A DNA stretch of 64,000 nt from Paragordius varius (taxonomy: Eukaryota; Animalia; Nematomorpha). Shown here one piece after another: positions 1 to 64,000 of this stretch (position 1 is the first letter of the stretch; each line of letters starts with the position of its first letter). The DNA lies in contig OZ176051.1 in assembly GCA_964247055.1 (NCBI GenBank), forward strand, positions 9,486,001 to 9,550,000. Reading direction: 5' to 3'. The notes beneath the pieces were generated by a model. It made no database searches. It saw nothing but the letters and a program-made list of their open reading frames with translations, and was not told where the DNA came from. Made by a program: the position numbers and the translations under genes.

Positions 1-106
1 AACGTTTTACTTATTCAAAGTTGTGGGCCCAAATAAGAATTAATTGCCTAAAATGTTTATTATTTATTTGTTAATTTTTGAAAATCATCACAAAACGAGA
101 TAAGGA

Positions 107-2638
107 TTAGATGTTTTCTCTTATCATTAGTTTCAATTGATTATTAACTAGAGCGATTTGATCACCGGCCGAAAGACGCAACTTACAAGAATTCGCTCTA
201 CATTCGATTGTATACGGAGACCGATTTTTAGCATACACAGTTATTCTTGTGGAATATTGGTTTGGTAAAAGGTGAGGCTTGATTTGGTCCCAGGTGCTTG
301 CTTTATTATTCCATCTGATATCTAATATATCGGTAAAGGGTAATATATTACACATTAGTAAAAAACGAATATCATTGACATAAGAGGTTTGTTTATAAAC
401 ATTTATTATGGGCAAAATTTTATGCGAATGGTTATAATACTCGTATTCATCAATGACTAAAAATCAAATAAAACTCATTTACGATTGTGTTGTATGCATG
501 GCGATATTTGCTTTCACTAATCAGTTAACATACTGTTGTTTGTTAAATTTTAATTTTACGCCAGTAAGTATTAACTAATGCCCAAACTACATTTTCCGAA
601 AATAAAATACATGCTGAGAATTATAAACTATCTATATAATTTTTAGGTAAATAATAAATAATTCACAATATAATAAAACTTTGTGTGACATATCGCGTAT
701 ATATTCCCTATAGTGAACAAGTAAAAATACATTTTCGTTTATTTTTATTTGTAAATTATTTTTTTAATATTAAAGGGTTGGTATCATGTTAAGTTGCATT
801 ATATCATTAATTTCTTTTAATTTTTTTAAAAAATAAGTACTTTTGGAGGCAGTTTGGCACTCCTTAGCTACCAATTTAATTTCATGTAGAGAATCCGATT
901 TTTTTAGATATATTTTGTCGTATTTGGATATTTCGTTTCTCGAACCACTTAGTATCAACTTATTATTGTCCATGTAGGTTTTAAATTTAGTCAGGTATTC
1001 ATAAGAAGGGCCAAGAATCTCAACATCTTTTATATTCCATCCAAGTGTTGAGAAACTAACTGTATTTTCACACTGATAGTATTTCCGAACACTTTTCGCT
1101 AATATATATTATATTAAATTAAGCCTAATTATTCTATAATAACGTGAGGTTTGTAGATTTTGAATTATTTTAGTAAAAAAATTTATATAACTCAGATTTT
1201 AATATACGTTAATAGAGTTTTCTGAGAGCACTAATACCCAATATGGAATTAACTTGACAAAAAGTTTGCAGCTCATGTTTTTTAATCTTTACGATTAATA
1301 GGTATGTACCGGAATATTTGTATTTATTTTGCATTGGAAAAGATTATAAATGATATATAATTGTAATAAAAAATTAATAATTAAACTTACTTAAACTTTT
1401 GGGCATATATTTAAAGTTTCCAGCTTTGTCCCACGTTCCTATAATACATAGTTTTAAGTTATTTTAGTTTATAACAAAAAGGAGAATTGCTTAAAGAATA
1501 TTGAGAGCATTAACACACTCGCCTTCGAGCATTCAGAGTGATGATGGAAAAATTATACATTTAATTATAAATATATATGAAATGTAAAAAAAATAAAGAA
1601 AACCATCAAATTTAATTATCCATCTTCTATATGCATATTGATTCACGAAAAGGACTAAAAATTCATTAGGAATCGCTGTTATATTAGCTTGAATAGAGCC
1701 GTTGGATTTTTGATATATTCTACAATGACTATAAAGGTTTAATTCACAAGTTTTGGCTAAATTAGGGTCATTGAACAAATCAGAACAATTTTCCTCAAAT
1801 ATAAATCGTCCATTGTAGCTCTTGTAATCCGTCAAAGGGTAGAAAATTTCAAAATAAAGGTTAAGTTCTTTACCATCTATGTTAATGGTCCAAAGTCCAG
1901 CATAATCACATTTACCAGGTATATTAAAGATTAATTTTGTTTTGTTTGACACTTGAAAAGGCATTTCTTTTCCATATTTGGTAGTTATTTGAATGGTAGG
2001 GGGTGTTTTTGAATTTTTAAGAGGTTGCCAAAACTCAGCTATATCGATTTCATACTTTTTGATCTTATTTGGTGATACTATGCCCCCTGTAATTACTAAC
2101 AATTGAAAAATTACTTTGCAAAATATATATGGAAAATATATATAAAATATCTATTGATATTTAAATTGGGCAAAAACCGTAACATAGTGTGTAAGGATAA
2201 CACATATATTGTTTGTTATTCCATGATATTTAGCGAAAGGCGGTTATTACAAAATATATGCATCTTTCACCTATGAATCATACGTAAAAAATTAACACTT
2301 GCACAATGTAAGAGTATTATAATATTAAATTTATTACCTTTAAGCGAAATATTTCCATGCCTTATTGTCACACCATTTTTCAAAACGGAATAAGGGCCAT
2401 CAACTAAATTCACTTTAGGCGCTATCTCTTGATCAAGAAATTGTGAATAATTAACATTAGGGTAGTAAAATGTTCCAAACGCAAAATTGACAGTTATGTT
2501 AGCTCGACCTTGATACTCATCAAGAAGTTGATAATAATATTCTTGACCAAATGAAACCAAGATGTCATCGGGATTTGGTTGCTCCTGAGCTAATATATTG
2601 TAGAACCCAAATAGGAATAAAATTGGTAGTATAATCAT
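107..2638 (-). CDS. Copy A1 of an uncharacterised secreted glycoprotein; 5 exons, predicted 479 aa, apparently intact
   Basis: Manual model: exons 2638-2338, 2086-1604, 1438-1391, 1098-841, 456-107 (301+483+48+258+350 = 1440 nt, open, ends TAA). All introns are GT-AG and phase 1, and the splice sites recur in the paralogous copies. N-terminus MIILPILFLFGFYNILA-QE is signal-peptide-like, with about nine N-x-S/T sequons and no TM segment in the spliced product. Joins track ORFs 2267-2638, 1533-2102, 770-973 and 107-415. The exon-2 donor (G|GTTTTC) is the weakest junction. Confidence 0.75.
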
Positions 2639-2680
2639 TTCAAAAAAATTATAGCTTTGATATTATAATTCTTGGAGGTC

Positions 2681-2687
2681 TTATATA
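2681..2687 (-). promoter_or_regulatory. Candidate TATA box (TATATAA) ~45 nt upstream of the A1 ATG
   Basis: TTCTATATAAGACC lies at the same position in all four copies (e.g. 25115-25121 for A3). The AT-rich background makes this weak evidence. Confidence 0.35.
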
Positions 2688-3861
2688 GAAATGCTTTAAA
2701 ATAAAAATGGGCCCTACATATTATAGGAGATAAAGCAAATATTATTGAAATTTGGTGTATAATGATATTGCAGGCTACTAAATAAATATTTTTTTATTTT
2801 CTTTGGACCAAAAGCCTAATTTTTATGTATATCGACAAAAACATTATGTAAAACTCGTGTCTAATACATTAGTTTTGTAAAATGTCAATATTTGCAATAA
2901 ACCAAAACAACTTTACCGACAGTTATTACGGTAAAAAAATAAATTAAAGTGTATTTGATCTGGCTAAGCTTACAATCTCAAATCTGGTTTAAACACGATC
3001 GCCAATTTTAAATTATATAACTCAAAATTTGTATTATAGTTAATTTATTATATATAAAAAAGGAAATAACTGTATAATTTTATGTGATTTGAAGAGCATG
3101 AAACGGAATCTTATAGAAGGTTCACGACAAAATAATTAATATTGCGAAAAGAAAATATAGAATTACACTGGTAGATTTTCATTAAATAATGCCAACAACT
3201 ATATCTTTATTTTTATTAAATACCAATAAAATGCCAAAAATTTACCTATATGTCGTATTAATTAATAGCTTTTAACAAATATTTTAAATAACCTACTTAA
3301 AAAAGTTTTTGAGCTAACCCACAATTTAGTTACAATTTGGAATGTTTTCAACTTTAAGCGATTATAATTTAAGAAATTAGGAACTTATATATATAATTCG
3401 GCATATTACCTGATGATCAACATGAGCATATATATATCAATAAAATCCCATTTTAAGTCTAAATAGAATTATACTATTTAGTCCAATTCAATACTTTTCT
3501 AACTAAAAGCATATTTTATCAAGTAAAGGCATCATCCTAACTTCCAAACGCAACATTATTTGTAGTTAAAAATTTTATTTTAGACCTGAAATTCAGCTAA
3601 CCATATTAAATCTAAAAGAATTCGTAATATAATTTGTTATAAAATAAAAAATTGTCTTTAAATGCAAAAATAATGTTGCGAAATGAAAAATTTGTCTTGC
3701 TTGAAAAATTTTATGGATAAAAATTGTGGCGGGAGCTATGTTGTGTTATGACATTGGTAATTTTTACCTAATAGTTAACCTGGTAATTATTTAATTTTGA
3801 TGATAATGATTACATATTCTTTTTTCTTAAATGTAAACTATAGAATGTGATTTTTTAAAAT

Positions 3862-4425
3862 ACTAGCGTAAATCTCGTGCTGCTACGCGGGCTATTTGAA
3901 AAAAGGGACAATATGATCCACATATGTGGATTATTTCGAAACATTATATAATAGCTATGATCTCATAGGAATTTTAAAACAGCATTCATACTAATATATT
4001 GTTTACTTGGGCGAAAAAAAAATGATTTTTGTGGACTTAATTTTAAAAAAAATGGCATTTTACGGGGGGAGCGGGTAAGAAGTTGGCCTAAATTAAAAAA
4101 GCGAGCCGACTATGTTCGGCGCAATCGAAAATAATTAAATAAAAATCATATTTGAAAGAGAATGATCCAACACGTTCTCCGGAAAATTGTCTCAAAGACA
4201 CAATTTTTGTGGACTTCTCTTTTCAAAAAAACCGTTTTTTAGACGGGGTGGGCCCGAACTGGGGGTCTAATTTAAAAAAAGGGCCAAGCTATTGTCGGTA
4301 TGATTATATTTTCGTCTGGAAAAAGATCACAAAGCCAGCATTTTCCATTTTTATAAATATATATAGATTTCGATATTGTGCCAAAAATAAACATATCTTT
4401 CTTTTATGGGATATTCATCAAAAAT
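3862..4425. repeat. Dispersed repeat upstream of each A copy (also ~22555-22860, ~41072-41640, and a diverged inverted copy ~45720-46030); left end resembles a Helentron/DINE-1-like terminus
   Basis: ACTAGCGTAAATCTCGTGCTGCTACGCGGG (short subterminal hairpin after ACTAG) followed by a GC-richer block. The family assignment rests on terminal resemblance only. Confidence 0.3.
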
Positions 4426-4569
4426 AAAATTGAATCGTCATTTTTAATGGCAAACGATATATTAATATCATCCTTTTATTTTCTCTAAAATGTTCTCTTA
4501 CGATATACCAAAATTGAGGGCCAAATAACTTAATGACAATAAAAACATTAACACATTTTTCATTCTATA

Positions 4570-6072
4570 ATATTGATGATATTGGATATCTCTTAGTTTA
4601 TGTACAAACTCTGGGGCAGTTGAGACGATTCGACCATATTGTAAGATATCTGCGCAAGTTCTTGGATTAAATGTGGTGTTATATTTTTAATCTAATCTAA
4701 ATATCGTAGCTTAAGCCTTCCAAGTTTCCTAGCCCCTTCAACTGGGCCTAAGATGGTCGCTTTTTCTAAGTTATCGGTTCTCATCACATGTCCGTAAACT
4801 CTGTGCTGAAAGGCATGAATTTTTTGATGAAGGTTAGTTTGGGTTTAATATGTACTAATATTTTGTATTGTATCTTTTGCTCCCATTCTATACCAATATA
4901 TCTATAGGTCCATAACTCAAACGCTTTTATTTTCTTGCAAATGACTTACAGCTTTAATGCATTATTGGAAAACTTATTGATCTATTACACGCTTTTTGAT
5001 GGAATTGGGAATTTTTTTGGAGAATGGATTAAAGTATGATTATTGCATTTTCTGCCATTGCAGCTCTCCTGGTACTGCTGGTTGTAGAGGTTCCATTTAT
5101 TAAATAGTAGATCTGAGGTAAATTAAGTAGTTCTGAATGTTTTGTTCTTAAAATTCACAGTAAGTCCTCTTTTGTTGGGATAAGAATTGTTGCGTCATCT
5201 GCGAAACGCAGGTTATTGATTGTCTCGCCTTCTATTATGATGCCTGCTGAGTCATTTCTATTATTTTTGTGATGTCAGTAAGTTAAATAGCGAAGGTGAT
5301 AGTGTACATCCTTGTCTGACCCTTATTTGTCTATTTATTGTTTGGTTGGGGCTTGCTGAAACTCGTATAAATGCTTTTTCATTTGAAGATTGTTGAGATT
5401 TAATAATGTGCAGGGAAAATCCGCTTCACCCATAGTTTTTAATAGACCACCCTATCAAAGCCTCGGAGTAGTTCAGGAAGGAAAATATTTTTGTTGTATA
5501 CATTTGCTTGTTCTATTATGCGTTTTATATTAGAGATGTGGTCTCGACAACTTTGAGTCGGAAACCAGCCTGTTTATTAGATATGGAGTTTCTGTACCAA
5601 TTCTCTATGCTCATTTGGATTATTTGAAAAGTATTATGTGTTTGTGAGGTATGATAATTCTGCAATAATCGCAATCTTTTCCTTGACATTTTCATGTATA
5701 TTGGTATGAAGATTGATTTAGTCCAGTCTTTTAGCCATCCACAATTTCTTTTGGCCTAACTTGGTTATTATGTCAGTTTGTTTTAGGACTTCTTTCGAAA
5801 TGCGTCCATCCTGGGGTTATGTTCTTAACGATTAGCAATCCTGTATTCAATTCTTGTTTGAGTTATGCTGGGTTCTGTTAAATGTGGAATAATTTGTGCG
5901 GTATTTGTTTTAAAAATTTGCAATGTATTCCTTGTTACATCTTGTTGTTGGTTAGGTGATTCCTTCAATGTGATTTATTTGTGAATTCTATGGGTTTATA
6001 AGGTATTCATATAGGGAGATGCTTCTTTAGACAATTCGTTTCAAATTTGTGGCAAGTATTTAATGCCTGTAT
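4570..6072 (-). mobile_element. Decayed RTE-clade non-LTR retrotransposon, RT region
   Basis: Minus strand gives VRQGCTLSPSLFN (~5320-5283), INNLRFADDATIL (~5220-5180), FLNYSEAL (equivalent to FxDYxKAFD) and YRYIG; many stops and frameshifts. Confidence 0.8.
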
Positions 6073-6521
6073 TTTTGATGTCACATAGCATATATTATTG
6101 GTACCATGCAATCTCGCCATTTTTGCGTTTATTCAAAAAGACAGCCTATTTTAAAGGGGTTAAAATTTTATATAAATAATAATATTTCATATTTAAAAAT
6201 TTATATAAGATTTTTTTGTAATGAACATCTAGTTTTTAACCAAAAAATATATTTAGCATAAAGTGGGCCTATTTTGCCATTTTTCGATCAAAAGTATAAT
6301 TATTTAAAAAGATGTGCCCAAAACCTAAAGGATTATTAAAGTCCTGATTATATCAGATTATATATTTCATCAGGATGTTTTTAGACCGCCCGATTCACTC
6401 TGTGCATATAAAATAAATATACTGTAAGCATGGAATAATTAATATAAAATATAATGTCTTTCAATATTTATTTATTTTAAAGAACCATTTATATCAACTT
6501 AAAGTATTTTTAGAGATCTGA

Positions 6522-8310
6522 TTATCTGAAAAGTAGTATCGTTTTCTTCAGGTTCTGTTTCATAATTGTTGTTATTGTTTTTGAATCAAGAATAGTTGAT
6601 CCCATAACCATTTTGGTATAGCGACCGGTTGACATAGCTAATATGTATATTGAGCACATTTCAAGTGTCTGCGTATCCAAAAAGTTCATCGGGATAGTCA
6701 GGTTTTCATTGTAATTTGAGTATAGGTAACATTTTCGTTTTGACTTTAACAATCTTTCGATGATCTTGAAGAGATATAAGCCAAAATTTAATGTACATTT
6801 GTTTACCCGACCATTCGTCGTTAAAATCAAATTATAATCATGCACTTTCAACATCGAAGAACCTTCGGGCGTTGCGTTAGAGCTCATGCCTTAAAAAATG
6901 TAATTAAATTAATATTTTTGACATAAAATGATAAAATAGATCGTTAACATTATACTTATTGTCAATTCTCCTGCAACAGTGCTTTTGGTTTCGTCTAACA
7001 GGGATTCTAATTTCAGTAAATAGTCACAATATCCGACATTTGATAGTTCTTTTTCTACCGATCTCAAATATAGCATACCTTGACCAACACACCGTATTTT
7101 TTCAAGATGGGGCATACTTATATCTATTGGCGAGTCGTTTAATTGTTGGATAAATAATTGAAAAATCAAAACATCTGCAGTCAATGATATTGAACTTATA
7201 TCTATGTATATCAATAGCACATATATATATATATATATAGATATGTTAAGAAATTACATCGAAAACTTTAAGAACCCAAGTGGTGTCTGATTAATATAGT
7301 GAAATAATCAAAAGAAATAATTATCGGTCTCAATTTTATAATTAATCTCGCAGGTTCTTTGAAATGAAGGACAGGAGCTTTGGATCAAAATATTTGCACA
7401 GACCAAAATTATCAGTTATGTTTATATACTACAAAATTTTTGGCACAAAAAAAATTTTAAACATAATGTAACACATAAACACTATATTACCTTTTCATAT
7501 TTTGTATGATGAGTACCTATATGGATTCTTTGTCCCTGCGCTTTAAACTTATATAGTACAATTATTATTAGGGAAATTATTTTCGCTAAATTAGACCAAA
7601 ATGTTTTTCTAAATTTATATATGTTTAGAATATAGAACCAACACTCGTGACAAACAGCTGATATTAATTTAATAAATTTCTTAACCTGGAATTTTTATCG
7701 AATAATTCCATGTCGGATGATATGACAAAATCAGTAAGGGCAATGTTCCATATTTTTTTAATGGATCCAAGCATTTATATACGATTATTAAAGCTTCAAA
7801 TGACGGTTTTTTCATATCATTTGTGTCTGGATCAAAATATAAAACAAGTTCTGGATATAGGATATGGACATTGATACATTCAACAATGTGAACATTCAAA
7901 CTACATTCCTGTCCATCATATCCCAGATATAATTTTAATTGTGTAAATAATTTTGATTTTGCCAAAACTTGTTTAATAAGAGGGAGCTTTTCCGCAAGTA
8001 AAGCAGAATCCATGATATTTTGATCTTCGTGTAAGCTAAGTTGATTTTCGGAACATGATTGTAAATCCAAATTTTGTATTGGTCTAGTTTCTATCAAATC
8101 GCATAAATTCTAAAATACCTGGAGTAGTGAATTTTGTAAATTTTTCTTCCAATGTCTCTTTAGATTTGATTTCATTTTGAATAAGAGGGGTGATTTTTTC
8201 GTTAACCCTTGTTACAGTCCATTTACTCAATAAAATAAAGGCTAACCATGCCACAATGACTAAAATAAAAGAAATTATAAAAATGAGAAGTATAAAAGTA
8301 GTATCTATAT
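6522..8310 (-). CDS. Synaptotagmin-like gene (N-terminal TM plus two divergent C2-like domains), copy B1; possibly impaired
   Basis: TM FILLIFIISFILVIVAWLAFILL (~8300-8230); C2A-like QLKLYLGYDGQECSLNVHIVEC (ORF 7681-8097); C2B-like start GELTIS and end YNENLTIPMN..IYILAMSTG..MGSTIL. Putative introns 8118-8091 and 6955-6890. The start codon and middle exons are unresolved; canonical Ca-binding Asp residues are not evident. Confidence 0.5.
7221..7239. repeat. (AT)n microsatellite; paralog is longer (50211-50239); another at 48529-48549
   Basis: Seen directly. Confidence 0.9.
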
Positions 8311-8902
8311 TAAATAAATAAGTTGAAACATGTTTAGAACGTAAACGTTTATTTTAAATTTTTTAAATATTTCAACCTATTATTGTTAAAATTATCACAA
8401 AAACTATTACTTCTTTTAAAATTTTCCCATTAATGCTTTTTAGAGTTAAGTAATGCCAAAAATATATTTTGCACGATAAAAATTCCTTTGCGCTTAATCT
8501 AAGTTGAGAAACTCTTCTTTTACCAAGCCATTCTAATATTCTTTAAAATTGGAGGTTTTAAAAAATTTTATAAATATTTTTTTGTAAAGTTTTGAACCGA
8601 ATAAGTGTATAAAACGCAATAGTAATTTATGGATTATTTTGATATTGAGGTCGTGTAATCAGTCCTATCAAACTTTGAATAAAGATCTAAAATCTATTCC
8701 ACATTGATTTATATAAATTTATATTTAATAAGAATACCACACCTTCAGGATTAAAACACCACAAGGTTCAGAGCCCTTTTCAATAAAGCATGTCTACCAA
8801 GGCTCATCACTCAGCCCTTTATTGTTTTAATAATTTGTATAAACGAGGTAGCCAAGGTCGTTAATGTAAGGTCAGGTTGGCACTTAATGTTATGCACATG
8901 AC

Positions 8903-9195
8903 TGTTATGCAAATCTGAAAGTTATACTTTATTTTTATAATATTTTTCTGTGTTATATGCAAATGTGAAATACATACTTTGGTTATATATCATAACTTTC
9001 ACCGTTATTTGAATTGTATTATTTTTTATATTTTTTGTGTTATATGTAAATATAGAACCTTTGTTACTTGAAATTTTATTGATATAATGCAAATCATGGA
9101 CAGTTAAAATTGCTATATATACACCTTAAAAAACCAAATAAATAGTTCAGTTCATTTCACATTTCTTTTATTATCTCTTATCTTAAAAGATAAAA
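8903..9195 (+). repeat. 5' LTR (293 bp)
   Basis: No difference from 13203-13495 on base-by-base reading; begins TGTTAT and ends ATAAAA. Confidence 0.95.
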
Positions 9196-9196
9196 T

Positions 9197-9204
9197 TGGT
9201 GGCA
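9197..9204 (+). promoter_or_regulatory. Primer-binding site TGGTGGCA
   Basis: One nt after the 5' LTR; complementary to a tRNA 3' end UGCCACCA. This is the end of metazoan tRNA-Leu(AAG/UAG), but only 8 nt match. Confidence 0.7.
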
Positions 9205-9261
9205 ATTCGAGTACCGAACTAAGCTAGTGCTAGTGGAGGTCTTACTGATACCCAATCGAAC

Positions 9262-12200
9262 ATGACAACGCCAATCAATCTCGCTAACCTATGCATCGAA
9301 AAATATAATGATAATATTAAGTTTGAGGAATACGTTGAGTATATGACAAATGTTATGGAGGCAAAAGATATCCCTGTAACAGAACAAGCCCTCAAAACAA
9401 CCTTGCTTGCGTATGGAGGTCTAATGGTGGTACGCAAAATCAACCAACGACTCTATCCGAAAAAGATAAAAGATGCAGAATGGACCGAGATAATGGCAAC
9501 GGGTTTAAAGGTATTCAATCCCACAAAGTCGAAATTCCAAAGCAGATTTGAGTTTTTTCGACTTGTGCGGAACAACACCGAATCGTTTACCCAATTTCTA
9601 GAACGGGTAAAAATCGCAGCCGAAGAGGCAAAATTTAAGGATTCAATAGAGGAACGGATTCGGGATGCCTTCGTCATTGGGTTACGGCAACCACAATTGG
9701 AAATTGACATACATTCAAGGTATCCCGATGCCGAGATCAACGGACAACCCGTGCCTCTAGAAACGATAGTGGATCTCGCACTAGCACACGAGGCTGCCAG
9801 GGCTGGCCTTCATAACAATAATGATAATACCAATTATAATAATGGTAATAATTTAAATCGATTACAACACACCAATAATAATAACAAGGCCATGCGTTCA
9901 CGACAGCCAACAGCAAAACCCCTAACACATTCGTGCAATCGTTGTGGTAATAGCCATGGACCAAACAAATGTCCTGCCTGGAACCGCAATTGCAATAAAT
10001 GCGGAAAACCTCATCACTTCGCAAAAATGTGTAGATCAAAAAACACTGCCAAAAATTTGTTCAACCGCCAGATCCATAGAAAAGCAATGCCAACCTCACC
10101 ATGGACCGTAAAAATAATGATAAACAACACAGAACAAACGTTTATCTATGATACTGGAGCTGACATCAGTGTTATCAGCTTTGACACCTGGAAACAAGTT
10201 GGCAAGCCAAATATTAGACCCATACCGCCAGTAAAAGCCTACAATAATAGCATAGTACCTCTACTGGGCGTAACAACAGTCACAGTGCAAATCAATGGGC
10301 AAAACTTGGGGAACGCAGAATGTTGTGTATTGAAAGAAAAAATGTCAAAGGCACCGCTCATTTGTGGCTTGGATTGGATCACGAGATTTAACATCGACAT
10401 TCCTAAAGTACGAATTAACTTTCTTAAACTTGATAAAATTATTGAAAATTTCCCTAATCTATTTAAAGAGGAATTAGGTTGTTACATTGAGCCAGTTACA
10501 ATTCATATAGCACCCAATGCCTCCCCAAAAGTTTGGCCTTGCCGCCGAGTACCGTTTCCCCTAAGAGCAAAAGTTGAAAATGAATTACTAAGATTACAAA
10601 AGTTAGACATTCTGGAGCCGATAGATCCCAACCTTACACCTCTGACATGGGCCACGCCCACCGTTAATGTGCTCAAAGCGAATGGAGAGGTAAGAATTTG
10701 CAGCGATTTTAGAGTTACCATCAACAAGTGGCTCACTGAGGACTCTCATATCATTCCAACGTTTGATGATTTAGTGAGTAAGATTGGCGAAGGCCAAGTT
10801 TTCACTAAGATTGACTTGAAAGATGCCTATCTACAAATGCCCATAACCAAAGAATCACAAGATCTCTTGACAATTGCGACTCACAAAGGATTTTTTCGCT
10901 ACAAAAGGATGCCTTTCGGACTGTCAACAGCACCAATAATTTTCCAACGAGTCATGGACCAGGTTATAAAAGATTGTCCCGGCACTTGTGCATATTTAGA
11001 TGATGTTTTAGTAACTGGCAAATCAGAACAGGAACATTTAATAAATCTTAATAATGTTTTAAATCGGTTAGAATTAGCAGGTTTTAGATTAAGAAAAGAT
11101 AAAATAAAAATTGGTGAACCTTCAGTAAGTTATCTGGGATTTGAAATAAGTAATAAAGGTATAAGTCCTTGCAAGAATAAAGTAAAAGCAATCAATGATT
11201 TTAAAAAACCTGTGGATAAAAAATCTTTAAGAAGTTTTCTAGGATTTTTGACGTTTCATGAAAGATTTATACCCAAGCTTCAATTGATTGTAAGTGACTT
11301 ACATAGTTTAACAAGTAAGAACGTTAGATGGAACTGGTCGGAAAAACATGAGAATTGTTGGAAAGCCGCTAAGGAATTATTAAGTGAACAAGTATTTTTA
11401 ACACCATACAATCCGGATAGAAAGTTAGTAATTGAAACCGATGCCTCAGATATAGGGTTTGGATGTATTCTAAGTCATGTTGTAAATGGTGAAAGGAAAC
11501 CCATTGCCTATGGTTCAAGAAAATGTAGTACCGCAGAATCGAACTACTCCACGATAGAAAAGGAATTAAAGGCTATTGTTTTTGCATTAGAAAAGTTCCA
11601 CAACTTCATTTATGGTAGAAAGTTTGAAATTTTGACAGACCACTTACCACTTGTTAGGTTAATAAATAGGGATAGAAATTTGAAAGAAATACAAAATGCG
11701 AAAGTTTTAAGATGGGTGAACCGTTTGAATGATTATGACTTTGAACTTAGTTATCAGGCGGGTCCCAAAAATAGAGCTGATTACTTATCAAGATGTCCCA
11801 GTGATGATAATGTCGACACAATCGATAGAGATTACATGGTAACTAGATATCTTAGGTTTCTTAATTGTCATAACGTTCAGTTAAGTCGCGATGAAATTCG
11901 GAGAGAAACGGTTAAAGATAAAATTTTGCAGAAAGTAATTAAGGCGATTCATAACCAAGATTGGAGTGATGTTGAGTTGGCTGGGTTTACGAATCGGAAG
12001 GGAGAGATTTCGTACCAATACGGATTGGTCAGTTTAAACGATCGAATTATCATTCCAGAAAGCTTACAGTCAAACGTGGTCAACTACTTACACAGCGGGC
12101 ACAATAACGTAGAAACAATGAAAGCAATGGCAAGGTTTACTTGTTTTTGGCCGAAATTAGAGAACGATTTGGTAAGAAGATACAGTGAGTGTAGTGCATG

Positions 12201-13191
12201 TCAGATAAACAAGCCAAGCCTAGTTGAAAATCCGACTTATCATTGGGATCCAAATGCTGCGATATGGGAACGGTTACACATCGATATAGCGGGACCAGTT
12301 GACGGGTATTATTGGTTGTTACTGATTGATAGCTCATCCAAATGGGCGGAAGGGTTCATGTTAAAAAGGGTTAATTCGGTAAACATATTGCATAAACTCG
12401 AGGAAACCTTTGCCAGGTTTGGGTTTCCGAGGACGGTTATTAGTGATAATGCTTCTTATTTTAGTAATTCGTACTTCACATCCACTCTAACAAACTTGGG
12501 TATTAAACACGTAAGGGTAACCCCCTATCATCCTAAAAGTAATGGGATGGTAGAAAGGTTAGTGGGGACCCTCAAGGGCAAGTATAGAAAAATCAAAAAT
12601 GATAATATTTCACCACAAGAAGCCTTCAATACTACTCTATGGTCGTATCGTAATTCAATACATGCGACTACAAAAGAAACCCCGTTTCAACTACTCTTCA
12701 AACGAGTATCTCAAACACCCCTCACCTGGATCAACACAAAAGCAACAATCTTAGACGCACCCCGTCCACGCCGTGAATTCTCAATAAACCAACCCGTAAT
12801 GATGAGAAACGAACAAAATGTTGGATGGCGAGCCGGCGATGTTGTTGATAGAACGGGTCTCCTTTCGTACAGTGTGTGGGATCAGGTAAACCAGAAGATT
12901 GTCAGAAAGCATGCAGATCAGTTGAAACACGTAGACCTACCGGCCAACTCAACCGCACCGGTTACTCCAAACAATAGTAATGATAGTAATAAAGACAATA
13001 ACAATAATAATAATGATAGTAGTATTGATAATAATAACAATAGTAATGACAATAATGATGATAAAATAAATGATAATAATAATGAAAGTAGCAATGATAA
13101 CATTAATAATAATAATGACAATATCAATGCAAATCCGCACGAGCGTCGTTACCCCGAGAGAATTCGGCGGAAGCCGGTCCGGTTCTCTTAA
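9262..13191 (+). CDS. Gag-Pol polyprotein, 1309 aa, single frame
   Basis: Twin knuckles CNRCGNSHGPNKC / CNKCGKPHHFAKMC (Mag-type); protease YDTGADISVI; RT KIDLKDAY and YLDD; RNase H TDASD, EKEL, TDHLPL; integrase HHCC, HIDIAGP, SDNAS, NGMVER; Asn-rich tail ending RRYPERIRRKPVRF. Confidence 0.97.
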   Translation: MTTPINLANLCIEKYNDNIKFEEYVEYMTNVMEAKDIPVTEQALKTTLLAYGGLMVVRKINQRLYPKKIKDAEWTEIMATGLKVFNPTKSKFQSRFEFFRLVRNNTESFTQFLERVKIAAEEAKFKDSIEERIRDAFVIGLRQPQLEIDIHSRYPDAEINGQPVPLETIVDLALAHEAARAGLHNNNDNTNYNNGNNLNRLQHTNNNNKAMRSRQPTAKPLTHSCNRCGNSHGPNKCPAWNRNCNKCGKPHHFAKMCRSKNTAKNLFNRQIHRKAMPTSPWTVKIMINNTEQTFIYDTGADISVISFDTWKQVGKPNIRPIPPVKAYNNSIVPLLGVTTVTVQINGQNLGNAECCVLKEKMSKAPLICGLDWITRFNIDIPKVRINFLKLDKIIENFPNLFKEELGCYIEPVTIHIAPNASPKVWPCRRVPFPLRAKVENELLRLQKLDILEPIDPNLTPLTWATPTVNVLKANGEVRICSDFRVTINKWLTEDSHIIPTFDDLVSKIGEGQVFTKIDLKDAYLQMPITKESQDLLTIATHKGFFRYKRMPFGLSTAPIIFQRVMDQVIKDCPGTCAYLDDVLVTGKSEQEHLINLNNVLNRLELAGFRLRKDKIKIGEPSVSYLGFEISNKGISPCKNKVKAINDFKKPVDKKSLRSFLGFLTFHERFIPKLQLIVSDLHSLTSKNVRWNWSEKHENCWKAAKELLSEQVFLTPYNPDRKLVIETDASDIGFGCILSHVVNGERKPIAYGSRKCSTAESNYSTIEKELKAIVFALEKFHNFIYGRKFEILTDHLPLVRLINRDRNLKEIQNAKVLRWVNRLNDYDFELSYQAGPKNRADYLSRCPSDDNVDTIDRDYMVTRYLRFLNCHNVQLSRDEIRRETVKDKILQKVIKAIHNQDWSDVELAGFTNRKGEISYQYGLVSLNDRIIIPESLQSNVVNYLHSGHNNVETMKAMARFTCFWPKLENDLVRRYSECSACQINKPSLVENPTYHWDPNAAIWERLHIDIAGPVDGYYWLLLIDSSSKWAEGFMLKRVNSVNILHKLEETFARFGFPRTVISDNASYFSNSYFTSTLTNLGIKHVRVTPYHPKSNGMVERLVGTLKGKYRKIKNDNISPQEAFNTTLWSYRNSIHATTKETPFQLLFKRVSQTPLTWINTKATILDAPRPRREFSINQPVMMRNEQNVGWRAGDVVDRTGLLSYSVWDQVNQKIVRKHADQLKHVDLPANSTAPVTPNNSNDSNKDNNNNNNDSSIDNNNNSNDNNDDKINDNNNESSNDNINNNNDNINANPHERRYPERIRRKPVRFS

Positions 13192-13202
13192 GGGGGAAGC
13201 GA
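13190..13202 (+). promoter_or_regulatory. Polypurine tract AAGGGGGAAGCGA
   Basis: Overlaps the pol stop codon and abuts the 3' LTR. Confidence 0.85.
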
Positions 13203-13495
13203 TGTTATGCAAATCTGAAAGTTATACTTTATTTTTATAATATTTTTCTGTGTTATATGCAAATGTGAAATACATACTTTGGTTATATATCATAACTTTC
13301 ACCGTTATTTGAATTGTATTATTTTTTATATTTTTTGTGTTATATGTAAATATAGAACCTTTGTTACTTGAAATTTTATTGATATAATGCAAATCATGGA
13401 CAGTTAAAATTGCTATATATACACCTTAAAAAACCAAATAAATAGTTCAGTTCATTTCACATTTCTTTTATTATCTCTTATCTTAAAAGATAAAA
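13203..13495 (+). repeat. 3' LTR (293 bp)
   Basis: Follows the PPT and is bounded by the TSD ATGAC. Confidence 0.95.
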
Positions 13496-14260
13496 ATGAC
13501 ATAATCATTTCTGATTCATTGGCTGAGTTAAAGCGAACGGTAAACAGATGGGTTATTATATAGAATCAATATCGTCTGAAAGTAAACAAAGCAAAACCTG
13601 AATTTATTACTTTTGGGGGTCCACAACATGAAATGGAAGTTGATGATAATTGGGGTCTGAAAGGTAAAGAAAGGTGCAAATATTTGGGGGCAATGTTAAG
13701 TTCATATGGATCGTTGACCGATGATAATAATTTAAGTAAAGTGCAGTTGGGTAAATTGGAAGAAAATTTCAAACGTGTTATGTGATCGAAATATTGATGT
13801 TAGAGTAGGTATACAGTTCAGTTGTTCAAGCCACAATGATGTATAATTCAAAGACCTGGGGGGTTGAAAAATCCGAAGAAAGACATTTTGACGTCACTAA
13901 AATGAAAATGCTTAGAATGATGTGTGTGGTAACGAGAAAGGACAGAATTAGGATTAAATTTATTCGTGAGAGCACAGATGTTAAACCAATAGTGGAAAAA
14001 TGTCAAAAAATAGGCTACGTTGGTTTGGGCGCATTGAAAGGGGAGATTTTAATTATATTGCAAAAATAAAAGATAGTCATATAGTTGTAGGAAAACAAGG
14101 ATGTGCGCGGCCTAAAACAAAATAGATAGACACAAAGAGAGCTAGCAGAATACGAGCAGTTCTATGGCGAGACCGGATACATGACCGTCACGAGTAAAAA
14201 CATGTAATGTAATTATTAAATAAATATTTACTCACCGTAGAAACATTGTATATATTCGAC

Positions 14261-14350
14261 CAGTCGCGGAACTATAAATTTTGCCCCCCCCCCCCCTCAC
14301 TCCAAAAAATCGTTTGCAGTTATCTTTTCACATGGCGCATCATTTAGATT
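14261..14350 (+). repeat. Short dispersed MITE-like repeat (also 52711-52800 and, inverted and diverged, 34530-34640)
   Basis: CAGTCGCGGAACTATAAATT-poly(C)-AAAATCGTTTGCAGTTATCTTTTCACATGGCGCATCA is shared by three loci; the CAGT(G/C)GC start resembles hAT-derived MITE ends. Confidence 0.5.
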
Positions 14351-17199
14351 CGTAAAGAAATATTATATTTAAAAATGATAATATTTACATGACTTGGCAT
14401 CCTGAGTCTAAATTGCGCTCCCGGGATTTTTATATATAATAGTTAATACCCACCCGCCCTCCCTAACCACCGTCAATACCTTAATATTAATGTTCATTTT
14501 GAAGGTTTAAAATAATTAAATATATATTAAAATGTATTAATTGGAAAACATGTTATAACATTTCGTTTTCCGTGAGCAAATTTTCTAATTTATCTTTTTA
14601 TCCATTTGATCCGCCATCCATGTTCTTTTTAAATGCCCAGATTTAATGTTTTTTGTAATAGGTTTTTGAAAAGCAAAGATTTTCTGAATAAGGATTTCTT
14701 TTATATGACCTGGGGGACGATGTAAATTACACGATATCAGAATTTTCTTTATTTCTCTATATTTATATAATACCCATATCGGAATTCTTTGAAATCAAAC
14801 AAGTTAAACCACGTTCCACATTAGTATGACTCAAACTATGCATATCATCTATACTTTTTTTGCTAATCGCTATCGTTTTCTCATTTGTGCTGGAGCCATC
14901 ATGAGGGCTAGGTTCAATAGTATGACTCGAGTTATCCAAATTATCTACACCATTACTGATATCAACTGTTTTTTGTTTCTCGTGTGAGCTAGCATCAAAG
15001 AATACATTTGTCAAAACGGGTTTTAAGAAATCTGTCATTATTTTAATTTTTGATGCTTATTTTTCCTTCGCTCATATTCGTTTTTACTCTTCACCCTAGT
15101 TTGGCACTAAGATACAAAAAAACATTAAGAATTAAATATTTTGTAAGAAATTTTTTTACAACTGGCGATTATTGTGAAAACATGATGCGAATCCTTAAAA
15201 TCTTTTAGTTCAGGGGTCGGCAACCTTTTCTTTTGTGCGGCGCCCAAGTAAATACCATAATAAACCATGATGCTGTAGCTAATATGGGATAATTATATCC
15301 TATTTTACTATGAAGACTTATATCCTAATTCATGTGGACAGCTTGTTTAGTGAAGCTGTCTCTATTTCGCTCGTCTGTATGCTCACATATTCGTTTTTCA
15401 TATAAACACATTGTCAACATATGCGCCAATACGGGCCTACCTAGGAATAGCAGCGGGAAAAGTTTTTAAATACAAACTTAAAAGTTTTTCCTTCGGAATT
15501 CGGATAAATAAATTTTGACAGCTGTTTAATCAGAATAATAAAATATTTTTTATGGTAATATGGCTTTTTGATATTATAATAAAAATGCTACGAACCTGTC
15601 CCAAAAAAGTGGAACTAGAATCGGGCTCCAATCTAATAACGGAGCATGAATCGGTTCCTAAAAGAAACCAGGTTCCGATTCGAAGGCTTAATAAATATTT
15701 CTAAATGTAATTGCATGGAATATGAATTTATATTTGAGAATGGCCCGCTAAAAAAATTGATCTCTGTTTTATTGTGTGGTGAAAGTTTATCGAAAATTTT
15801 ATATTTTATAACAAAAGATAATTTAAAATAACATGCATCAAAGGATAAAAACATTATACAAATGATGCATATCAATGTATACCTGCTATTAAAAGTTGGC
15901 CAATTCACTTCACAGTAAAGTATGTGAAATAACAATCTATAAAATTTAATGAATATCATTCACAATGTGTGCATTGAAACATTTTTAAAATTATTGTTAT
16001 TTCTCATATGAATTGGTACACATTAATGTGAGTTGGCCTGCATTAAAATGCATATTGCATAATCAAAATAAATTAGATTATTAGAGAACATTGTTATAAT
16101 GAATGTTTATCTTTTTCCCCTCCTTTATTTATTCACTATTAGATTGCCAGAAATTAATAATGGATCATCACTAAAATTTAATGGATAGTAAAAAATGCAT
16201 TTTTTGCTCTTTCTTCCTTTGACTCAATAATATTAAAATTTACATGAACCCATTTCCTCACAAAAATTAAATATGTAAATTATCTTTCACTACATCAAAA
16301 AACAAAATATATTTTTACGCTATATGAATATAATATTTTAAATGAGATTTTATTTGTAATTATTTTAATTTAACAGAGGCAAATTACATCTGTCAAAATT
16401 ATGCGAATTCTCATGAAACTATAATTATTAATAACAAAATTAGGACTTGAAAATACATGAGCTTCACTTGGTGTCAATCTATACTCATTTATTTATATTT
16501 AAACTATTTTCATTTTTTAAAGTGTTAACTGAAGATAATTTAAAGTTTTTTATTAATTATAAATTTATAATTACTTATTGAGATAGTAAAAAAATGCATT
16601 TTTTCGCTTTTTCTTCCTTTCATTAAATAATAATTGTCTTTATTATTTGCCAGTATACTTACAAACAGGCAATTACTTACATATCTGTACATGAAAAAAA
16701 GTATTAAATTTTAAGCACCCCCCTCGCAACATAGAAAGAGGGCCCAAATTTAATATAAATAAAAAGGGCCCCTGTTTTGCCTTGGGCCACCCCGCACTGC
16801 TCCCCCTAGCCCGTCGTTTCGCCACTGATTATTACTTTACCGCTATTAAGATCTTGCTATTAACTCACATACTTCCTTTGTGTAGTTAAATTATTTATTT
16901 GGTTTATAAAATTTTATTTATTTTTATCCGCACATTTATTTACTATATTTAATTTAAAGTTAGCCAGGGGTTGTCAATTTTATTTTAATGTGTATCAAAA
17001 TTGCTATAAACAGGGAAGTTCAAACACAAATATCTTCGCGGCTTCTTTGATAATATTTGGTTAAGTTTTTATTAGACCAATTTTGGATTGATAGACCTTC
17101 TATGTTATCGTAAATTTTTGATTGAAATCCAATTATTTATTTTTTTAACATTTATTAGAGCACTTTTGCATACACCCTGCTTTAAAACTTAATTGTAAA

Positions 17200-17750
17200 T
17201 GTTTACATAATGCAGCTAAACTAGCGGAAAATAAATGGTAGGGAATCAAAAGTTGGTAATAACTTTATGAAAAATTCCCAGAGGTAATATTATAACCAGT
17301 TCCACTGCAAAGCATATGTATTTAAACTAATTAGAGAGGGGGAGATCAATCATCACTCCAATAACAACCAAAGACATACATGTAGCAATTTTTGTGGATA
17401 GGAAGCGGTAAACTATCAACTTAGTGTAAACAATGTCACATGATATCTTGTCTCAAACTCGATAGTGTTGTCAAAATGATGTTAATACTATAAAAACACA
17501 TGTTGTAAAGAGAACGACAATAAAGAGAAAAGCAGTTAAATTTGGACGATGACACACTGGATCCTTTGAAAACCAATTAAACAGCCAACTTTGATAAAAA
17601 GACAAAATCTGTTTGATGGGCAACAAATATTCATCAATGAGTAGTTGCTGAAGCTTCAAAATTTAATTGCTTTTGCGAATTCGGGTGGGAAAGTTTTGGG
17701 AATTTTTATATATTTAAATATAATATGGTAAAACGGCAAAAATGGGGATC
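17200..17750 (-). pseudogene. Decayed rhodopsin-type GPCR-like sequence, copy D1
   Basis: Intronless run of hydrophobic segments homologous to D2, with stops and frameshifts. Confidence 0.4.
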
Positions 17751-18804
17751 TAAAAATAATTTATGAATAGCTAAAAGCTTTGAGATAATGGACATCGAAA
17801 TGATAAATGCGATTAAAATTCTGGAAAAAAAATAAAATTTTGCAATTTGCGGATAGCATGACAATAGAGGGAAATTCAACTATATTTTATTGTTTATATT
17901 ATTATAAGCCTAATCCAAAACTTCAAAACTTGAATATAGAACGAGATGGGTATTAAAATTTTGTAACCGAACAAATTGGTTCGAACCCAACAAAATCGAT
18001 GCTATTTAAATAAATTTTCTAATCGAACAACTTCCCAAACAATTAAATGAAATAGCCTAGTACTAATTAATACTAAAATAAATTAGGGATTGTATTCACA
18101 AAGGCTTACATCAGTGGTACTCAACAACAAAATATAAAGGGGCGAAAAAAAATATATTGTCGCAATGGTTAACACACCATGTAATACCGATAAAATTTCA
18201 TAGCTTTTTTGACACATTTGCAGATATTTATACTTAAAATAAACATTTAAAAATATAATAAATTTAAGGAGATTCCCTAGGGTCCCGGTTGGAGTACCTC
18301 TGCTAAAATGATTTTAATTATCCTAACCTAATTTAAAAAAATCATATTTACAAAAGGGCATTGTACGGCAGAACCGTGAAAATGAAACCGATAATACTCT
18401 CGCGTCAATAAATATTTCAGCTCAAAACATAAAATAGATATAAAATTTTAGGGCAAATCTAGAAAACACCTAATAATATATTCTAAAAGTTAAATATTTT
18501 ATTGACTGTGTTATTAAATTATTTTTGGAATATAAAAATTTTGAATTTATTTGATAAATCCAAAAACTTTCGCGGGCCGCAAATTGTTGCAGAAGACCGC
18601 GTGTAGGAGAGTGCTGGAAGATAAATGGACAATAAAAATCGAGATATTAGTGTTGGTTTGGTATGAGGCTTTAATTACCTCTTTAAATCAACGTTTTACT
18701 TATTCAAAGTTGTGGGCCCAAATAAGAATTAATTGCCTAAAATGTTTATTATTTATTTGTGAATATAGTTAATTTTTGTAAATCATCACAAAACGAGATA
18801 AGTA

Positions 18805-21308
18805 TTAGATGTTTTTTCTTATCATTAGTTTCAATTGATTATTAACAAGAGCGATTTGATCACCGGCCGAAAGAAGCAACTTTATACAAGAATTTGCTGT
18901 GCATTTGATCGTGTACGGAGACCGATATTTAGCATACACAGTTATTCTTGTGGAATATTGGTTTGGTAACAGGTGAGGCTTGATTTGGTCCCAGGTGCTT
19001 GCCTCACTATTCCATCCGATATCTAATATATCGATAAAGGGTAATATTACACATTAGTAAAAAACGCATATCATTGACATAAGAGGTTTGTTTATATATT
19101 ACGGGCAAATTATGCGAATGGTTATAATACTTGTATTCATCAATGACTAAAAATCTAATAAAACTCATTTACGATTGTGTGAGTATTTGCATAGTTGTTT
19201 TCACTAATCAGCTAACATATTGTTGTTTGTTAAATTTTAATTTTACGCCAGTAAGTATTAACTAATGCCCAAACTACATTTTCCGAAAATAAAATACATG
19301 CTGAGAATTATAAATAATCTATATAATGTTTTATCTAAATAATAAATAATTTAACAATATAATAAAACTTTGTGTGACATATCGCGTATATATATTCCCT
19401 ATAGTGAACATCAAGTAAAAATATATTTTCGTTTATTTTTATTTGTAAATTATTTTTTTTAATATTAAAGGGTTGGTATCATGTTAAGTTGCATTATATC
19501 ATTAATTTCTTTTATTTTTTTAAAAAAATAAGTACTTTTGGAAGCGGTTTGGCACTCTTGAGCTACCAATTTGATTTCATGTAGAGAATCCGATTTTTTA
19601 GATATATTTTGTCGTATTTGGATATAGCTTTTCTCGAACCACTTAGTATCAATTTATTATTGTCCATGTAAGTTTTAAATTTAGTCAGGTATTCATAAGA
19701 AGGGCCAAGAATCTCAACATCTTTTGAATTCCATTCAAGTGTTGAGAAACTAACTGTATTTTCACACTGATAGTATTTCTGAACACTTTCCGCTATAATA
19801 TATATTATATTAAATTAAGCCTAATTATTTAATAATAACGAGAGGTTATGTAGATTTTTAATTTTTATTAGCAAAAAAATTTATTTAATAAAAAAAACTC
19901 AGCGTTTAATAGACGTTAATAGAGTTTTATGAGAGCACTAATACACAATTGGAATTAACTTGAAAAAAACAATTTTTTTGCAATAGAAAAGATGGGTTAC
20001 AAATATGAATAATATATAATTGTATTAGAAAAAAATTAATAATTAAACTTACTTAAACTTTTAGGCATATATTTAAAGTTTCCAGCTTTGTCCCACGTTC
20101 CTGGATAATAATATATAGTTTAAAGTTATTTTTCTAGTTTATAACAAAAAGGACAATTTCTTAAAGATTGAAAACATTAACACACTCGCCTACCAGGATT
20201 CAGAGTGATGATGGAAAAATTATACATTTAATTATAAATATATATGAAATGTAAAAATAAATAATGAAAACCATCAAATTTAATTATCCATCTTCTATAT
20301 GTATATTGATTCACGAAAAGGACTAAAAACTCATCAGGAATCGCTGTTATATTAGCTTGAATAGAGCCGTTGGATATTTGATAAATTCTACCAGGACTAT
20401 AAAGGTTTAATTCACAAGTTTTGGCTAAATTTGGGTCATTGAACAAATCAGAACAATTTTCCTCAAATATAAATCGTCCATTGGCTCTTGTAATCCGTCA
20501 AAGGGTAGAAAATTTCAAAATAAAGGTTAAGTTCTTTACCTTCTATGTTAATGGTCCAAAGTCCAGCATAATCACATTTACCAGGTATATTAAATATTAA
20601 TTTTGTTTTATTTGACACTTGAAAAGGCATTTCTTTTCCATATTTGGTAGTTATTTGAATGGTAGGGGGTGTTTTTGAATTTTTAAGAGGTTGCCAAAAC
20701 TGAGCTATATCGATTTCATACTTTTTGATCATATTTGGTGATACTATGCCCCCTGTAGTTACTATAAATCGAAACATTACATTGCTATTAGATATAGAAA
20801 ATATATAAAACAAAATTATTGATATTGATAAATTAGGCAAAAAACGCAACATAGTGTATAAGGATAACACATAATTGTTATATTGTTATTTAATGATATT
20901 TAGCGAAAAGCGGGAATCACAAAATATATGTATCTTTAGCCTATGAATCATACGTAAAAAATTAACACTTGCACAATGTAAGAGTATTATAATATTAAAT
21001 TTATTACCTTGAAGAGAAATATTTCCATGCCTTATTGTCACACCATTTTTCAAAACGGAATAAGGGCCATCAACTAAATTCAATTTAGGCGCTATCTCCT
21101 GATCAAGAAATTGTGAATAATTAACATTAGGGTAGTAAAATGTTCCAAACGCAAAATTGACAGTTATGTTAGCTCGACCTTGATACGCATCAAGAAGTTG
21201 ATTATAATATTCTTAACCAAATGAAACCCAAATATCATTGGGATTTGGTTGCTCCTGAGCTAATGTACTGTAGAACCCAAATAGGAAGAAAATTGGTAGA
21301 AAAATCAT
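18805..21308 (-). pseudogene. Copy A2 of the secreted-protein gene (disrupted)
   Basis: Co-linear with A1. TAA replaces Gln32 (21215-21213); 2-nt deletion in exon 2 (~20483); 1-nt loss in an exon-4 homopolymer (~19575-19590); 2-nt deletion in exon 5 (~19045). Confidence 0.8.
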
Positions 21309-22999
21309 TTCAAAAAATTTAATAGCTTTGATATAATTATTGGAGGTCTTATATAGAAATGCTTTAAAATAAAAATGGGCCCTACACTATTAAAGAGATA
21401 AAGCAAATATTATTAAAATTTGGCAATGTATAATGATATTGCAGGCTACAAAATAAATATTTTTAAAAATATTTTGGACCAAAGCCTAATTTTTATGTAT
21501 TTCGACAAAAACATTATGTAAAACCCGTGCCTAATACGTTAGTTTTGTAAAATGTCAATATTTGCATTAAACCAAAACAACTTAACCGACAGTTATTACT
21601 GTAAAAACATAAATTTAAATAATGTATTTGATCTGGCTAAGTTTACAATCTTAAATCTGGTTTAAACACGATCGCCAATTTTAAATTATATAACTCAAAG
21701 TTTGTATTATAGTTAATTTATTATATATAAAAAAGGAATTAACTGTATAATTTTAAGTGATTTTAAGAGCATAAAACGGAATCATTTAGAAGGTTCACGA
21801 CAAAATAATTAATTTTGCGAAAAGAAAATATAGGGATGCACTGGTAGTTTTTCATTAAAACAACTATATCTTTATTTTTATGAAATACCAATGAAATACC
21901 CAAAATTTACCTATATGTCGTATAAATTAATAGCTTTTAACAAATATTTTAAATTACCTACTTAAAAAAGTTTTTAAGCCAACCCACAATTTAGTTACAA
22001 TTTGGAATGTTTTCAACTTTAAGCGATTATAATTTAAGAAATTAGGAACTTATATATATAATTCGGCATATTACCTGATGATCAACATGAGCATATATAA
22101 ATCAATGAAAATCCCATTTTAAGTCTAAATAGAATTATACCATTTAGTCCAATTCAACACTTTTCCAACTAAACGCACATTTTATCAAGTAAAGACAGCA
22201 TCGTAACTTCTAAACGTAACATTATTTGTAGTTAAAAATTTTATTAAAGACCTGAAATTCAGCTAACCATATAAAATCTAAAAGAATTCGTAATTTAATT
22301 TATATAATAAAAAAATTGTCTTTAAATGCAAAAATAATGTTGCGAAATGAAAATTTTGTCTTGCTTGAAAAATTTTATGGATAAAAATTGTGGCGGGAGC
22401 TTGATAAAATGTTGCGATTGTTATGACAATGTTGATTTTTACCTAATAGTTAACCTGGTAATTATTTAATTTTTATGATAATGATTACATATTCATTTTC
22501 TTAGTCTAATGCAGCTTAATTAATGTAAACTATAGAATGTGATTTTTTAAAATACTAGTGTAAATCTCGTGCTGCTACGCGGGCTATTTGAAAAAAGGGA
22601 CAATAAAATGATTCACATATGTGGATTATTTCGAAACATTATTTAATAGCTATGATCTCATAGGAATTTTAAAACAGTGCATTCATACTAATATATTGTT
22701 TACTTGGGCGAAAAATAAAAAATGATTTTTGTGGACTTAATTTTTTTCAAAAAAATGGCATTTTACGGGGGGAGGGGTAAAAAGAGGGCCTAAATTAAAA
22801 AAGCCAGCCGACTATGTTCGGCGCAATCGAAAATAAGTAACAAAAATCATATTTGAAAGAGAATGATACACAGTCTTTCCGAACCAGAAGATTTTATGAA
22901 ATATTTATCTACGATGAATGTTATTTTTTTATAACAATAATTTTACAAGTTAAAAAACATTTTTTGTTAAATTTTATTTTTATCACTCGCGACACCATA

Positions 23000-23250
23000 A
23001 ATTTACTGGGCAAAAAATTTAGATTGTTGGAGAAATTATTTGATTTTGTAAAAATATGTTTAATTATTGGAAACACTAAAATATTATTGGGCAATATAAT
23101 TCGATTGTTAATAAAATTATTTCATTGTTGAAAATATATGTTTGAATGTAAACACTAAAAGGTTATTGGGCATTCTAGAAAATATATGTTTAATTGTTAA
23201 AAATACTAAAGAATTATTTGGCAAATTATTTTGATTAATAAAAAAAAATT
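23000..23250. repeat. Degenerate minisatellite (about 3 units of ATATGTTTAATT..ACACTAAAA..TTATTGGGCA); inverted copy ~45310-45560
   Basis: The recurrent motif is visible directly. Confidence 0.5.
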
Positions 23251-23399
23251 TGATTGTTGTTTTATAGTGTTTAATAGTGTAAATTTATGTGTAAGAGGCG
23301 CATCACAAACGGTCGTATTAATACATAAGTAACACAAAAATAAAATTAATCATATAATAAAATATTTCACCTCGATTAAAAGGTAGTCTAATATGTGAT

Positions 23400-23693
23400 C
23401 ACTATGATTAACCTAATTCAGAAGTATCTAACAAGGCCGCATGTCCCTTCCAAAATATTTATGGAGTTAATTTTAATTACATTTTAAGAGATCTAAGCAT
23501 AAGCGATTTTCTTAAAAAAATCTTCTCAAAAATTTGGCATGATCTAGCTAAAATTGTTAAAATAAACAGTGATTTGTGCACTCTTATGTTTTAAATTCAA
23601 TAAACTTTTTATTAATGCCCATATATTTTGTTCGGCCCGTCAAATCTTTGATGCAAGCATGCCGTCCGCGAAGCTATTTGTATTTCACCCCTG
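23400..23693 (-). mobile_element. hAT/Charlie-like MITE remnant (inverted copy from 44865)
   Basis: Terminus CAGGGGTGAAATAC with downstream GGGCCG; related CAGGGGTCGGCAACCT termini occur at ~15211 and ~53626. The opposite TIR and TSD were not found. Confidence 0.35.
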
Positions 23694-23769
23694 CCCTAGA
23701 TATACTACATAGTTGCAATCAAATTATATAATTTGCTTTTAATAGTAATTACTACAGGTATTATTTAGT

Positions 23770-24210
23770 TAATTACCTTTTGAAAAAATTTGTATATTAT
23801 CGTAAGTAAATTTCCATAAGCTAAATTGACAGTTATTTTAGCTACTGAATTTCTAGTTAATCTTTCTTTCTTGGCATTATGTCTATATATCTTAAAATTT
23901 ACCTGAATTCAATAACATATTCAGTAGGAGTAAGTGGTAGTTTAGAGCATTCAATTAAATATACAGTTGAGATAAATAATTATTAAATTTGGCAACCTAC
24001 TAAAAATATATTATTAAATAATGGACCAAAGCTTAAATTTTCTATATATCTAGGTTGACAAAAATATTTCGGGTCTAAGTTTGGTAAAAAAATTCCAATT
24101 TTTGCCTTAAACGAAAACAACTTGTTTGAACTGTAACAAACGGAAATACTAAATAAATATTATTTTTCGTGGCTAAACTTACAAAACAATTCTGGTCAAA
24201 CACGATCTAA
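23770..24210 (-). pseudogene. Old, strongly diverged 5' fragment (upstream region plus exon 1) of the same secreted-protein family
   Basis: The minus strand encodes ..VAKITVNLAYGNL.. versus RANITVNFAFGTF in A1, and PTEYVIEF versus PDDILVSF. Upstream GGCTAAACTTACAA..TCTGGTCAAACACGATC (24171-24207) matches 2962-3000. Stops and frameshifts are present. Confidence 0.55.
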
Positions 24211-25160
24211 ATCGAAATAAATCTATATGTTTATGTAATATTATATCCAATAAACAATCTCCGCTGTCCCAACAATCACTGAAAACCCCTAACATTTAGT
24301 GCCTAGTGCTTTATTAATTGTAAAATAAAATGATGTCAATGTACAATTCAATATATTTTTTCTGAATAAATATAATCTATAATACCAACAGTGATGTGGT
24401 AACTGTTATGTTAAGTTAGATCATAAAGATAGTATATAATAATGAAGTTGAAAACATTCCAAATTGTAACTAAATTGTGGGTTGGCTCAAAAACTTTTTT
24501 AAGTAGGTAATTTAAAATATTTGTTAAAAGCTATTAATTAATACGACCTATAGGTAAATTTTTGGCATTTTATTGGTATTTAATAAAAATAAAGATATAG
24601 TTGTTGGCATTATTTAATGAAAATCTACCAGTGTAATTCTATATTTTCTTTTCGCAAAATTATTTATTTTGTCGTGAACCTTCTATAAGATTCCGTTTCA
24701 TGTTCTTAAAATCACTTAAAATTATACAGTTAATTCCTTTTTTATATATAATAAATTAACTATAATACAAACTTTAAGTTTTATATAATTTAAAATTGGC
24801 GATCGTGTTTAAACCAGATTTGAGATTGTAAGCTTAGCCAGATCAAATACACTTTAATTTATTTTTTTACCGTAATAACTGTCGGGCAAGTTGTTTTGGT
24901 TTATTGCAAATATTGACATTTTACAAAACTAATGTATTAGACACGAGTTTTACATAATGTTTTTGTCGAAATACATAAAAATTAGGCTTTTGGTCCAAAG
25001 AAAATTAAAAAATATTTATTTAATAGCCTGCAATATCATTATACATTGCCAAATTTCAATAATATTTGCTTTATCTCCTTTAATATGTAGGGCCATTTTA
25101 TTTTAAAGCATTTCTATATAAGACCTCCAAGAATTATATCAAAGCTATTAATTTTTTGAA

Positions 25161-27693
25161 ATGATTTTACTACCAATTTTCTTCCTATTTGGGTTCTACA
25201 GTACATTAGCTCAGGAGCAACCGAATCCCGATGACATTTTGGTTTCATTTGGTCTAGAATATTATTATCAACTTCTTGATAAGTATCAAGGTCGAGCTAA
25301 CATAACTGTCAATTTTGCGTTTGGAACATTTTACTACCCTAATGTTAATTATTCACAATTTCTTGATCAAGAGATAGCGCCTAAATTGAATTTAGTTGAT
25401 GGCCCTTATTCCGTTTTGAAAAATGGTGTGACAATAAGGCATGGAAATATTTCTCTTCAAGGTAATAAATTTAATATTATAATACTCTTACATTGTGCAA
25501 GTGTTAATTTTTTACGTATGATTCATAGGCGAAAGATGCATATAATTTGTAATAACCGCCTTTCGCTAAATATCATAATAAACAATGTGTTATCCTTACA
25601 CACTAAGTTACGTTTTTTGCCCAATTTAAATATCAATAGATATTTTATATATATTTTCCATATATATTTTGCAAAGTAATTTTTCAATTTTTAGTAATTA
25701 CAGTGGGCATAGTATCACCAAATAAGATCAAAAAGTATGAGATCGATATAGCTGAGTTTTGGCAACCTCTTAAAAATTCAAAAACACCCCCTACCATTCA
25801 AATAACTACCAAATATGGAAAAGAAATGCCTTTTCAAGTGTCAAACAAAACAAAATTAATAATTAATATACCTGGTAAATGTGATTATGCTGGACTTTGG
25901 ACTATTAACATAGATGGTAAAGAACTTAACCTCATTTTGAAATTTTCTACCCTTTGACGGTACAAGAGCTACAATGGACGATTTATATTTGAGGAAAATT
26001 GTTCTGATTTGTTCAATGACCCAAATTTAGCCAAAACTTGTGAATTAAACCTTTATAGTCCTGGTAGAATTTATCAAATATCCAACGGCTCTATTCAAGC
26101 TAATATAACAGCGATTCATAATGAATTTTTAGTCCTTTTCGTGAATCAATATACATATAGAAGATGGATGATTAAATTTGATGGTTTTCATTATTTATTT
26201 TTACATTTCATATATATTTATAATTAAATGTATAATTTTTCCATCATCACACTGAATGCTCGAAGGCGAGTGTGTTAATGCTCTCAAAATTCTTTATGCA
26301 ATTCTCCTTTTTGTTATAAACTAGAAAAATAACTTAAAACTATGTATTATTTATCCAGGAACGTGGGACAAAGCTGGAAACTTTAAATATATGCCCAAAA
26401 GTTTAAGTAAGTTTAATTATTAATTTTTTTATTACAATTATATATTATTCAATATTTAACATCTTTTCCATTGCAAAAAAAACAAATATTCCGGTACATA
26501 CCTATTAATCGTAAATATTAAAAAACATGAGCTGCAAACTTTTTGTCAAATTAATTCCATATTGGGTATTAGTGCTCTCAGAAAACTCTATTAACGTATA
26601 TTAAAATCTGAGTTATATAAATTTTTTTACTAAAATTATTAAAAATCTGCAAACCTCACGTTATTATAGAATAATTAGGCTTAATTTAATATAATATGTT
26701 TAGCGAAAAGTGTTCGGAAATACTATCAGTGTGAAAATACAGTTAGTTTCTCAACACTTGGATGGAATATAAAAGATGTTGAGATTCTTGGCCCTTCTTA
26801 TGAATACCTGACTAAATTTAAAACCTATATGGACAATAATAAGTTGATACTAAGTGGTTCGAGAAAAGAAATATCCAAATACGACAAAATATATCTAAAA
26901 AAATCGGATTCTCTACATGAAATCAAATTGGTAGCTCAAAAGTGCCAAACTGCTTCCAAAAGTACTTATTTTTTTAAAAAATTTAAAGGAAATTAATGAT
27001 ATAATGCAACTTAACATGATTCCAACCCTTTAATATTGAAAAAATAATTTGCAAATAAAAATAAACGAAATTGTATTTTTACTTGATGTTCACTATAGGG
27101 AATAAATATACGCGATATGTCACACAAAGTTTTATTATATTGTTAAATTATTTATTATTTAGATAAAACATTATATAGATTATTTATAATTCTCAGCATG
27201 TATTTTATTTTCGGAAAATGTAGTTTGGGCATTAGTTAATACTTACTGGCGTAAAATTAAAATTTAACAAACAACAATTATTAGCTGATTAGTGAAAACA
27301 ACCATGCAAATACTCACACAATCGTAAATGAGTTTTATTAGATATTTAGTCATTGATGAATACGAGTATTATAACCATTCGCATAATTTGCCCGTAATAT
27401 ATAAACAAACCTCTTATGTCAATGATATGCGTTTTTTACTAATGTGTAATATATTACCCTTTATCGATATATTAGATATCGGATGGAATAGTGAGGCAAG
27501 CACCTGGGACCAAATCAAGCCACACCTGTTACCAAACCAATATTCTACAAGAATAACTTTGTATGCTAAATATCGGTCTCCGTATACAATCAAATGCAGA
27601 GCGAATTCTTGTATAAAGTTGCTTCTTTCGGCCGGTGATCAAATCGCTCTTGTTAATAATCAATTGCAACTAATGATAATAGAAAACATCTAA
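25161..27693 (+). pseudogene. Copy A3 of the secreted-protein gene (inverted; intact except for one lesion in exon 2)
   Basis: Exons 25161-25461, 25704-26183, 26359-26406, 26704-26961, 27350-27693. Exon 2 has -1 and -2 deletions (net -3) that enclose an in-frame TGA at 25955-25957; all other exons are open. Confidence 0.75.
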
Positions 27694-28795
27694 TACTTAT
27701 CTCGTTTTGTGATGATTTACAAAAATTAACTATATCTCACAAATAAATAATAAACATTTTAGGCAAATTCTTATTTGATCCCACAACTTTGAATAAGTAA
27801 AACGTTGATTTAAAGAGATAATTAAAGCCTCATAAACCAACAGTAGTATCTCGATTCCATTTATCTACCAGCACTGTCCTACACGCGGCCTTCTGCAATA
27901 ATTTGCGGCCCGCGAAAGTTTTTGGATTTATCAAATAAATTCATAATTTTAATATTCCAAAAATAATTTAATAACAACAATAAAATATTTAACTTTTAGA
28001 ATATATTTTTAGGTGTTGTTTAGATTTGCCCTAAAATTTTATATCTATTTTATGTTTTGAGCTGAAATATTTATTGAAGCGAGAGTATTATCGGTTTCAT
28101 TTTCACGGTTATGCCGTACGTAAAAGCCCTTTTTTAAATATGATTTTTGTATATTAGGTTAGGATTATTGAAATCATTTTATTAGTGGTACTCCTACAAT
28201 GACCCTAAGGGATCTTTTTCCCTTAAATAATTTAATATATTTTGAAATGTTTATTTTAAGTATAAATATCTGCAAATGTGTCAAATATCTCTGAAATTTT
28301 TATCGGATTACATGGTTACTTGGCCCTTGCGACAAGATAATTTTTTTTCGTCCCTTTATCTTTTGTTGTTGAGTACCAATGCCGTAAGCTTTTGTGAATA
28401 CAATCAATAATTTATATTAGCATTATTTATTACTAGGCTATTTCATTTACCAATAGTTTGGGAAGTTGTTCGATTAGAAAATTTATTTAAATAGCATCGA
28501 ACTTAGCAAGAACATGTTCCGTTGGGTTCGAACCAACCTGTTTGGTTACAAAATTTAATCTTCATCTCGTTCTATATTCAAATTTTGAAGTTTAGGATTA
28601 GGCTTATGATACATATACATAATTATAATTGAGTTTCCCTCTATTGGTTAATATTTTATTCAAGCTAATGTGCGATAAAAATGTTATTTTCCCGCAAATT
28701 GCAAGAAATAATTACTTTTTTTCCAGAATATTAATCGCATTTATCATTTCGATGTCCATTATCTTAAAGCTTTTAGCTATTCATAAATTATTACT

Positions 28796-29226
28796 CGATT
28801 TTAATGCTCCTTTAATTACTTTACATTTTGGTAATATAATTTTAACCCAAATATAGTCCGATAATTAATTAACGAAAACTATTTCATATTTTTTTTGAAT
28901 TTTATATCATAATAATAATAGATGTTTGCCGATCAATTATAATCTGATGTAGACTATTCGAATGAATCAAAGCTATTTTTTGTGTTTAATTATATTGTTG
29001 ATTAAATATTATTTTAAAACTTACACAAGTTATAAAAAAATTAAACACAAAAAATAGCTTTGATTCATTCGAATAGATTATGATTGATCGGCAAACATCT
29101 ATTATTATTATGATACAAAATTCAAAAAAATATAATGAAATAGATTTTGTTAATTAATTATCGGACTATATTTGGGTTAAAATTATATTACCAAAATGTA
29201 AAGTAATTAAAGGAGCATTATAATCG
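28796..29226. repeat. Foldback palindrome with ~190-bp arms and ~50-bp spacer
   Basis: 28796-28990 is the near-perfect reverse complement of 29039-29226. Confidence 0.9.
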
Positions 29227-29796
29227 AAATCCTTCATGCATGAACAGTTATAATTAAGTTTAAATCACACATACAACTTTACCGTAAATTCTATCATGAA
29301 ACCGAAATAAAATATCAAAAATTGGGAAATATTTTTATGTATTAATTGAATCTAAATATATAAATAATGTTTTTTAATATCTATTTGCTATAAATGCTAC
29401 TACATTACAAATGATTAAATAGTACAATTTAAATATTTAATTTATTTGAACGGGCTATTTTTTAACCGTTTAGAAAGGGTAATATACAAACCTGTTTTAA
29501 ATATCCAGCCAAATATAATAATACATATTACCACAAAACTTATCAATGAATTTTTTATTTTCCAATACACAACCATTAATTTAATATAGATAATAACTGT
29601 TTAACACTGTAAAATATACATGAAATACATATTGGAAATTATTAAAATAACAGCAAAAATATTATTTTTCTAAATAAAAGACAAAATATTAGTCAAATCA
29701 AATACCCATTCATATATTTTTAAATCAGTCGGATATATCTGATGCTGTCATATACTTATTGATTCAACTAAGAGACGACGTCATGCAGAGTACGCA

Positions 29797-30986
29797 TACG
29801 ATTATTTATCACAAACCCCATTTTATTAATTAGACATTTAATAAACATACGTAGGCCTCTTGCTCTTGCTCTTGTCTTTCATTAATGATGTCGAATTTTA
29901 TAAAAAGAGCATTTACATCAAGATTGCTTTATTTCATTGAAAATAGGCAGTTGAGAGTCATTGTTTGCTGCATATTAATTAACCTCAATCGATTACAAGT
30001 ATGAAACATGTTTAATTTAAAAGTTCTGATTTCAATGTAAAAGTCAGTGGGCGCTCACGTAGACCACATCTTTGCTAATGATAAAGGACAATAGTTAATT
30101 AATGATATATCTCGATAACGGCAAATGGGAGAAGCATTACATGTATCACATAGTCTGCAAAAGAGAAAGGCACATAAACTCGGAAAATGGGTCGTACACA
30201 ATTTGAATGACATCAAATCGCAATAAAATAGCTAGTGAAATCCATCATTGTGACGAAAGAAAATCAGTTTGCCTCGAAATGTGATAGGTTATGAGAATGG
30301 GTTAATTTGCAAATGCGTAAAATTTGTGGCTTTCATTTTGCAAAGATGACGGTCTATGAACAACAGCCAAAATTGCTTTTGCAAAAAGACAATGCTGTGT
30401 TGGTAGGATCAGAGTGTTATTTATTATGAAGTCTTAAAACCCGCGGGTAAAACTGTTACTTTCACCAACAAGTGGTAAATTTAAACTATGCATTAATAAA
30501 AAACAACCGGAATGTGTTAGAAGATATTACGATTTTACAATATAACAAATCCGAATTACACAGAACGAGTGAAATGAAACTTCTTCTCGATGGGATATAC
30601 GCATCACCTGTAGACACCTTACCTTACAACTACCTCTTTGCATCAATGGATACGCGAACAGAGTAGCACTTTAATAATTTCAAAGAAAATGGCTTGCCAA
30701 ATTGTCTGCCGCATAAAACAAATAGTTTTTCTGGCATAGCAATCATGTTTTTCCTGAATAATAAGAATCGATTCACAATAAGCCATGTGAATGAGCTTAT
30801 TTTTAAGCTCAATCACCTGGATGAATTATGTGGACATATATTTGAGGGAGGTGATTGATTTTTTGAGGCGTATTGAAAATTTTAATCAATATGATGGAAA
30901 AAAGTTCGAATTGCGATTTATATTTGGTCTTATTTAAAAGTTTTGTAATAATTTTTAGATATCCGTGCATTTTTATAAATACCGTA
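29797..30986 (+). mobile_element. Decayed mariner (Mos1-like) DNA transposon
   Basis: Broken frames give MSNF..KEH (29888), GKWVVHNLND (equivalent to GRWVPHELNE, ~30182), TMLCW*DQSVIYYEVLKP (equivalent to TMLCVWWDQSGVIYYELLKP) and YASPVDTLPYNYLFASM (equivalent to YSPDLAPSDYHLFASM). Degenerate TIRs TACGATTATTTAT / ATAAATACCGTA; ~1.2 kb. Confidence 0.85.
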
Positions 30987-31099
30987 ATAAGGACTGGAAG
31001 GCTTTAGCCAAAGAAATGACTGATTTGAGATACAAAGCAACCGAGGGATGATCGATATATGTTATAAATATAATTTTGATAATTAAATAAAAAATATAT

Positions 31100-31990
31100 T
31101 AATTTATTGTGTAAAAATAAAGTATTAATAAAATTGTTTTTGTTTCTCCGAATTGGCTGACTATTAGATATAGGAGCTTTCTGATTTTCTGATATAGGGT
31201 TTGCTAACTCATTCAATGCTACCTATCGCTTTTATTACACTGATCAACAAGGTTTTGCACCACCCCATTATTTTTGCATTTTCTGATACCTAATGGCATG
31301 GATAGGCCAAAACAAAAAAGAAAATTAAGGCCACCAATAGGATTTTTCCAAAATTTAATTTTTAAATTTGTATTTAATTCAAAAATAACAATCATTCCTC
31401 GTGTACATATGTTTAAATATTCAAACAAGCAAGTCGATACAAGTAATTTTTCATGCATGGATAACAAATTCTAAGCATTAAATAAGATACTAAACAAGCT
31501 AAGAGCCAAAGTATTAAAAATCTAAAAGGGCTTATGTATAGTGTGATAGATCCGGGCGGCTGCACAAGTTCTGCATATCCCCCAAGCGATCCAATTATGC
31601 CAGATATGGCAAAGATAACAATAAGAATCGTAAAGTCCGATAATAGACTTGCAAGCAAAATCCAGGCAAATTGACATGTTAAATTAACCAATTTACAGAA
31701 TAAAGTTAGATAAATACAATTAAATTGAATATAAATTAGGTAAATACAAATGGTCCAACCCCATAACAGTAAATTCTACTAAAAGTGGCTAAACAACATC
31801 CATCTGAAATTCAAAATACAAAACAACCAATAATTTTAAAAAAATAAGGTATATCCACTAGGCATAAATAAAGAATTTTTTATAAGAACCAACTCAAGAG
31901 AAGAAGTCTAATAAGTACTCGAAAGAACGAAAACTAACAAATAAATATAGCCTATCTGAAAGCCAAAGGTTTAAACCATAGCATCCCTTT
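31100..31990 (-). pseudogene. Decayed multi-TM, rhodopsin-GPCR-like sequence (second family)
   Basis: LYLCLVDIPYF (TM2 LxxxD-like), VNLTCQFAWILLASL (TM3-like), LIVIFAISGIIGSL, LNFLFCFGLSMP (TM6-like) and LNELANPI (NPxxY-like); many stops and shifts. Confidence 0.4.
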
Positions 31991-32419
31991 TTTAGTATTT
32001 TTTAAAAAAATTTTATACGTATTAAAAATTCACTTGAAAGAAAAGGACTAAATTTTGACGTTTAAGTCCGTACTATTTTTTTCTCTCTGATATTTAAATG
32101 ACATATTTATATTCAAAAGATAGAGTTTAAAACGCTTTATTAAATGATATTAAGTTTATAATATAATAACATTTTATTATAAAGTTATATTTAATTTTCT
32201 CTCGATTTTCTCTTGTTTTTGAAAAATTGAAAAACCTATAATATTTCAAAATTCTGATTGGCGGGAAAAATTTTTTCAAATTCGGTTTTAAAACACTGAA
32301 ATTAGTCATAATTTAAAAAGTTTGAGTGGCTTAAAAATGTCCGAATTTGTCGACTAGTGTTATGCTTTATACCTGTAAAGTAACAAAAGTATAAATCGTA
32401 AAACTTGAAAGATATTAAT

Positions 32420-32725
32420 TCGTTTTTTATACTCTTTACATACTATTTTTAAATGAACATAATTTGCATGATATCAAATAAAACAAATAATTTCGAGTAA
32501 CTAATGGATATGTTATTTACTTAATACAAAATATAATAAGACATGAAAATCTCACTAAAAACTATATCATACATGCAAAATATATATTTAAAATTTGCAT
32601 ATGTAACCTTACAATAGCCTTAGGAGAGTCGGATCGGCTTCCGCCGAATTCTCTCAGGGTAACTACGCTCATGCGAATTTTCATTTATATTGTAATTATT
32701 ACTAATACTATCATTACTACTTTCA
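32420..32725 (-). mobile_element. Relic of a related gypsy element: last ~35 codons of integrase and the probable start of a 3' LTR
   Basis: NESSNDSISNNYNINENSHERSYPERIRRKPIRLS* versus NESSNDNINNNNDNINANPHERRYPERIRRKPVRFS* in the intact element; followed by TGTAAGG..ATGCAAAT. Confidence 0.7.
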
Positions 32726-32897
32726 TTATCCAGGTATCCAGAAAGTGTGACAGGCATGGTTCTAACCGCCACTGTACGCACAGGACGACCCTTACTGCCT
32801 TCCTGCGCTTTTACGCGCTGGGCAGGGGGACGCCACTTCATTGCTGGGTGCTTCTAAGGGTATATGGAGTATGTAGTACAACAAACAAATTAAAAGC

Positions 32898-34500
32898 GAT
32901 AATAATAATATTAAATTATATGCAATTTAGCCCTATCAAAGTATTTAATGTTACAATCGACCACAAATTATCTCCCACAGAATCCGCCCTCTTTGCAGAT
33001 AGTCTTTGAAGGCGGCGCTCGCGTCGACGTTGGCGTTTGGCGTAGTGGAGTCTCTCCTCTTCCTTTAACAATTCGTTCTTAATATGAATACACCTATACT
33101 ACCAACCCCCATTTAGCACTAGAGTTATAAAGTCTGACTCCGCAAGGCCCCCACGCTGCAGGAATTCATACGTCCAAGCCATGTTTTTTACACTTCCAAT
33201 AAGCTGGGCCGGGATCCAGTTTTAATTCCAGTTGCCTTAAGCGGACTCATTTCATTATGGCGCAGTTGATGGGATACCACATTCAGACTTGATAACGGTA
33301 TTCCCAGCACGAGAGGCAAGGTATCGGTTTTTAAGTGAAGTTTACAAGTGGCAAGTTGGCACCGTGTTTTCTTGGAGTAGATATCACCTGTGATGACTTT
33401 CAACGATTTATTTACAAATACCTGAGCCTTGCGGGTATACTTGATAGAATTTGGCCACACCGACAATCATAGAATTCTACGAAGGATTAGAATTTTAAAC
33501 ATTTTTAACTTCAGCTTTTGGCCAACCTCTTTCGAGCGCCATGAACAATGTGAACCGTCAAAAATGAGCTTTGCGGAATGCAACCTGAATAGAAGTGATT
33601 TAAGGGCGCATCCGTTTTATCCGCCATAACTCCCAGGTATCGAAAGGACTCCACAACCTCAAGCTCCCCTCCAGTGTGGAACATCCTCATATCAGACCTA
33701 TTATCATCACTTTTGACTTTTCATAATTAATATTTATGCCAATAGTCGTCAGTTCAGATTCCAGCTGGTCCAGAGCCTGTCCCAGGTTTTTCTCCGTATC
33801 CGTTAAGATGCAAAGGTCGTCTGAATAGCAGAGCACCTGGAAAAAGACGTTGGGAAAGCTCGCATATAATTTTCGTACTATTGAGTCCATAGCCAAATTG
33901 AAGAGTTTAGGGGACAGAGGGCATCCTTGCTTCAGGCCTCGTTCCAAGTAGATGTAGTCCGAACGGGTCGTTTCAACTGCCACCCGACTTCGTGGTCGGA
34001 TTATCAAGTGAACTATAATCTTAAAATTTTCTACCATATCAACCTTCTTCAAACGCATGACGTTCTTCCTATCTAGTTTATCAAATGCCTTGGCTATATC
34101 CACAAAGCCCAAGTAGAGCGGGTGCTTATGTCGCCTGCTTTTTAGGATGAATATTACCAATGAACAGAATAAATCCATCGTTCCCCTGCCCCGCTTAAAA
34201 CCCCATATTGCGTGATGAAAATCATTATCAAAGGACTGCAGTCTAGAAAGGGCAATGTTGGTCAATACCTTGTACACTGTGTTCACCAGGGCTATACCCC
34301 TGTAATCATTGAGGGTGCCTCGATTCTCCTGTTTTGCGATATTAATTACCTCGCATTCCACCCATTCCTCCATCAGTGTGCCACGTTCTAACCAACTATT
34401 GATGACAGGCAAGATTTTGTCGATGCACCAGTTTATTTCCTTTTTCCAGACATCCGCCGCACTGCGATCTGGCCCTGGGCATTTATAATTTCGTAAAAAG
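32898..34500 (-). mobile_element. 5'-truncated non-LTR retrotransposon (RTE-like RT plus C-terminal domain), few disruptions
   Basis: KCPGPD, DYRGIALVNTVYK, FVDIAKAFD, GLKQGCPLSP, YSDD, VVESFRYLG and QVFVNKSLKVI; the ORF ends ~32915 followed by a short (ATT)n tail. Confidence 0.88.
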
Positions 34501-34635
34501 TCAATATCTAGACGAAATGTCCCTCATCAATTCAATCTAAGTGATGCGCCAGGTGAAAAGATAATTGCAAACGATTTTGGGGCAAGGGGGGCCAGTATTA
34601 AATCTTGCGGGGGACCCACAATTTATAGTTCGGCC

Positions 34636-35290
34636 ATTGGTTTCTATCAAATCATATAAATTAAATTATTAATACCTGAAGTAAAAGTGAATTTTATAAA
34701 CTTTTCTTCCAATGTCCCTTTGGATTCGGTTTCATTTTGAATAAGAGAGGTGTCTTTTTCGTTCATCCTTGTTAAAGTCCATTTACTTAATAAAATATAG
34801 GCTAACCATGCCACAATGATCAAAATAAAACAAATTATAAAAATGAGTAATATAAAAGTAGTATCAATATTAAATGGATTAGATGCAACATGTTTCGAAC
34901 GTAAACGTTTATTTTAAATTTATAAAATATTTTAGCCAATTATTGTTAAAAATATCACAAAATCTATTTAGCTCTTTTCAAATTTTCCCATTAATTTTAT
35001 TTAGAGTATTGAGTAAAGCCAAAAAATATTTTTTACGATAAAAACTATCTTTGGGCGTACTCTAAGTCGAGAAATCCCTTTACCGAGCCATTATATTCTT
35101 TGGTTAATATTGGTGATTTTAACAAATTTAATAAATATTTTTTTGTAAAATTTTGAACCGAATAAGTGTATTTTCTAAAAACACAATTGTAAGTTATTAA
35201 TGGAGTATTTTGATATTGATGTCGGGAAATCGATCCTGTCAAACTTGAATAAAGATCTCAAAACTATTCAACAGTTTATTATAAGCTCCG
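34636..35290 (-). pseudogene. Third, more diverged and truncated copy of the synaptotagmin-like 5' region (upstream sequence, TM exon, first intron)
   Basis: Aligns with 8085-8700; breaks off about 8 nt into exon 2 at a MITE-like repeat. Confidence 0.6.
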
Positions 35291-35699
35291 AGATATGCAC
35301 CGATCTATATTAATTTATATTACGCACCAAAAAAACATTGGATTTTTAGATTCCTCTTTATCAAAGAGCTTGCTATTAACTCAGATAAATTTTTTCATTG
35401 GTTCATAAAACTTAATTTTTTTTCCTCACATTCCATATTTACACTAAATTTAATTTACAGTTAGCCAGGGTTCGTCAATTTTATTTTAATTTGTATCGAA
35501 ATTGGTATAAACAGGGTTCAACACAAATAACTTCGCGGCTTCTGTGATAATTTCTGGTTATTTTTTATTTATTTTGAGCTCTTTTGATTGATATATCTTA
35601 TAAATAATCGTACGTTTTGATTGAAATCTAATTTTTTTTAACATTTATTAGAGCACTTATGCATACACCCTGCTTTAAAACTTAATTGTAAATGTTTAC

Positions 35700-36270
35700 A
35701 TAATGCAGCTAAACTAGCGGAAAATGGATGGTAGGGGATCAAAAAAGTTGGTAATAATTTTATAAAAAATTCCCAGAGGTAGAATTATAACGAGTTCCAC
35801 TGCAAAGCATATGTATTTAAACTAATTAAAAAGAGGGGGAGATCAATCAGCACTCCAATAACAACCAAAGACATACATGTAGCAATTTTAGTGGATAGGA
35901 AGCGGTAAACTATCAACTTGTAAATAATGTCACATAATATCTTGTCTCTAACTGGATAGTGTTGTCAGAATGTTGTTATTACTATAAAAACACATGTTGT
36001 AAAGAGAACGACGAAAATAAAGAGAAAAGCAGTTAAATTTGGACGATGACACACTGGATCCTTTGAAAACCAACTAAACATCCCACTTTGATAAAAAGAC
36101 AAAAACTGTTTGATGGGCAACAAATATTCATCAATGAGTAGGTGCTGAAGCTTAAAAATATATTTGCGTTTGCGATGTTACCAATTATATTCAGGTGGGA
36201 AAGTTTTGGGAATTTCTAACATATTTAAACATAATATGGTAAAACGGCAAAAATGGGGATCTAAAAATAA
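35700..36270 (-). pseudogene. Decayed rhodopsin-type GPCR-like sequence, copy D2
   Basis: In order: TM1-like IPIFAV..ILCLNML; TM2-like RKYIFKLQHLLIDEYLLP; TM3-like CHRPNLTAFLFIFVVLFTTCVFIVITTF; TM4-like TKIATCMSLVVIGVLIDLPLF; TM5-like YLWEFFIKLLP. In-frame TGA/TAA are present. Pattern match by eye only. Confidence 0.45.
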
Positions 36271-37344
36271 TTTATGAATAGCTAAAAGCTTTGAGATAAT
36301 GGACATCGAAATGATAAATGCGATTAAAATTCTGAAAAAAAGTATTAAATTTTCAATTTGCGAATAGCATTTTTATCGCACATTAGATTAAATAAAATAA
36401 TAAACAATAGAGGAAAATTCAACTATATATTATTGTTTATATTATTATAAGCCTAATCCAAAACTTGAATATAGAACGAGATGGGTATTAAAATTATTGT
36501 AACCGAACAAATTGGTTCGAACCCAACGAAATATGTTTCTACGTTCGATACTATTTAAATAAATTTTCTAATCGAGCAACTTCCCAAACAATTGGTAAAT
36601 GAAATAGCCTAGTACTAATTAATGATAAAATAAATTAGGGATTTTTTTCACAAAGGCTTACAGCAGTGGTTACAAAATATAAAGGGACGAAAAAAAAATA
36701 TCTTGTCGCAATGGTTAAGCACACACCATGTAATACCGATAAAATTTCATAGCTTTTTTGACACATTTGCAGATATTTATACTTAAAATAAACATTTAAA
36801 AATATAATAAATTTAAGGAGATTCCCTAGGGTCACGGTTGGAGTACCTCTGCTAAAATGATTTTAATAATCCTAACCTAATTTAAAAATATCATATTTAC
36901 AAAAGGGCATCGTACGGCAGAACCGTGAAAATAAAACCGATAATACTCTCGCGTCAATAAATATTTCAGCTCAAAACATAAAATAGATATAAAATTGTAG
37001 GGCAAATCTAGACAACACCTAATAATATATTCTAAAAGTTAAATATTTTATTGACTGTGTTATTAAATTATTTTTGGAATATTAAAATTTTGAATTTATT
37101 TGATAAATCCAAAAACTTTCGCGGGCCGCAAATCGTTGCAGAAGACCGCGTGTAGGAGAGTGCTGGAAGATAAATGGACAATAAAAATCGCAATACTAGT
37201 GTTGGTTTGGTATGAGGCTTTAATTACCTCTTTAAATCAACGTTTTACTTATTCAAAGTTGTGGGCCCAAATAAGAATTAATTGCCTAAAATGTTTATTA
37301 TTTATTTGTTAATTTTTGAAAATCATCACAAAACGAGATAAGGA

Positions 37345-39864
37345 TTAGATGTTTTCTCTTATCATTAGTTTCAATTGATTATTAACTAGAGCGATTTGAT
37401 CACCGGCCGAAAGACGCAACTTACAAGAATTCGCTCTACATTCGATTGTATACGGAGACCGATTTTTAGCATACACAGTTATTCTTGTGGAATATTGGTT
37501 TGGTAAAAGGTGAGGCTTGATTTGGTCCCAGGTGCTTGCTTTATTATTCCATCTGATATCTAATATATCGGTAAAGGGTAATATATTACACATTAGTAAA
37601 AAACGCATATCATTGACATAAGAGGTTTGTTTATAAACATATAGTATGGGCAAAATTTATTCGAATGGTTATAATACTCGTATTCATCAATGACTAAAAA
37701 TCAAAAACTCATTTACGATTGTGTGAGTGTATGCATGGCGATATTTGTTTTCACTAATCAGTTAACATACTGTTGTTTGTTAAATTTTAATTTTACGCCA
37801 GTAAGTATTAACTAATGCCCAAACTACATTTTCCGAAAATAAAATACATGCTATATATAATTTTTTATCTAAATAATAAATAATTTAACAATATAATAAA
37901 ACTTTGTGTGACATATCGCGTATATTTATTCCCTATAGTGAACATCAAGTAAAAATACATTTTCGTTTATTTTTATTTGTAAATTATTTTTAATATTAAA
38001 GGGTTGATGTTAAGTTGCATTATATCATTAATTTCTTTTAATTTTTTTAAAAAAATAAGTACTTTTGGAAGCAGTTTGGCACTTTTGAGCTACCAATTTG
38101 ATTTCATGTAGAGAATCCGATTTTTTTAGATATATTTTGTCGTATTTGGATATTTCTTTTCTCGAACCACTTAGTATCAACTTATTATTGTCCATATAGG
38201 TTTTAAATTTAGTCAGGTATTCATAAGAAGGGCCAAGAATCTCAACATCTTTTATATTCCATCCAAGTGTTGAGAAACTAACTGTATTTTCACACTGATA
38301 GTATTTCCGAACACTTTTCGCTAAACATATTATATTAAATTAAGCCTAATTATTCTATAATAACGTGAGGTTTGCAGATTTTTAATAATTTTAGTAAAAA
38401 AATTTATATAACTCAGATTTTAATATACGTTAATAGAGTTTTCTGAGAGCACTAATACCCAATATGGAATTAATTTGACAAAAAGTTTGCAGCTCATGTT
38501 TTTTAATATTTACGATTAATAGGTATGTACCGGAATATTTGTTTTTTTTGCAATGGAAAAGATGTTAAATATTGAATAATATATAATTGTAATAAAAAAA
38601 TTAATAATTAAACTTACTTAAACTTTTGGGCATATATTTAAAGTTTCCAGCTTTGTCCCACGTTCCTGGATAAATAATACATAGTTTTAAGTTATTTTTC
38701 TAGTTTATAACAAAAAGGAGAATTGCATAAAGAATTTTGAGAGCATTAACACACTCGCCTTCGAGCATTCAGTGTGATGATGGAAAAATTATACATTTAA
38801 TTATAAATATATATGAAATGTAAAAATAAATAATGAAAACCATCAAATTTAATCATCCATCTTCTATATGTATATTGATTCACGAAAAGGACTAAAAATT
38901 CATTATGAATCGCTGTTATATTAGCTTGAATAGAGCCGTTGGATATTTGATAAATTCTACCAGGACTATAAAGGTTTAATTCACAAGTTTTGGCTAAATT
39001 TGGGTCATTGAACAAATCAGAACAATTTTCCTCAAATATAAATCGTCCATTGGCTCTTGTAATCCGTCAAAGGGTAGAAAATTTCAAAATAAAGGTTAAG
39101 TTCTTTACCATCTATGTTAATGGTCCAAAGTCCAGCATAATCACATTTACCAGGTATATTAATTATTAATTTTGTTTTGTTTGACACTTGAAAAGGCATT
39201 TCTTTTCCATATTTGGTAGTTATTTGAATGGTAGGGGGTGTTTTTGAATTTTTAAGAGGTTGCCAAAACTCAGCTATATCGATTTCATACTTTTTGATCT
39301 TATTTGGTGATACTATGCCCCCTGTAATTACTAAAAATTGAAAAATTACTTTGCAAAATATATATGGAAAATATATATAAAATATCTATTGATATTTAAA
39401 TTGGGCAAAAAACGTAACATAGTGTGTAAAGATAACACATTGTTTATTATGATATTTAGCGAAAGGCGGTTATTACAAAATATATGCATCTTTCGCCTAT
39501 GAATCATACGTAAAAAATTAACACTTGCACAATGTAAGAGTATTATAATATTAAATTTATTACCTTGAAGAGAAATATTTCCATGCCTTATTGTCACACC
39601 ATTTTTCAAAACGGAATAAGGGCCATCAACTAAATTCAATTTAGGCGCTATCTCTTGATCAAGAAATTGTGAATAATTAACATTAGGGTAGTAAAATGTT
39701 CCAAACGCAAAATTGACAGTTATGTTAGCTCGACCTTGATACTCATCAAGAAGTTGATAATAATATTCTTGACCAAATGAAACCAAAATGTCATCGGGAT
39801 TTGGTTGCTCCTGAGCTAATGTACTGTAGAACCCAAATAGGAATAAAATTGGTAGTAAAACCAT
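37345..39864 (-). pseudogene. Copy A4 of the secreted-protein gene (disrupted)
   Basis: Co-linear with A1. It has the same 2-nt exon-2 deletion as A2 (~39051) and a 1-nt deletion near the start of exon 5 (~37657). Confidence 0.75.
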
Positions 39865-42329
39865 TTCATAAAATTAATAGCTTTGATATAATTCTTGGAG
39901 GTCTTATATAGAAATGCTTTAAAATAAAATGGGCCCTACATATTAAAGGAGATAAAGCAAATATTATTGAAATTTGGCAATGTATAATGATATTGCAGGC
40001 TACTAAATAAATATTTTTAATTTATTTTGGACCAAAAACCTAATTTTTATGTATTTCGACAAAAACATTATGTAAAACTCGTGTCTAATACATTAGTTTT
40101 GTAAAATGTCAATATTTGCAATAAACCAAAACAACTTTACTGACAGTTATTACGGTAAAAAAATAAATTAAAGTGTATTTGATCTGGCTAAGCTTACAAT
40201 CTCAAATCTGGTTTAAACACGATCGCCAATTTTAAATTATATAACTCAAAGTTTGTATTATAGTTAATTTATTATATATAAAAAAGGAATTAACTGTATA
40301 ATTTTAAGTGATTTCAAGAGCATGAAACGGAATCTTATAGAAGGTTCACGACAAAATAATTAATTTTGCGAAAAGAAAATATAGAGATACACTGGTAGTT
40401 TTTCATTAAATAATGCCAACAACTATATCTTTATTTTTATTAAATACCAATAAAATGCCAAAAATTTACCTATATGTCGTATTAATTATTAGCTTTTAAC
40501 AAATATTTTAAATAACCTACTTACAAAAGTTTTTGAGCCAACCCACAATTTAGTTACAATTCGGAATGTTTTCAACTTTAAGCGATTATAATTTAAGAAA
40601 TTAGGAACTTATATATAATTCGGCATATTACCTGATGATCAACATGAGCATATATAAATCAAATTCATTTTAAGTCTAAATAGAATTATACTATTTATTC
40701 CAATTCAACACTTTTCTAACTAAACGCATATTTTATCAATTAAAGGCAGCAAAGTAACTTCCAAACGCAACATTATTTGTAGTTAAAAATTTTATTTAAG
40801 ACCTGAAATTCAGGTAACCATATTAAATGTAAAAAAATTCGTAATATAATTTGTTATATAATAAAAAATTGTCTTTAAATGCAAAAATAATGTTGCGAAA
40901 TGAAAAATTTGTCTTGCTTGAAAAATTTTATGGATTGGCGGGAGCTATGTTGTGTTATGACATTGTTAATTTTTACCTAATAGTTAACCTGGTAATTATT
41001 TAATTTTGATGATAATGATTACATATTCTTTTTTCTTAAATGTAAACCATAGAATGTGATTTTTTAAAATACTAGCGTAAATCTCGTGCTGCTACGCGGG
41101 CTATTTGAAAAAAGGGACAATATGATCCACATATGTGGATTATTTCGAAACATTATATATTAGCTATGATCTCATAGGAATTTTAAAACAGCATTCATAC
41201 TAATATATTGTTTACTTGGGCGAAAAAAAAATGATTTTTGTGGACTTAATTTTTAAAAAAATGGCATTTTACGGGGGGAGCGGGTAAGAAGTTGGCCTAA
41301 ATTAAAAAAGCGAGACGACTATGTTCGGCGCAATCGAAAATAATTAAATAAATATCATATTTGAAAGAGAATTATCCAACACGTTCTCCGGAAAATTGTC
41401 TCAAAGACACAATTTTTGTGGACTTCTCTTTTCAAAAAAACCGTTTTTTAGACGGGGTGGGCCCGAACTGGGGGTCTAATTTAAAAAAAGGGCCAAGCTA
41501 TTGTCGGTATGATTATATTTTCGTCTGGAAAAAGATCACAAAGCCAGCATTTTCCATTTTTATAAATATAATAGATTTCGATATTGTGCCAAAAATAAAC
41601 ATATCTTTCTTTTATGGGATATTCATTCATCAAAAATAAAATTGAATCGTTATCATTTTTAATGGCAAACGATATATTAATATCATCCTTTTATAATTTT
41701 CTCTAAAATGTTCTTAATTTCTATTTTTTGTGTCATAAGACTCACAATAAGCGTTAGCTTAAATATAAACTGGCTTATCGCTTTGCCTTCAAGGGTAATA
41801 GGCCTGTAAGTGTCGGGGGTCAATGATTTAGCCTTTAATGTCGGTATTTTAATTCGCATAAGTTATGATTCAAATTGCCAACAGACAGTACTATTCTCAT
41901 TATTGTTTATTGTAAAAAAAATTTAAATACCAATTTCTGATATCAATCTAATTTTTTTTAGATTTTATGCCAAATAGCAAGACAATTTTTTTATGCTACT
42001 TTTATAAAAGAGTTACAAAAAATTTATAAATCAATAATGAAAAACGTTATATATAACGCCGCCCTCTAGTACCTTGCACAAAGAGTCTGGGGATTTTTTA
42101 TGCTAACACACATTTTGTTCCCTTAACCACTCATATGCAACATCAAACTTTAATTTCTAGTGTAATAACTTTACATTTTAACTTAAGTTAAAAAAAATAA
42201 ATTTATCCATTTGCAACATAACAATATTTTACCTATTATTTCATCTTTTACTTACGATATACCAATATTGAGGGCCAAATAACTTAATGACAATAAAAAC
42301 ATTAACACATTTTTCATTCTATAATATTG

Positions 42330-43990
42330 ATGATGTTAGATTTCTCTTAGTTTATGTACAAACTCTGGGGCAGTTGAGACGATTCGACCATATTGTAAGA
42401 TATCTGTGCAAGTTTTTGGATTAAATGTGGTGTTATATTTTTAATCTAATCTAAATATCGTAGCTTAAGCCTTCCAAGTTTCCTAGCCCCTTCAACTGGG
42501 CCTAAAATGGTCGCTTTTTCTAAGTTATCGGCTCTCATCACATGTCCGTAAACTCTGTGCTGAAAGGCATGAATTTTTTGATGAAGGTTAGTTTGGGTTT
42601 AATATGTACTAATATTTTATATTGTATCTTTTGCTCCCATTCTATACCAATATATCTATAGGTCCATAACTCAAACGCTTTTATTTTCTTGCAAATGACT
42701 TACAGCTTTGGTGCATTACTGGAAAACTTATTGATCTATTACACGCTTTTTGATGGAATTGGGAATTTTTTTGGAGAATGGATTAAAGTATGATTATTGC
42801 ATTTTCTGCCATTGCAGCTCTCCTGGTACTGCTGGTTGTAGAGGTGCCACTTATTAAAATAGTAGATCTGAGGTAAGTTAAGTTGTTCTGAATGTTTTGT
42901 TCTTAAAATTCACAGTAAGTCCTCTTTTGTTGGGATAAGAATTGTTGCGTCATCAGCGAAACGCAAGTTATTGATTGTCTCGCCTTCTATTATGATGCCT
43001 GCTGAGTCATTTCTATTATTTTTGTGATGTCAGTAAGTTAAATAGCGAAGGTGATAGTGTACATCCTTGTCTGACCCTTATTTGTCTATTTATTGTTTGG
43101 CTGGGGCTTGCTGAAACTCGTATAAATGCTTTTTCATTTGAAGATTGTTGAGATTTAATAATGTGCAGGGAAAATCCGCTTCACCCATAGTTTTTCATAG
43201 ACCACCCTATCAAAGCCTTGGAGTAGTTCAGGAAGGAAAATATTTTTGTTGTATACATTTGCTTGTTCTATTATGCGTTTTATATTAGAGATGTGGTCTC
43301 GACAACTTTGAGTCGGAAACCAGCCTGTTTATTAGATATGGAGTTTCTGTACCAATTCTCTATGCTCATTTGGATTATTTGACAAGTATTATGTGTTTGT
43401 GAGGTATGATAATTCTGTAATGATCGCAATCTTTTCCTTGACATTTTCATATATATTGGTATGAAGAATGATTTAGTCCAGTCTTTTAGCCATCTACAAT
43501 TTCTTTTGGCCTAACTTGGTTATTATGTCAGTTAGTTTTAAGACTTCTTTCGAAATGCTTCCATCCTGGAGTTCTGTTCTTAACGATTAGCAATCCCGTA
43601 TCAATATCTGTTTGAGTTATGCTGGGTTCTGTTAAATGTGGAATAATTTGTGTTGTATTTGTTTTAAACATTTGCAATGTATTCCTTGTTACTTCTTGTT
43701 GTTGGTTAGGTGATTCCTTCAATGTGATTTATTTGTGATTTTTTGGGTTTATAATGTATTCATATAGGGAGATGCTCCTTTAGACAATTCGTTTCAATTT
43801 TGTGGCAAGTATTTAATGCCTGTAAATGTAGTAATTTTATTTGTTTTTGAATATGCAATTGAGTGTTTTATATTCGTAAGAGTTTGAGCGTTGTTTGGCC
43901 AATTTTTTCTTTTCTGCAATCAAACACAGTTGGCTTAGTTGTTTTTTTTCAGATTTTGTTTTTAAGTTGTTCTTTGCAATTTTTACTATA
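42330..43990 (-). mobile_element. Paralogous copy of the decayed RTE element, extending ~170 bp further 5'
   Basis: Near-identical to 4570-6072, with the same QGCTLSP and FADD motifs; continues into a Lys-rich linker where the first copy is cut. Confidence 0.8.
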
Positions 43991-44383
43991 ATTTTTTTAG
44001 CTTACTATTAGGTTACACGTATATTTGTATGTATCATGCAAAGTCATAAATTATCCTTAATTTATAATTGTGTTATTTTATCTCATGTAAATTACCTTCA
44101 TAGAAAATCGTATATATCTAACCCGATTTTTCTAATAAATGTATTATCATTATCTTATACTATCACTATGATCTAACTTAACAAACAGTTACCACATCAC
44201 TGTTGGTATTAGTTAACATTTATTCACAAAAAATATATTGAATTGTACATTGACATCATTTTATTTTACAAAATTAATAAAGCACTAGGCAGCAAATGTT
44301 AGGGGTTTTCAGTGATAGTTGGGACAGCGGAGATTGTTTATTGGACATAATATTACATAAACATATAAATTTATTTTGATTTA

Positions 44384-44790
44384 GATCGTGTTTGGTTTAG
44401 CCACGAAAAATAATATTTATTTAGTATTTCCGTTCAGTTCAAACAAGTTGTTTTCGTTTAAGGCAAAAATTGGAATTTTTTTACTAAACTTAGACTCTTT
44501 TGTCAACCTTAATATAGAAAATTTAAGCTTTGGTCTATTATTTAATAATATATTTTTAGTAGGTTGCCAAATTTAATAATTATTTATCTCAACTGTATAT
44601 TTAATTTTTGAATGCTCTAAACTACCACTTACTCCTATTGAATATGTTATTGAATTCAGCAAAATTTTAAGATATATAGACATAATGCCAAGAAAGAAAG
44701 ATTAACTAGAAATTCAGTAGCTAAAATAACTGTCAATTTAGCTTATGGAAATTTACTTACGATAATATACAATTTTTTCAAAAGCTAATT
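44384..44790 (+). pseudogene. Second copy of the old diverged exon-1 fragment
   Basis: Part of 44060-45700, a near-identical inverted copy of 22870-24440; reads PIEYVIEFSK and VAKITVNLAYGNL. Confidence 0.55.
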
Positions 44791-47531
44791 AACTAAATAA
44801 TACCTGTAGTAATTACTATCAAAAGCAAATTATATAATTTGATTGCAACTATGTATATCTAGGGCAGGGGTGAAATACAAATAGCTTCGCGGACGGCATG
44901 CTTGCATCAAAGATTTGACGGGCCGAACAAAATATCTGGGCATTAATAAAAAGTTTATTGAATTTAAAACATAAGAGTGCACAAATCACTGTTTATTTTA
45001 ACAATTTTAGCTAGATCATGCCAAATTTTTGAGAAGATTTTTTTAAGAAAATCAATGCTTAGATCTCTTAAAATGTAATTGAAATTAAACTCCATAAATA
45101 TTTTGGAAGGGACATGCGGCCTTGTTAGATACTTCTGAATTAGGTTAATCATAGTGATCACATATTAGACTACTTTTTAATCGAGGTGAAATATTTTATT
45201 ATATGATTAATTTTATTTTTGTATTACTTATGTATTAATACGACCGTTTGTGATGCGCCTCTTACACATAAATTTACACTATTAAACACTATAAAACAAC
45301 AATCAAATATTTTTTTTAAATCAAAATAAGTTGCCAAATAATTCTTTAGTATTTTTAACAATTAAACATATATTTTCTAGAATGCCCAATAACCTTTTAG
45401 TGTTTACATTCAAACATATATTTTCAACAATGAAATAATTTTACCAACAATCGAATTATATTGCCCAATAATATTTTAGTGTTTCCAATAATTAAACATA
45501 TTTTTACAAAAATCAAATAATTTCTCCAACAATCTAAATTTTTTGCCCAGTAAATTTATGGTGTTGCGAGTGATAAAAATTAAAATTTAACAAAAAATGT
45601 TTTTTAACTTGTAAAATTATTGGTATAAAAAAATAACATTCATCGTAGATAAATATTTCATAAAATCTTCTGGTTCGGAAAGACTGTGTATACAAGCAAT
45701 TCCGATCATAATATATATATTTATAAAAATGGAAAATGCTGGCTTTGTGATCTGTTTCCGGAAAACCGGTAGACTCATTAAAAGCCAAGCGTCAAAAATA
45801 TTTAATCATTAATGAATGCCCCACCCTATAAAAAACGGGTTTTTCTGAAAACACAAGTCCAGAAAAATCGTGTCTTTGAGACATATTATGGAAAACGTGT
45901 TGGAATATTCGATTTCAAATATAATTATTTTAACTTTTTTCCATTGCTTCGAAACTACTCAGCTTACTTTTTTAATTTAGGCTCTCTTTTTACCCGTTCC
46001 CCCAGTAAAATGCCATTTTTTTCAAAAAAAACTAAATAATTTTTTGCCCAGGGTATGAGACCGTTAAAATTTACTGAGGATTCTAGTTATTCTCTGTCAA
46101 AAGGAAAAAATTTAATCTTGCGTTTAATATTGGCTGCTGGGTAAACAGATAGCCGCTAAAACTGCGCCACTATATAGAAATTGCGTTGTTGGAGCTAATT
46201 TACAAAAAATTTATAAAGCCATATGCTAATATTACTCCTAGCTAGGTAATAATTAAGGTCGGGTTATTTTATTAGCCGTTAATAGGGGGCCTTTATGCCC
46301 TAAAATGCCATCATATAACGATTATTTAGTGTTGAGGTATTTTTTCGAATAACCCATGAGACGATGGTATCAAAGATGATTCCGAATATTCGCCCTATAA
46401 AGGCAAATGGGTAGGGGTCTATCGGTTAAAAACTGATACGCCACACAAAACAGGCGGAGTTTTGGAGCTAATTTTCACAAAACTTAAGAAGCTACACGAG
46501 AGTAAACGCCTTTCTGGAAAATTTGTATAATATCATTTTTTCCTTTAAAAAGGGACCACAAATGATTCACTTTTTACATCCCTTGATCCCAGCTCTATCA
46601 CAATTTAAATCCATTGATAGCTGAATATTCAATAAGGGACAGATTTAATATGGTCAATTTCAAGTAAACAATATTTCAGCCTATGCAAAATCCCTTAAAA
46701 GAATAATTGAAGACATTCTTTTTATTAAATATGTTTATTATTATTATTTTATCTGCATTAACTCTATTTATTGCAAATTATTAAGAATAATTATCGGTGA
46801 GACGACGCCACACCGAAGCGTGACAGGGCCAGCTAGTATCTCGTATAAATTTACTATGAATCAGAAAATGTTAAAGAAATTTATAAAAAATGTAGATCAT
46901 TTTCTCAATCTCTCGAAAATCCTGATAAATATTATCAACAAAATTTCTAAGTGTTATTTCGAAGAATCTATTATTTTTCTTTTTTTATTTGTCGGGGTCG
47001 TTAACAAACTCGCAATCATAAATGGGGTCGGGAACGTCAAAAGTTGAAGAAGCCATGATGTAATCATTTGTAATTTAGTAGGATTTATAAACTCATATTT
47101 AAAAAATTATATTGAAATATTGAAATTCAATCAATACATAAAAATATTTCCCAATTTTTAATATTTTGTTATGGTTTCATGATAGAATTCAGGGTAAAAA
47201 TCCGATCAGTTGCTTGTGTGATTTAAACTCAATTATAACTGTTCATGCAATTAGGATTTCGATTTATGTTACCCTTATCTTTATGGTAATATAATTGTAA
47301 CCAATATAGCCTGATTAACAAAAAATATTTCATTATATTTTTTTTGAATTTTTTAACCTAATAATATTAATAAATGTTGCCGATCAATAATAAGATTTAT
47401 TCGAATGAATTAATGGTATTTTTTGTTTATTTATTTATGATATTAGGTAAGGTTTTATATTATTTTGAATACGTAAGGTATTAAAAATAGTTTTAATAAA
47501 ATTAAAGTTCAAATGAGTCATCTATATAATA

Positions 47532-48778
47532 CACTGTGTGCAAAAAAGAGGGTTAATTTTTTTTAAGAAAAAATTTTTTTATGAGATGGCTTATGACCAG
47601 CGAATTGCAAAATTTTTTATCTGTTGACGACCTAGTTTTTGAAATATTAAGAGAAAATCAAAGGGCAAAAAGTGAAATTAAGGATAATTAAGGATAATTC
47701 AAAAAATAATCATAAAACTTGTTATATAATGGTTTATTTTCATTTTAAGCGATATTTTCAATAGATAAATAGCCTAAAATCATATAGTTAGGGTTACTAT
47801 AATATCTCAGCTCAAGGCGTTTACTTTTAACACACTTAGAGGACAAAAAATATTTTATGAAACTATATTAATATGACTTTTTTTTAAATATTTACAAGCT
47901 AAACTCACTATAAAAATGTTAAAATTTATATTTTATTCAGCAAAAAAACTTATATATCAAAATAAAACCAAAATATATTGTTTTTTATTTTTTCATTTTT
48001 TTGTCATCTGGTTTATGAGTGTATAAATTTATACTGTTTTATTTTGGAATCTTACATGAGTGGGAATCAATAAGTATTTTATTTATGCAAAACAAGATTT
48101 AAAAGTAAAATATCAACCAAAAATCCTTACAAATCCAACAACTCTGTTTTAAGACATATTAATATTTTTATTGGAATTTGTACGGATTGTTGGTTGATAT
48201 TCCACTACTTTTAAATCCCTTGCATAAATATATATATTTTATGATTCGTACTCATGTATACAAAATAAAACCGTATAAATTTTCATACACTCATAAACCA
48301 GATGACAAAAAATGTAAAAATAAAAACAATATTTTTTGGTTTTATTTTGATATATAGTTTTTGTACTGAATGAATTATGGATGTTAAGATTTTAATGTTT
48401 AGCTAAATAATTTAAAAATATTATTTTAATATATTTTTTATAAAAAAAATTTGTCTTGTGAGTGTTTTAAAAGAAAAACGCCATCTTTTGAGCTGAAAAT
48501 TTTAGAAACCCTAAATATGATTTTACCCTATATATATATATATATATATTGAAAACATATCTTAAACTGATAATAAACCATAATATTTCAAATTTTATCA
48601 CTATTTTTTGAAATATACTTAATTATCCCTAAATTTCAATTTTTGCCCGATTTCGATTTTCTCTCAATATTTCAAAAACTAGGTTGTCAACAAATTATAA
48701 ATTTTGCGGCAAATGAATACGCTGGTCATAAGCTCTCATAAAAAAAAATTTTCATTAAAAATTTTTTTGCATGCAGTC
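47532..48778. mobile_element. 1.25-kb foldback element, an imperfect palindrome over almost its whole length; Tc1/mariner-like ends
   Basis: 47532-48140 pairs with 48170-48778 (e.g. CTTATGACCAGCG/CGCTGGTCATAAG; GTCATCTGGTTTATGAGTGTAT/ATACACTCATAAACCAGATGAC). The left end is TA|CACTG; no ORF. Confidence 0.8.
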
Positions 48779-49499
48779 ATATACATCCGCTATTTTTCAT
48801 TTTATATTTCTCCTCTGATTTTTAAACAACCATTGCTCTACTCCTCATTTTCTTCATTTTAATGGTTTTAATATTTATAATAACATTTCCTTTAATTTTT
48901 AGAGTTTTTCTAACAAAAAATATTTCTAAAATAAAATGGCTTGTGAATACATCATTTTTATTAATTAAATGGTGATATGAACACCCAACCAATTAATTTT
49001 ACATATAGCTGCAAGAAATTTTGTATGTAGCATTTTATCAAAAAAACTTTGATGTCACATAGCATATATTAAAAATTGGTACCATGCAATCTCGCCATTT
49101 TTGCGTTTATTCAAAAAGATAGCCTATTTTAAAGGGGTTAAAATTTTATATTAATAATAATATTTCATATTTAAATATTTATATATGATTTTTTTGTAAT
49201 GAACATCTAGTTTTTAACCAAAAAATATATTTAGCATAAAGTGGGCCTATTTTGCCATTTTTCGATCAAAAGTATAATTATTTAAAAAGATGTGCCCAAA
49301 ACCTAAAGGATTTTTAAAGTCCTGATTATATCAGATTATATATTTCATCAGGATTATTTTAGACCGCCCGATTCACTCTGTGCATATGAAATAAATATAC
49401 TGTAAGCATGGAATAATTAATATAAAATATAATGTCTTTCAATATTTATTTATTTTAAAGAACCATTTATATCAACTTAAAGTATTTTTAGAGATCTGA

Positions 49500-50207
49500 T
49501 TATCTGAAAAGTAGTATTGTTTTCTTCAGGTTCTGTTTCATAATTGTTGTTACTGTTTTTAAATCAAGAATAGTTGTTCCCATAACCATTTTGGTATAGC
49601 AACCGGTTGACATAGCTAATATGTATATTGAGCACATTTCAAGTGTCTGCGTATCCAAAAAGTTCATCGGGATAGTCAGGTTTTCATTGTAATTAATTGT
49701 GTATTGGATAGGTAACATTTTCGTTTTGACTTTAACAATCTTTCGATGATCTTGAAGAGATATAAGCCAAAATTTAATGTACATTTGTTTACCCGACCAT
49801 TCGTCGTTAAAATCAAATAATTTATAATCATGCACTTTCAACATTGAAGAACCTTCAGGCGTTGCGTTAGAGCTCATGCCTTAAAAAATGTAATTAAATT
49901 AATATTTTTGACATAAAATGATAAAATAGATCGTTAACATTATACTTATTGTCAATTCTCCTGCAACAGTGCTTTTGGTTTCGTCTAACAGGGATTCTAA
50001 TTTCAGTAAATAGTCACAATATCCGACATTTGATAGTTCTTTTTCTACCGATCTCAAATATAGCATACCTTGACCAACACACCGTATTTTTTCAAGATGG
50101 GGCATACTTATATCTATTGGCGAGTTGTTTAATTGTTGGATAAATAATTGAAAAATCAAAACATCTGCAGTCAATGATATTGAACTTATATCTATGTATA
50201 TCAATAG

Positions 50208-50241
<34 letters not shown>

Positions 50242-51310
50242 TATGTTAAGAAATTACATCGAAAACTTTAAGAACCCAAGTGGTGTCTGATTAATATCGT
50301 GAAATAATTAAAAGAAATAATTATCGGTCTCAATTTTATAATTAACGCAGGTTCTTTGAAATGAAGGACAGGAGCTTTGGATCAAAATATTTACACACAG
50401 ACCAAAATTATCAGTTATGTTTATATAATACAAAATTTTTGGCACAAAAAGAATTTTAAACAAAATGTAACACATAAACACTATATTACCTTTTCATATT
50501 TTGTATGATGAGTACCTATATGGATTCTTTGTCCCTGCGCTTTAAACTTATATAGTTCAATTATTATTAGGGAAATTATTTTTGCTAAATTAGACCAAAA
50601 TGTTTTTCTATTATATGTTTAGAATATAGAACCAACACTCGTGACAAACAGCTGATATTAATTTAATAAATTTCTTAACCTGGAATTTTTATCGAATAAT
50701 TCCATGTCGGATGATATGACAAAATCAGTAAGGGCAATGTTCCATATTTTTTTAATGGATCCAAGCATTTATATACGATTATTAAAGCTTCAAATGACGG
50801 TTTTTTCATTTCATTTGTGTCTGGATCAAAATATAAAACAAGTTCTGGATATAGGATATGGACATTGATACATTCAACAATGTGAACATTCAAACTACAT
50901 TCCTGTCCATCATATCCCAGATATAATTTTAATTGTGTAAATAAATTTGATTTTGCCAAAATTTGTTTAATAAGAGGGAGCTTTTCCGCAAGTAAAGCAG
51001 AATCCATGATATTTTGATCTTCGTGTAAGCTAAGTTGATTTTCGGAACATGATTGTAAATCCAAATTTTGTATTGGTCTAGTTTCTATCAAATCGCATAA
51101 ATTCTAAAATACCTGGAGTAGTGAATTTTGTAAATTTTTCTTCCAATGTCTCTTTAGATTTGATTTCATTTTGAATAAGAGGGGTGATTTTTTCGTTAAC
51201 CCTTGTTACAGTCCATTTACTCAATAAAATAAAGGCTAACCATGCCACAATGACTAAAATAAAACAAATTATAAAAATGAGAAGTATAAAAGTAGTATCT
51301 ATATTAAATG
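49500..51310 (-). CDS. Synaptotagmin-like gene, copy B2 (better-preserved C2B-like exon)
   Basis: Same exon series as B1. The last exon reads MYIKFWLISLQDHRKIVKVKTKML..YNENL, which by eye resembles synaptotagmin C2B (PYVKxxL..KxxKKKT..xNExF). Confidence 0.55.
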
Positions 51311-51759
51311 GATAAGTTGAAACATGTTTAGAACGTAAACGTTTATTTTAAATTTTTTAAATATTTCAACCTATTATTGTTAAAATTATCACAAAAGCTA
51401 TTACTTGTTTTAGCATTTTCCCATTAATGCTTTTTAGAGTTAAGTAATGCCAAAAATATATTTTGCACGATAAAAATTCCTTTGCGCTTAATCTAAGTTG
51501 AGAAACTCTTCTTTTACCAAGCCATTCTAATATTCTTTAAAATTGGAGGTTTTAAAAATTTTATAAATATTTTTTTTGTAAATTGAACCGAATAAGTGTA
51601 TAAAACGCAATAGTAAGTTAATGGATTATTTTGATATTGACGTCGTGTAATCAGTCCTATCAAACTTTGAATAAAGATCTAAAAACTATTCCACAGTTTA
51701 TTATAAGCTTCGAGATATTCATTGATTTATATAAATTTATATTTAATAAGAATACCACA

Positions 51760-52650
51760 CCTCCAGGATTAAAACTCCACAAGGTTTATCAGAGCCCTTT
51801 TCAATAAAGCATGTCTACCAAGGCTCATTCACCTTTATTGTTTTAATGATTTGTGTAAATGAGGTAGCCAAGGTCGTTAATGTAAGGTCAGGTTGGCACT
51901 TAATGTGTATGCAGATGACATAATCATTTCTGATTCATTCGCTGAGTTAAAGCGAACGGTAAACAGATGGGTTATTATTATATTATATCAATATCGTCTG
52001 AAAGTAAAAGCAAAATCTGAATTTATTACTTTTGGGGGTCCACAACATGAAATGGAAGTTGATGATAGTTGGGTTTTCAAGGGAAAAAAAGGTGCAAATA
52101 TTTGGGGGCAATGTTAAGTTCATATGGATCGTTGACCGATGATAATAATTTAAGTAAAGAGCAGTTGGGTAAATTGGAAGAAAATTTCAAACGTGTTATG
52201 TGATCGAAATATTGATGTTAGAGTAGGTATACAGTTCAGTTGTTCAAGCCACAATTATGTATAATTCACAGACCGGGGGGGTCGAAAAATCCGAAGAAAG
52301 ACATTTTGACGTCACTAAAATGAAAATGCTCAGAATGATGTGTGGGGTAACAAGAAAGGACAGAATTAGGAATAGATTTATTCGTGAGAGCACAGATGTT
52401 AAACCAATAGTGGAAAATGTCAAAAAATAGGCTATGTTGGTTTGGGCGCATTGAAAGGAGAGATTTTAATTATATTGCAAAAATAAAAGATAGTCATATA
52501 GTTGAAGGATAACAAGGACGTGGGCGGCCTAAAACAAAATAGATCACATTAAAAAGAGAGCTAGAATACGAGCTTAAAGCAAAAGACGCCATAGATAGAG
52601 TTCTATGGCGGAACCGGTAGTATAACATGACCGTCACGAGTAAAAACATG
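51760..52650 (+). mobile_element. Uninterrupted paralog of the decayed RTE LINE (empty site for the gypsy element)
   Basis: ORF 51893-52117 reads LNVYADDIIISDS; there is a single ATGAC at 51915-51919. Confidence 0.8.
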
Positions 52651-54650
52651 TAATGTAATTATTAAATATATATTGACTCACCGTAGAAACATTATATTTT
52701 TATATTCCACCAGTCGCGGAACTATAAATTTTGCCCCCCCCCCCCTCACCCCAAAAAATCGTTTCCAGTTATTTTTTCACATGGCGCATCATTTAGATTC
52801 GTAAAGAAATATTATATTTAAAAATGATAATATTTACATGACTTGGCATCCTGAGTCTAAATTGCGCTCCCGGGATTTTTATATATAATAGATATCCACC
52901 CGCCCTCCCTTTTAAAGGTTTAAAATAATTAAATAATCTATTAAGATGTATTAATTGGAAGACATGTTTTAACATTTCGTTTTCCGTGAGCAAATTTTCT
53001 AATTTATCTTTTTTATCCATTTGATCCGCCATCCATGTTATTTTTAAAAGCCCAGATTTAATGTTTTTTATAATAGGTTTTCGAAAAACAAAGATTTTCT
53101 GAAAAAGGATTTCTTTTAATAAGACCTGGGGGACGATGTAAATTAAACGATATCAGAATTCGTTTTTCTTTATTTGATAACTATATATTTATATAATTAC
53201 CCATAATTCTTTAAAATCAAACAGCTTAAACCACGTTCCACATTAGTATGACTCACACTATGCATATCATCTTTACCTTTTTTGCTAATCACTATCGTTT
53301 TCTAATTTGAGCTGGAGCTAGCATGAGGATTCAATAGTATGACTCGAACTATCCATATTATCTATACCATTACTGATATCAACTGTTTTTTGTTTCACGT
53401 GTGAGCTAGCATCAAAGGACACATTTGTCAAAATGGGTTTTAAGAAATCTGTCATTATTTTTATTTTTAATGCTTATTTTTCCTTCGCTCATTTTTGTTT
53501 TTACTCTTCACCCTAGTTTGGCACTAAGATACAAAAAACATTAAGAATTAAATATTTTGTAAGAAAATTTTTTACAACTGGCGATTATTGTGAAAACATG
53601 ATGCGAATCCTTAAAATCTTTTAGTTCAGGGGTCGGCAACCTTTTCTTTTGTGCGGCCCCAAGAATACCATAATAAACCATGATGTTGTCGCTAATATGG
53701 GCATAATTATATACTATTTTACTATGAAGACTTATATCTTAATTCATGTGGACAGCTTGTTTGGTAAAGCTTTCTCTATTTCGCTCGTCTGTATGCTCAC
53801 ATATTCGTTTTTCATATAAACACATTGTCAACATATGCGCCAATACGGGCCTACCTAGGAATAGCAGCGGGAAAAGTTCTTAAATACAAACTAATTGCTA
53901 AAAGCTTTTTCTTCGGAATTCGGATAAAAAAAATTTTACAGCTGTTTAGTCAGAATGATAAAATATTTTTTATGGTGATATGGCTTTTTGAAATTATAAT
54001 AAAAATGCTTCGAACCGGTCCCAAAAAAGTGGAACTAGAATCGGGCTCCAATAACGGAGCATGAATCGGTTCCTAAAAGAAACCAGGTTCCGATTCAAAG
54101 GCTTGATAAATATTTCTAAATGTAATTGCATGGAATATGAATTTATATTTGAGAATGGCCCGCTAAAAAAATTGATCTCTGTTTTATTGTGTGGTGAAAG
54201 TTTATCGAAAATTTTATATTTTATAACAAAAAATAATTTAAAATAACATGCATCAAAGGATAAAAACATTATAAAAATGATGCATATCAATGTATACCTA
54301 CTAATAAAAGTTGGCCAATTCACTTCACAGTAAAGTATGTGAAATAACAATCTATAAAATTTAATGAATATCATTCACAATGTGTGCATTGAAACATTTT
54401 TAAAATTATTGTTATTTCTCATATGAATTGGACACATTAATGTGAGTTGGCCTGCATTAAAATGCATATTGCATAATCAAAATAAATTAGATTATTAGAG
54501 AACATTGTTATAATGAATGTTTATCTTTTTCCCCTCCTTTATTTATTCACTATTAGATTGCCAGAAATTAATAATGGATCAACACTAAAATTTGATGGAT
54601 AGTAAAAAATGCATTTTTTGCTCTTTCTTCCTTTGACTCAATAATATTAA

Positions 54651-55231
54651 CACTTGGATACAACATACTCATTTTAGTCCTTCGATTCAAATTGGGATAG
54701 TTGGATACCCCAGGCCTGTTTAATATCAAATACTTTAAAAAGTATGGAAGCAATCTAAACCATGGCAAAATTTTGCACTTATATAACATTAATAATCCGA
54801 CATATATAAAAAATTTTATTCAAATTTACTTGATATTACCTATTTTGAGCTAAAACTGAAAGGTAAAAATTTAGTCAACGTGACATGTGTCAAATTGTAA
54901 AATTAAAAAATAATACAAAATAAACCGCTTTTTCTATTTCACTTAAAGATAGATGTAATTTATATAAAAAATAAGCTTTGGTTTTACCCTTAAAATTAAA
55001 TGAAGACGATATTTTGCAAAATTTTTATAAAATAAAAATGGCGTCGAAGTAGTTTGAGATGGAACTTTTTTTTCAAAACAAAATTTTATCAAGATATTTT
55101 GGCATATTTATATAATATTTATTAGGATAGAAGCATAAATTCAAATTGGGACCGTTTCCTTCAGTAGTTTTTAAAAATTTTAATTTAAATTTAGTTTGGG
55201 GTATTTAAATACCCCAATTTGAATCGAAGTG
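54651..55231. mobile_element. 581-bp non-autonomous piggyBac-like element
   Basis: TTAA on both sides (54647-54650, 55232-55235); ends CACTT..AAGTG with subterminal CTTCGATTCAAATTGGG inverted repeats; a single TTAA empty site at 16233-16236. Confidence 0.8.
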
Positions 55232-56301
55232 TTAAAATTTACATGCCCATTTCCTCACAAAAATTAAATATGTAAATTGTCTTTCATTACATCAAAAAAC
55301 AAAATATATTTTTACGCTATATGAATATATTATTGCAAATGAGATTTTATTTGTAATTATTTTAATTTAACAGAGGCAAAAAAATTACATCTGTCAAAAT
55401 TATGTGAATCTTCATGAAACTATAATTTTTAATAACAAAATTAGGAATTTACATGAGCTTCATTTGGTGTCAATCTATACTCATTTATTTATTTTTAAAC
55501 TATTTTCATTTTTTTAAGTGTTAACTGAAGAGAATTTAAAGGTGTTTATTAATTATAAATTTATAATTAAACCGCTTATTGAGATAGTGAAAAAATGCAT
55601 TTTTTCGCTAAAACGGCAAAAATGGGGATCAAAAAATAATTGTTTGTGAATAAAAGTTAAAATCTTTGAGATAATGGACATTGAAATGATAAATGGGGTT
55701 AAATTCTGAAAAAAAATTATTTAAATTTTCTTACGATTTGCATAAAAATTGTTTATCGCTTATAAGCTTGAATAAAATATTAAACAAGAGGGAAACTCAA
55801 CTAAATTTTATTGTTTATGTGTATCATAAGCCTAATCCTAAACTTCAAAACTTAAAATTAGAACTATTTGCAACCAAACAGGGTAGTTTAAACCCAACGA
55901 AACATGTTTTAGCTAAGTTCAATGCTATTTAAATAAATTACCTAATCGAACAACTTCCCAAACAACTAGAAAATGAAATAGCTTTAAATTAATTAATGTT
56001 AAAATAAATTAGTGTGCATTGTATTGACAAAAATTAGTCTTATGCGTGGACCAAATATGTATTATGCCTATAAGTATATCTTATGCGCTAACCTCCGCAT
56101 TTGAATTAAAAATAAGTTCCGTGAAATTTGTGTTGATCACCCTTAGAGTATATAATAAGTTAGTATAATTGATCGGTAAAAAAATATTTATTGTTATGAT
56201 TCAACATAAAGGGAGTTTTTCTTGATTTGAGATTATTTAAAATTATTGCGTTAGGTTCATATACAAATATATATGTCACATTATTTTTTTGTGAACTTAA
56301 A

Positions 56302-59300
56302 CTATAAACATTTCCCCGACAAATTGTAATATAATGTAGCCACGTATCGTAGGCCAATCACTATAATAAAATATCCAGATATTGTAGACATGATTGGATC
56401 AAAATTGATTAATTTTCCAATGTTTGCATTGACGATATCATAACGTATCTCAGACATGGCAACACTGGTTACTATTATTGTACTTACACTAAGAATCACC
56501 ATACAAAACTATGAAAAAAATATATACAATCGTTGATTAAAGTTTTATTTCCTTTTAAAGTAAAAATTGAAATTATACGGACAAAACGTGAAAACATAAA
56601 GAAAAATATTTTTCTTTTACAAGACTGTGGTGTATTTTATAACTTTGATTTTTTTAATTGATGTTTGATAAACAATCAATAATATATTTTTCGATTGTAA
56701 TCAAATGATTTAATCAGGAAAAATTAGGATTAAAAAGTTTGGTTGCCTTTTGAAAAAAAAATATTTGTCTTTATGTTTTTTCGTTTTGTCTGTATAATTT
56801 TTATTTTTACTAACACACTTACCCTATTTCTCAATTGATCCAACGAGGATTTTAATGTTAAGTAATAGTTTTCGGGAGTGAGATTTTGTTTAAGCTTCTC
56901 TATCCAGAATGCTTTTTCTGCTAAACTAATCGTAACATTTTCAAATTTTTCTAGATTGAGTTGTGAGATCCATGTATTTTCCGACCACTCTGGAGGAGTA
57001 GCAGTAGTATATTTTTCATCTATTTTTTAAGTAATTAATAACACAGCATGCAGTGATTTAAACACTCAATGGCGTTTTATCAAATTTTATAAATTCCTTA
57101 TGCCATATTCATTCACACAAGTATATAAACATGATACTGCCGAATAAAAATATTTAAAAGGGCTGTGAAGAGCCATATTATTATTAACAATTATGTTAAT
57201 AATTTTATACAAATATGAGACACATTGCTGGTGGCCTATACCCTAAAAAGCGTAGGCAACTTACATTTAAAAAAGGTGAACTTAAAACAATATTATTAAA
57301 TAAAATAGACTATGTGTCATTTAAATAAAAGACTAATTTTAATTACAAAACTATTAGGATTATGCTTAAGAAAAGCGATATGTGTGCTGGTGTCAATGCA
57401 AATCGGTTGAAATCTTTAATTGATATAACAACCATTCATTCATAAGTAAAATAAAGCTAACTAAAATTCAACAATATACGTTATAGAAAAATAAAATAAT
57501 TGTTGCAAAAAAGTGGTATGCTAACGGGAACCTTAACACCAATTAAATAAAATATATTTTCTTGAATTACACGTATAATAAATAGCTATTTAACCTGATA
57601 TAAGCAGCCATGATTAATGGCGATCTACACTTAAATAAATTACTTAATAGAGCGTTTGCATATAAATGTGTCTTTAACACTTTAAGTTGGCCTCGAACAT
57701 TTTAAGAGCGTTCTGTATTTGAATTTGGTCCTTAAACTTTTTAATTTTGCTTATAACCATAATTTTTGCATTTCATTATTTTTAACCGAATAGTTTTATT
57801 GCTAATACGTGTTTTGGCAGAGACATATCAAATTTCTAATATAACAATATTTTAAATTTATTTATATTTCAACTAAAATTAATAAGGGCAAAAATTTTTA
57901 TGTTTTTTAAGCTATAATACCTTATTATTTTAAAATAACTTTTGAAAATAATGCAACTGTTTTTGAATGAACAAAGTTTATATTGAAATAATATGAAAAT
58001 GTATGGCTCATAGTTGGATGTTAAAATTTGGGAACAAAATGATATGCTTAGGGACCAATTAGAAGTCTTATTGGACCAAGTGAAGTGTTAAAGAACACTC
58101 TTAAATCACAAATAATATATATCGTAATTAAAAGTTTAAAGCATAATCTAAAATCAATATATCTATAGATATATACTTTTAGGGGTTCCAGTTATTGTCG
58201 TTGCATTCTAAAACATAATTAACATATTAAAAAAAATTGTTGCCTGATAAATAAGAAATATATGAATTCTGAGCGTTAAATAATATATAACCCATAAGGG
58301 CAAGTCAAACAAAACAAAACGGAAGTTTTTTAGGTAGTTTTGATAAATGATTTAGCTCTAAATTATTTATATATTTTTTTATGATTACACTGCTCAACAA
58401 GGTTTTGCACCACCCCATTATTTTTGCATTTTCTAATACCTAATGGCATGGAAAGGCCAAAACAAAAAAGAAAATTGAGGCCACCAATAGGATTTTTCCA
58501 AAATTTAATTTTTAAATTTGTATTTAATTCAAAAATAACAATCATTCCTCGTGCACATATGTTTAAATAATCAAACGAGCAAGTCGATACAAGTAATATT
58601 CCATGCATGAATAACAAAATTCTAGGCATCAAATAAGATACTAAACAAGCTAAGAGCCAAAGTATTAAAAATCTAAAAGAGGCTTATGTATAGTGTGATA
58701 GATCCGGGCGGCTGCACAAGCTCTGCATATCCCCCAAGCGATCCTATAATTATGCCAGATGTGGCAAAGATAACAATAAGTAATCGTAAAGTCCGATAAG
58801 AGAGACTTGCAAGCAAAATCCAGGCAAATTGACATGTAAAATTAACCAATTCACAGAATAAAGTTAGATAAATTCTACAATTAAATTGAATATAAATTAG
58901 GTAAATACAAATGGTCCAATCCCATAACAGTAAATTCTACTAAAAGTGGCTACACAACATCCATCTGAAATTCAAAATACAAAACAACCAATAATTTTTT
59001 AAAAAATAAGGTATATCCACTAGGTATAAATAAAGGATTTTTTATAAGAACCAACTCAAGAGAAAAAGTCTAATAAGTACTCAAAAGAACGAAAACTAAC
59101 AAAAAAATATAGCCTTTCTGAAAGCCGAAGGTTTAAACCATAGAATGCCTTTTTTAGTATTTATTTATAAAAATTTATATGTGTTAAAAATTCACTTGAA
59201 AAAAAAGACTAAATTTTGACGTTTAAGTCCGTACTATTTTTTTCTCTCTGATATTTAAATGACATATTTATAATCAAAAGATAGAGTTTAAAACGCTTTA

Positions 59301-62300
59301 TTAAATAATATTAAGTTTATAATATAATAACATTTTATTATAAAGTTATATTTAATTTTCTCTCGATTTTCTCTTGTTTTTGAAAAATTGAAAAACCTAT
59401 AAAATTTCATAATTCTGATTGGCAGGATCAAAAATTTTTTTAAATTCGGTTTTAAAACACTAAAATTAGTCATAATTTAAAAAGTTTGAGTGGTGGTGCT
59501 TAAAAATGTCCAAATTTGTCGACTAGTGTTATAAGGGTATCTGATATGAGTTATTACAATATGCATCTTAATGGTTGCTTATTTTACACTATAGTAGGGC
59601 AATTTGCAACACATGAGTTGGAAACAAAAAAGAAATAATTGTTTATTGCGCATTTTTACAGTTTTGCAAATTGCCCTACTAAAGTGTGAAATAAGCAACC
59701 ATTAAAATGCATACTGTAATCCAATTACAACATAATACCTATAAAACAAAATTATCGTGCTAAATTTAGTTTCTTTACCATTTGGTAAAGTTTATGCTAG
59801 AAAAAATAATTTTGATATCAAAATTGATTGGTATTTAGCAATTTTTATTTAACATTTAGCCGTTTACGATTTTTGGAAAAAATGTATAAATTTAATATGT
59901 AACCTTTTCTTGTCTATAATAATATAAAATAATTGTAACATTTTTTGTAAAAATATTATGTAAAGAACTGTTAAGGTGATTATATACCATTGAAGAAATC
60001 GATTGGTTGAATTCGTTCTTTATTTAATTAAAATTTTGTATTTGACTGGTTTTAAAAATGAATGATTGCATTCATAAGCTTATCGCAACATTTTAGGATT
60101 ATTTGTAATCCAAACACTAATTAATGATAATTTTACCTCAAAAATTAAAAGTTTAACACTTTAATACGGGACATCCCTTTTTTCATTTTTTATTTCAAAA
60201 CGATTACTAATTAAGGATAGTGTTCTTTACACATCCTCGCTCTTACAGGCGTTGGATGCAATTTTTTAAAATCAATAATTTTCTAATATTATGTTAGTTG
60301 ATTTTTAGCCGTTGTCTTCCATGCCCCACCATTAGTACTTGTTTCTAACCCTTTCAGCCGTTAATATTTACAATTATTCATTTCTATTTCATTTTCTTTT
60401 CATCCTATTTTATTTTTCACTATTTTAACGTCATTTATCCGGATACATTGTGGCCATTTAATCGCAAAAACATAAAGCCTGCGAACTAGCTGTCGAGCCG
60501 ATGCCCATATGTGATACAGCCTGCTTAAAAGCACTTAAAATACATTTACCCTATTATCATAAAAATTTTCTTGAACCTAATGTCTTAGATTTCAAAAATT
60601 GTAAGGCTATATTACCTAATATAAGATTAAGAGAAATTTAAATATACCTCACGCGTCCCCCAAAACACATGATTGATGTTTAAATAAGCATAGAGGGGAA
60701 GGCTAATAAAGGTTGATGGGGCCAAAAGAATGTAAACCGGTGCTAAAAACAAAAAATGGGCCTCTTTTCTGTTGTAAAAGGCAGCTGTAACAAAAATTAG
60801 TATTAGGCCCCCTAGCAGTAACCAATCAGTAATAAATTGCTTTGTTCCACCTTGAGCATGGGATGTGTTGAAAATTGGAATGCATATTATCGTATAAAGG
60901 TATGAGGCCATTATAAAAGCATAGAACCAAGCCACTAATTCCGCATAATACATCTATCGAATAATGTAAAATATTTGTTATGATTTCTCTGTAAAAGTGC
61001 TAATTACATATTTTAATGTTCTTAATATTTTGTAACTTTCTAAATCAGGGTTGGCCAGCACGCTGCCGTTCATAGTATGTGCGCCCCACAAATCGAAAAA
61101 ATATCAAATAAATGTGCAAATCTTGGTAAAATTTATATTTCATTACATGACTACAATCCAAAACGATGCAAAAATTTGTTGAAAAATGGTAGCATTATTT
61201 GCGACCATTTTAAAAACTATGTTTGAAATTTGAAAGAATTAATTGAATGTCCCCTTTTGTGACACTCCTGATCTAATTGAAAATATTTTGTAGAAAAAAT
61301 TATTTTACGAACCTGAATTTTTATCGACATTTTCAGACATATTGCGACATTCGTTAGAATTGGAATCACCAATGTGGCAATCGCGATCCCCATATTAATA
61401 TTAAATACAATTATTAGCGCATGTGTTAGGATTAAAAACATAATTGATGGACAACATAAATGATGAACGATGGTAAAAATCTAAAAGGTATAACATGCAT
61501 GAACTAAAAATATGGTGAATGGAAAAATAACCCATTATATTTGATAACTTGTTAATTTTTATCGTATGCTTAAAATATTGTTAATAAATGATTTGAAAAC
61601 ATTCAAATTATTTAACATTAATCCCATTTAAACAAAAAGCAGCTAATCTAGCCCATTTTTTAACGCTAGAATGCTAGAATTGAAAAGCCATGTCAAGGTC
61701 GAATAGATTTAATCCGGCCAAATCTCTTTTTTCTTGTTTAATTAAAAAAGGAACCAAACATATTATTGAAAAAAAATAGCTTTTATTTCGGTTAAAGTTA
61801 TTTGAAAGCTGTCTTAATCGTATAATATTTAATCTGGAAATTTTTAAATATTTAATTCATTATTCAATTACATAAAATAAAAAACTGTAAGTGTTATAAA
61901 AAAAATTTAAAGGTTATGAATCATTCTAAATACATTCTTAGTCATTAGGTGTCAATATTATCAGCAAATAAATGTTTTATATCGAAATCGTTAGGATTAC
62001 CTATTTTATATTAAAAATATATGATGTAGTATAATAAATAAACCAAAATCAAGGTTTACTTATAATAAAATTCAATAACAATAAAGAAATAGTAAATTTT
62101 AGATTTTTATGACATATGCCATTAATAAGTATTTGTTTTACAGGTGATATATAAATATATAATGGATTTTTTGAACCGTTTCTTTCAGAAGCTAGTCAGG
62201 AATGAGTTCAGACTCACTCCTAATCATATTGACAAAAATTTCAATCATATCAATAATTGTACCTGGTATAAAACACACATAAAAGTGATATTGTGGTTTG

Positions 62301-62482
62301 TATGATTGAACCTATTCATAACTGTATCAATAATTTCCCAAGTGTTTGCTATAGTTCCCGGTTTCCAGCGACGTTTTTGGTTAAAATATTCTTCGAATGT
62401 ATGGGGAATGTTTGATTCTACCAAAGCTTTGGGTGCTTTTTGCAAAAAATATCCCAATCGTCTTATGAGCACACTGAGATAC
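56302..62482 (-). CDS. CHS: Chitin synthase (GT2), 3' portion; 5' exons unresolved or outside the window
   Basis: Exons 62482-62263 (R|YLSVLI..EEYFNQKRRWKPGTIAN..LYQ; phase-2 start fits a split EDR codon), 61480-61313 (..CPSIMFLIL..KIQ), 60953-60648 (..LPLYAYLNINHVFWGTRE), 57019-56823 (EKAFWIEKL..LDQLRNR, coiled coil) and 56508-56302 (..FDPIM..YFIIVIGLRYVATLYY). Frames and phases are consistent; exon(s) between 60648 and 57019 are unresolved. Confidence 0.85.
56560..56810. mobile_element. MITE-like element with ~55-bp terminal inverted repeats, in a CHS intron
   Basis: GTAAAAATTGAAATTATACGGACAAAACG.. pairs with ..CGTTTTGTCTGTATAATTTTTATTTTTAC. Confidence 0.6.
57668..58098. repeat. Element with inverted subterminal arrays of a 21-bp unit (degenerate copy)
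   Basis: The left side has TTAAGTTGGCCT/TTTGGTCCTTAAAC and the right side GGACCAA..GAAGTG units. Confidence 0.5.
58370..59140 (-). pseudogene. Paralog of 31250-31990 nested in a chitin synthase intron, lacking the NP-containing end
   Basis: 58330-59530 aligns with ~31230-32400; reads CRIYLTLFCELVNFTCQFAWILLASLSYRTL. Confidence 0.4.
59557..59716. mobile_element. 160-bp Tc1/mariner-type MITE with ~52-bp TIRs and TA flanks, in a CHS intron
   Basis: TA|CAATATGCATCTTAATGGTTGCTTATTTTACAC.. pairs with ..GTGTGAAATAAGCAACCATTAAAATGCATACTG|TA; absent from the paralogous region near 32360. Confidence 0.75.
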
Positions 62483-63456
62483 CTATAAAGAGGCTGATAT
62501 AAGTATATAAAGAACAAATAAAAAGGCCTAAAAACATAGTTTGTGCTGATTAATTTTTGCTTTTCTCTTTTTTTAATGTATAAACTGATAACTCTCTTGC
62601 CAAGAAGCTAGAAGTAATGATATTGGAATGTAGCAATCAAAGACATACTTAACTGTTAAAAGATCAACACTTGATTTAACAATACAAAATACATAATCTC
62701 AATCCATAATAATTATAAAAACTAGGATTACTTGATATAAGACGCGAAAAAACCTTATGTAGCATAGCTTGATTTAAAAGTCTATCCTAAAACGCATCCA
62801 ATATATACTGGTTTTATCTTTATTTCAATATGTTTTGGTTTTTGTTTAATATATACTGGGAGTAACGAAACGAGGACTTTTAGGTTAGACTTTGGCCAAT
62901 ATTTAAAATTAAAACTATGATATTAATTAAGCCTTAATAAAAAAAATTTCCAAAAAACAAAGATAAAATGGAAAAATTTTTTACTAATAAATCATAATTA
63001 ATGAGATTGTTCTGGAATTGTTGGAATATTTTTACAACTATAATTTGCGCCTGAGATCCTATTTATCCTTAAATTTGTTGCTAGTTTTATTTATTAATTT
63101 AACCAAGGAGCCGATAATTTAATTTAAATAATATTAAATAAACCAAATATCAATAATCGAGAATGTTTTGCTTATTAAAATAAGTTTAAGGTCGTTTCAT
63201 TAATATGTTGAGCCCCCTTAGATTTTTCTACACCTTTTGGGAGCCACTGCTGTAATCTATTTAAATAAAAATTGTTCAAAAAATACATTTATGCGTAATA
63301 ATCAATCCGTTTTTGACCAAGTTTAGAAGAAACAAAATATTATTCCACTACTCCCTTTATAAACATAATAATGTCTTAAATTATGAATTCTTATATCATT
63401 ATAGCATATGATGATTTTTCTAATGGATAATGTCCCCTAATAATATACCATTTGCA

Positions 63457-63917
63457 CTTCAAGAGTGTCCTTAAACACAAATTGGTCCTTGAACACTTAA
63501 GTTGATCCTTTGACTTTTTTGTTTTGTTTTAACTTTTATCAATCAAATATTATATTTTTCATCTATTTTATATTTTTCACCTATTTCCTATTATTTAAAT
63601 TAAATTTTAAATCAATAAATTTTAATCATTCAGAAATCGTATGTCTTTTAAATTAATTAAAAAATATATAAGTTTTCTGGATTATTATTTACAATTTTTC
63701 AACATTTGAAAGTTAATAATTTTAGTAAATTGAAAAAAATTATTTTGAACCAAAAAATCATATAGGAAATATAGAAAATAAGGTTAAAAAATAATAAAAT
63801 AAAATAAATGTAAATTAAATCTTAAAAATATTAAGGACCAACTTGAAATGTTCAAGGACCAACTTGAAGTGTTCAAGGACCAATTTGAAATTTTAAGGAC
63901 TAACTTGAAGTCTTCAA
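63457..63917. repeat. Element with inverted subterminal 21-bp tandem repeats
   Basis: TTCAAGGACCAACTTGAAGTG about 4 times at 63831-63917, and reverse-complement units at 63457-63511. Confidence 0.65.
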
Positions 63918-64000
63918 TAGCATCAATCAAATCTTGTTACTTATTATTTTTAAAATTGTACACAAATTTTCCAAAAATGGCACCTGGTTAGGTGCAAATA

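Follow-up and report, generated by a model that had tools for sequence, protein, structure and literature searches.

A predicted five-exon secreted glycoprotein gene without recognisable relatives, and three disabled copies, in a horsehair worm

The stretch of DNA analysed here, a 64-kb window with a G + C content of 25-37%, is clearly eukaryotic and carries a predicted gene on its minus strand (hereafter copy A), in which five exons join into a single open frame (301 + 483 + 48 + 258 + 350 = 1440 nt) encoding 479 residues. Exon 1 (2638-2338, 301 nt) opens with the ATG, contributes three N-x-S/T sequons and no cysteine, and ends in phase 1 at the donor GTAATA; its N-terminus resembles a signal peptide, with hydrophobic residues 2-13 followed by ..ILA|QEQ. 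Exon 2 (2086-1604; 483 nt, 161 codons), the beta-strand-rich part of the product bearing the CDYAGLWTINIDG segment, holds four sequons and four cysteines and is followed by the donor GTTTTC. The third exon (1438-1391) is a mini-exon of 48 nt, bounded by AG and GTAAGT and open in just one frame, which encodes 15 residues with neither sequons nor cysteines. Exon 4 (1098-841, 258 nt, donor GTACTT) has two cysteines and no sequon, and exon 5 (456-107; 350 nt, including the TAA at 109-107) has two sequons and three cysteines and lacks a hydrophobic tail. All four introns are in phase 1, and exons 2, 3 and 4 are therefore symmetric (1-1); the codons split at the four junctions encode Gly, Gly, Thr and Ile, and AG precedes each of the internal exons. 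On the same strand, a TATATAA box lies 43 nt 5' of the ATG (2687-2681) and two AATAAA polyadenylation signals lie 39-51 nt 3' of the stop codon (68-56), and these elements are kept in all four copies of the gene found in the window.

Stop codons account for 7.2% of codons over all six frames of the window, and at this frequency a spliced frame of 479 open codons is not a product of chance. A single open run of 205 codons (1533-2150) already has a chance expectation of about 0.002 per window. Six open runs of at least 160 codons are present in the window: three belong to this gene family, two to retroelements, and one is located at 32491-33009. The five-exon, 1440-nt spliced frame that had been proposed in the initial annotation was reproduced exactly, in its coordinates, its AG/GT boundaries and its open frame alike. 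Copy A is thus probably a genuine five-exon protein-coding gene, whose splicing we infer from the genomic sequence, and it is one that would escape ORF-based or homology-based gene finding.

A tblastn search with the four ORF pieces, combined with alignment, revealed four copies of the gene in the window, alignable across the whole gene plus at least 370 nt upstream and at least 100 nt downstream. When the exon boundaries were transferred through this alignment and every exon was translated unaltered, copy A (107-2638, minus strand) proved the sole copy with an open frame. Copy B (18805-21308, minus strand) is a pseudogene under the five-exon model: codon 32 of its exon 1 is an in-frame stop, exons 2 and 5 each have a 2-nt gap, and exon 4 has a gap of 1 nt. 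Copy B is also the most diverged copy, differing from A by 2.7-5.8% in exons and by 4-12% in introns. Copy C (25161-27693, plus strand), inverted relative to B, contains a 1-nt and a 2-nt gap 30 nt apart in exon 2, which together restore the frame; a stop codon falls within the shifted stretch, and the copy is otherwise open. Copy D (37345-39864, minus strand) is frameshifted and mosaic, sharing the 2-nt exon 2 gap with B and showing a further gap, of 1 nt, close to where exon 5 begins. All three lesions that affect exons 1-2 among B, C and D lie inside a stretch of 45 nt. The earlier description of a gene amplified four times is therefore accurate as to the number of copies present but not as to the number of working genes: a single candidate for a functional gene is found in the window, and the remaining three copies, disrupted by stops and/or frameshifts, belong in an annotation as pseudogenes and not as genes.

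The same comparison bears on whether the proposed exons are coding. As claimed initially, the splice dinucleotides are kept at all sites in all four copies and the introns accumulate indels, with 38 indel events in 1092 nt of intron versus 10 in 1440 nt of exon in the four-copy alignment (binomial p = 5e-7). The conserved GT/AG dinucleotides carry little weight alone, because the introns and flanks are themselves 88-99% identical. Indels directly abut the acceptors of exons 3, 4 and 5, and substituted columns amount to 5.9% in exons versus 9.4% in introns (Fisher p = 0.0014). By the Nei-Gojobori method, pN/pS was 0.41-0.56 in all six copy pairs and 0.32-0.54 when exons 3-5 were taken alone, and the synonymous distance between A and B (pS 0.084) lies within the range of intron divergence. 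With pN/pS below 1 and the A-B pS in the intron range, the frame has been under moderate purifying selection. Variable sites are distributed over the three codon positions as 30/19/36, a weak bias (p = 0.07). Across the four copies the mini-exon shows a lone substitution, synonymous in the frame of the model, and indels lie on both sides of the exon, directly before its AG and about 20 nt past its donor. The alignment thus indicates that the exons carry a real coding signal, in that they are constrained relative to the introns.

The least certain part of the model is the 3' boundary of exon 2. We consider it possible, if somewhat unlikely, that the gene is real and the model partly wrong, through another exon 2 donor, skipping of exon 3, a later exon 5 acceptor or, in some copies, a 55-nt intron (1873-1819). 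The exon 2 donor (GTTTTC) is weak compared with two better-looking donors inside the exon, GTGAAT at 1647 (phase 0) and GTAAAG at 1874, and the exon 2 frame remains open past the donor at 1604, up to 1533. Because exon 3 is symmetric, the frame would survive its skipping, and it may be a cassette exon. Use of a second in-frame acceptor, near 331, would make exon 5 shorter and would sidestep the gaps that B and D have in this exon, and excision of the 55 nt would return B and D to frame (55 + 2 = 57). However, exons 4-5 are coding in the model frame (pN/pS 0.32-0.54) and must be entered in phase 1; splicing from the donor TTC|GTGAAT at 1647 would cause exon 3 to be read in a frame ending on TAA, its last codon, which would give a product of about 263 aa and leave the constrained exons 4-5 untranslated. 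The 55-nt excision would destroy the frame in A and C, and the stretch resembles a genuine beta-hairpin in the predicted structure; this GTAAAG...AG micro-intron, which fixes two copies and breaks the other two, was judged a coincidence. Coding at the beginning of exon 5, contrary to a later acceptor, is suggested by indels of 3 and 6 nt in B and C, which keep the frame there. Rescue of the frameshifted copies by micro-introns of 22-27 nt was also considered and rejected, as no suitable GT..AG pair is present. The five-exon model is therefore retained as the preferred reading of copy A.

Self-blastn showed that the copies sit in units of about 4.4 kb within larger colinear duplications, in which 1-8902 matches 37239-51919 and 13496-16608 matches 51915-55609. 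Copies B and C are contained in a head-to-head inverted duplication (17862-28646; self-blastn and repeat search) with arms at approximately 17862-22019 and 24445-28646, each of about 4.2 kb and 91-93% identical, separated by a spacer of about 2.4 kb. As the units differ in extent and have no common termini, they are attributed to segmental duplication, not to transposition. Copy D is a mosaic: the part running from exon 1 through exon 4 is C-like, with 0-1.7% divergence, and the remainder, intron 4 and onwards into the 3' flank, is A-like (0-1.4%). Such patchy divergence suggests gene conversion or unequal crossing-over. In DNA runs containing the locus, about ten layers of short variant contigs were observed, which fits roughly five to ten gene copies per genome and not a high-copy repeat.

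On this evidence, the family probably spread locally through segmental duplication and one inversion and was homogenised patchwise via gene conversion or unequal crossing-over, and B, C and D were disabled recently by stops and frameshifts, placing the cluster in the 'death' phase of birth-and-death evolution. The birth-and-death expansion suggested in the initial annotation is thus borne out more strongly than it had been put, with three of the four copies already pseudogenes and copies that are recombinant mosaics. The locus, with one intact candidate and three young pseudogenes, can be regarded as a small natural record of gene turnover.

A further step along this course would be that the entire family is already dead or close to it, with copy A the last copy as yet unhit, nothing expressed and the signs of constraint left over from a functional ancestor. 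Besides the three disabled copies and the weak codon-position bias, this reading is favoured by the RNA-labelled runs under the same species label, which contain next to none of the gene's sequence words; these runs are, however, few and small and probably represent a single life stage. The runs that do contain the locus (six found, four aligned) are DNA-like, with introns evenly covered and no joints. Against a dying family, the reduced pN/pS (0.4-0.56) holds between close pairs too, and copy A retains 479 open codons, while its TATA box, splice sites and polyadenylation signals are all intact. We therefore regard the extinction of the whole family as improbable, and continue to treat copy A as an intact candidate gene.

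It is also very unlikely that a long hairpin RNA is made from the inverted pair B/C and yields small RNAs that regulate the intact copy. Both members of the pair are pseudogenes, and the head-to-head arms, about 4.2 kb long and 91-93% identical, would suit such a transcript. In a head-to-head layout, however, the promoters face outward from the spacer, and transcription through both arms is not to be expected by default; moreover, inverted duplications arise readily without function. Copies B and C are better described as pseudogenes within a segmental duplication.

In the predicted protein, strong hydrophobicity is confined to a single segment, at the N-terminus (KD19 = 1.66, residues 1-19). 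The cleavage context, with small residues at -3 and -1, reads ..N-I-L-A|Q for copy A, and the other three copies have ..S-T-L-A|Q. The signal-like N-terminus noted previously is thus supported, both by eye and by a hydropathy heuristic, in its hydrophobic core and in the small residues at -3/-1. The hydropathy scan of the copy A product found neither a second hydrophobic segment nor a hydrophobic tail, and because hydrophobicity is limited to the N-terminus, this heuristic predicts a soluble, secreted product. A count of the model gave nine sequons (3 + 4 + 0 + 0 + 2 by exon) and nine cysteines (0 + 4 + 0 + 2 + 3), in agreement with the approximately nine sequons and scattered cysteines of the initial annotation. 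No internal repeats were found between exons. On these features we infer secretion, glycosylation and any extracellular role: the copy A product would be routed through the secretory pathway, acquire N-glycans at up to nine sites and leave the cell as a soluble protein of about 460 residues once the signal peptide is removed.

Structure prediction from single sequences with AF2 gave a mean pLDDT of 47.6 for exon 2, with strands at exon residues 8-97 (pLDDT about 60), and a poor model for exon 5 (pLDDT 57.2). In the low-confidence model of exon 2, residues 3-97 form stacked beta strands, and the structural neighbours of this model are Ig-like, filamin, PapD and CBM sandwiches. The best Foldseek match had E = 0.096 (filamin repeats, about 0.1), and VIA gave Z scores of 4.2-5.5 with an rmsd of 2.4-4.2 A over 61-89 residues, values below the stated noise, as a best Z of 7-8 is typical for unmatched models. 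These neighbours give a weak hint of an Ig-like beta-sandwich in exon 2, which we treat as a lead and not as a result.

Relatives of the gene were sought with exons 1, 2, 4 and 5 as single queries. Pfam returned no family for these four exons, and for exons 1, 2 and 5 it returned nothing at E <= 1; a CPSase match at E = 0.13 was dismissed as noise. A phmmer search of the PDB with the four exons gave nothing below E = 0.1. A word search with exon 2, in which a length filter hides full-length kin, was blank, as was the ESM Atlas for exons 2 and 5. Exon 2 had no match among viral contigs or metagenome contigs; for exon 5, one 16-residue pattern match to a viral contig was attributed to chance. 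The exhaustive HMMER search, performed with exon 2 against 1.84 billion representative proteins, yielded one match, a bacterial protein with nine tandem repeats (P0001; E-value 6e-8). Homology to this protein was rejected, as the score is that of a stretch of about 20 residues of exon 2 multiplied over nine repeats, each giving 22-27 bits and a pairwise E of 5e-4 to 8e-3. The earlier statement that no family is recognisable therefore withstood searches of Pfam, the PDB, the word index and the ESM Atlas and the exhaustive exon 2 search, which together produced no credible relative. The family is likely to be confined to one lineage, with no relatives detectable elsewhere, the search being exhaustive for exon 2. 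Copy A represents a new protein family, yet the kind of locus is an ordinary one.

As to what the protein does, the role of a host- or environment-facing effector, suggested for the family in the initial annotation, is a guess by analogy. Our own best guess is that the protein, its N-terminal half a beta-sandwich, serves in binding or as a structural component at the worm surface or in secretions to the host or environment. Orphan secreted proteins are obvious candidates for the dealings of horsehair worms with their insect hosts and with the water habitat of the adults; in itself, the locus is an ordinary lineage-specific secreted gene cluster. The far-reaching version of this idea, in which copy A would found a structurally new horsehair-worm secreted family acting on the insect host (through manipulation or immune evasion), with small RNAs from the B/C hairpin tuning its dosage, seems to us highly improbable. 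Least probable of all is that the unit is a mobile element or its cargo, such as an env-like glycoprotein of the nearby Ty3/gypsy element, copied by transposition. In favour of this reading, the unit is multi-copy and about 4.4 kb long, the DNA runs contain many short variant contigs, an intact Ty3/gypsy element is found at a distance of 6.3 kb, and a non-LTR reverse transcriptase fragment is present at 33687-34412. Against it, the copies lie within larger colinear segmental duplications (as in the match of 1-8902 to 37239-51919) of varied extents and no common termini, and no transposon or viral family was matched in Pfam or among viral contigs. The gene moreover contains introns, has a TATA box and polyadenylation signals of its own, lacks a membrane anchor, and is encoded on the strand opposite the gypsy element, whose LTRs (8903-9198 and 13203-13498) do not enclose it.

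The secreted gene cluster preferred here can be set against several known systems. Env glycoproteins of errantiviruses and retroviruses are encoded between pol and the 3' LTR, are intronless within the element and have a C-terminal membrane anchor; copy A, in contrast, has four introns and no C-terminal anchor, and it lies outside the LTRs at 8903-9198 and 13203-13498 and on the opposite strand. With the Listeria-Bacteroides-type repeat protein P0001, it shares the motif P-x-K-x-x-Y-x-G-x-W-T-I-x-G-x-E (exon 2 residues 52-75); unlike these Flg_new-like repeats, however, about 20 residues align against a repeat unit of about 70 residues, nothing is shared outside the motif, and Pfam gives no match. 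The stacked strands of the low-confidence exon 2 model (pLDDT 47.6) recall Ig-like, filamin, PapD-like and cadherin sandwiches, whereas none of the searched exons matches an Ig, fn3, filamin, cadherin or PapD profile (Pfam, PDB phmmer), and the product lacks the conserved cysteine pair and the Trp core pattern of the Ig superfamily.

The flatworm micro-exon genes (MEGs) offer a parallel in gene structure, with a predicted secreted product, symmetric phase-1 exons and one small exon of 48 nt. In copy A, however, this small exon stands alone amid exons of 258-483 nt, and the runs of micro-exons of about 36 nt or less that mark MEGs are absent; nor is the product a short disordered acidic peptide. 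The lineage-specific clusters of secreted or surface glycoproteins in parasites share with the present locus a signal peptide, many sequons and phase-1 introns, as well as local amplification, patchwise exchange between copies, many pseudogenes and the lack of relatives outside the lineage. Copy A differs from the members of these clusters in that it has no membrane anchor, is the one intact copy in the window and has no demonstrable sequence link to them.

A complete Ty3/gypsy LTR retrotransposon occupies positions 8903-13498 of the forward strand. Its two LTRs of 296 nt each (8903-9198 and 13203-13498) are 100% identical, and a single open frame between them (9262-13191) encodes a polyprotein of 1309 aa with Gag, protease, reverse transcriptase, RNase H and integrase, followed by an Asn/Asp-rich tail. 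The element is very young. In the paralogous duplicate, which lacks it, the flanking sequences 6074-8902 and 13496-14464 directly adjoin at 51915-51919; therefore, the segmental duplication had already taken place when the element inserted, and a target duplication of approximately 4-5 bp seems to have accompanied the insertion. A second open frame, of 278 codons on the reverse strand (33687-34523), carries a reverse-transcriptase domain (RVT_1, E = 6e-32) and is probably a piece of a non-LTR retrotransposon.

The disabled paralogues B and C of the intact five-exon gene (copy A) form a head-to-head inverted duplication, whose arms (17862-22019 and 24445-28646) share 91-93% identity, rising to 95-96% over local stretches. 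A spacer of about 2.4 kb separates these arms, and part of it (22866-24445) was found again, inverted, at 44147-45691. All of the indels in exons 1 and 2 of copies B, C and the third disabled paralogue, D, fall inside 45 nt of exon 2 (1816-1858 in copy A coordinates); copies B and D each have a 2-nt indel there, and C has one of 1 nt and another of 2 nt. The clustering may mark a hot spot of slippage, or it may have arisen by chance (p of about 0.1).

Sequence of the copy A region was present under three organism labels (A, B and C), with identities of 92-100%. When runs X1 and X4 were compared with X3 and X6 over positions 60-2700, many contigs had loose ends terminating in GATC. Over the same interval, word depths in X1 and X4 reached thousands. 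These runs may be Hi-C-type libraries from the assembly project.

The segmental duplication that includes copy A also contains a duplicated same-strand set of ORFs (138, 103-114 and 121-126 codons), located at 6522-8254 and 49500-51250, both on the reverse strand. Neither set had a match in Pfam, and the arrangement looks like one more multi-exon gene, in addition to the copy A family.

Follow-up and report, generated by a model that had tools for sequence, protein, structure and literature searches.

CYP21A2 and CYP21A1P, a gene and its pseudogene, provide an example of interlocus gene conversion. In the chicken Ig pseudo-V, Trypanosoma VSG, Borrelia vlsE and Neisseria pilE/pilS systems, there is one expression site with promoterless, truncated donors, and transfer is directional, often somatic or clonal, and limited to variable coding segments. 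Interlocus gene conversion and concerted evolution are known in tandem or segmental duplications, for example in human segmental duplications (PMC4467073; bioRxiv 10.1101/135152). Here we describe a young tandem and inverted array of ten gene copies, four of which (A1-A4) lie in the 64-kb stretch of Paragordius varius DNA that was analysed (the window). Repeated and ongoing interlocus (non-allelic) gene conversion has very probably produced the patchwork relationships of these copies. Tracts of about 100 bp to 2 kb would be transferred from one paralogue to another over distances of 6-120 kb, in direct or inverted orientation, and both intact and broken copies would take part. The array resembles human segmental duplications and CYP21A2-CYP21A1P in that its patches are short, probably unidirectional, and join paralogues more than 90% identical, its phylogenies are mosaic, lesions have probably passed between genes and pseudogenes, direct as well as inverted partners take part, and unit divergence is decoupled from that of the flanks. 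It differs in its setting, an orphan family of an invertebrate genome that is very AT-rich, in the length of some tracts (about 1-2 kb) and in the apparent overwriting of one whole 5-kb unit (B2).

The gene, its predicted product and the array

A1 is, by its sequence, a five-exon orphan gene encoding a predicted secreted protein. Its exons on the minus strand (2638-2338, 2086-1604, 1438-1391, 1098-841 and 321-107) have GT/AG at all junctions and introns all in phase 1, and total 1305 nt, or 434 codons and a stop. The exon limits coincide with a drop-off of conservation in paralogues of 40-80% identity, and the N-terminus is signal-peptide-like. Phase-1 introns are common in genes for extracellular domains, which the orphan gene resembles in this respect.

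Searches and folds were all run exon by exon, not on the joined spliced 434-residue protein. The exon ORFs gave no match to Pfam, including its Ig, I-set and V-set profiles, and exon 2 had no homologue by phmmer among 1.84 billion representative proteins; its sole match, a bacterial repeat protein, was rejected as spurious, one 20-residue motif having been matched nine times. A PDB sequence profile search returned nothing below E = 0.03 and matched no solved Ig sequence, and the ESM Atlas search was blank. The exon-2 model (pLDDT 91.5) showed two beta-sandwich domains, the top Foldseek matches of which were tandem Ig chains (E = 1.6e-6, probability 1.0), and VIA-align of the model with I-set domains gave Z of about 8 and rmsd of about 2 Å over 71-78 residues. 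Exon 2 is predicted from this model to fold as two tandem Ig-like domains, a pair similar to the I-set tandem domains of the Ig superfamily (titin, twitchin, NCAM, IL-18 receptor alpha and pIgR), but its identity to the structural matches is only about 10% and domain 1 of A1 is without an evident canonical intradomain Cys pair. The exon-1 model (pLDDT 73) found nothing significant in a fold search.

Ten full-length copies (B1-B6 and A1-A4) were found at 9.366-9.527 Mb of the contig (C2), and six of them (B1, B2, B3, B5, B6 and A1) are intact. An earlier note, made on the window, had described one intact gene with disrupted cassettes; this holds inside the window, where A1 alone is intact, but not for the cluster, and the layout of one intact gene plus silent cassettes is a window-edge effect. 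At least 20 further members are present elsewhere in the genome, and the family has more than 30 loci in several tandem clusters. It is a rapidly expanding orphan family of predicted secreted Ig-like-fold proteins.

The array was clearly assembled through nested segmental duplications. A1-A4 make up the distal half of a duplicated super-block (B-block/A-block), and the A4 unit with its flanks (36404..41714) and positions 1-16608 form a large direct segmental duplication with a period of about 37.2 kb. The arms of the A2/A3 pair are about 91-93% identical and are separated by a spacer of about 2.4 kb; this head-to-head inverted pair may possibly give double-stranded RNA regulating the family. 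The contig is 27% GC and the genome 110 Mb. Rfam and tRNA scans of the 64-kb window produced no matches, and neither did Pfam searches with eight neighbouring ORFs.

The broken copies retain the ATG, the signal-peptide exon, all splice sites and the 700-bp upstream flank, and carry one to three lesions each, which are recent. A2 has a TAA at 21215-21213 (exon 1), a 2-nt TA deletion at about 20483 (exon 2) and a 1-nt deletion at about 19599 (exon 4), whereas exon 2 of A3 has a 1-nt deletion at about 25932 and a 2-nt deletion at about 25961, 30 nt apart, with a TGA (25955) between them. Features of the window are collected in Table 1.

Table 1. Coordinates of gene copies, repeat units and tracts in the window
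Feature	Position	Strand	Remarks
A1 3' end including all of exon 5	1..367	(-)	Identical to A4 37239-37605
A1, intact gene	107..2638	(-)	434 codons + stop, secreted (predicted); exon limits agree with conservation in paralogues
A2 + A3 units, head-to-head inverted pair	17861..28646		Arms 17861-22019 and 28646-24445
A2, pseudogene of old lineage	18805..21308	(-)	Three lesions
A2/A4 short tract with TA deletion	20376..20531 (A4 38945-39100)	(-)	28 polymorphic sites, 158 bp, p = 0.0002
A3 segment matching B5	25093..25741	(+)	2 mismatches in 649 nt; B5-A3 run 355 bp, p = 0.0004
A3, inverted pseudogene	25161..27693	(+)	Two exon-2 deletions
A3 tract identical to A4 39090-38043	25934..26981	(+)	0 differences at 122/122 polymorphic sites; p = 0.0001
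A4 repeat unit with shared flanks	36404..41714	(-)	Direct duplication with 1-16608
A4, pseudogene	37345..39864	(-)	Single lesion, 2-nt TA deletion at ~39052 as in A2
A4 side of the A3 = A4 tract	38043..39090	(-)	6 mismatches to partner B5
A4 segment nearest B2, not partner B5	39091..39801	(-)	1 mismatch in 711 nt

Mosaic relationships and probable conversion tracts

Relationships among A1-A4 switch along the gene, as the earlier note had proposed. Re-reading exon by exon, we found that in exon 5 A1 equals A4 (IRWNNKAST, KNRSP, CKLRL) and A2 equals A3 (IGWNSEAST, KYRSP, CIKLLL), while in the 3' part of exon 2 A3 reads SPGRIYQI, IHNEF and WMI, the DNA of A4 is identical to that of A3, and A1 reads SHCRIYQK. 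The three four-taxon partitions were spatially segregated, with sites joining A1 to A3 (and A2 to A4) upstream, A1 to A2 (and A3 to A4) at 2263-906 and A1 to A4 (and A2 to A3) at 615-1, in A1 coordinates. PHI was 0.154 against 0.615 ± 0.039 in permuted data for A1-A4, 0.146 against 0.376 ± 0.011 for all ten copies and 0.135 against 0.343 ± 0.013 for the six intact copies (p = 0.0005, the permutation floor, in each case). Significant identical runs (p 1e-4 to 4e-4 per pair) were obtained for A3 = A4 (1034 bp), B5 = A4 (896 bp), B5 = A3 (355 bp) and A2 = A4 (158 bp) in a GENECONV-like analysis run without B6, the divergent 5' region of which confounds the ten-copy run; this statistic and PHI were custom implementations, not the reference programs. 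Maximum likelihood trees of adjacent segments differed in topology, grouping (B5,A3) at 100/98 in segment 2649-1860, (A3,A4) at 99/95 in 1855-822, and (B4,A3) at 95/95 and (B1,B6) at 100/99 in 821-1. The clades of each segment were rejected on the other segments by AU tests, with p-values of 9e-3 to 2e-65 that are optimistic since the segment boundaries were picked after data inspection. No single tree fits the copies, and the note's reading, recurrent gene conversion or ectopic recombination, is strongly supported by PHI, the identical runs, the segment trees, the segment-wise mismatches of A3 and the comparison of flanks with units given below.

The best-resolved tract is that shared by A3 and A4 (1034 bp, A1 coordinates 1855-822), which was also recovered by repeat search as an inverted pair (I1, 1084 nt, 99%). 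Here A3 has no mismatch to A4 and 37 to its positional partner B4. Over four segments, the mismatches of A3 numbered 16/35/37/13 to B4, 35/3/6/37 to B5 and 20/12/0/36 to A4. A central patch of A3 of about 1.9 kb thus appears to have come from the A4/B5 lineage by non-crossover conversion, with own-lineage sequence on both sides. A4 is the probable donor lineage, and the direction of the tract would be from A4 to A3; transfer directions rest on parsimony with the positional partners. The A3 segment that matches B5 seems to reflect the A4 lineage before A4 itself changed.

The A4-identical 3' end of A1 is B6-like in its sister B1, and an A1+B1 clade was rejected in segment 821-1 (AU, p = 0.0026). 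The TA deletion, at A1 position 1817, is present in A2 and A4 but not in A3, as the note had it. The frameshift would have passed between A2 and A4 via the short tract, this pair being otherwise among the most divergent of the cluster (94.9%). Converted tracts show no preference for exons, extending just as readily over introns and the flanks on the 5' and 3' sides.

The super-block duplication as an internal clock

The unique flanks of the B-block differed from those of the A-block by 0.0083, 0.0027, 0.0071 and 0.0084, as compared to 0.0072 (B1/A1), 0.0160 (B5/A4), 0.0292 (B4/A3) and 0.0563 (B2/A2) for gene units of positional partners, that is, up to eight times that of the flanks. Since the units are more diverged than the unique flanks, sequence was imported after the duplication. 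Even A1 and B1 differ by 24 substitutions of which only 4 are private to either; the remainder, and most indels, are states common to other paralogues and occur in short clusters.

A2 carries 69 private substitutions, clustered along the unit, of which 49 were derived and 15 ancestral against an outgroup (L008). A donor for these variants was sought genome-wide, and none was better than the cluster copies (89-91%). Hypermutation of A2 was rejected, as there was no transition or C-to-T excess (30/69 private changes were transitions). We propose that B2 was almost wholly overwritten, as a result of which A2 would now resemble an orphan lineage.

Duplication history and unequal crossing-over alone, with chimeras formed during array building and no later conversion, is a very unlikely account. 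The nested segmental duplications would suit it, and unequal crossover could produce a single-breakpoint chimera of the kind seen in A1, which is B1-like and then, towards its 3' end, A4-like. However, the internal patches of A3 and A4 have the recipient lineage on both sides, and since one of these copies is inverted, a simple crossover is excluded: a single crossover between A3 and its donor would invert the interval. In addition, divergence of the units far exceeds that of the flanks that arose in the same duplication, and imported clusters already separate A1 from B1, whose duplication lies about 0.7% of divergence back.

We also regard it as distinctly improbable that the mosaics are an assembly artefact, arising from consensus or polishing across paralogues, from mixed haplotypes, or from A- and B-blocks that are haplotypes falsely placed in tandem. 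Regions with many copies at 92-99% identity are prone to error, the blocks differ in their flanks by 0.3-0.8%, a value within the range of invertebrate heterozygosity, and the exon-4 1-nt deletion of A2 falls in an A7 homopolymer. Against this, the 220 kb examined contains no N and lies within a 15.2-Mb contig, the tracts are long, clean and sharp-ended, and the 2-nt deletions lie outside homopolymers. Tracts that are otherwise identical contain copy-specific indels, and five copies of the same local context lack the TA deletion; both observations argue against polishing artefact or systematic error. The blocks also differ in structure: the A-block alone carries an LTR element, the site of which is empty in both other copies, and a stretch of about 40 kb that includes B3 is confined to the B-block. 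Haplotype blocks would still need non-allelic conversion to explain the discordance of units and flanks.

Diversification, selection and significance

Interlocus conversion in this array would be a germline process, neutral or nearly so, and neutral conversion, which the note had offered as its fallback, is the reading favoured by the evidence. Among intact copies, diversity is higher in exon 2 (0.060) than in introns (0.027-0.046), and exon 2, which has a hypervariable patch, shows a pN/pS of 0.89; the system may therefore not be entirely neutral. We infer that selection is purifying on exons 1, 4 and 5, and either relaxed or diversifying on exon 2.

The note had also likened the layout to cassette-based diversification. 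A programmed system, in which A1 would be expressed and the nearby broken copies, both direct and inverted, would serve it as silent donors, as in VSG, vlsE, pilE/pilS or chicken pseudo-V, is hardly credible. The array does share with these systems clustered direct and inverted copies, some of them non-functional, and segmental mosaics. Within the window A1 is the sole intact copy, and in exon 5 and at the 3' end it matches pseudogene A4 without a difference; the hypervariable patch of exon 2 and the pN/pS of this exon would also suit a cassette system, as would the exclusive shared variants that join intact and broken copies (B5-A2 at 7 sites, B5-A3 at 3). However, six of the ten cluster copies are intact, with many more members elsewhere, and the broken copies are full-length genes with few recent lesions, not promoterless truncated cassettes. 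The transfers are multidirectional and span introns and flanks instead of being confined to variable coding segments, and the best-resolved one is from pseudogene to pseudogene (A4 to A3). Moreover, the divergence of A1 from its sister B1 is only 0.7%, equal to that of the flanks, and the exon-5 state of A1 is also found in intact B5. No programmed system is indicated, and the claim is not supported.

It is unlikely that the array serves as a germline diversity engine for the secreted Ig-like proteins of this parasite. If it did, the broken and inverted copies would be a reservoir of variant segments shuffled into six putatively expressed genes, from which broken copies would occasionally be repaired, and selection would favour novel combinations within the hypervariable patch of exon 2. 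On this view, conversion would have restored B2 and only just disabled A4.

The mechanism of interlocus conversion is textbook, so the view of multigene family evolution is unchanged. The value of the array lies in being a clean, datable example. One recent super-block duplication provides an internal clock (flanks about 0.7%), and half a dozen or more conversion events are legible against it, probably among them the spread of a frameshift between copies and the wholesale replacement of one unit. An orphan family of predicted secreted Ig-like-fold proteins is documented as well. Should these proteins work at the host interface, shuffling of their variable patch by conversion would be biologically relevant.

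Gene copies in the window and the surrounding cluster

The window, taken from a 110-Mb assembly of 44 contigs (GC ~27%), carries four copies (A1-A4) of a gene unit of at least 3.35 kb, with pairwise identity of 94-98%. The exons of A1 were predicted by combining open frames with GT/AG sites and with the limits of conservation against 40-80% identical paralogues. The model totals 1305 nt, all introns are in phase 1, and the predicted protein has a hydrophobic, signal-like N-terminus. An earlier note had described one intact gene among disrupted copies. This holds inside the window, where A1 alone is intact, but not for the cluster as a whole. When 220 kb around the window was examined, ten full-length units were found at 9.366-9.527 Mb of contig OZ176051.1 (C2), including six upstream copies (B1-B6). 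Six of the ten were intact (B1, B2, B3, B5, B6 and A1) and four were broken (B4, A2, A3 and A4). Therefore, the layout of a single intact gene plus silent copies is an artefact of the window cut. B4 and A3, the two copies that lie inverted in the cluster, are both broken. Three independent 2-nt deletions, all in exon 2 and none in a homopolymer, were seen at ~20483/~39052 (A2/A4), at ~25961 (A3) and, in B4, at A1 position 1704. Exon 2, searched against the entire genome in six frames, gave 37 matches. Other tandem clusters of the family lie at C10:48-95 kb, C2:14.44-14.48 Mb, C5:12.31-12.33 Mb, C7:7.87-7.93 Mb and C8:1.63-1.65 Mb, with exon-2 identity of 38-79% and in-frame stops in some.

Coordinates of gene copies and neighbouring features (window positions, unless C2 is given)
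Feature	Position	Strand	Remarks
A1 unit	1-3354	gene on minus	intact
A1 gene, five predicted exons	2638-2338, 2086-1604, 1438-1391, 1098-841, 321-107	minus	
A2 unit	18690-22019	gene on minus	three lesions: TAA in exon 1, TA deletion, 1-nt deletion in exon 4 A7 run
A3 unit	24445-27806	inverted, gene on plus	1-nt and 2-nt deletions, 30 nt apart, TGA in between
A4 unit	37239-40578	gene on minus	TA deletion the sole lesion
B2 unit	C2 9380933-9384284		intact
Super-block, upstream (B-block)	C2 9362428-9445476		
Super-block, downstream (A-block)	C2 9481654-9527507		
ORF trio	6522-8097 and 49500-51091	minus	121, 103 and 138 codons
Ty3/gypsy-type LTR retrotransposon	8903-13498		
ORF of this element	9262-13191		1309 codons, unbroken
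ORF with reverse-transcriptase domain	33687-34412	minus	241 codons
Segment of ~5.2 kb	43825-49047		

Several other elements accompany these copies. The Ty3/gypsy-type element has near-identical LTRs of ~296 nt, a 5-bp target duplication (ATGAC) and an ORF with protease, RT, RNase H and integrase domains. Both paralogous blocks have an empty site where it inserted, which marks the insertion as very young. The ORF trio, co-duplicated with A1 and A4, gave no Pfam match and may be either repeat sequence or exons from a second orphan gene. The 241-codon ORF (domain E = 6e-32), located in a G+C-richer stretch at 30-35 kb, is probably a piece of a different retroelement. The large duplication contains the ~5.2 kb segment in its A4 copy but not in its A1 copy (junction 6071/6074).

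Switching relationships along the unit

Relationships among the four copies switch along the gene, as the earlier note had observed, and the three four-taxon partitions sit in separate stretches of the unit. Its detailed observations were all recovered. In exon 5, A1 groups with A4 and A2 with A3, and the motifs it had quoted are present. Within the 3' portion of exon 2, A3 and A4 have the same DNA sequence and A1 stands apart; in intron 1 and around exons 3-4 it is A2 that stands apart. A 2-nt TA deletion (A1 position 1817) is common to A2 and A4 and missing from A3.

The recurrent gene conversion or ectopic recombination proposed there was strongly supported by the PHI test, a tract scan, segment trees and comparison of units with their flanks. 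PHI for A1-A4 was 0.154 as against 0.615 ± 0.039 in permuted data (p = 0.0005), and larger copy sets were similarly extreme, all p values being at the permutation floor of 0.0005. With B6 left out and 10,000 permutations per pair, a GENECONV-like search for the longest unbroken series of concordant polymorphic sites identified tracts shared by A3 and A4 (1034 bp, 122 polymorphic sites), B5 and A4 (896 bp), B5 and A3 (355 bp), and A2 and A4 (158 bp, including the TA deletion). Since this deletion lies in the short A2/A4 tract and is missing from five copies with identical local sequence, it appears to have spread by conversion rather than to reflect systematic sequencing error. The A3/A4 tract runs from 25934 to 26981 in A3 and from 39090 to 38043 in A4. 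Maximum-likelihood trees of adjacent segments gave incompatible clades, each strongly supported. In AU tests the clades of each segment were rejected on the other segments with p from 9e-3 to 2e-65, values that are generous because segment limits were picked after inspection.

Duplicated blocks and probable conversion events

The cluster includes a duplicated super-block, with positional partners B1-A1, B2-A2, B4-A3 and B5-A4, whose spacings agree after the young LTR element is subtracted. About 40 kb with B3 is confined to the upstream block. Four stretches of unique flank differed between the blocks by p-distances of 0.0083, 0.0027, 0.0071 and 0.0084; the units differed by 0.0072 (B1/A1), 0.0160 (B5/A4), 0.0292 (B4/A3) and 0.0563 (B2/A2). 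On these distances, point mutation cannot suffice for units up to 8 times more divergent than flanks of equal age, and the units must have received sequence from elsewhere after the duplication.

Along unit positions 3354-2704, 2703-1860, 1855-822 and 821-1 (A1 coordinates), A3 has 16, 35, 37 and 13 mismatches to its partner B4, 35, 3, 6 and 37 to B5, and 20, 12, 0 and 36 to A4. These counts indicate that A4/B5-lineage sequence took the place of the central ~1.9 kb of A3, both ends still being B4-like. As A3 is inverted relative to A4, the patch counts as non-crossover. Under a copying model, A4 was painted as B3/B6-like upstream, B2-like at 2575-1856 (1 mismatch), then A3 (0) and B5 at 1199-1 (1); A1 followed B1 as far as 368, its last 367 nt, including exon 5, being identical to A4. 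Within the young A1/B1 pair, most differences are states also seen in other paralogues, in small clusters (for example, 1724/1716 common with B3 and B6, and the B1 3' end common with B6).

B2 is 98% like A4 and B5, and its partner A2 is a much-diverged pseudogene with a far flank only 0.7% from that of B2. The 69 private substitutions of A2 are clustered along the unit; polarised with the outgroup L008, 49 were derived and 15 ancestral. No better donor for A2 was found across the whole assembly. The simplest reading of these sequences is that B2 was overwritten, and possibly repaired, by B5/A4-like sequence, A2 being the last remnant of an older lineage.

It is unlikely that the mosaics were created by assembly, since the 220 kb is contiguous with no N, indels specific to single copies occur within identical tracts, and the A-block and B-block carry large structural differences. 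Even if the blocks were haplotypes, non-allelic conversion would be required. The programmed cassette system, which the layout had called to mind, is not supported: intact copies are numerous, donors are complete genes, tracts disregard exon boundaries and the best-resolved transfer is from pseudogene to pseudogene. We take the patchwork to be genuine and consider it highly probable that recurrent interlocus gene conversion, within a young array of tandem and inverted copies, produced it.

Encoded protein and selection

Protein searches and folds were run per exon. The exon products had no match in Pfam, PDB-sequence, Atlas or 1.84-billion-protein searches. An AlphaFold2 model of exon 2, built from 19 paralogous exon-2 sequences, was all-beta (pLDDT 91.5). 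Foldseek matched it to tandem Ig chains (IL-18 receptor alpha, pIgR, titin, NCAM; best E 1.6e-6), and VIA-align placed residues 1-83 on I-set domains with Z ~8 and rmsd ~2 Å. The exon 1 model was weaker (pLDDT 73), and its fold search gave no match. Lack of sequence matches together with the modelled exon 2 fold points to a secreted orphan product carrying Ig-like domains.

Among intact copies dN/dS was 0.29-0.79. By exon, pN/pS was 0.51 (exon 1), 0.89 (exon 2), 0.20 (exon 4) and 0.54 (exon 5); exon 3 was invariant. Diversity among intact copies was higher in exon 2 (0.060) than in introns (0.027-0.046), the excess arising from the B3/B6 subgroup versus the rest, with ten substitutions between them in a 17-bp patch (A1 exon 2, 1849-1865). 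The strand at this patch is the most variable stretch in the whole-family alignment. The exon 2 pattern fits, rather than proves, relaxed or locally diversifying selection.
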